This document shows, piece after piece, positions 1-33,600 of a stretch of 33,600 nt of DNA. Source of the stretch: a virus (taxonomy: Duplodnaviria; Caudoviricetes); the IMG/VR virus record IMGVR_UViG_3300024283_000026, positions 1 to 33,600 of that record. One strand, written 5' to 3'. A program made the position numbers and the translations under genes. Position 1 is the stretch's first letter, and the number at the start of each line of letters is the position of its first letter. The notes under the pieces were generated by a model, which was not told the DNA's origin, ran no database searches, and saw only the letters and a program-made list of their open reading frames with translations.

Positions 1-2
1 GC

Positions 3-1229
3 AAGGGGCTGGGCCGTCCGATCCACACCGCAGATCAGCGCATCGAAGCTCTGAAGGCGCTCGACTGCGTCGATGACGCCTTCGTGTCGGAAAGCCCCGA
101 CGCGGTCGATGTCATCGATCGGATCAAGCCTGCGGTCTACGTCAAGGGTATCGATTATGCCGAGTCCAATGATGAAGCGCTTGCCCGCGAGACCTTGGCC
201 GCAACTCGCCACGGCGGTCGGCTCCACATCACGCGCTCGGAAAAGTTCTCCTCGTCGAGGCTTATCAATGCAGACCGTTTTCCTGATTCCGTATCTGCTT
301 ATCTTCGGGACGCTGTATCTCGCGGCTTTCATCAGCATATTGTTGATGCTTTCGAGCGCGCTGATCGATTGCGCATTGCGTTCGTGGGCGAGACGATCGT
401 CGACGAATACCGATATGTCCACGCTCTTGGAAAGCCATCCAAGGAATTCATCCTGGCCACGGTCGAGCACCATCGAGAGGATTTCCTGGGAGGAATTGCG
501 GCGGCGGCGCAACACGCCGAATGGCCTCTCACGACCGTTGTCAGTGCAGACTCCCCAGTCGTAAAGACCCGCTATGTCGACGGCGACTTCACCAAGAAGC
601 TGTTCGAGGTCTACAACACCCGCAAGATCGAGTTGCATCCATCCGAGCGCGATCGCTTCCAATGCAAGCTGATCGAGGCGGTGCGTGACAATGACGTGGT
701 CGTGGTGATGGACTTCGGGCATGGGCTGATGGACTCGCGCGAGCGCCATGTCGTTGAAACTGCCAAGTTCCTCGCCGTGAATGCGCAGACCAATGCCGGA
801 AACTGCGGGTTCAATCCGGTGACGGCATACAAGAAAGCCGATCTCGTCTGTGTCGATGATCCGGAGGCGCGGCTCGCCGCCGGCATGCAGGATGCCGATA
901 TCAGGGCGGTGGTGTGGCATCTCTCCTGCCGCATCAAGTCGCAGCGGTTCGTCGTCACCCACGGCCGTCATGGCAGCCTCGCCTATTGTGCGGACGACTC
1001 CGAGCGGTTCTCCGATGTTCCTGCCTTCGCGATCCAGGGCGTCGACACCATGGGATGCGGGGACGCATTCCTTGCAACGGCCGCTCCTTTGGTTGCCGCT
1101 GGCCTTGACCTCGAAATGGCGGCCTTCGCTGGCAACGTCGCAGGGGCCATCAAGGCGTCGATCGTGGGGCACCGGAGGCATGTGCAGCGGGCCGAACTCA
1201 TGCAGACCATTGGGGCGTTGCTGGCGTGA
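3..1229 (+). CDS. hldE: Bifunctional HldE/RfaE-like nucleotidyltransferase plus PfkB-family sugar kinase (5'-truncated by the window)
   Basis: The frame is open from position 3 (KGLGRPIHTADQRIEALKALDCVD...KPAVYVKGIDY, cytidylyltransferase-like). It continues into a PfkB domain (VGETIVDEY, DFGHG, DTMGCGDAFLA). Domain order is reversed relative to E. coli HldE. Confidence 0.85.
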   Translation, partial: KGLGRPIHTADQRIEALKALDCVDDAFVSESPDAVDVIDRIKPAVYVKGIDYAESNDEALARETLAATRHGGRLHITRSEKFSSSRLINADRFPDSVSAYLRDAVSRGFHQHIVDAFERADRLRIAFVGETIVDEYRYVHALGKPSKEFILATVEHHREDFLGGIAAAAQHAEWPLTTVVSADSPVVKTRYVDGDFTKKLFEVYNTRKIELHPSERDRFQCKLIEAVRDNDVVVVMDFGHGLMDSRERHVVETAKFLAVNAQTNAGNCGFNPVTAYKKADLVCVDDPEARLAAGMQDADIRAVVWHLSCRIKSQRFVVTHGRHGSLAYCADDSERFSDVPAFAIQGVDTMGCGDAFLATAAPLVAAGLDLEMAAFAGNVAGAIKASIVGHRRHVQRAELMQTIGALLA

Positions 1230-1753
1230 GGGGGTTCATCAAGGCGCTGCGCCAGTCGCTTGAGTTCGTTGAATGTGAGGAGGATGGGTTCGAGAGCGCC
1301 ATTGCGATGGCGGCGGATGTCCGGAGCCGCCAGGGCCGCCTGTTTTTCATCGGCAATGGCGGCTCGGCGGCGATCGCCAGTCACATGGCGATCGACTTCC
1401 TGAACAAGGGGCGCTTCGCCGCGATGGCGTTTAATGATGGGGCGTCTTTAACGTGCCTCGGCAATGATCACGGGTATGATCAAGTCTTTATTCGGCCGTT
1501 TAGCGCTCACGTTAGGAATGGTGATATCCTGTTCGCAGTGTCTAGTTCGGGGAAGTCTGAAAGCGTTATAAATCCTGCGCTGCATGCGGGAGTCGTGGGG
1601 GCAAGCGTGGTCACGCTGTCTGGATTTGCCCCGGACAACCGTTTGCGGTCCCTCGGATCCGTCAACTTTTATGTGCCTTCGGAAAGCTATGGCGTAGTCG
1701 AGACCGCTCATCTCGCCATCCTGCATGCGATCTTGGATCGATTGGTGGATTGA
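1226..1753 (+). CDS. gmhA: SIS-domain phosphoheptose isomerase (GmhA-like)
   Basis: GNGGSAAIASH, TCLGNDHGY, SSSGKS and ETAH motifs. GTGA overlap with the upstream gene. Confidence 0.88.
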   Translation: MRGFIKALRQSLEFVECEEDGFESAIAMAADVRSRQGRLFFIGNGGSAAIASHMAIDFLNKGRFAAMAFNDGASLTCLGNDHGYDQVFIRPFSAHVRNGDILFAVSSSGKSESVINPALHAGVVGASVVTLSGFAPDNRLRSLGSVNFYVPSESYGVVETAHLAILHAILDRLVD

Positions 1754-2338
1754 GTGACGGCCGATGATCTTCTCGCCTTCGAAGCCGATATTGCCGCCGA
1801 ATTCGCGGCCGGCAAGATCGCATCTCCGGTCCATCTTGCGGGGGGGAACGAGACATGGCTGATCGAGTATTTCAGAAAACAGGTACGGCCTGGAGATTGG
1901 GTTCTAAGTCAATGGAGGAGCCACTACCACGCGCTGCTGGCCGGAGTGCTGCCCCAAGAGGTCAAGCAAGCGATTCTCGACGGGCGCTCGATTGCGCTAT
2001 GCTTTCCACGGTATCGCATCTTGTCCTCTGCCATCGTTGGCGGAACATGCCCGATTGCAACCGGCTTAGGAATGTCCATCAAGCGGCGCAACGGGCCTGA
2101 GCGAGTCCACTGTTTCGTCGGCGACATGACGGCGACCACGGGCATCTATCACGAATGCGTCAAATACTGCGCCGGTCACGATCTGCCGGTGTCGTTCGTG
2201 ATCGAGGACAATGGCACCTCGGTCTGCACCAGGACGGACGAGGCGTGGGGAACATCGCGGCGTGTTCCTGACGAGACGCGGTATTATTACGGGCTGACGC
2301 GGCCTCATGTGGGTGTTGGGAAGTATGTTAGGTTCTGA
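1754..2338 (+). CDS. TPP-dependent E1 alpha-like subunit (short)
   Basis: VHLAGGNE, WRSHYHALL and SSAIVGG motifs, plus the TPP-binding motif GDMTATTGIYHE...EDN. Confidence 0.85.
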   Translation: MTADDLLAFEADIAAEFAAGKIASPVHLAGGNETWLIEYFRKQVRPGDWVLSQWRSHYHALLAGVLPQEVKQAILDGRSIALCFPRYRILSSAIVGGTCPIATGLGMSIKRRNGPERVHCFVGDMTATTGIYHECVKYCAGHDLPVSFVIEDNGTSVCTRTDEAWGTSRRVPDETRYYYGLTRPHVGVGKYVRF

Positions 2339-2359
2339 GTGCGGTCCTATGGAGGAACG

Positions 2360-2596
2360 ATGGAACGGGAAAATGACGGCGATGGCTATGTGCTGTCTAC
2401 GGGGCGGCGTTTCTATGCCAATCGTGGACTGATCGGGATCAACCCCGAAATGGAAGTTTCAGAAGGCTATGACGGCCATATCCACTACGGTCCGATCTTT
2501 TATCCGCAGGAAGCGCCGGGATGGTCGAAAGAAGAAAGAGCCGAGTTGGCTGACTTCATGATTGCTTTGTGGTCTCGGTTCAAGGCGTCGGTGTGA
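2360..2596 (+). CDS. Small hypothetical protein between the E1 alpha and E1 beta genes
   Basis: GGAGG at 2351-2355 precedes ATG 2360. The stop overlaps the next start (GTGA). Confidence 0.7.
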   Translation: MERENDGDGYVLSTGRRFYANRGLIGINPEMEVSEGYDGHIHYGPIFYPQEAPGWSKEERAELADFMIALWSRFKASV

Positions 2597-3159
2597 ACTA
2601 CTTCTCCGAACTTTGCTTCGCCATGGCGACTCTGGCGAAAGAACGCCGCGCGATCTTCCTCGGTCAAGGTGTCGCCAATCTCGGCACGACCATGAGCCCG
2701 ACGTTCCGTGATGTGCCACGCGACCAACTCCTCGAAATGCCCGTCGCCGAGGACATGCAGATGGGAATCGCTACCGGCATGGCGATTGATGGAATGCTAC
2801 CGGTCTGCGTGTTTCCGCGCTGGAATTTTCTGCTGTGTGCTGCGAATCAGTTGGTCAATCATCTCGATCGCCTTCCGCTGTACTCGGCGGGCGGCTATCG
2901 GACAAAGGTCATCATTCGCGTGGCAACCCCCACAACGAAGCCGTTCTATCCAGGGCCGCAGCACGACGACGACTTCTCCAAAGCGTTCCACAAGATGTTG
3001 AGGACCATCAAGGTGATCCAATTGCCGGAAGCGGAATCGATCATGCCGGCCTACCGGCGGGCGCTGGTGGATGACTGCTCGACCATCCTGGTGGAGCGGA
3101 CGGAACTGTATGGGGATCAGCGTGCCGATTCCGAACATCGTCATCCCCGGTCCGCATGA
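2593..3159 (+). CDS. TPP-dependent E1 beta / transketolase pyrimidine-binding subunit
   Basis: IFLGQGV, EMPVAEDMQMGIATGMA, NQLVNHLD and GPQH motifs. Start placed at GTG 2593 (GTGA overlap). Confidence 0.85.
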   Translation: MNYFSELCFAMATLAKERRAIFLGQGVANLGTTMSPTFRDVPRDQLLEMPVAEDMQMGIATGMAIDGMLPVCVFPRWNFLLCAANQLVNHLDRLPLYSAGGYRTKVIIRVATPTTKPFYPGPQHDDDFSKAFHKMLRTIKVIQLPEAESIMPAYRRALVDDCSTILVERTELYGDQRADSEHRHPRSA

Positions 3160-3421
3160 AGACGAACGCATTCGAGCGGCGCGTCATGAGAAGTACGATG
3201 AGCGGATTTGTGAGAACCTTGGTTATCCGCCGGAGTTGCCGACCAATGTCCGGCTCGAGCATAACCCGAATTGGCGCAATGAAGTCCCGCTTGGTTTTGT
3301 GAGCATCCAATGTGCGCACGATTGTTCGCATTGGGTATGGCAGTTCGTTCGCGTGATTTGGATTGTCGGACAGTTTGCCGGTCCAGCTTTCGGGCTAGGA
3401 TATATTGTGAGTTATAGATGA
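3110..3421 (+). CDS. Hypothetical protein with a hydrophobic C-terminus
   Basis: ORF fills the gap to the next gene. The start is uncertain: ATG 3110 overlaps the end of the E1 beta gene. Confidence 0.4.
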   Translation: MGISVPIPNIVIPGPHEDERIRAARHEKYDERICENLGYPPELPTNVRLEHNPNWRNEVPLGFVSIQCAHDCSHWVWQFVRVIWIVGQFAGPAFGLGYIVSYR

Positions 3422-3427
3422 GGCGAC

Positions 3428-3658
3428 ATGACCGAAGCGCAGCGCGTGCTAAATATGTCTAACGACATAACAACCTCTCTGCATGAGACGGTTGGGCCGA
3501 ATATGTCCGTTCGCGTCGCGTTGACCGTCCTCGCCACCATGATCGCATCTTATTACGAGAGCGAATCGTCTCAAGAGATGATGATCGATTTTGTCAGCGA
3601 TCAGATTCGAAAAACGATGGCCGTCCATAAACTCAAAAATATGAGCCTGTTAAATTGA
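3428..3658 (+). CDS. Small hypothetical protein
   Basis: GAGG precedes ATG 3428. The stop overlaps the next start. Confidence 0.6.
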   Translation: MTEAQRVLNMSNDITTSLHETVGPNMSVRVALTVLATMIASYYESESSQEMMIDFVSDQIRKTMAVHKLKNMSLLN

Positions 3659-3855
3659 TCGACCTTCCCCGCTATCACGTCCTCGTCAAGTTCGGCTCCG
3701 GCATCCCAGCAGACGCCCAAGGTCGTGCCATGCTGGCATTCGAGAAGAACCTGCGTGAACTCACTGCGGCCCCCTGCGAGGTCCAAAAGGAAATCATGGG
3801 AGACGATTCCAAACTGCGCCGGTCCATGACCGCCGAGCAAAGGGCCAAGCTGTGA
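3655..3855 (+). CDS. Small hypothetical protein coupled to the radical SAM gene
   Basis: 4-nt overlaps at both ends (TTGA and GTGA). Codon usage is GC3-rich, like the core genes. Confidence 0.65.
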   Translation: MIDLPRYHVLVKFGSGIPADAQGRAMLAFEKNLRELTAAPCEVQKEIMGDDSKLRRSMTAEQRAKL

Positions 3856-5000
3856 CCTCCGCGCTTCCCGAACTCATCAATCACGTCGTAACTGGTTCTC
3901 CTGTCCAAGAACTTCAACTGGACGGCTCCAAAATTGGCTGGTGGCGAGACCGCGTGCTTGCCTGGGAGCGTGGAGAGAAGATCGCGCCTGTCACCATCGA
4001 CGCCGCATGGACGAGGAAATGCAATGCCGCGTGCTCCTTCTGCTACGCCCAGATGCAGGCCAGCGAAGGTAAAGAGATCACGGAGAAGATAGCCTGTGAG
4101 TTTCTTGAGGATGCCGCGGAGATCGGCGTTAAGGGCGTTAGCCTCATTTCGGACGGTGAAAGTACCGTGGTGCCCTTCTACGAGCGGTCTATCGAGTACG
4201 GGTCGAAGCTCGGATTGCGCCTTGGTGTGGGAACTAATGGAGTCAGACTCAAGTGCAAAGTCCTTGAGCGCATACTGCCTCACTTGTCATATCTCCGGTT
4301 CAATTTCTCTGCCGGCGATCTCGCCCGTTACAAGGAAATCATGGGCCTCAAGGAGCGCGATTACTGGCAAGTGATACAGAACGTCAAGGACGCGATGGAG
4401 ATCAAGCGCAGGGACAAGTTGCCTCTGACCATCAACATGCAGATGGTCACGATGCCAGACATGCATGACCAGATCATCCCGTTGGTCCGGCTGGCGCAGA
4501 AAATCCGGCCGGACTATCTCATTTTCAAGCACTGCGCCGACAACATCGACGGCCATCTCGGCATCGACTATCGCAAGTATGATGCGCTTTATGAGACGTT
4601 CCGCGAAGCGGAGGAGATGGGCGATGACGAATTCCGGATCGTGGTCAAATGGTCGCGTCTGGCGGATGAAGGTAAGAGGGCTTATTCTCGATGTTTCGGT
4701 CCTCCTTTTATCATGCAGCTTTCTGGCAACGGTCTCATTGCTCCTTGCGGGTTTCTCTTTAATGAGCGCTTCCGTGCCTTTCATATTGGCAATATTTGCG
4801 ATACCCGCTTCCGTGATTTGTTTGCGTCTGATCGATACTGGGAAGTGATGCGCTACCTCGCCAGTGAGCACTTCAATCCGCAGAAGCGCTGCGGCCCGAA
4901 CTGCCTCCAGACCAACACCAACAAGTGGCTGTTCGACTACGTCAATGGTGACGTGTCGTTCCCGACCACTGCGCCGCCGCCGGACCTCGCGTTCCTGTAA
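3852..5000 (+). CDS. Radical SAM enzyme with SPASM/twitch domain
   Basis: CNAACSFC (CxxxCxxC), DGES and TNG motifs. C-terminal auxiliary-cluster Cys pattern C..GNGLIAPC..IGNI..CGPNC. Confidence 0.9.
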   Translation: MTSALPELINHVVTGSPVQELQLDGSKIGWWRDRVLAWERGEKIAPVTIDAAWTRKCNAACSFCYAQMQASEGKEITEKIACEFLEDAAEIGVKGVSLISDGESTVVPFYERSIEYGSKLGLRLGVGTNGVRLKCKVLERILPHLSYLRFNFSAGDLARYKEIMGLKERDYWQVIQNVKDAMEIKRRDKLPLTINMQMVTMPDMHDQIIPLVRLAQKIRPDYLIFKHCADNIDGHLGIDYRKYDALYETFREAEEMGDDEFRIVVKWSRLADEGKRAYSRCFGPPFIMQLSGNGLIAPCGFLFNERFRAFHIGNICDTRFRDLFASDRYWEVMRYLASEHFNPQKRCGPNCLQTNTNKWLFDYVNGDVSFPTTAPPPDLAFL

Positions 5001-5711
5001 GTGTTCACCAAGGACGACTTTCGTCACTACGGCCCACTGCCCGAGGTCGGCACATGGCTCGGAAACGTCATCCAGCCGGGATGGAAGGTTCTCGAAATCG
5101 GACCCGGCATCCGCCCATTCCCGCGCGCCGATGTCTATGTCGACCTGATTGATATCAAAGGCGTCGATCCCGACAAACTCATCAAGGTCGACGTGGCCAA
5201 CGAGCCTCTGCCGTTCGCGGACAAAGCTTTCGACTTCGTAGTATGCCGGCACACGCTGGAGGACTTGTTCAACCCCTTCCTGCTATGCGCGGAAATGTCC
5301 CGCGTCGCCAGGGCCGGCTATGTGGAGACGCCGTCACCTCTCGCCGAGTTGACCAAGGGGGTCGATGGCGGCGGACCGGAGTATCGAGGCTTCCATCATC
5401 ACCGCTATGTCGTGTGGCGTTCGGAAAAGGAACTCGCCTTCGTCGCCAAGTATCCCTTGGTAGAATTGATGAAGATGACCGACGACGGCGACCGACTCGA
5501 AAAGCTTCTGCGCAAAGGTCCGCTGTTCTGGAACACCTATTACCCCTGGGAAGATCGGATCATCGTCAAGCATCATCAGTGCCCGCAGGACTTCGCCTTC
5601 TGCGACACGGAAAAAGTGCCGCACTATTTCACGCTATTGAACCGCGCCATCATCGAGTCGATCGGCGCCAACCGCGAATTGCTGGCGCATGCACCACGGA
5701 CTGGCCAATGA
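5001..5711 (+). CDS. Class I SAM-dependent methyltransferase
   Basis: VLEIGPG, LPFADKAFDFVVCRHTLED and EMSRVARAGYVETP motifs. Confidence 0.85.
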   Translation: MFTKDDFRHYGPLPEVGTWLGNVIQPGWKVLEIGPGIRPFPRADVYVDLIDIKGVDPDKLIKVDVANEPLPFADKAFDFVVCRHTLEDLFNPFLLCAEMSRVARAGYVETPSPLAELTKGVDGGGPEYRGFHHHRYVVWRSEKELAFVAKYPLVELMKMTDDGDRLEKLLRKGPLFWNTYYPWEDRIIVKHHQCPQDFAFCDTEKVPHYFTLLNRAIIESIGANRELLAHAPRTGQ

Positions 5712-6573
5712 CCACACCTGGGTCAAGAGATGCAAGCGTGGCCTGTTCATGTATAGCCTCAACGATACGTTCATCGGTCGTTCGCTGCATTTCTACGGGG
5801 AGTGGTGCGATACCGAGATCGAGTTTCTTCGCTCCCTGATCCATTCCGGAGACGTGGTGCTCGATGTCGGTGCAAATATCGGAACGCACACGGTCCCGTT
5901 TTCTCAGTTCGTCGGACCGGAAGGCGAGGTTCACTCATTCGAGCCGCTGCCTGAGTTGTTTCACATGCTGGCCGGAAATGCGGCGCTGAACAACTGTCAC
6001 AACGTCGTCTGTCGGCAGGCCGCAGTGGGAAAGAGCCTCGGGGTTTTGCCGTGCCCTTCCATTCCGGCGGCGCATGAGATCGCGAACCGCGGAGCCGCGT
6101 CGTTCATGCGAGAGGCGGCTGACTTATGGCCGCATGTCAAGGAATACGCGACCAAGGCAAAGCCGGTTCGGCTCATGACCATCGATGCGCTCGACCTTGA
6201 CCGCTGCGACCTCATCAAGATCGATGTGGAGGGGATGGAGGAGGCCGTTCTCGCCGGTGCCAAGGATACGATCCGGCGATGCCGGCCCCTGATCTATCTC
6301 GAAGGCCGCGAGCGGGAGGAATCCTTGGCGGACTTCCTCGATGCCTCCGGCTACGTCGCGTGGTGGTCGTTCCACAACTATTTCAATCCGGCAAACGCCT
6401 TCGGTCAAACCCGCGATATCTGGCCGGAGATCGGCCCCAGCATCAATCTTCTGTGCGCTCCCCGAGAAATGAACCTGGTGATGACCGACCACGAATCGTT
6501 CCTCGGCAAGACCGATGAAGCCATCGCCGCCATTCGCCGCGGCGCCGAACACAACCTCTGGACCGTCAACTGA
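5689..6573 (+). CDS. FkbM-family methyltransferase
   Basis: LDVGANIGTH, SFEP and IKIDVEGME motifs. Confidence 0.9.
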   Translation: MHHGLANDHTWVKRCKRGLFMYSLNDTFIGRSLHFYGEWCDTEIEFLRSLIHSGDVVLDVGANIGTHTVPFSQFVGPEGEVHSFEPLPELFHMLAGNAALNNCHNVVCRQAAVGKSLGVLPCPSIPAAHEIANRGAASFMREAADLWPHVKEYATKAKPVRLMTIDALDLDRCDLIKIDVEGMEEAVLAGAKDTIRRCRPLIYLEGREREESLADFLDASGYVAWWSFHNYFNPANAFGQTRDIWPEIGPSINLLCAPREMNLVMTDHESFLGKTDEAIAAIRRGAEHNLWTVN

Positions 6574-6581
6574 GAGACTTC

Positions 6582-7448
6582 ATGGCACATAAAATCTTCA
6601 TCTTCGTTCCCGCTTTCGGCCAGCACATCACGGCGACCACGTTTCTGACGACGCATGCGCTGCAGCAGGCTCTTGCCTCCAAGGGTATCGGTGGCGGTGT
6701 TTCCACGTTGTCATTCCCAGACATCGCCGAATTGCGTTCGATGGCGCTGACGATCTTCTATGATGCCCTTGATGCCTCGCATATCCTGTTCATCGACGCC
6801 GATATGGGTTTTGCCCCCGAGTTGGTGCTCGATATGCTCATGTTCGGGGAGCCCCTGGTCGGCACGCTTTATCCCCAGCGCAAGTTGCCGCTGTCGTGGG
6901 CGGGCTCCGGAACCGGGGAGAAGGTCACCGAACGTCGCGCCGGGTTCATGCGGGTCGAGGGCGTCGGCATGGGGTGCACGCTGATCTCGCGCGAGGTCGT
7001 GACACGGATGCTCGAGCAGTTCCCGGAGATCGTCGATACGCGGCTGTCGCTCCATCCGGCATGCCAGATGATGAAGGACGCCAAATGTACCCGTCTTATT
7101 CGGGCGTTCGATAAGATCGACCTGCCGGAGCGCGGCCAAGTTTCGGAAGACCTCTCGTTCTGCATGCGGTGGAACAAGTGCGGCGGGAAGACATGGGCCG
7201 CGATCGGGCACAAGATTTCTCATGTCGGGCCGTTCGATTACTGCGGGCGGTATCTCGACGTGATCGAGGCGCAGGAGCGCGAAGCGGCAGCGCAGGCGCA
7301 GGCCAATGTCGCGGCGCTCCCGCAAAACGCGGGCGGCACCACGGCGGGGCCGATGCTGTTGCCGGGCAATCTTGCGCCGACCGAGGCCAAGCTGTATGTG
7401 CCGGCCGAACTTGCAGCGGAACCGGTGCAGATGCAGGCGGCCGAATGA
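6582..7448 (+). CDS. GT-A fold glycosyltransferase (phage GT2-like)
   Basis: HILFIDADMGF (DxD), GMGCTLISR, SEDLSFC and ISHVG motifs. Ala/Gln-rich C-terminal tail. Confidence 0.82.
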   Translation: MAHKIFIFVPAFGQHITATTFLTTHALQQALASKGIGGGVSTLSFPDIAELRSMALTIFYDALDASHILFIDADMGFAPELVLDMLMFGEPLVGTLYPQRKLPLSWAGSGTGEKVTERRAGFMRVEGVGMGCTLISREVVTRMLEQFPEIVDTRLSLHPACQMMKDAKCTRLIRAFDKIDLPERGQVSEDLSFCMRWNKCGGKTWAAIGHKISHVGPFDYCGRYLDVIEAQEREAAAQAQANVAALPQNAGGTTAGPMLLPGNLAPTEAKLYVPAELAAEPVQMQAAE

Positions 7449-7452
7449 GCCT

Positions 7453-7482
7453 ATTGACAACGGTCCGTCAATGAGATAAGCG
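7453..7482 (+). promoter_or_regulatory. Putative sigma70 promoter for the structural operon with an overlapping inverted repeat
   Basis: TTGACA at 7454-7459, a 17-nt spacer and TAAGCG at 7477-7482. ATTGAC-N8-GTCAAT palindrome at 7453-7472. Confidence 0.55.
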
Positions 7483-7494
7483 AAAAATACTGTT

Positions 7495-7645
7495 CCCTTC
7501 TGCGTGCCGCAGAGGGTCGAGCACCAAGCCGAAGACTGATCCGCGCCGGATGGTCTGACGGCAATCTCCCGCAGCGAGCCGCAGCGGTTTTCCCCGGACT
7601 TCGACCTTGGCAGCGCCTGCCTGGACGAGCCCCATTTCGGAGCTT
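7495..7645 (+). ncRNA. Putative structured 5' leader RNA of the capsid operon
   Basis: Hairpins at 7495-7516, 7533-7556 and 7609-7621. Long-range pairing of 7513-7521 with 7600-7608. Confidence 0.4.
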
Positions 7646-7653
7646 GTTTTCGC

Positions 7654-8241
7654 ATGGCCAACACCCAGGCCCAGTTCGGGTTCAAGCACATCGGATTTCT
7701 GTCCGGCGGTGCGCCCGATTATCAATTGGCGACCGCGCCAATCCTTTCGACCTACACCACCAAGATTTACTTCGGCGATGCCGTCATCTATTCGACGGCG
7801 TCCCAGTACATCCAGCCCGCGACCGGCACCGGTACCGCGATTGTCGGCATCTTCCAGGGCTGTGAATTCACACCCTCGACCGGCGGACCTCCGCAGTGGT
7901 CGCCCTGGTGGCCCGGCGCCGCGAATGCGGATGCGACGGCCTACATCGTCAACGCCCCGAACGCCAAGTTCCTGGTGGCTTCGCTTCTCACGACCGTCCC
8001 GGCAACCGCGATCGGCCGCAACATCGGCATCTCGACGGGCTCCGGCGGCACAACGGCAGGAGGTGGATACTCGACCTACGTGGTCGATGCCGCGAGCATC
8101 ACCACCACCAATGCTCTCCAGCCATTCCGCGTGCTTGGTCTCTATGCCACTAACGGCATCGGGAACGGGTCCGACACCACCTCCAACTATGGATGGGTGA
8201 TCGTCGGGTTCAACCAGCAGTGCACCGCGACTTTGAGCTAA
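7654..8241 (+). CDS. Probable capsid decoration/cement protein
   Basis: Lies immediately before the major capsid gene. MANTQAQFGF start, IYFGDAV and IVGIFQGC motifs; beta-rich, Thr/Gly-rich. GGAG RBS. Confidence 0.65.
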   Translation: MANTQAQFGFKHIGFLSGGAPDYQLATAPILSTYTTKIYFGDAVIYSTASQYIQPATGTGTAIVGIFQGCEFTPSTGGPPQWSPWWPGAANADATAYIVNAPNAKFLVASLLTTVPATAIGRNIGISTGSGGTTAGGGYSTYVVDAASITTTNALQPFRVLGLYATNGIGNGSDTTSNYGWVIVGFNQQCTATLS

Positions 8242-8256
8242 GGGGAGCACTGAACC

Positions 8257-9171
8257 ATGCCCGTCGCATTAGCAAACGTCCGCTCCGAACTCCTGCCCGG
8301 CCTGTTCGATGTCCGCGGCTCCTACGACATGATCCCGCGCCAGTGGGACAAGGTCTTCAAGACGCACCAGTCCAATATGGCGGTCGAGCGCTCGACGCAG
8401 ATGGCGTTCGTCGCGCTGCCATACCTCAAGGACGAGGGCGCCGCCACCCAGTTCGACAACAATGCCGGCGAGCGCTTCACCTGGGCGTTCGTCCACATCG
8501 AGGTCGCACTCGGCTACGCCATCACCCGCAAGGCGATCGATGACCTGCTCTACAAGGCGCAGTTCAGTCCGACCAACTTGAAGCTCCAGGAAGCGTTCGC
8601 CCAATTCAAGGAAATCCAGGGCGCGAACGTGCTCAACCTGGGCACCACCTACAATTCCGCTCAGATCGGCGACGGCGTCGCCTTCTTCTCGACCGCGCAC
8701 CCTTATGACGGGGGCACCTGGGCAAACACGTCATCGACGCCGAAGTCGCTCAACGAGTCGGCGCTGCTTGCGAACATGACCAACGTCCGCACCCAGTTCG
8801 TCAACGAGCGCGGCCTGCGCATTCTCTCCCGCGCCCGGCGCTTGGTGGTGCCGCCCAACCTGGAAGGCATCGCGATCCGTCTCACCAAGACGGAGTTGCG
8901 CCCCGGCACCGCGGACAATGATGTCAACGCCATCCTGACGCTCTCGGGCGGCCTTCCCGAGGGGTTCATCGTGATGGACTTCCTCACCTCGAACTTCGCG
9001 TGGTTCATCACCACGAACGTCGAGGGGATGATCCACATGCTCCGTATTCCGTATGAGAGCGACATGTGGGTCGATAATATCACTGACAATCTCCTCGTGA
9101 AAGCCTATGAGCGCTACAGCTTCGGCATCAACGATCCCCGTGCCGCCTGGGGCGAATTTCCGACGTCATAG
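8257..9171 (+). CDS. Major capsid protein (Mu gpT-like family)
   Basis: ELLPGL, DGVAFFSTAHP, RLVVPPNL, TADNDVNA and ERYSFG motifs. 304 aa, strong RBS, strongly biased codon usage. Confidence 0.88.
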   Translation: MPVALANVRSELLPGLFDVRGSYDMIPRQWDKVFKTHQSNMAVERSTQMAFVALPYLKDEGAATQFDNNAGERFTWAFVHIEVALGYAITRKAIDDLLYKAQFSPTNLKLQEAFAQFKEIQGANVLNLGTTYNSAQIGDGVAFFSTAHPYDGGTWANTSSTPKSLNESALLANMTNVRTQFVNERGLRILSRARRLVVPPNLEGIAIRLTKTELRPGTADNDVNAILTLSGGLPEGFIVMDFLTSNFAWFITTNVEGMIHMLRIPYESDMWVDNITDNLLVKAYERYSFGINDPRAAWGEFPTS

Positions 9172-9196
9172 TTGCGACGGCAAGGAGGTTGCCTAG

Positions 9197-10474
9197 ATGG
9201 CCGACACCAATTTCCGAGGCCCCATCGGATCGATGGGGTCGCTCGAGGACACCAACTTCACCACGGCGACAACGACGCTTGTCCCGATCCAGCCGCTCGA
9301 TGGCCCGTCCTACTTCTATCAGGGCTGGGTGCTGCCCGATCCGCGGAATGTGCCGTTCCCGAAGGACCAGTTCCGACCGGGGCAGTTGCCGGCCTTCGCC
9401 GCCGTTGGCGATTTCTACACCATTGACGCAATCCCGCAGGCGTTCAATACCACGGTGATTGCGGCAGCCCAGGTCGCCACTGGTGGCGTCGCCATGTCGT
9501 TGTCGACCGTGGCGGTGACCAATTTCTCGGCCGGCGCGGCTTCGATCGCCTATGGCGTGCCGATCGTCCCACAGGGCACGACTGTCGCCACCACGGCAGC
9601 AATCGCCATCGACTTCGGGTTCACAACCGGCACCACGATCGCCAACTCGACCGCGGTCCAAGTCAATGACACAACCCTGTTTACTCAGGGCCAATGGATC
9701 ATCCTCGGCAACGTCGCCAATGCGGCGGGCACCGCGAGCCTCGTCACTCAGGTTCAGACCACGATCAACGCCACCACCATCGGTGTGTCTCCCGTTCCTG
9801 CGACGGCACTAGGCATTCCGATCGGTGCAGCGAACCTATTCGGTGGGACATTCTTGCCGCCCGCAAGCGCGTTGCAGCCGGCGGCAGTGGCAAACGCCCA
9901 TGTCGGGCGCTTCGCCGCGGGTCTCGCTCGGGTGTTCAATCCAGCCGAATCCTTGGCGCGCTCGATCTCGGTTGCGGCGGCTACCATCACTGGCGGCACC
10001 GGCACCATCCTGATCTCTGGATGGGATGTCTGGAATCAGCCGATGACGGAGCTTCTGACCGCATCTGGAACGACACCGGTATATACCCGTAAGGCGTTCA
10101 AGTATCTGGCCTCTGCCGTTACTCAGACCACGGGCGGGACCACGGGCGTCAACTACAACCTCGGCATCGGTGACAACTTTGGTTTCCCCCTGGTTTGTCA
10201 AAGGTTCCAGCACGTCCAAGCGTGGGCTGGAAACACGGCGGTTCCTAATTCGGTTGGCATTGTGACGGCGGCGTTCGGTGCTGCCACAAATACCAGCGCT
10301 GACGTGCGCGGTTCCATTGTGATGTCAAACAACGCGACGGGAACGCCGGTCTCCTCTCCGGCCACCACGAACAACGTGCTGCGGCTGGTTGTCATCCAGA
10401 ACCTGCCGCCCACCGAAATGTACCAGACCACGCCGAACAACCTCGTCCCAATGTTTGGGACGGCCCAGGTATAA
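9197..10474 (+). CDS. Thr/Ala-rich virion structural (decoration) protein
   Basis: AAGGAGG RBS, directly after the capsid gene. Few charged residues, beta-rich. Confidence 0.7.
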   Translation: MADTNFRGPIGSMGSLEDTNFTTATTTLVPIQPLDGPSYFYQGWVLPDPRNVPFPKDQFRPGQLPAFAAVGDFYTIDAIPQAFNTTVIAAAQVATGGVAMSLSTVAVTNFSAGAASIAYGVPIVPQGTTVATTAAIAIDFGFTTGTTIANSTAVQVNDTTLFTQGQWIILGNVANAAGTASLVTQVQTTINATTIGVSPVPATALGIPIGAANLFGGTFLPPASALQPAAVANAHVGRFAAGLARVFNPAESLARSISVAAATITGGTGTILISGWDVWNQPMTELLTASGTTPVYTRKAFKYLASAVTQTTGGTTGVNYNLGIGDNFGFPLVCQRFQHVQAWAGNTAVPNSVGIVTAAFGAATNTSADVRGSIVMSNNATGTPVSSPATTNNVLRLVVIQNLPPTEMYQTTPNNLVPMFGTAQV

Positions 10475-10489
10475 AAGGAGGCCGCCACC

Positions 10490-10825
10490 ATGGCCAAAGG
10501 TCATCACAGTCATCATCACGGCCACCACAAGGCCTCCGGCGGGCGCACCGGAATGGTCGTCTCTGGCAATCCCGACGTGCTCAAGGAAGCGCACGGCAAG
10601 GAGTCCTACGACAAGGGCGACGAGCGCAAGAAGGGCGGGCGTGTCAAGCGCGCCCACGGCGGCCACATCGATGGGCACAAGTCCAAGCACCGGATGGATC
10701 GCCCCGGCCGCAAGCGCGGTGGGGCAGTCGGCGCTGATCGCTCTCCCCTGAGTTCGGCGCACCGCAGCAAGTCGGCGGAAACGACGCCTTCGCCGAAGGA
10801 CACCTACGGCGGGACGCCTGCGTGA
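10490..10825 (+). CDS. Small His/Lys/Arg/Gly-rich basic protein, possible internal core protein
   Basis: AAAGGAGG RBS. Four xxxGG motifs; highly basic. Confidence 0.75.
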   Translation: MAKGHHSHHHGHHKASGGRTGMVVSGNPDVLKEAHGKESYDKGDERKKGGRVKRAHGGHIDGHKSKHRMDRPGRKRGGAVGADRSPLSSAHRSKSAETTPSPKDTYGGTPA

Positions 10826-11031
10826 GTGTCCTGACCGCCAAGACGCGCAATGCGCTGCCGACGAAGGACTTCGCGGGGCCGGGTCGGAGTTACCCGATCC
10901 AGGACATGAGCCACGCACGCAATGCACTTTCGCGCGTGTCGCAATTCGGAACCGAGTCGCTTAAGGCGGCGGTTCGCGCCAAGGTTCACCGCAAGTTTCC
11001 CTCTCTGAAGCAGCATGACGAGGGCCGATAG
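10822..11031 (+). CDS. Small basic phage protein (DUF6582-like motif)
   Basis: RNALPTKDFAGPGRSYPIQDMSHARNALSR resembles a module I recall from phage head-gene regions. GTGA overlap. Confidence 0.65.
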   Translation: MSVLTAKTRNALPTKDFAGPGRSYPIQDMSHARNALSRVSQFGTESLKAAVRAKVHRKFPSLKQHDEGR

Positions 11032-11047
11032 TAGGAGACGTTCCTAG

Positions 11048-11689
11048 ATGGCTCTCCCCAATGTCCAAACCCTGACCCTCGCCGCGGCCAATTCGGCGCT
11101 CCTGTTTTCAACGGGTGCGCCGGGCACCACGTTCATGAGTTATACGTCGGTGTTGGCGACCACGCTGTTGGACGCGCAGCGCCGCATCGTCATCACATCA
11201 AGCGGTAATGATGCGGCCGTAACGGCTACGATTAAAGGCGTCAACGGCGCGGGCTTTCCAATCTCCGAAGCGTTTCTGCTCACTAACGGCGGCTCGACGT
11301 TCTCCAATCTCGACTTCAAGATCGTCACATCAATCGCGCTGTCGGCTTTGGCCGCAGCCAACCTCACGGTCGGCACCAATTCCACAGGCTCGACCATGTG
11401 GAACATCATGAACTGGCATGTGACGCCGACCAATATCGAGGCGTCCGGCGTTGTGACATCGACCTCGACCGCGGTGACGTGGCGCTGCGAATACACCTAT
11501 GATGACCCCAATAATCTGCCGTCAGGCCAATCCTATCCGCAGCCGTTCATTCATCCGACTCTCAACGGAACTACGGTGTCTCTGGATGGACCGATCAATG
11601 ATCCCGTGACGGCGGTGCGCTTCACGGTTACGTCCGGGACCGGCACAATCCGCGGCACCGTGATTCAAGCTGGACTTGCCAGCCCATGA
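11048..11689 (+). CDS. Virion structural protein, Thr/Ser-rich
   Basis: AGGAG RBS, beta-rich composition and operon context. Confidence 0.7.
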   Translation: MALPNVQTLTLAAANSALLFSTGAPGTTFMSYTSVLATTLLDAQRRIVITSSGNDAAVTATIKGVNGAGFPISEAFLLTNGGSTFSNLDFKIVTSIALSALAAANLTVGTNSTGSTMWNIMNWHVTPTNIEASGVVTSTSTAVTWRCEYTYDDPNNLPSGQSYPQPFIHPTLNGTTVSLDGPINDPVTAVRFTVTSGTGTIRGTVIQAGLASP

Positions 11690-12306
11690 CCGACATCATA
11701 GGGACGGCAGGACTCGGCGGGCTGCGTGCGGCGGCCAAACTCACAGAGGATGATATCCTCCTGATCCTCCGTGACCCGAATGGATTTGTCGCCAGATTGA
11801 GCGAACTCGGGAACCTCGTCGCCGCTGGCAAAAGCACACTCTCAGACCTTGGCCTTGCGTCCGACTTGCAAGAGGCGCTGACGCAGGCGCGATCCAATGT
11901 GGACGCGACCGGAAGTGCCAAGGATACCGCGCTGCGCGCCCTTGACGATGCGCGTAGAAATGCAGCGATCGTCCTCTCTGAAGCGGAGGCGTCGGCAAAA
12001 AAAGTGGTCGATGACGCCACCAAGGCGGCCTCTGTGGTTTCTGCGGGTGCCGCTAAGGCTAGGCGGGATGCCGATGCCTATGCGGAGCGCGTCAAGGCAG
12101 AGGTAGACGCCGCGCTCGAGCAGGCAAGGGAAATGCATCGTCTGGCGGCTGTCAAATCCGATCAGGCCAATAAAGTGCAGCAGCAAGCCGATGCGTTGCA
12201 TCAACAGGCGGCTGCCGGCATAGCTGCGGCTGAAAAGATGCGATCAGACCTCCTTGCCAAGGCCGCTCGTCTTCAGAAGGTGACCGCCGAACTTGCCGGT
12301 GCCTAA
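11686..12306 (+). CDS. Ala-rich coiled-coil protein
   Basis: ATGA overlap. Long helical Ala/Lys/Gln/Glu stretches. Confidence 0.7.
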   Translation: MTDIIGTAGLGGLRAAAKLTEDDILLILRDPNGFVARLSELGNLVAAGKSTLSDLGLASDLQEALTQARSNVDATGSAKDTALRALDDARRNAAIVLSEAEASAKKVVDDATKAASVVSAGAAKARRDADAYAERVKAEVDAALEQAREMHRLAAVKSDQANKVQQQADALHQQAAAGIAAAEKMRSDLLAKAARLQKVTAELAGA

Positions 12307-12672
12307 GTGACCGCGCCGGGCTCGCAGGGGACGAACACCGAACAGGGGCTAGTCGTTGGGGCAACTCGTATCTTCAACGGCGCCCCGAATGGCCTGTTAG
12401 CCTGCGATTCGACCGGAACCATTCTCGCCCTTGCCGCAGGAACGGCTTTTCTTGGCTGGACGATTCCGAATCCAAATAATTGGAATGATCCAGGCGTTGC
12501 CGGCGAGATTTCTTACGACGCCAACGGAAACTTTTACCTCTGCTACGCCAACAATGAATGGGCGAAGTTCTCCGGTCTGTTGATCTGGAACAACACCTCA
12601 TCTTTCGTCTTCGATTTCTCCAACTACACGACCTATAGCCAGTATATTCCGCTGCTGGTCGGGTTTGGATAG
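12307..12672 (+). CDS. Small fibre-associated structural protein
   Basis: PGVAGEISYDANGNFYLCYANNEW resembles a common phage fibre module. Aromatic C-terminal tail. Confidence 0.6.
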   Translation: MTAPGSQGTNTEQGLVVGATRIFNGAPNGLLACDSTGTILALAAGTAFLGWTIPNPNNWNDPGVAGEISYDANGNFYLCYANNEWAKFSGLLIWNNTSSFVFDFSNYTTYSQYIPLLVGFG

Positions 12673-12675
12673 GGG

Positions 12676-13491
12676 ATGGCCGACAACTTTACAGTCCTGA
12701 ACTCTGCTGGCGCGACGGTCACGTTCCGCTCGACCGACAACGGTTCTGGCGTTCAGGTCAATATGTCCATCCCTAGCAACCCGTCTGGGACGGCGTTGCT
12801 CGGGCAGTTTGCGATGGCGACCTCTATCCCGGTGGCCATAGCGTCGGATCAGTCGATCTTTACCGTCAAAGCCATCGAGGCCGGCACATGGACCGTGCAG
12901 GCGCTTCAATCCGGGGCACCGTGGTCGGAGAACATTACACAGGTCGGTGGGATCGCAATCGCACTCGGATCCGCCACTGGCGCTAGTTCTTTCCCCGTCG
13001 TTATTGCCAGCAACCAAGCGACGCTGACCACCGTTCTGGCGGCTGGAAGCCAAGCAGTCGGAACGGTCACCGCCATTCAGGGCGGTGTGTGGACGACGCA
13101 GGTCGCCGGCAGCCTCACGGTCACCAGCAATTCGACGCAACCTCTGGCCATCGCGTCGGTGTCCACCAACCCGCCGACTCCGGTTGCTGTCAAAAACAAC
13201 ACTGGGACGCTGGTCGGCATCAACGTCTACAACACCAATTCGAGTTATCCAGTCTTCCTGAAGATTTTCAATGTTACAGCTGGGAGTTTCACGTCTGGGT
13301 CCATCAATGCCGGCACGTTCTCTGCAACATTCTGTTGCGGAATTCCACCGGGGTCATCACGGGATGTAGCGTTGCCGCTTGGAACCAATCTGACGACGGC
13401 CATCGCCTATTACATCACCAAGTTTGCGGCAGCGAACGATACCACGTCGGTCGCGACAAACGACCTGGTCGGCATGATCACCTATTTTTAA
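12676..13491 (+). CDS. Virion structural/decoration protein
   Basis: Duplicated S(I/F)PV(A/V)IAS(D/N)Q segment. C-terminal beta domain VKNNTGTLVGINVYN...FLKIFN. Confidence 0.65.
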   Translation: MADNFTVLNSAGATVTFRSTDNGSGVQVNMSIPSNPSGTALLGQFAMATSIPVAIASDQSIFTVKAIEAGTWTVQALQSGAPWSENITQVGGIAIALGSATGASSFPVVIASNQATLTTVLAAGSQAVGTVTAIQGGVWTTQVAGSLTVTSNSTQPLAIASVSTNPPTPVAVKNNTGTLVGINVYNTNSSYPVFLKIFNVTAGSFTSGSINAGTFSATFCCGIPPGSSRDVALPLGTNLTTAIAYYITKFAAANDTTSVATNDLVGMITYF

Positions 13492-13499
13492 GGTCAGAG

Positions 13500-14165
13500 A
13501 TGAAAAGAACCGCAAACAGCGTCATTCAGGGCAGCATTGCCATTCAATTCCTGCTCACCCAGCCCGGCTTTTCCCAGGTCGGAGTGCAAGCGCAGGACGG
13601 CAATATCGTGACGCTTGGCAACACCACCAACACGACTCCATGCGCGACGCCGACGACAAATCCGTGCACGCAGAACCAACTTGAACGCGCACTGATGAGC
13701 GCCATACAATCGCCGATACCTGCCGGCAGCAATGTGATTGGCGGGGTCAATCTTGCCGGTGGCACGACCACCGTTCAAAATCAGCTCCTCCAAGGCAACG
13801 ACAGCACGACGTTCGTGAGTGCACGCATCTGCGGCAATTATACATCGCTGTCGATGACGGTCGCCACGACCCTACAAATCATCGCGGCGTCATCCGGGAA
13901 GACGATTTACATCTGTGACTTCGACATCTCTAACGGTGTCATCTCGACATCGACGATCACCATGCAGATCGGAACCGGCACGAACTGCGCCAATGCCGCC
14001 GCCCAGCTTGGTGGCGCTTGGTATGCCGGGACCAACTGGGGCAAGATTGCAGCCAATCCCTATTATCGTGGGCTCAATACCGGCGCAGTCGGGTCATCTG
14101 CGCTATGCGTCAAGAGTACCGTGACGACGACATTCGACTTCGGCGTCTATTATGATCAGTTCTGA
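13500..14165 (+). CDS. Decoration-like beta protein with possible signal peptide
   Basis: Start at ATG 13500; the longer track ORF overlaps the previous gene. N-terminus MKR plus an uncharged stretch ending PGFSQ/VQAQ. Six Cys. Confidence 0.7.
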   Translation: MKRTANSVIQGSIAIQFLLTQPGFSQVGVQAQDGNIVTLGNTTNTTPCATPTTNPCTQNQLERALMSAIQSPIPAGSNVIGGVNLAGGTTTVQNQLLQGNDSTTFVSARICGNYTSLSMTVATTLQIIAASSGKTIYICDFDISNGVISTSTITMQIGTGTNCANAAAQLGGAWYAGTNWGKIAANPYYRGLNTGAVGSSALCVKSTVTTTFDFGVYYDQF

Positions 14166-14171
14166 TCGGCC

Positions 14172-14876
14172 ATGCGCAGGATAGCGTTTCTTCTGCTTTT
14201 GGTGGGGATGGCCTGCCTGTTTCTGGCAGGCACGGTGACGGCACAGCTATCGACGCTCGGGGCCGGATGCGCGGTCAAGTGTTCTGCTGGCGCCGCGCCG
14301 TCTACTACGAACTGGAATCCGTCCGATCTCGCTAATATGACGCTCTCCGGCGGCAACCTTGTTGCCACTGGGAACAGCACCTCGACGGACGGTTCTGTCA
14401 GGGCGGTCGCGAACCACTCCACCGGAAAGTATTACTACGAGGTCACGGTCACAAACATCGGCGCCGCCGCTGATAGCGGATGCGGGATCGCCAATGGATC
14501 AACGAGCCTGACAGGGGCGCCTTTCTCGACCTCTCTCATTGCCGCGGCATATGGCGGAAGCGGGAACATCTGGGTCAACGGCTCCAATCCTGCGAGCATA
14601 GGCACCGCGTCGAATGGTGACATCTTGGGCGTCGCCGTAGACACGGGTGGCCAGTTATTCTGGGTGCGCCGGAATACGGGGAACTGGAACAACAACGCCA
14701 GCGCAAACCCATCCACGGGGGCGAATGGGTTCAGCACTTCCGGCTTCGCTGGTCCGTATTATCCATGGTGCTCGGCAACGGCCGATGCGACAAATCATTC
14801 ATCGTGGACCGCTAATTTTGGCGCAACCGCTTACGCGCACCAGGACTCCACTGTTAGTGGATTTGGGAATTGGTAA
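14172..14876 (+). CDS. SPRY/ConA-like domain protein with signal peptide
   Basis: Signal peptide MRRIAFLLLLVGMACLFLAGTVTA|Q. GKYYYEVTV and GDILGVAVD...WVRRN SPRY motifs. Confidence 0.8.
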   Translation: MRRIAFLLLLVGMACLFLAGTVTAQLSTLGAGCAVKCSAGAAPSTTNWNPSDLANMTLSGGNLVATGNSTSTDGSVRAVANHSTGKYYYEVTVTNIGAAADSGCGIANGSTSLTGAPFSTSLIAAAYGGSGNIWVNGSNPASIGTASNGDILGVAVDTGGQLFWVRRNTGNWNNNASANPSTGANGFSTSGFAGPYYPWCSATADATNHSSWTANFGATAYAHQDSTVSGFGNW

Positions 14877-17017
14877 TGCGAGCAGTTATGTATGCAGTGA
14901 TTTTTGCTATAGCGTCTATAGCCGTGGCATCTGCCTTCTGGCACGGCTCGGGGCCGGCGCTCGTCATTCCCCCCGCCAACAATGTCTCGGCCAACTGGGC
15001 GAAGGCCGGCTTGGCGACCGTTGGGGGAATACCGACCCGCAATACGCAGTGCGGGGCTACGGTTCCGGCAACCGGCCTGACGCCACCTGCGGCCAACGAT
15101 GACGCGGTCAAGCTCGTGGCCGCCATCGCTGCGTGCACTGCTGGGCAGTTCATCCAGATGGGTTCCGGCACGTTCAACTACGCCATGAGTGAACTGCCCA
15201 TCCTCGTGAACAAGGGGATCACGATACGCGGCAACGGCTCAACTGTTGGAACCTGTAATGCGGCAAGCGGCACTCCCTGCTGGGGAACTGTGCTTCAGAC
15301 CTATGACGGGCCTCAGCCAACTTATAATAGCACCCCTCAGTGTGGTGTTACGATAGGAAGCGTGTCCAATTGTCCGAACGGCAGCGGGTTCTTCCTTGTG
15401 GCACCATCCGGACTATTTACTTTCTCCTGGGCTGGATGTGTCTATCAGATCACTGATCCAACTGCCTCTAATTGCGGAACTACTTTGGCTGCCGATGTGG
15501 CACAAGGGGCGACGACAGTCCAAGTCGCGTCGACGACGAACTTTTCTGTGGGTATGTGGGTGCTTATAGACGAGTGGCCTTCAATGGTGTCCACGGTGGA
15601 CCCATCCGGCGGATCGAACATCCTGGCGTCGCCGGAGTTCTTAGGATCATCTGAAGCGCCGGCCGTCATGCGAGTGGCAAACCCGGACGGCGGCAACAAC
15701 ATCCCTGCATGCACCGGAGGTGGTAATCCCGGATATAGCTTCTGCGTTAATCGTGTGAACGAGGAGATTCACAAGATCGCGGCCATCGGGGCTGGGCCGT
15801 GCCCGGGCGCTAGCTGCACGCTCACGTTCGACGATCCGTTGACCTTGGCCTTCCGGACAACTGGCAGCCACGATGCGCGTGTGTACTGGCCCACAAATGG
15901 AAATACGAACACAGCCAATCCGTTCCTAGAACAGGCCGGAATAGAGAATCTGACCATCCATAGGGCTAATGGGGGATCGATCAACTTTTCGTTCTGCGCT
16001 TACTGTTGGGTCAAGAACGTCGAAGCCGATTATTGGATCGGTGGGGCTGTCAATTTCAGTTGGTCAGTCCGAGGCCAGGTCACTAGCTCCTACTTGCACG
16101 ATTGCATAGATTGCCAGAACAACGGTGAGGAGTACCCGCTCGGAATCAGTGTGGCCTCGACTGAAATCCTTGTTGAGGACAGCATCATCACCTTCGGCGG
16201 CAAGTGCATGGTGGGGCGGGCGGCGACCGCCTCCGTTGTTGCCTACACCTATTGCGACAAAACATTCTACGAACAAAACGGTGGGATTGGGGATTACTGG
16301 AACGATTTGGGAATAAATGGCAGCCACTATGCAGGCACGCACCATTTCTTATTTGAGGGCAATTACACCACAAACATGGATGGTGACAACACGCATGGTA
16401 ACGCTATCTATCATACGTTCTTTCGTAACCAAAGCGCGGCAGGTCGAACGACGTTTGTCGACCCGTCAAATAGCAAGACCGTCAACGACTGCGCGGGAAT
16501 AGGGTTCGACCAGACCGGCAGCGCCACCGCCCCGTCCCCGCTCAGGGCAGTTGGACCGATGGCGTGGAATTATTGGTACGCTATCGCTGCCAATGTTCTG
16601 GGGTACTCCGGGATGCAGTCGTGCGCCGGGGGTGCATACGTCTACGGCGCCGGGACGACGTTCACCGGCCGCGACATGTGGCGATCCGGATGGCAAGGTG
16701 CAGGTTTCCCCCATAACGATGACAATCTTGATGGAGCAGTTGCTAGATACATATTCAAGAACGGAAATTACGACTACGTGAATGCCGCCATCGTTGATTT
16801 TGCCACCGGCTTCGCGCATACGTTTCCGAATTCCCTGTATTTGCCGAGTTCTGGCGCGTCGCCACCCGCGTACTTCGGTCCCGGCGCGTCCTGCACGTAC
16901 ACCTTTCCATGGATCGAATCGACGAGCGGAACGCCAGTCAAGACCAATAGCTGCGCTGGCGCCGGCTTGCCCGCAAAGGCGCGCTACGATGCCGGGACGC
17001 CGTTCGTTCTGCCTTGA
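14876..17017 (+). CDS. Secreted Cys-rich right-handed beta-helix (pectate-lyase-like) protein
   Basis: TAATG overlap. Signal peptide MRAVMYAVIFAIASIAVASA|F. DDAVKLVAAIAAC, GITIRGNG and GIENLTI beta-helix features. 22 Cys. Confidence 0.75.
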   Translation: MRAVMYAVIFAIASIAVASAFWHGSGPALVIPPANNVSANWAKAGLATVGGIPTRNTQCGATVPATGLTPPAANDDAVKLVAAIAACTAGQFIQMGSGTFNYAMSELPILVNKGITIRGNGSTVGTCNAASGTPCWGTVLQTYDGPQPTYNSTPQCGVTIGSVSNCPNGSGFFLVAPSGLFTFSWAGCVYQITDPTASNCGTTLAADVAQGATTVQVASTTNFSVGMWVLIDEWPSMVSTVDPSGGSNILASPEFLGSSEAPAVMRVANPDGGNNIPACTGGGNPGYSFCVNRVNEEIHKIAAIGAGPCPGASCTLTFDDPLTLAFRTTGSHDARVYWPTNGNTNTANPFLEQAGIENLTIHRANGGSINFSFCAYCWVKNVEADYWIGGAVNFSWSVRGQVTSSYLHDCIDCQNNGEEYPLGISVASTEILVEDSIITFGGKCMVGRAATASVVAYTYCDKTFYEQNGGIGDYWNDLGINGSHYAGTHHFLFEGNYTTNMDGDNTHGNAIYHTFFRNQSAAGRTTFVDPSNSKTVNDCAGIGFDQTGSATAPSPLRAVGPMAWNYWYAIAANVLGYSGMQSCAGGAYVYGAGTTFTGRDMWRSGWQGAGFPHNDDNLDGAVARYIFKNGNYDYVNAAIVDFATGFAHTFPNSLYLPSSGASPPAYFGPGASCTYTFPWIESTSGTPVKTNSCAGAGLPAKARYDAGTPFVLP

Positions 17018-17187
17018 GCCCAGTGCGCCTCAGTGGAGCGAATCCAGTCCAGAAACGCCCGCGTCTGCCGCGCATCGAGATAGACGAAGCGTTCTTCAGC
17101 CTCCCCGCCGACGAAGCGGAGCGTGATCTCATGGTCGTCGTGCGAAACGTAAATGCCGCAGCCTAGAAAATACTCACTGGTTTTCAT
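16984..17187 (-). CDS. Small hypothetical phage protein (antisense)
   Basis: GAGGGG RBS 6 nt upstream of the ATG on the - strand. Fills the gap between + genes and has a globular-looking sequence. Confidence 0.65.
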   Translation of the reverse strand: MKTSEYFLGCGIYVSHDDHEITLRFVGGEAEERFVYLDARQTRAFLDWIRSTEAHWAQGRTNGVPAS

Positions 17188-17235
17188 GATGGTCCCCTCA
17201 TCAAATGCCGTGAACTTTAGAGCGGTGGGTAGGGC

Positions 17236-17949
17236 ATGACAAGCAGCGGAACCTATTCCTATTCACTGAGCAACGGAGAGGCCGTCCTCGCCGCCTATGA
17301 GCGCATCCAAATTCGCGCGCCCGCGCTGCGTCAGGAGCACATGCTCACCGCGCGCAGGGAGTTGAATGACCTCTTTGTCGAACTCTCCAACAGACAGGTG
17401 AACCTGTGGTCTGTTGTTTCGCCAAGCTCCACGGACGGAACGTCGATCACCCTGACGCAGGGAACGGCAACCTACAGCATCACACCCCAGACGGTGATGA
17501 TCCTCGACGCCTACGTCAGTTTGAACAATGGTACTTCGAATCAGACCGACACGTACATCACGCCGATGAGCAGAACCGAATATGCCTCGCTCGGAAACAA
17601 GCAGACGCAGGGCAGACCGACCTCGTACTGGTTCGATCGGCTGATTTCTCCGACCGTGACGCTGTGGCCGGTGCCTGACAATGGCGGCCCGTACACGCTC
17701 AATTTCTATTCCTGCGTGCAGTTGCAGGACGCGAATTTGACCTCGGGGGAAACGCCGAACCTGCCTTATCGGTGGCTCGGTGTCTTGGTGACGGGTTTGG
17801 CGCGGCGTCTGGCGCGGGTCTATGCGCCGACGCTAGAGGCGCAGCGCAAGGCCGACTATGACGAGGCATGGGCCTATGCAGGCACGCAGGACACCGAAAA
17901 CGTGCCGGTGACATTCTCTCCCGCACTCAATTCGTATTACCGGAGATAG
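17236..17949 (+). CDS. Head-tail adaptor-like protein
   Basis: MTSSGTY start, NRQVNLW and GRPTSYWFDR...LWPVPD motifs; gene position. Confidence 0.65.
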   Translation: MTSSGTYSYSLSNGEAVLAAYERIQIRAPALRQEHMLTARRELNDLFVELSNRQVNLWSVVSPSSTDGTSITLTQGTATYSITPQTVMILDAYVSLNNGTSNQTDTYITPMSRTEYASLGNKQTQGRPTSYWFDRLISPTVTLWPVPDNGGPYTLNFYSCVQLQDANLTSGETPNLPYRWLGVLVTGLARRLARVYAPTLEAQRKADYDEAWAYAGTQDTENVPVTFSPALNSYYRR

Positions 17950-17952
17950 GCG

Positions 17953-18369
17953 ATGCGCCCGCATCCGCGAATGACGGAAACGGATGCGTCCGCGCCGCGG
18001 GCTTGGGCTACGTGTGAGCGCTGCGGCTTCGTCGGAAATCTCTACAAGTTCATCTGGCAATACGAGTGGCGCGGCGTCCGCCTGATAAATACGCGTCACA
18101 TCGTCTGCGAATGGTGCCTCGACCAACCGCAACGGCAGCTCGGCAGCATCTTCCTGCCGCCAGACCCCGTTGGCATTGTCAATGCGCGGCCGGAAGCCTA
18201 TTACATCGATGAGCATCAATGCCGCTACCAGCAGGACGGAACGATCCGGCTTCAGTTGGATGGGACCTCGCGGCTTGAATCCAATCTTCAGGACACGGCT
18301 ACTGGAACGACTTCGCCTCCGGCGACGCCGAGGGCGTTTTCGTCTGGATTCTCCAGCGGATTTGGGTGA
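17953..18369 (+). CDS. Zn-finger-like (2x CxxC) morphogenesis protein
   Basis: CERC and CEWC motifs, DQPQRQL and a C-terminal FSSGFSSGFG. Confidence 0.7.
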   Translation: MRPHPRMTETDASAPRAWATCERCGFVGNLYKFIWQYEWRGVRLINTRHIVCEWCLDQPQRQLGSIFLPPDPVGIVNARPEAYYIDEHQCRYQQDGTIRLQLDGTSRLESNLQDTATGTTSPPATPRAFSSGFSSGFG

Positions 18370-18376
18370 GCATTAA

Positions 18377-20650
18377 ATGGTCGCCACTCCCGGCACAATC
18401 CCGGCGCTGCCGCCATATCAGCCAGATGCGCTCCCGTTTACCGGGGGCGAGGCGTTGGAGATCGCCAGTTCTGTCACGGCGACATCTGCTACATCCGGCA
18501 GGATATTCCTGACCGATCTTCCGAAGATCGCGGGTGCGCTCGGCAATCAGAATCCGACGACGGACGACCTGATCGCCTTCATGGACAAGTCCACGGGATT
18601 GCCATTCTCTTGCTCGATCGGCGCGCTTTCGATTCCGACCGGCAATATCCCTCCCGGCGGCGCGACCGGGCAAATCCTTGCCAAGAATTCCGGAACCAAT
18701 TTCGATGACAATTGGTTCGACATCACGTCGTTTGTGTCGGCCGGCACCAGTATCTTCCTCACCGGCTCGACGACGGTGGCGGTCGGGGTTGCGACCGGCG
18801 GCATCGGCTCAACCCAAATGGGTGGCCATGCCGTCCAGAATGCGGCTATCCGCCAAGGCGCGGCCCTGTCTGTCATTGGCGTCACCGGATCGGCCATCGC
18901 GGATGTGGCTGATATCGTCGCCTCTGGGGCAAACCAGGTTCTTCAGGTCAATGGCGGGGGCACCGGGCTCGTTTTCGGCGCGCTGTCCAGCACCCTTCTG
19001 CCAGGTCCATTCCAGGCCTCGTCGTTCACCACCAACCGCGTCCTGATCGGGAACGGGACATCCGCGATCCAGGTGTCTGGTGTCGCGACGGCGGCGCTGC
19101 CTTTGGTCGGCAACGGCACGACCTCGCCTCCCGGCTTTGCCGTGCTCACGGTTCCCGGCGGCGGGACCAATACCACGACGCTGACCGCGTTCGGTATCCC
19201 TTACGGCCAAGGCACCTCGACCATCGGTATCACCGCGGCCGGCACCACGGCTTGGCCGCTGGTCGGCAACGGGACCGCGATCGCGCCGGCCTTCGCGGTA
19301 CTTACGGTCCCCGGCGGGGGCACCGGCACCACCATCCTGACCGCGTTTGGGGTGCTCTACGGCAACGGCACCTCGACGGTCGGCATCTCCGCAACGGGTG
19401 CCACGGCGCTGCCCTTGGTGTCAGGAGGCCCCACAGCGGCGCCGGCCTATGCGGTTCTCTCGGTCTCGGGCGGCGGCACCAACACGACGATCCTGACCCA
19501 GAACGGCATCGTATTCGGGAACGGCACCAACACGGTCGGGATTACGGCGCAGGGCGCGGCCGGGACTTTCCTCGCCGGCAATGGCGGTACTCCCACATTC
19601 ACAACGGCGGTATCGAGCTTCACGACCGGATTTGGCCTCGCCGGAGCCACGATCGCGACCACGGGGCTGGTGGCAATTTCGACCTCGGCGCCGCCCGCCG
19701 GTTTGGAAATGCCGATCAATCTCGGGATTACCTGCTCGGTTGCTGGTGGCGCGCTGACGATCAGTCTCGTCCAGAACAGTTTGGCAACGGCGACCGCCGC
19801 CAATCCGATACTGATCCCGTTCCGGGATTCGACCCTGGCGACGGGAGACATCGCTTGGCGGCAGATCACCGGCACCCTGACCTACACGACGCCCACCAGC
19901 GGGGCGACGTTCGGTTCTGCCAATTCGGCACCCTTCCGGCTCTATCTCGTGCTGTTCGATGGCGGCGGCGTGCCGTTGCCGGCCATTATCAATTGCAGTT
20001 CTGGAACGGCCGGCGGCTCGAGCATCTATCCGCTCAATGAAGCGATCTTCGGCTCGTCGAGTGCGATCAGCGGTTCGGCGACAAGCTTGGGAACCTTTTA
20101 CACCAATCCTGGGACGACGGCGTCGTCTAAGCCTTTCCGCATCGTCGGTGTGCTCGACTATGGGGCTGGGTTGGCGACCGCGGGAACCTACGCCTCGACC
20201 CCGACCACGCTGCAAGTGTTCGGACCTGGAAACAAGAAGCCCGGCGACATCCTGCAGACGCAAATGTTCTTCACGACGGCGTCATTCACTGCACTCAATA
20301 CGACCACATTCACCTCAAGCATCGTGCTCGCCAGCATTACGCCGACCGCCAGTCCGAACCTCGTTGAAATCTCGGTCGGTGGCTCGCTGGCGCAGAGCAA
20401 CGCAACGGCTCAGTTCAGCCGTATGCAGATAGTGCGCGGCGCCACCCAGGTCGGTCCGATCATCAGCAGCCAGGGGATACTCGCAAACTCTCCTGTTCCC
20501 ATCTCGCTCCAGTGGATAGATGCGCCGGGAACCGCCGCGGCGACCACCTACACGGTGCAACTTGCCAGCAACCAAGGTTCTGCGATTTTCCCGACTAATC
20601 TGCAGACGGCCAGCGGCGCTTACATGTGGCTCAAGGAACTCTGCGCATGA
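18377..20650 (+). CDS. Tail fibre protein with internal repeats
   Basis: GGATGQILAKNSGTNFDDNW fibre motif, 52-aa repeats, Gly/Thr-rich. Confidence 0.8.
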   Translation: MVATPGTIPALPPYQPDALPFTGGEALEIASSVTATSATSGRIFLTDLPKIAGALGNQNPTTDDLIAFMDKSTGLPFSCSIGALSIPTGNIPPGGATGQILAKNSGTNFDDNWFDITSFVSAGTSIFLTGSTTVAVGVATGGIGSTQMGGHAVQNAAIRQGAALSVIGVTGSAIADVADIVASGANQVLQVNGGGTGLVFGALSSTLLPGPFQASSFTTNRVLIGNGTSAIQVSGVATAALPLVGNGTTSPPGFAVLTVPGGGTNTTTLTAFGIPYGQGTSTIGITAAGTTAWPLVGNGTAIAPAFAVLTVPGGGTGTTILTAFGVLYGNGTSTVGISATGATALPLVSGGPTAAPAYAVLSVSGGGTNTTILTQNGIVFGNGTNTVGITAQGAAGTFLAGNGGTPTFTTAVSSFTTGFGLAGATIATTGLVAISTSAPPAGLEMPINLGITCSVAGGALTISLVQNSLATATAANPILIPFRDSTLATGDIAWRQITGTLTYTTPTSGATFGSANSAPFRLYLVLFDGGGVPLPAIINCSSGTAGGSSIYPLNEAIFGSSSAISGSATSLGTFYTNPGTTASSKPFRIVGVLDYGAGLATAGTYASTPTTLQVFGPGNKKPGDILQTQMFFTTASFTALNTTTFTSSIVLASITPTASPNLVEISVGGSLAQSNATAQFSRMQIVRGATQVGPIISSQGILANSPVPISLQWIDAPGTAAATTYTVQLASNQGSAIFPTNLQTASGAYMWLKELCA
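19040..19600 (+). repeat. About 3.5 degenerate 156-bp (52-aa) coding repeats
   Basis: L(T/S)V(P/S)GGGT starts at 19145, 19301 and 19457, exactly 156 bp apart. Confidence 0.9.
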
Positions 20651-21360
20651 GCCTCACCTATTTGACCTATGTCGCCTCGCTGGTCAATCTCATGCCGGTC
20701 GATTCCGCGAGCGATCCGAGCTTCGTGACGGTGCTGCCCAACATCATCGATGACGCCGAGCAGAGGCTTTATCGCGAACTCGATCTGCTCAACACCAATA
20801 CGACACAGACCGGGACATTCACCACGGGGCAGCGGACGTTCGACCTTCCCTCGGCCAACGGCACAGTCGTCGTCGTCAACCGCATCAATGTGTGGACGCC
20901 GCTCGCGTCGTCATCGGCAAACGCAACGCGCAACCCACTGCTGCCGATCGGCAATGATGCCCTCGATGCGCTCTGGCCCAGCGCGACCGGCTCCAGCGTG
21001 CCGCAGTATTTCGGGATGGTGACGCAGACGACCATCTTGGTCGGGCCATGGCCTGATCAGGCTTATACGGTCGAGGTGACCGGCACGGTGCGGCCGGCGG
21101 CGATCTCGACCACCAATGCGACCACGCTGCTGTCTGTCTATTTCCCCGATCTGTTCATCGCCGCGTCGATGGTGTTCGCCTCCGGCTATATGAAGAATTT
21201 CGGGGCGCAGATGGACGATCCTAAAATGGCAGTGAGTTGGCAATCGCATTACGACCAACTCATGGCTTCGGCCCAGACCGAGGAACAGCGCAAGAGATTC
21301 AACATGGCGGGATGGTCAAGCAAGCAGCCGGCACCGCAGGCGACGCCGGAGAGGACGTGA
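20647..21360 (+). CDS. Second adaptor / tail tubular-like protein
   Basis: ATGA overlap (start 20647). NIIDDAEQRLYRELDL, GPWPDQAY and PDLFIAAS motifs. Confidence 0.65.
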   Translation: MSLTYLTYVASLVNLMPVDSASDPSFVTVLPNIIDDAEQRLYRELDLLNTNTTQTGTFTTGQRTFDLPSANGTVVVVNRINVWTPLASSSANATRNPLLPIGNDALDALWPSATGSSVPQYFGMVTQTTILVGPWPDQAYTVEVTGTVRPAAISTTNATTLLSVYFPDLFIAASMVFASGYMKNFGAQMDDPKMAVSWQSHYDQLMASAQTEEQRKRFNMAGWSSKQPAPQATPERT

Positions 21361-21361
21361 G

Positions 21362-22336
21362 ATGACCGAACCGCTCACGGTAAATCGCAATTTCACCGTA
21401 GCGAACACAGGTGACCTCGTCGCTGCGTGGGGTACGGCCGCGCTCAATCCGAACTTCGTCGCCATCGACGGCATCCTCGGCGGCATGGTCACCTTGAGCC
21501 TTGCCGCGGCGAGCACGATCACACTCACCGCCCCCTCCGGTTCTGTCACGCCGAGCCCAGGCCCGTTTCAGCAGCAGAACGCCTGCATCAAGCTCACGGG
21601 CACCCTGACTGGAAACAACGTCCTGCAGTTCACGATGCCGGGGTTCTGGATCGTCGATAACCAATGCACGGTTGGGTCGTTCTATGTATCCGCTGCGGCA
21701 TCCTCCGGTGGCGGAAACGTCATCGGCATCCCGCCCGGAAAGAAATCTCAGATTTTCTTCGACGGCACGTCGATGGACTTCGTCAGCATGCCCGATCCTG
21801 GGACTGCCTACGACCTTCATGGTGTTACGTCGCTGCCAGCATGGATGACGGCCTGCACGGTGCAGCCCTATCTCATCAAGGACGGCACCATCTATTCCGC
21901 CGCAACTTATCCGGCGCTTGCGGCTGTGCTCGGTTCGTCCTTTGGCGGCAACGGCATCACCACCTTCGGCGTGCCAGACGAGCGCAACCGCGCCCGCATT
22001 GCATTGGATACCAATGGCCCCGGCAGTTATTCGCTGCGGGTCACGTCGGCAACGAGCGGCATTGACGGCAAGGTCATGGGCGCATCTGGGGGCGACCAGC
22101 AGATGCAGTCGCATACGCACACCAATACGCTCACTGATCCAGGCCACAGGCATCAAGTGCCCAGCGGGTCGGCTGGCGGGGCGACGCCTTCGTTCATCCA
22201 AACCGGCGGCTCCCAAACGTCGACAACGGGGACGGCCACGACGGGCATTACCCTATCGATCGGAACGACGGGCGGCGGCGGCAGCCAGAACATGCAGCCG
22301 ACCATCGTGTCCTTTCTCCCGCTCATAAAAACATAA
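21362..22336 (+). CDS. Short tail fibre with phage tail-collar domain
   Basis: Collar motif YLIKDGTIYSAATYPALAAVLG...TTFGVPDER. HxH motifs (SHTH, GHRH) and NMQPTIV. Confidence 0.82.
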   Translation: MTEPLTVNRNFTVANTGDLVAAWGTAALNPNFVAIDGILGGMVTLSLAAASTITLTAPSGSVTPSPGPFQQQNACIKLTGTLTGNNVLQFTMPGFWIVDNQCTVGSFYVSAAASSGGGNVIGIPPGKKSQIFFDGTSMDFVSMPDPGTAYDLHGVTSLPAWMTACTVQPYLIKDGTIYSAATYPALAAVLGSSFGGNGITTFGVPDERNRARIALDTNGPGSYSLRVTSATSGIDGKVMGASGGDQQMQSHTHTNTLTDPGHRHQVPSGSAGGATPSFIQTGGSQTSTTGTATTGITLSIGTTGGGGSQNMQPTIVSFLPLIKT

Positions 22337-22345
22337 ATTAAATCA

Positions 22346-24391
22346 ATGAGTTACGGAGAGCTCACCCTCGTTCCCGGCGTTGATGTCGAACGGACGCCCA
22401 CCGTACAGGGCGCAGGATACAATCAGAGCCAATTTATCAGGTTCAAGGCCGGTCTCGCGCAAAAACTCGGCGGCTGGCAGAAATACTACCCCTTCGCTGT
22501 CGCGGGAGTGCCGCGCGAGCTCCATGCCTGGGAGGACTTGAACGGCACCAATCATCTCGGCGTCGGCACCACGACGCAGTTGGGCGTCATCACTTCGGGC
22601 TCGTTCAAGGATATCACCCCGCAGACGTTGACGACCAATCCGGCTCCGAATTTCACCACCACCATGGGATCGCCCTCGGTCACGGTGACGGACACGGGCA
22701 TCTTCAACGTCACCACCTATGATTCGGTTCTGTTCAATACCCCGGTATCGGTTGATGGAATTATCCTCTCCGGGCTCTATCCGATCGTTTCCATCATCTC
22801 GGCGACCTCGTACACGATCACGGCTGCGACCAATGGTGTGGCCGGCGTCACCAATGGCGGCGCGGTGCCGGTGTTCACCACCACGTCTGGCTCGGCGCCG
22901 GTCTCGGTGCTGCTCAATTCGCACGGCCTCGCGGTCGGCAATACCGCCGTGTTCCCGGCTTCCACTACAGGCAACGGAGTAACCATACAGGGCGGCTATA
23001 CGGTCTCGACCGTTGTCGACGCCAACAACTTCAAAATCACGCTGCCGAACCAGGCGAGTGCGGCCGGCTCGTTCGGGATGAACGGCGGCAATGTGCAGTT
23101 GGTCTATTACATCCAGATCGGGCCGCCGGCTGCGGGATCTGGATACGGTACTGGAGGCTACGGATCGGGAGGTTACGGCACCGGATCCGGCTCGAGTTCT
23201 GACCAGACCGGAACGGAAATCACGGCAACCGATTGGACCTCGGACAATTGGGGCCAACTCTATCTCGCCTGCCCGATGGGAGGGGGCGTCTATCTATACG
23301 ATCCCACGGGTGGATTCACCAATGCGGGGCTGATATCGACGGCGCCTCCCTTCAACGGCGGCATCTTCGTCTCAATGGCCGAGCAGATTTTGGTGTGTTG
23401 GGGCTCGACCGCGGCGGAAGGGCTGGGGATCGAGCAAGACCCGCTCTTGGTCAAGTGGTCGACGGTCGGCGACTTCACCGTGTTCACGCCGCTCGTCACT
23501 AACCAGGCCGGATCATATCGCATCCCGAATGGGTCCAAGTTGATGGCTGGTGCGGCTGTGGGGAACCAAAACCTGTTGTGGACCGACCTCGATTTGTGGG
23601 CCATGAACTACCAGGGGCCTCCATTTGTATTTGGATTCAACCGAATCGGAGTCGGTGCTGGGGCGATTTCGAGCCACGCCGCGCAGGCTTTGCGCGGGAA
23701 CGTCTACTGGATGGGGCCGACCAACTTCTACCAGTACAACACGAATGGCGTTTCCGTGATGCCGTGCCCGGTCTGGGACTTCGTGTTTCAGAACCTCAAT
23801 ACCGCCTATGCCGCCAATGTGCGGGCGCTGCCTAACACGCCTTTCGACGAGGCCGGCTGGGCTTTCCCCTCGCTGGCGAGCGTAAACGGTGAGAATGATT
23901 CCTATGTCAAGTTCAACTTGACGGAGCCCAATGGGCCCTGGGATTACGGATCATACGCGCGATCTGCTTGGACCGACCAGACTATTCTCGGTCCTCCGCT
24001 TGGAGCTACTCCTACGGGGGTTGTCTACCAGCACGAAACCTCGACGGATGCGGACGGAAGCCCGCTTGCCTACTCGTTCACCACGGGATACTTCTACATC
24101 TCGGAAGGCGAAGAGGTCGCGTTCGTCGATGAAATCCGACCCGACTTCAAGTTTGGCACCTACGCCGGATCGCAGACGGCGCAAGTGCAGATCACAGTAA
24201 ACGTCATCAATGATTATGCCTCGCAGACGCCGTTCTCCTATGGTCCGTATACGGTCAATCAGGCGAGTACGTTCTTCAATCTGCGGGCCAGGGGAACGCG
24301 GATGTCGTTTACGGTTGCGGGGAGTGACATCGGGAGTTTTGTGAGGCTAGGAAAAGTGCGCTATCGATACGCTGCGGATGGGAGGCGGTAA
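22346..24391 (+). CDS. Tail nozzle / packaged-DNA stabilisation protein (P22 gp10 / T7 gp12-like)
   Basis: About 680 aa, propeller-like repeats (DNWGQ, LVKWS, VYWMG), GYG repeat, DGRR C-terminus; position before the ejection genes. Confidence 0.7.
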   Translation: MSYGELTLVPGVDVERTPTVQGAGYNQSQFIRFKAGLAQKLGGWQKYYPFAVAGVPRELHAWEDLNGTNHLGVGTTTQLGVITSGSFKDITPQTLTTNPAPNFTTTMGSPSVTVTDTGIFNVTTYDSVLFNTPVSVDGIILSGLYPIVSIISATSYTITAATNGVAGVTNGGAVPVFTTTSGSAPVSVLLNSHGLAVGNTAVFPASTTGNGVTIQGGYTVSTVVDANNFKITLPNQASAAGSFGMNGGNVQLVYYIQIGPPAAGSGYGTGGYGSGGYGTGSGSSSDQTGTEITATDWTSDNWGQLYLACPMGGGVYLYDPTGGFTNAGLISTAPPFNGGIFVSMAEQILVCWGSTAAEGLGIEQDPLLVKWSTVGDFTVFTPLVTNQAGSYRIPNGSKLMAGAAVGNQNLLWTDLDLWAMNYQGPPFVFGFNRIGVGAGAISSHAAQALRGNVYWMGPTNFYQYNTNGVSVMPCPVWDFVFQNLNTAYAANVRALPNTPFDEAGWAFPSLASVNGENDSYVKFNLTEPNGPWDYGSYARSAWTDQTILGPPLGATPTGVVYQHETSTDADGSPLAYSFTTGYFYISEGEEVAFVDEIRPDFKFGTYAGSQTAQVQITVNVINDYASQTPFSYGPYTVNQASTFFNLRARGTRMSFTVAGSDIGSFVRLGKVRYRYAADGRR

Positions 24392-24606
24392 TGGCCGCGC
24401 TTGACGACGCTGTATCCACTCTCAAAGGTCTCGTTCAAAACGTCAGCCGGATTGCGGTGACGCTGCCGTCGATCTTTCCCCAACAGACGGGAACCGCGAC
24501 GACGGCAACGGGCGGCGCGGCGACACTGCCGGCGAATCCGGTGGGATTTATGCAAGTGACCTTGCAGTCGGGCACGACAGTTTTGGTCGCGTATTACAAT
24601 CCATGA
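24391..24606 (+). CDS. Small tail protein (needle/plug-like position)
   Basis: TAATG overlap. Helical N-terminus followed by ATLPANPVGF...AYYNP. Confidence 0.6.
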   Translation: MAALDDAVSTLKGLVQNVSRIAVTLPSIFPQQTGTATTATGGAATLPANPVGFMQVTLQSGTTVLVAYYNP

Positions 24607-24613
24607 GGCCGTC

Positions 24614-25387
24614 ATGCCCCTGATCCATTCGTCAAGCGCGCCGGCCTTCAAAACGAATGTCAAAACTCTCATGGGAGAAATCGGGAAATCTCCGCATGTG
24701 AAATCGCGCGAACAAGGACTCGCCATTGCCTATGCCATCAAACGCCGCGGCCACGCCGATGGCGGCGAGGTGACCGAGGACTCCATCACGGCGGATTTCG
24801 CCCGCCAGGCGGCGGCCGATCGCACACGGCGCGCTGTAACGCATCGGCCGGCCTTTGCCTTTGGTGGGCCGCCTGCACCCTGGTTCGTTCGCAATGAAGC
24901 GCGAGGGCTCGGTACGCATAGCGGCCCGATTCTTAGTGCGGTGGCGGGACGAACCGACCATCATCCGATGAGCGTGAAGGCGGGCAGCTACGTCTTCCCG
25001 AGTGAGCACGTTGCATCGATTGGTCAGGGCAATACTCTCGCCGGCATGAAGCAGCTCGGTGCCATGTTCAATTCCGGCCCCTACGGAACAAAGCCGATGG
25101 GGACCAAACACGGGATGGGGCCGCCGAAGCCTCCGCATCTGCGGCATATCGCAACGGGGGGCGCAAGCGACCATGGCGGCGCGCGGGGCCACGGGCATCC
25201 GGTGCCGATCGCGGCGGCCGGTGGTGAGTTCGTCGCCGAGCCAGACCAGATTTTGGATTGGCTGGAACGCAATGGTTTTCCGCGCGATCTCAAGTTTGGC
25301 CATCAAGCCCTCGATGCATGGGTCATGAGTCAGCGCAAGAAGCACATCAAGACTTTGCGTGGCTTGCCGGCTCCGGCGAAAGGATGA
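24614..25387 (+). CDS. Probable internal virion protein with GG motifs
   Basis: MPL...NV...QGLAIAY N-terminus. HADGG, FAFGG and IATGG motifs; GRTDH...GSYV and GGEFV modules. Confidence 0.7.
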   Translation: MPLIHSSSAPAFKTNVKTLMGEIGKSPHVKSREQGLAIAYAIKRRGHADGGEVTEDSITADFARQAAADRTRRAVTHRPAFAFGGPPAPWFVRNEARGLGTHSGPILSAVAGRTDHHPMSVKAGSYVFPSEHVASIGQGNTLAGMKQLGAMFNSGPYGTKPMGTKHGMGPPKPPHLRHIATGGASDHGGARGHGHPVPIAAAGGEFVAEPDQILDWLERNGFPRDLKFGHQALDAWVMSQRKKHIKTLRGLPAPAKG

Positions 25388-25653
25388 TCATGGCTGATAA
25401 TCCGTCCCTCACCGATCCAGATTCCATTTCCGTCACCTTCGTCAATCAGCTTGTGGGCAGCGGCCACCTCTATGGTGTCGTGAACCTCACCTTCGCAGTG
25501 GCGCGCTTCACCCCCGCCGCGGACGGCAAGGTTGATCCCGATCTCGTCATCTCGTCGCGCCTGCGGATGGATTTGGTCTGCGCGCAGCAGCTTCGTGACG
25601 CGCTTGATGGAATCCTGGCGCAGAATGCAAAGCCGGAAGGGCCGGCGCATTAA
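25384..25653 (+). CDS. Small hypothetical protein
   Basis: ATGA overlap at 25384 (alternative ATG at 25390). Abuts the next gene. Confidence 0.65.
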   Translation: MIMADNPSLTDPDSISVTFVNQLVGSGHLYGVVNLTFAVARFTPAADGKVDPDLVISSRLRMDLVCAQQLRDALDGILAQNAKPEGPAH

Positions 25654-26178
25654 GTGACCGTCCGCATTGCGACGCCTGCCGATCTTCCCGAGTTGATGCG
25701 CCTGCTGCGGCTCATGCACGCCGAGGGCGGGTTGTTTCCCTTGGATGAGGGCCGCGCCAAGGCGATGTTCGAACTGACCTTTGACCGCAAGGGCGGGATC
25801 ATCGGAGTGCTTGGTGAGCCGGGAAAGCTCGCTGGGTTTATTGGTTTGCTGATCACGTCGTTCTGGTACACGCGATCGAGTCACCTCGAAGAGATCTTTA
25901 ACTTCATCGATCCCGACCATCGCAAGTCCAATCACGCGCGCACGCTGATCGATTTTGCCAAGTCGTGCGCCGATGAAATCGGGATTCCCCTGGTGATCGG
26001 TGTAATGACCAACAGGCGCGTGGTGGAGAAGGTGCGGCTCTATCGGCGTGCGCTCGGGTTCCCGGCCGGGGCCTATTTCGTCTACGGCGGCAAGTGGGTG
26101 AGCGACATGACCGAGAATCCGGAATTCTGGCGCACGCCATTCCCGGCTCATAGCGAGAAGCGCAAAGGGGCGGCCTGA
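25654..26178 (+). CDS. GNAT-fold protein preceding the ejection genes
   Basis: VRIATPADLPEL and FIDPDHRKSNHARTLIDFAK (GNAT motif A). The position matches GNAT-like genes of podoviruses. Confidence 0.8.
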   Translation: MTVRIATPADLPELMRLLRLMHAEGGLFPLDEGRAKAMFELTFDRKGGIIGVLGEPGKLAGFIGLLITSFWYTRSSHLEEIFNFIDPDHRKSNHARTLIDFAKSCADEIGIPLVIGVMTNRRVVEKVRLYRRALGFPAGAYFVYGGKWVSDMTENPEFWRTPFPAHSEKRKGAA

Positions 26179-29100
26179 TGTCGTTCGGCAAGGGCTCGAA
26201 TCAAAACACGACCACCACGACGCAGACGCCCGATCCGGCGGCGATGGCCGCCTATCGTGGCCTGCTCAATCGTGCCGCTGGCGTCGCAAATCTGCCCTAT
26301 CAAGCCTATGGCGGGGAAGGCGTCGCCCCGATCAATGCCCAGCAGTATGCGGGCATCGGTAATATCAATCAGAATGCCGGGTTTGCGCTGCCCTATATCC
26401 AGCAGGCGACACAATATGCCAATCAGGCGGCGCAGCCGATCACCGGGGCGCAGATCGCCGGCTTTCAAAGCCCGTACACGCAGCAAGTCGTCAACGCCAC
26501 CGAGGCGCAGTTCAATAATCAGAACGCGCAGCAGCAGCAGCAAGTGCTGGGCAACGCGATTGCTCAAGGCGCGCTCGGCGGCGATCGGACTGCAGTCGCC
26601 CAGGCCAATCTCGCCGGCCAGCAGCAGATGGCCGAGGCGCCGGTCATCGCCGGGCTCTACAATCAGGGCTACCAGAACGCCCAGCAGATGGCGCTGGCTC
26701 AACAGCAGGCGATGGCGCAAGGCGCGTACTCTCTCGGCAACCTCGGCGTTGCAGGGCAGAATGCGGCTCTCACGGGCGCCAATGCGCAAGTCGGTGCCGG
26801 CTCGCTCGAGCAACAAACGCAGAATGCCTTAGACCAGTACCTCTACGGCCAGTTCATGCAGGGCCAGGCGTTCCCGTACCAGCAGGCGCAATGGCTGGCG
26901 GGGATCGATACCGGGGTAGGTTCGCAGATGGGGGGCACGTCGACCACGACGGGGCCGCCGCCGAATCCGTGGAACACGGCTGCGGGGTTGGGGGTTGCGG
27001 CACTCGGGGCGATGGCGCCATCGAAAAGCGCAAGCGGGGGCCGCATCCGCGGCTTTGCGCCGGGCGGCATGGTGTCTCCGACGATGGCGCCTGCGATGGG
27101 CGGGGCACCGCAGCCCAACCCGATGGCGGGCTTTGCCGGCAATCCGACTCTCCAGCGGGTCGGGGATGCCCTGCAATCCGGCTTCGGCAACATGATGCAG
27201 CGGGTCGACTCCAATCCGCGCCTTGCGGGGCTGATGTCTGAGTTCCAGAAATACATGCCGCAATGGGGCGGCTGGGGCGGTCAGTCGGGGCCGCAAGCAG
27301 GGTTTGGCCAGATGATGGGCCGTCCCGGCTTTGACGATGGGGGCGAGGTCTCGGGATTCGGTGGCGTGCCTTATGGTGGGGCTGGCGGGTACATCCCCGG
27401 CGCGTTCCAAGGCCAGCATGGCAATACCATGCCGAAGCCGCCGGGGGCGCCGTCAAGTGGCGGATCGTCTGGGGCTGGCGGAATCCCTGGCTTGAATGCC
27501 AACGCGCTCGGTGCTGCTGGGAAGGGGCTTGGTGATATTGGAAGTTCGCTCTATTCCGGCTTCGGTGAGATGTTCCCCGAGGCGGGCGCGTATCTTGAAA
27601 ATCCGTCTTTGATTGGGGAGGGTCTGTCAGATGTTGGCGGCGCTTTGATGGGGGGCCTGGGTGACCTCGGCGGCGCGATGGCTGGCGCATTCGGTGGGGG
27701 CGAGGCGGCGGCTGACCTTTTGCCTCTGCTCTTGTTGGCGAAACGCGGTGGTCGCATCAATGGCAAGCGCGCGGGGTTTGCTCCTGGTGGCGAAGTCGAT
27801 TTGTCGAACGCATATCCCCTCGGCGACATCGACCCGAACGACGCATCCACCAACAATTTCGGATTCAATTTCAATCCGGTACGTACCGACGCCAACACCG
27901 CCTATCCGGAGCCGACGGCGGACGTGCCGATGCCTCGTTCGCGCCCGACATTGGGCGATGTCACGGCACCGTCTGACAATGGCATCTACATGCCGGTTCC
28001 GCGGGAACCTGAACCGACCCCGATCGTTGGTGCCGCCCGTGTCGGTCCTCCAGAGGAGGAAAAGCAATCCGGCCTGTTCGGCGGCTGGGGCCTCTCCGAT
28101 GCCGCCCGCACCGGATTGATCACAGCGGGCCTCGGCATGATGGCCTCTCGGTCCCCCAATCTATGGAATGCGATCGGGGAAGGCGGCCTTGCCGGGATGC
28201 ACGCCTATTCCGGGGAGAAGAAACAGGCGGCTTCGATCGAGGAGGCGCGGAAGCGGCTGGAACAGCATGCCGATGAGGTGAGTAAGAAACTGGCGTTGGA
28301 GAGCAAAAAGATTTCCGATGCGGAACAGGCGCGGCAGGATACGCAGACTTACCGAACGAAGATGCTGGAACAAGGCAAACTTGGTCCGGGCCAACACATG
28401 GTTGATGGCCGGATCGAGAATGTCCCCGGCTATGCTGAAGCCCTTCAGGCGGCAGAGGCAGCCAAGGCCGCCGGCAAAGGCGCAGCGAGCCAAATGAGCC
28501 CGGAAGCCAAGGAGATCATGGCTCGGCAGATGATCGCGGGCAACTTTACTGGATACAACAGCCTCGGCAGGACGGCGCAGGGCTTGGCCGTCAGGAACGA
28601 ACTCAACAATATGGCGACGGAAATTGCCATGAAGGAGAACGGCTTCACCCCCGCTCAGGCCGCCGACCACCTCAACAGGCAGAAGCAGGAATTTTCCGCC
28701 CGTCAGATCGGGCTCAACACCGAAGCGCGCACCGCTGGCCAGCGCGAGACGAACCTTAACCTTATTCTGCGCATGACCGATGCTGCTATCCCGGCAGCGC
28801 TTGAGGCATCGGAAAAGGTTGCCAGGACCGGGTGGGTGCCAATCAACAGGATTATTCAGAAGGGTGAGGTTATCACCAGCAACACCGAGCTTGCGCAATT
28901 CGGAATGGCGAATCTGCAGCTTGCGGAAGCTTGGGCGAGGGCCATGAACCCGACCGGCGTGATGCGTGAGAGCGACCGCGATATGGCGCTGAATTATCTC
29001 AATACGGCGACCAGTAAAGAAACTTATGCTGCGCTGGTGCATCAACTGCAGAAGCAGATCACGCGCGAGCGCGACTCCATCCGCGGCGTGAACCCGGCGA

Positions 29101-29213
29101 CACCGATCAATCCGAATGCCCCATCTCCCGCCCCCGGTGGGGGAACCGTGGCCGCCGCTCCCGATCGTGACGCCATTGAAGCGGAAATGCGTCGCAGAGG
29201 GTTGACCCCATGA
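26178..29213 (+). CDS. Internal virion / DNA ejection protein
   Basis: TGATG overlap. Gln/Ala/Gly-rich N-terminus (SPYTQQVV, GALGGDR), hydrophobic Gly-rich segments, coiled coil and five GG motifs. Confidence 0.75.
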   Translation: MSFGKGSNQNTTTTTQTPDPAAMAAYRGLLNRAAGVANLPYQAYGGEGVAPINAQQYAGIGNINQNAGFALPYIQQATQYANQAAQPITGAQIAGFQSPYTQQVVNATEAQFNNQNAQQQQQVLGNAIAQGALGGDRTAVAQANLAGQQQMAEAPVIAGLYNQGYQNAQQMALAQQQAMAQGAYSLGNLGVAGQNAALTGANAQVGAGSLEQQTQNALDQYLYGQFMQGQAFPYQQAQWLAGIDTGVGSQMGGTSTTTGPPPNPWNTAAGLGVAALGAMAPSKSASGGRIRGFAPGGMVSPTMAPAMGGAPQPNPMAGFAGNPTLQRVGDALQSGFGNMMQRVDSNPRLAGLMSEFQKYMPQWGGWGGQSGPQAGFGQMMGRPGFDDGGEVSGFGGVPYGGAGGYIPGAFQGQHGNTMPKPPGAPSSGGSSGAGGIPGLNANALGAAGKGLGDIGSSLYSGFGEMFPEAGAYLENPSLIGEGLSDVGGALMGGLGDLGGAMAGAFGGGEAAADLLPLLLLAKRGGRINGKRAGFAPGGEVDLSNAYPLGDIDPNDASTNNFGFNFNPVRTDANTAYPEPTADVPMPRSRPTLGDVTAPSDNGIYMPVPREPEPTPIVGAARVGPPEEEKQSGLFGGWGLSDAARTGLITAGLGMMASRSPNLWNAIGEGGLAGMHAYSGEKKQAASIEEARKRLEQHADEVSKKLALESKKISDAEQARQDTQTYRTKMLEQGKLGPGQHMVDGRIENVPGYAEALQAAEAAKAAGKGAASQMSPEAKEIMARQMIAGNFTGYNSLGRTAQGLAVRNELNNMATEIAMKENGFTPAQAADHLNRQKQEFSARQIGLNTEARTAGQRETNLNLILRMTDAAIPAALEASEKVARTGWVPINRIIQKGEVITSNTELAQFGMANLQLAEAWARAMNPTGVMRESDRDMALNYLNTATSKETYAALVHQLQKQITRERDSIRGVNPATPINPNAPSPAPGGGTVAAAPDRDAIEAEMRRRGLTP

Positions 29214-32200
29214 CCGACCTCTCGTCCATGTCGGATGATGACTTGCGGGCTGCTCATGCCGCAAGTTCTCTATCCCATATGTCCGACGACGAGTTGAGGG
29301 CAGCGCATGCGGCGTCGGCTCGCTCCAGTCCCAGCGCATTTGAATCCGGTATGCTCGGCGCGGTCGACACCGCCGGATTTGGTCTTGGTCCTGCGATTTC
29401 CGGCCTGACGGCAGCCTCGGGCATGACTCCGACTCGTGGTTATGAGAACCAGCCCCACCTGGACCCAAATCCGTTGATGCCGCTGGTCGGCGCCGGCCGC
29501 ATGATCAACGAAAAGCTGATCAAGCCCCTCACGGGAGGTCAGCCCAATGACGAGGTAGGCCAAGCATACGATCGCGGCCGACAGTCGGCACTCGATGCCA
29601 TCAATCAGGCGAAACAGGCGCATCCGAATGCCTACCTCGCCGGTCAGGTTGGCGGCGCCTTCGCTGCGCCCGGATTTGGCGTCGCTGGCGGGGCAACGAC
29701 GGCCGCACGTATTGCCCGAGGGGCTGGCGCTGGCGCTATTGGTGGCGGCCTGTACGGGGCCGGTGAGGCCATAGGTCAGGGTGAGTCTCCTGGGGAGACC
29801 GCGCTTGCGGCCGGGCGCGGGGCGCTTACGGGTGCCCCCTTGGGGGCGGCGGGGGCAGGGGTGGCCGAAGCCTTGGCCCCGGTCGCTGGCCGTGTTGCCA
29901 ATGTGATCCGTGGCATTCGCGATCCGGAGGAGGAGGCTTCCAGGCGGGTTGCCACTGCCATGACGCGGGATTGGCAGTCCCAAGGCCCGTCGCTTACCGC
30001 AGAGGAGATCGCCGCGGCTAATGCGGCTGGTCTGCCGCGATCCGTGATCGATGCCGGAGGCGAGACAACACGGGCCTTGGCGCGGTCTGCCGCGAATACC
30101 TCTCCGGAGGCGCGGGCTGCGCTTGCGGAAATGGCCCGCGATCGGTTCGAAGACCAGTCCCCCCGCATTGCGGCTTTCATCCGCGATATAACCGGTGGGG
30201 CGAATGCAGGGGCCGACTTGGAGACCCTGCAGGCTGCGGCCCGCCGTGCCAACCAGCCCGCTTATAAGGCTGCCTATGCGGCCGGTTCTGGCGGCGTCTG
30301 GACTCCCGAACTTGAGCGCTTGGCCGGCGCACCTGCGGTTCGGCAGGCAATGCAGGATGCTGTCCAGCGCGGGCGCGACCGTGCGGTGAGTGAAGGTCTT
30401 GGGGCGTTCAATCCCGGCGTTACCTTCGAAAACGGGGTGATGCAGTTCGGCCGCGGTAAGGGGGCACCCCCCTATCCGGATATCCAGTTCTGGGATTACG
30501 TCCAGCGGGAGTTGCGAGACAGCGCGAACGTCGCCAAGCGATCCGGCCGCAATGAGGAATACGGTGCGATCACTGGTTTGCGCCGCCGGCTGCTTGGTGA
30601 ACTTGACACACAGGTTCCAGAATTCGCCACGGCACGCAACGGAGCGGCCCAATTCTTGGGTGCCGACAATGCCTTGGAGGCTGGCGAAAAGTTCGTGAAC
30701 TTCCGCCCCGGCGGCCGCAACGAGATGGATTTCAGGAAGACATACGCCCGCATGTCCCAACCGGAACGGGAGCTTTTCGCCCGGGGCTATGCTTCAAAGT
30801 TAGCGTCTAACATCGAGGCGGTTGCCGACAACCGAAGCGTCCTCAATGCGGCGTTTGTCAACAGCGGACCGGCTCGACAGCGCACCTTGCTCGCTCTCGG
30901 TCCCCAGCGTGCCGCGCAACTCGAGGCCCTGTTGCGGGCGGAAAAGATTACGGACCTTGCGCGCCAGAACATGGGCAATTCCTCGACGGCGCGCCAACTC
31001 GTCGAGCTGGGCCTCGCTGGCGGCTCGGAAGGCGTCCTCAAACAGAACTTCAACCTCTCTCATATCCTGGTTGAGGCGTTCCGGGGGGCAGTTCGTCACG
31101 GCGCGCAGGTAATCGACGGCCGCGTGGCCGAACGAGTGGGCCAAATGCTCGCTTCCAGCGACCCCAATGTGCTTCGACAGGGCCTGCAGCTCGTCGCTAG
31201 GCAGCCTCGGCTGCTCAACGCGCTGCGGCAAGCCAGCAACCGGCTTGGGTACGCGGCGACTGCGGCGACACAACCGCAACAGGGTTTCAAGCATGGCGGT
31301 GCCGTTGATAGCACAACGGAAAGGAAGCCTCCACCCCTCTCCACCCGCAAGCAATCCAACTATTCCCCGACCGCCGGAACCAAGGCCCGTCACTGCGCCA
31401 ACTGCGCGCATTACCTGAAGCCGAACAAGTGCTCGGAGGTGGGTGGCTTTATTGCGGCTCGCGGCTTATGCGAGTGGTATCGCGGCCAAAGGGCTGCCGG
31501 CGGTCGCGTCGATGCCGGCAACATCAACCATGCTCCGACAGAGGCCCAGAAAGAGGCCGGCAACTACGCCAAGGATCACATTCGCGTCCATGGCCTGGAC
31601 ATCGCGATCGAGAATGCCAAAGGTGCAGAACGGTCAGGCGCCGGCAAGGACGGCAAGCCATGGTCCGTCAAGATGCCAGCGCATTACGGCTACATCAAGC
31701 GCACCGAGGGCGCGGACGGCGATCACGTCGATGTCTATCTCGGGCCGCACACAAAGTCGCGGAAGGTGTTCGTTGTAGACCAACGAGATGCAGACACCAG
31801 CGACTTCGACGAACACAAGGTCATGATGGGGTTCGGCACGCAGAAGCAGGCACGCGAAGCCTATCATAGAGGGTTTTCGGATGGCCGCGGCAGGGAACGC
31901 CTAGGCCACATGACCGAGATGGGCGTCGATGAATTCAAGGATTGGCTCAAGCACGGCAATCAATCCAGGCCCGCGTTTGCGGATGGCGGTGCGCTGTCGG
32001 ATGACGACATCGCCGCCCAAGATGCCGCCGAAGCCGCCGCAGCCCGCGTCCGCGCTCCCTATGCCAAGGCCAATGCCCGCGCGAGTGGCCTTCCCGATGT
32101 TGTGAACTACTTCGGCAACAAGCTCGCATCCGCCGTCACAGCGCCAAGGGATGCGCTCTATGGCACCATGCAGGTCACCGACCCGGAAACCGGAATGCCC

Positions 32201-33355
32201 ACCAGGGAGGCCATGGAACGGGGGCAGGGGGTGGCCAATATGGCGATGACGGGAGGCATCCCGTTTGCGCAGAAAGGCGCGGCCGGGGTAATGGGCGGCA
32301 GATTAAAACAGCCCACGATTGAGCATGGAAAGCCAGTGGAGGTTGAAGCATACAAGGGCTCGCATCCCTACGCTAACGAGCCTGATCGGGATTGGAAAGG
32401 CAATGTCATCAAAGATTATGGACCGCGCCGTCAATTGATGGCCGAAGAGCCGTTTAAAAGCAGCGCCGGTCATGCTGGATTCTTTTCGTCCGATCCTGCG
32501 GTTGCAAGCCGATTTGCTGAGGCCCTCTCACAGGAGGGCGCAGTGTTCCCAGTGAAGATAAACTTCAATAACCCCTATGTGATTGATGGAAAGGGGCAAC
32601 CTGCCGCTTCTTGGCAGTGGGACACTATTGCCAAGCGGCACGGCATGATGAATGAGTTAGAGGAATATCAGGCCGCTCTCAAAGACCCCCGTTATGATGG
32701 GGTTGTGATAAAGAATACGAAGGATGAAGGGGATGTTTATATTCCAAAGGCTCATTCGCAATTGAAACCAGGACTATTTCCTGATGAGCCAGCCAGTGCC
32801 CTCGCCGACCAATTGCCTGAGCGCAAGGGCCTCAAAGTCTCCGACGACGGCATCCGCATCAACATCGCCCCTCACGACATGCAGGTTCCCGAATGGGGCA
32901 AGGGCTTGTCCTGGGGCCTCACCGCCTATCGCAGCAAGGTCAATGGCGAAGACGCCATTCATGTCCGGGATGCGCGGCTGCCCCCAGAAATGCGGGGCCA
33001 GGGCCATGGCACCGCAATGTACGAACATGCGGCAGACCTTGCGGCGAAGGAAGGCAAGCCGCTGCTCTCCGATGGCGCCGTGACGCAAGATGCCGCCAAC
33101 CGCTGGATGGCGCTCAATCGCGCCGGCTACAACGTGCAGATGGCGCCGGACAAGGTGTTCCGGCCGGGGCCGCCGGAAGCGCCACATCTGGGGCGGTTTG
33201 AAACGCCGGACGGATCGCCAGTGTTTCGGGTCGAACCGGCTGCCGCTCCCGGCATCACCGCCTATCACATCCCCAAGCGCGCCCGCGGGGGCTCCATCAA
33301 GTTCAAACCCGACTGGTGGATCAAGGCCAAGGCCAGACGTGTGGCCTTCGCCTGA
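29210..33355 (+). CDS. Large internal virion polyvalent protein (helical ejection core, then HiPIP-like, pyrophosphatase-like, ART-like and GNAT domains)
   Basis: ATGA overlap. Motifs CANC..C..VGGFI...GLC, PTEAQKEAGNY..HYGYI..DGDHVDV..FDEHK, AYKGS..GFFSSD..NPY..YDGVVI and RGQGHG. Confidence 0.8.
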   Translation: MTDLSSMSDDDLRAAHAASSLSHMSDDELRAAHAASARSSPSAFESGMLGAVDTAGFGLGPAISGLTAASGMTPTRGYENQPHLDPNPLMPLVGAGRMINEKLIKPLTGGQPNDEVGQAYDRGRQSALDAINQAKQAHPNAYLAGQVGGAFAAPGFGVAGGATTAARIARGAGAGAIGGGLYGAGEAIGQGESPGETALAAGRGALTGAPLGAAGAGVAEALAPVAGRVANVIRGIRDPEEEASRRVATAMTRDWQSQGPSLTAEEIAAANAAGLPRSVIDAGGETTRALARSAANTSPEARAALAEMARDRFEDQSPRIAAFIRDITGGANAGADLETLQAAARRANQPAYKAAYAAGSGGVWTPELERLAGAPAVRQAMQDAVQRGRDRAVSEGLGAFNPGVTFENGVMQFGRGKGAPPYPDIQFWDYVQRELRDSANVAKRSGRNEEYGAITGLRRRLLGELDTQVPEFATARNGAAQFLGADNALEAGEKFVNFRPGGRNEMDFRKTYARMSQPERELFARGYASKLASNIEAVADNRSVLNAAFVNSGPARQRTLLALGPQRAAQLEALLRAEKITDLARQNMGNSSTARQLVELGLAGGSEGVLKQNFNLSHILVEAFRGAVRHGAQVIDGRVAERVGQMLASSDPNVLRQGLQLVARQPRLLNALRQASNRLGYAATAATQPQQGFKHGGAVDSTTERKPPPLSTRKQSNYSPTAGTKARHCANCAHYLKPNKCSEVGGFIAARGLCEWYRGQRAAGGRVDAGNINHAPTEAQKEAGNYAKDHIRVHGLDIAIENAKGAERSGAGKDGKPWSVKMPAHYGYIKRTEGADGDHVDVYLGPHTKSRKVFVVDQRDADTSDFDEHKVMMGFGTQKQAREAYHRGFSDGRGRERLGHMTEMGVDEFKDWLKHGNQSRPAFADGGALSDDDIAAQDAAEAAAARVRAPYAKANARASGLPDVVNYFGNKLASAVTAPRDALYGTMQVTDPETGMPTREAMERGQGVANMAMTGGIPFAQKGAAGVMGGRLKQPTIEHGKPVEVEAYKGSHPYANEPDRDWKGNVIKDYGPRRQLMAEEPFKSSAGHAGFFSSDPAVASRFAEALSQEGAVFPVKINFNNPYVIDGKGQPAASWQWDTIAKRHGMMNELEEYQAALKDPRYDGVVIKNTKDEGDVYIPKAHSQLKPGLFPDEPASALADQLPERKGLKVSDDGIRINIAPHDMQVPEWGKGLSWGLTAYRSKVNGEDAIHVRDARLPPEMRGQGHGTAMYEHAADLAAKEGKPLLSDGAVTQDAANRWMALNRAGYNVQMAPDKVFRPGPPEAPHLGRFETPDGSPVFRVEPAAAPGITAYHIPKRARGGSIKFKPDWWIKAKARRVAFA
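29219..29313 (+). repeat. Two tandem 17-aa repeats LS(S/H)MSDD(D/E)LRAAHAA
   Basis: Seen in the translation, with a 51-nt period and many synonymous differences. Confidence 0.8.
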
Positions 33356-33356
33356 G

Positions 33357-33599
33357 CTATTGGCATCTCATCGTATCCCTTCCCGTCCGCGTGCAATCCA
33401 AGGGCTGTGGTGCCGGTTGCGGGGCTGGAGGCCGCGTTGTCGCAATGGCGAGTCCGGCGGCCATGGTGTCGGCTGCTCTGGCGTGGCGATTGTCGCGCCG
33501 CACCGTCTCGATCTGCCGGCATTGGACATATTCAGGTGATCCCGGGAGCGCCCCCAGTTTACGGCAATAGGCATCGTCCTGTCTCGCAAGCCCCTCGGG
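33357..33599 (-). CDS. 3' part of a small Cys-containing, probably envelope/lipoprotein gene (start outside the window)
   Basis: Open frame absent from the ORF track: PEGLARQDDAYCRKLGALPGSPEYVQCRQ...PQPLDCTRTGRDTMRCQ*. Stop codon at 33357-33359, convergent with the large gene. Confidence 0.65.
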   Translation of the reverse strand, partial: PEGLARQDDAYCRKLGALPGSPEYVQCRQIETVRRDNRHARAADTMAAGLAIATTRPPAPQPAPQPLDCTRTGRDTMRCQ

Positions 33600-33600
33600 G

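What the first reader, a model, noticed from the sequence alone, without database searches (positions are those of the whole stretch)
10529..33298. Recurrent x-[A/K/D]-x-G-G-x-[V/I/L] tag marks predicted internal proteins and their domain borders: candidate cargo-loading or polyprotein-processing system
About 16 copies in four proteins, a few lacking the final hydrophobic residue. 10490 gene: four copies. 24614 gene: HADGGEV, FAFGGPP, IATGGAS. 26178 gene: SASGGRI, FAPGGMV, FDDGGEV, AKRGGRI, FAPGGEV. 29210 gene: FKHGGAV (31286), RAAGGRV (31490), FADGGAL (31976), RARGGSI (33278). In the last protein they fall between the ejection core, the HiPIP-like domain, the pyrophosphatase-like domain, the ART/GNAT block and the C-terminus. 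The codons differ, so conservation is at the protein level. Known: adenovirus and ASFV core proteins mature by cleavage after GG, and FAxGG motifs occur in tape-measure proteins. Inference: the tag directs capsid loading or proteolytic release of swappable effector modules injected with the DNA. No protease is visible in the window.
Basis: partly seen in the sequence, partly recalled or inferred. Interest (0 to 1): 0.85.

Follow-up and report, generated by a model that had tools for sequence, protein, structure and literature searches.

The report
Phage cargo cut-site tag, T5-like
A seven-residue Gly-Gly peptide recurs at the module joints of four proteins that this short-tailed phage likely packs in its head, and because it matches the mapped cut site of the phage T5 tail ruler protein it is likely a maturation cut site, cut by an enzyme that is still unidentified.

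Summary
The motif is real: all 16 copies are where stated. In 18 near-complete relatives it is confined to orthologues of the four proteins and a fifth, post-portal family, and is at or below chance in external structural proteins, portal and scaffold. It marks junctions: 12 of 14 InPase junctions carry it (0.66 expected); effector cassettes and a self-cleaving S74 domain are inserted at it. Best reading: a dock-and-cut maturation site, x|A-x-G-G-x-V (0.6); an uncut docking handle remains possible (0.25). No known protease was found. The 24614 protein is a tandem of a tag-plus-module unit shared with siphophage tape measure proteins and present in 19 of 19 genomes; it is my candidate catalyst or receptor (untested; no fold match). 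Cleavage in this phage is not shown. This scan has reported the tag, and the T5 match, on other DNA before.

The parts
10490..10825 (+). 111-aa basic protein (32% K+R+H) after the capsid genes, with four tags (10529, 10625, 10649, 10709); orthologue with tags in 19 of 19 genomes
24614..25387 (+). 257-aa protein: N-terminal helical hairpin, tags at 24752, 24854, 25148, then two tag-plus-module units; candidate receptor or catalyst
24923..25069 (+). Module A (residues 104-152; invariant G104, G112, R113, D115, G137, N140): hairpin plus two helices in the model
25199..25363 (+). Module B (residues 196-250; invariant A202, G204, E205, H230, D234)
26178..29213 (+). 1011-aa ejection polyprotein; residues 5-280 match PHROG 4287 (DNA ejection protein) and the stand-alone HTVC023P gp81; tags at 27027, 27054, 27330, 27738, 27777 (two doublets and one single)
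29210..33355 (+). 1381-aa polyvalent ejection protein; core 95-667 (PHROG 5880), tags at 31286, 31490, 31976, 33278
31385..31474 (+). Cys-rich HiPIP-like stretch between tags 1 and 2 (weak hit only)
   Evidence: NF041615 E 0.028
31541..31951 (+). InPase domain between tags 2 and 3
   Evidence: PF18823 E 2e-53
32459..32767 (+). ART-PolyVal domain between tags 3 and 4
   Evidence: PF18760 E 4e-7
8257..9171 (+). Major capsid protein (gpT-like), no tag; context
22346..24391 (+). Nozzle-like virion protein, no strict tag; with the SU10-type adaptor at 20647-21360 it indicates a short-tailed phage; context

Best explanation
The peptide [R/F/Y]-[A/K]-x-G-G-x-[V/I/P] recurs in four proteins of this phage and sits at their module joints, and it is likely a virion maturation site, predicted to be cut just before the Ala as in T5 pb2, that would separate the modules of proteins likely packed in the head. 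Steps: (1) shown: conserved at protein level, confined to five families, placed at junctions; (2) inferred from T5 and crAss001: the cut lies between P1 (R/Y/F) and A/K, so the recognised residues A-x-G-G-x-V stay on the downstream piece; (3) inferred: the tag is first bound (recruiting cargo into the prohead) and then cut, which would split the 26178 polyprotein into 29 and 51 kDa ejection proteins, free the InPase (18 kDa) and ART block (47 kDa) from the 72 kDa core of 29210, and shred the basic 10490 and post-portal proteins as a sacrificial core; (4) speculative: the recognising or catalytic unit is the tag-plus-module fold of the 24614 protein, acting in trans here and in cis in tape measure proteins.
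For: Enrichment and confinement in 18 relatives. T5 pb2 residues 1126-1133 read PRAEGGMM and the cut was located by MS after R1127 (PMC10038345, passage); it is the only one of five GG in pb2 that fits the motif. crAss001 gp45 carries about eight such tags, none of the other four cargo proteins shows one (gp50 read in part), and its modelled portal-bound domain 425-552 (PMC10172136) begins exactly at the Ala of NAFGGWL and ends 7 residues before the next tag. InPase junctions: 12 of 14 tagged within 30 aa, 0.66 expected; the tag lies on whichever side joins the rest of the chain. 5 of 16 orthologues of 26178 carry a Peptidase_S74 self-cleaving domain at the first tag junction. The N-half of 26178 is a separate protein in HTVC023P (gp81, E 1e-22) ending where the first tag starts. 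4 of 18 orthologues of 24614 carry 400-1500-aa cassettes bounded by tags. The module is in 19 of 19 genomes, and tags and module co-occur in HTVC023P-like loci (10 of 10 with module; 17 tags vs 4.9) while CRP-902-like loci lack both (0 of 35; 7 vs 23.4).
Against: No cleavage has been observed in this phage or its clade. The only mapped cut is in a tail protein of a distant siphophage, and the T5 module could not be linked to the 24614 module by profile. No known protease among 67 cluster representatives plus the window's proteins; the module model matches no solved fold. Tags at extreme C-termini (RW gp066, last 7 residues; G016_094, last 8) and doublets 9-13 residues apart would release only tiny peptides. 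P1 mixes basic and aromatic residues (R 49%, Y 15, F 13, K 6). The crAss001 authors read gp45 as one continuous chain, and the tag there is ordered on the portal, which fits docking equally. In lambda gpH a cut at the tag gives about 12.5 kDa against the '~14 kDa' cited in PMC12617516. 2 of 14 InPase junctions lack a tag. The co-occurrence test is two clades, not 45 independent points.
Confidence: 0.6

Rival explanations
1. The tag is an uncut docking handle: it binds the portal wing, the capsid interior or the 24614 module and fastens cargo inside the prohead; multi-tag proteins act as multivalent organisers.
For: In crAss001 the segment AFGGWL is the ordered start of the portal-bound domain. 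Terminal and doublet tags make sense as handles. The post-portal family has 2-8 tags in Pro- and Gly-rich linkers in 18 of 18 relatives. No protease recognised.
Against: T5 pb2 is cut inside the motif, in a tail that contains neither portal nor capsid. A fused chain needs one handle, yet tags follow junctions (12 of 14) on either side of InPase. S74 domains sit at the same junction.
Confidence: 0.25
2. One reading: a virus-encoded protease cuts after Gly-Gly, as in adenovirus or ASFV core proteins (that rule is recalled, not from a call).
For: GG is the invariant core of the motif; junction placement fits any cut site.
Against: The mapped T5 cut is two residues upstream of GG; the crAss001 model includes the residues before GG; a strongly conserved V/I three residues after the first G is not part of the recalled adenovirus rule; no cysteine protease hit among conserved genes.
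Confidence: 0.05
3. The repeats are nucleic-acid-binding RGG-like elements that condense or chaperone the genome.
For: The 10490 protein is 32% K+R+H and its tags read R-K-R-G-G.
Against: Tags in ejection proteins are often acidic (FDDGGEV, FADGGAL); the conserved A and V/I are not needed for RGG binding; the T5 match.
Confidence: 0.05
4. The tags are only recombination seams or flexible linkers left by module shuffling, with no function of their own.
For: Cassettes are exchanged at the tags.
Against: Codons differ between copies; non-Gly positions are conserved; many tags lie in small proteins with no cassettes.
Confidence: 0.05

Closest known systems
Maturation cut of phage T5 tape measure protein pb2 after R1127 (PMC10038345; passages read, supplement not readable)
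   Same: Same motif and register, R|A-E-G-G-M-M; in a protein that is ejected; followed by a short Gly/Glu-containing hairpin-like stretch.
   Different: One site, in a tail-lumen protein of a siphophage; here 16 sites in four proteins of a short-tailed phage. The paper does not describe a motif in the passages read. Homology of the T5 downstream stretch to the 24614 module was not shown.
Tape measure protein C-terminal module (Douge gp16, PDB 8zdo; JBD30 gp46, 8rk3; lambda gpH)
   Same: Tag followed by G-x-G...D...GE[FY]V module; 24614 profile hits RW gp066 and MinM2 gp22 (E 1e-7 to 1e-12 at Z 1000), whose module hits Douge TMP (E 2e-10) and 273 phage records, mostly TMPs among the 45 listed. 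Lambda and RW modules fall on the same positions of five PHROG profiles, at weak E-values.
   Different: There the module is in cis in a tail protein; here it is a tandem in a small stand-alone protein and most tags are free of it. For lambda, site and catalyst are stated to be unknown (PMC12617516, passage).
crAss001 cargo protein C1, gp45 (PMC10172136; passages read)
   Same: Ejection-type cargo with repeated x-A-x-G-G tags; ordered domain starts at a tag's Ala.
   Different: All tags in one protein; PF25725 does not hit the window, hhalign not significant, no fold match; only an Atlas feature lead at 0.86.
Polyvalent proteins of phages (PMC5512222; passages read)
   Same: InPase, ART-PolyVal, LPD23 domains on virion-packaged proteins; processing proposed.
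   Different: That paper proposes zincin metallopeptidase domains as the processing agents; the passages read name no junction motif, and the 29210 protein has no metallopeptidase hit.
T4 capsid targeting sequence and gp21 processing (recalled, no call)
   Same: A short signal that loads internal proteins and is then cut off; core proteins shredded.
   Different: T4's signal is N-terminal and cut by a recognisable prohead protease; here tags are mostly internal (9 of 240 in the first 15 residues, 5 in the last 25).

Membership tests
T5 pb2-type x|AxGG site | P1 R/F/Y, then A, x, G, G, x, hydrophobic | tested here: met
T5 pb2-type x|AxGG site | Located in ejected or lumen/internal virion proteins | tested here: inconclusive
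   PHROG 4287 hit and gene order for 26178 and 29210; no virion proteomics; 10490 unassigned
T5 pb2-type x|AxGG site | Cleavage observed in virions | not testable with these tools
   needs N-terminomics
T5 pb2-type x|AxGG site | Downstream module homologous to that of pb2C | tested here: inconclusive
   no shared significant PHROG between T5 stretch and 24614 or RW modules
Tape-measure tag-plus-module unit | Profile similarity of 24614 to TMP module | tested here: met
   two-step: searches then 86, 116, 131; direct PHROG TMP hits weak (E 0.01-0.2)
Adenovirus/ASFV GG processing (definition recalled) | Cut after Gly-Gly | not testable with these tools
   only analogue found is cut before AxGG
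Adenovirus/ASFV GG processing (definition recalled) | Virus-encoded cysteine protease | tested here: inconclusive
   no Pfam or PHROG protease hit in one representative each of 67 and 19 proteins; remote families could be missed
Phage polyvalent proteins | Several effector domains (InPase, ART-PolyVal) in one chain in the virion gene module | tested here: met
Phage polyvalent proteins | Zincin metallopeptidase domain | tested here: inconclusive
   none by Pfam in 29210; weak DUF6782 hits in 2 of 21 relatives' proteins
T4-type capsid targeting sequence (definition recalled) | N-terminal position | tested here: not met
   9 of 240 tags within the first 15 residues
crAss cargo protein 1 domain (PF25725) | Profile or fold match | tested here: inconclusive

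The most novel reading that the evidence does not exclude
The tag-plus-module unit is an undescribed small protease (or protease-like receptor) used across tailed phages: in cis it cuts tape measure proteins such as T5 pb2 and lambda gpH, whose catalyst is unknown, and in this podophage family a tandem form (24614; Asp kept in module A, Glu in module B, suggesting one composite site) loads and cuts all tagged cargo, making a programmable system that releases swappable effectors for injection.
Probability: 0.27. Interest if true: 0.9.

Novelty: new variant of a known kind. Interest (0 to 1): 0.7.

Why it matters
If the tag is cut, one short rule would tie together tape measure processing in siphophages, cargo processing in crAss-like phages and effector delivery in a large family of uncultured podophages, and it gives exact predictions: lambda gpH cut at F733|A734, JBD30 gp46 cut near residue 1019 rather than the predicted 1066, crAss001 gp45 present as fragments. 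PMC12617516 states that neither the site nor the catalyst of the lambda cut is known, so this makes an old question testable with existing phages. A short loading or release tag would also be a tool for phage-based protein delivery into bacteria.

Tried and rejected
Protein search for loci with the 29210 core found none. G000 is only the window, so the upstream genes were read from relatives. PDB sequence searches with 24614, A1 and A3 gave nothing credible. Fold searches with both models gave no match (best Z 3.2 for the compact model); the viral library was not searched. In both models the tags have lower confidence than the module core, so docking in cis is not shown. The extended module profile did not reach lambda gpH or crAss gp45 above shuffled controls; hhalign to lambda gave pairwise E 0.004-0.015 with low probability. 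T5 homologue search returned only 90-100% identical stretches. Cluster 0, in the slot between scaffold and decoration genes, was considered as a protease: no family hit and it has homologues in the module-negative CRP-902; an Atlas look-up for it gave no answer. Depletion of the motif in untagged proteins is not claimed as avoidance, because module-negative loci show it too. Literature searches for the motif found no paper (also 103, 114 for TMP cut sites); the library lacks most subscription papers. Left out: 3 of 21 records (75-90% complete) were not fetched; 102 of 147 nozzle loci had under 7 kb downstream and were dropped.

Full report
Context. The window is a 33.6-kb virus record, 42% complete, all genes on the + strand: sugar and methyltransferase genes, a gpT-like capsid gene (8257), fibres, an SU10-type adaptor, a nozzle-like gene (22346), then 24614, a GNAT, and two large genes 26178 and 29210. 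This is the layout of a short-tailed phage whose last genes encode ejection proteins; 26178 hits PHROG 4287 'DNA ejection protein' (E 4e-8) and 29210 carries InPase and ART-PolyVal domains. Capsid relatives at 87-99% identity are common in IMG/VR (184 matches, 80 kept); cultured relatives at 32-39% include HTVC023P, CRP-902, MinM2, Caulobacter RW and Alcaligenes QDWS535.

Observation. All 16 copies are present. Because the four proteins were picked on the motif, I tested it on relatives: 21 long records were chosen from the 80 loci, 18 of them fetched, and genes called with my own script. A stricter pattern that I set after seeing the data, [FYR][AK]xGGx[VI], gives 91, 65, 0, 0 and 7 (5.8 expected; five of the seven are in two further members of the tagged families). 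Over 240 instances: R/Y/F before, A 75% or K 25%, x, G, G, x, V 71%, P 12%, I 12%; so FAFGGPP is a real variant. Tagged members were found in 18 of 18, 19 of 19, 16 of 19, 18 of 19 and 18 of 18 genomes for the five families.

Placement. Among 11 InPase-bearing proteins of relatives, 14 domain borders join at least 40 further residues; 12 have a tag within 30 residues (0.66 expected), and the tag is upstream when InPase is C-terminal and downstream when it is N-terminal; 8 borders are free ends. Four of 18 orthologues of the 257-aa 24614 protein are 634-1721 aa long because cassettes (LPD23, ART-like, metallopeptidase-like by weak hits; three of the four were scanned) are inserted between tags. 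In 26178 orthologues tags come as doublets, and 5 of 16 have a Peptidase_S74 domain starting at the first tag junction; S74 domains cut themselves off at their N-terminal border (established knowledge, recalled). The N-half of 26178 matches HTVC023P gp81, a separate 278-aa protein that ends where the first tag begins; gp82 has a tag at residue 25 and gp83 one 12 residues from its end.

The module. The C-terminal part of 24614 is two copies of a unit, tag then hairpin and two helices (compact orthologue model pLDDT 85, pTM 0.77; tags less confident than the core). It is present in 19 of 19 genomes (only the second copy was recovered in G011). Its profile finds single-copy versions in the same gene slot of RW and MinM2 (E 1e-7 to 1e-12 at Z 1000; HTVC023P gp79 only weakly until these were added). 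The RW unit matches the tape measure protein of mycobacteriophage Douge (E 2e-10), weakly JBD30's (E 0.25), and 273 phage records. Lambda gpH has tags at 733 and 778 around a similar stretch; the link is weak by hhalign and not significant by hmmsearch but falls on the same positions as RW in five PHROG profiles. Single-copy versions keep both an Asp and the Glu of GE[FY]V; in the tandem, copy A keeps the Asp (D115) and copy B the Glu (E205), which suggests, but does not show, one composite site. No solved fold matches. Of 147 nozzle loci, 45 had 7 kb or more downstream: 10 HTVC023P-like ones all have the module and excess tags (17 vs 4.9), 35 CRP-902-like ones have neither (7 vs 23.4); this is two clades, and the cultured records (read in part, one strand) split the same way: module in HTVC023P, RW, MinM2; none in CRP-902, QDWS535.

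The cut. T5 pb2 reads P-R-A-E-G-G-M-M at 1126-1133. PMC10038345 (passages; supplement with the MS data not readable) places the maturation cut after R1127. This is the motif, cut before the Ala. crAss001 gp45 has about eight tags and its modelled portal-bound domain is 425-552 (PMC10172136, passages; supplements listed, not read), which starts at the Ala of N-A-F-G-G-W-L; the authors read the chain as continuous, and a start near a border tag has a fair chance of landing there anyway. For lambda, PMC12617516 (passages) cites a ~14-kDa fragment and says site and catalyst are unknown; a cut at the first tag gives about 12.5 kDa, a loose fit. PMC11445458 (passages) only predicts a JBD30 cut at 1066; the tag is near 1020. 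PMC10713586 (passages) infers a cut in the T5-like DT57C. PMC5512222 (passages) proposes metallopeptidase self-processing of polyvalent proteins.

Mechanism. Shown: a protein-level motif confined to five families and placed at junctions. Inferred: these proteins are head-internal; the motif is cut at x|A-x-G-G; it is bound before it is cut, which would explain terminal and doublet tags as removable handles. Predicted pieces are listed. Speculative: the 24614 module is the receptor or catalyst. No recognised protease was found among one representative each of 67 conserved clusters by Pfam and 19 proteins by PHROGs; a host protease is not excluded. Against cleavage stand the lack of any direct observation in this clade, the mixed P1, tags that would release 6-13 residues, and the ordered tag on the crAss001 portal. 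I give 0.6 to cutting in the T5 register, 0.25 to an uncut handle.

Novelty. Searches for the motif in the paper library found nothing, but the library lacks most subscription journals. This scan has reported the tag three times on other DNA, twice with the T5 match; I reached that match, and the crAss001 lead came. What this window adds is the junction statistics, the S74 and cassette insertions, and the tandem module as candidate partner. I rate it a new variant of a known kind (virion maturation and targeting signals), interest 0.7.

Noticed in passing
L118:9073-9831 and orthologues (after the portal gene, outside the window): A 134-396-aa Pro/Gly/Lys-rich protein with 2-8 tags in 18 of 18 relatives; shares an extended H-R-x-D-R-P-x-R-x-x-G-G-x-V stretch with the 10490 family and ends in a conserved Gly-rich segment.
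   Followed up: partly
L091:5572-6018 (-): A phage-encoded GroES-like gene sits between portal and scaffold genes in 18 of 18 relatives and in the four cultured relatives whose head region was read.
   Followed up: no
L138:7721-9161: Cluster 0: usually two tandem paralogues of an unannotated 200-240-aa protein after the scaffold gene, with remote homologues in HTVC023P and CRP-902.
   Followed up: partly
window 3-7448: Sugar-modification cassette inside the late region: HldE-like kinase/transferase, SIS isomerase, split E1/transketolase-like pair, radical SAM-SPASM, two methyltransferases, glycosyltransferase-like gene; variable among relatives; possibly for virion glycosylation.
   Followed up: no
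window 8257-9171: Capsid protein is 87-99% identical across 80 loci while other genes diverge strongly.
   Followed up: no
window 32276-32300: A second linker (GAAGVMGGRL) precedes the ART block; a similar linker precedes LPD23 cassettes in relatives G002, G017, G018.
   Followed up: no
window 24614-24760: The N-terminal 46 residues of the 24614 protein match PHROG 2423, a family of 52-position profile length, and model as a helical hairpin that ends at the first tag.
   Followed up: no
window 25654-26178: A GNAT gene lies between the 24614 gene and the ejection genes in 19 of 19 genomes, and in CRP-902 and QDWS535; an N-terminal acetylation role on cargo is possible but untested.
   Followed up: no
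window 29213-29330: The 29210 protein starts with two near-identical short repeats (SMSDDDLRAAHAASS-like).
   Followed up: no
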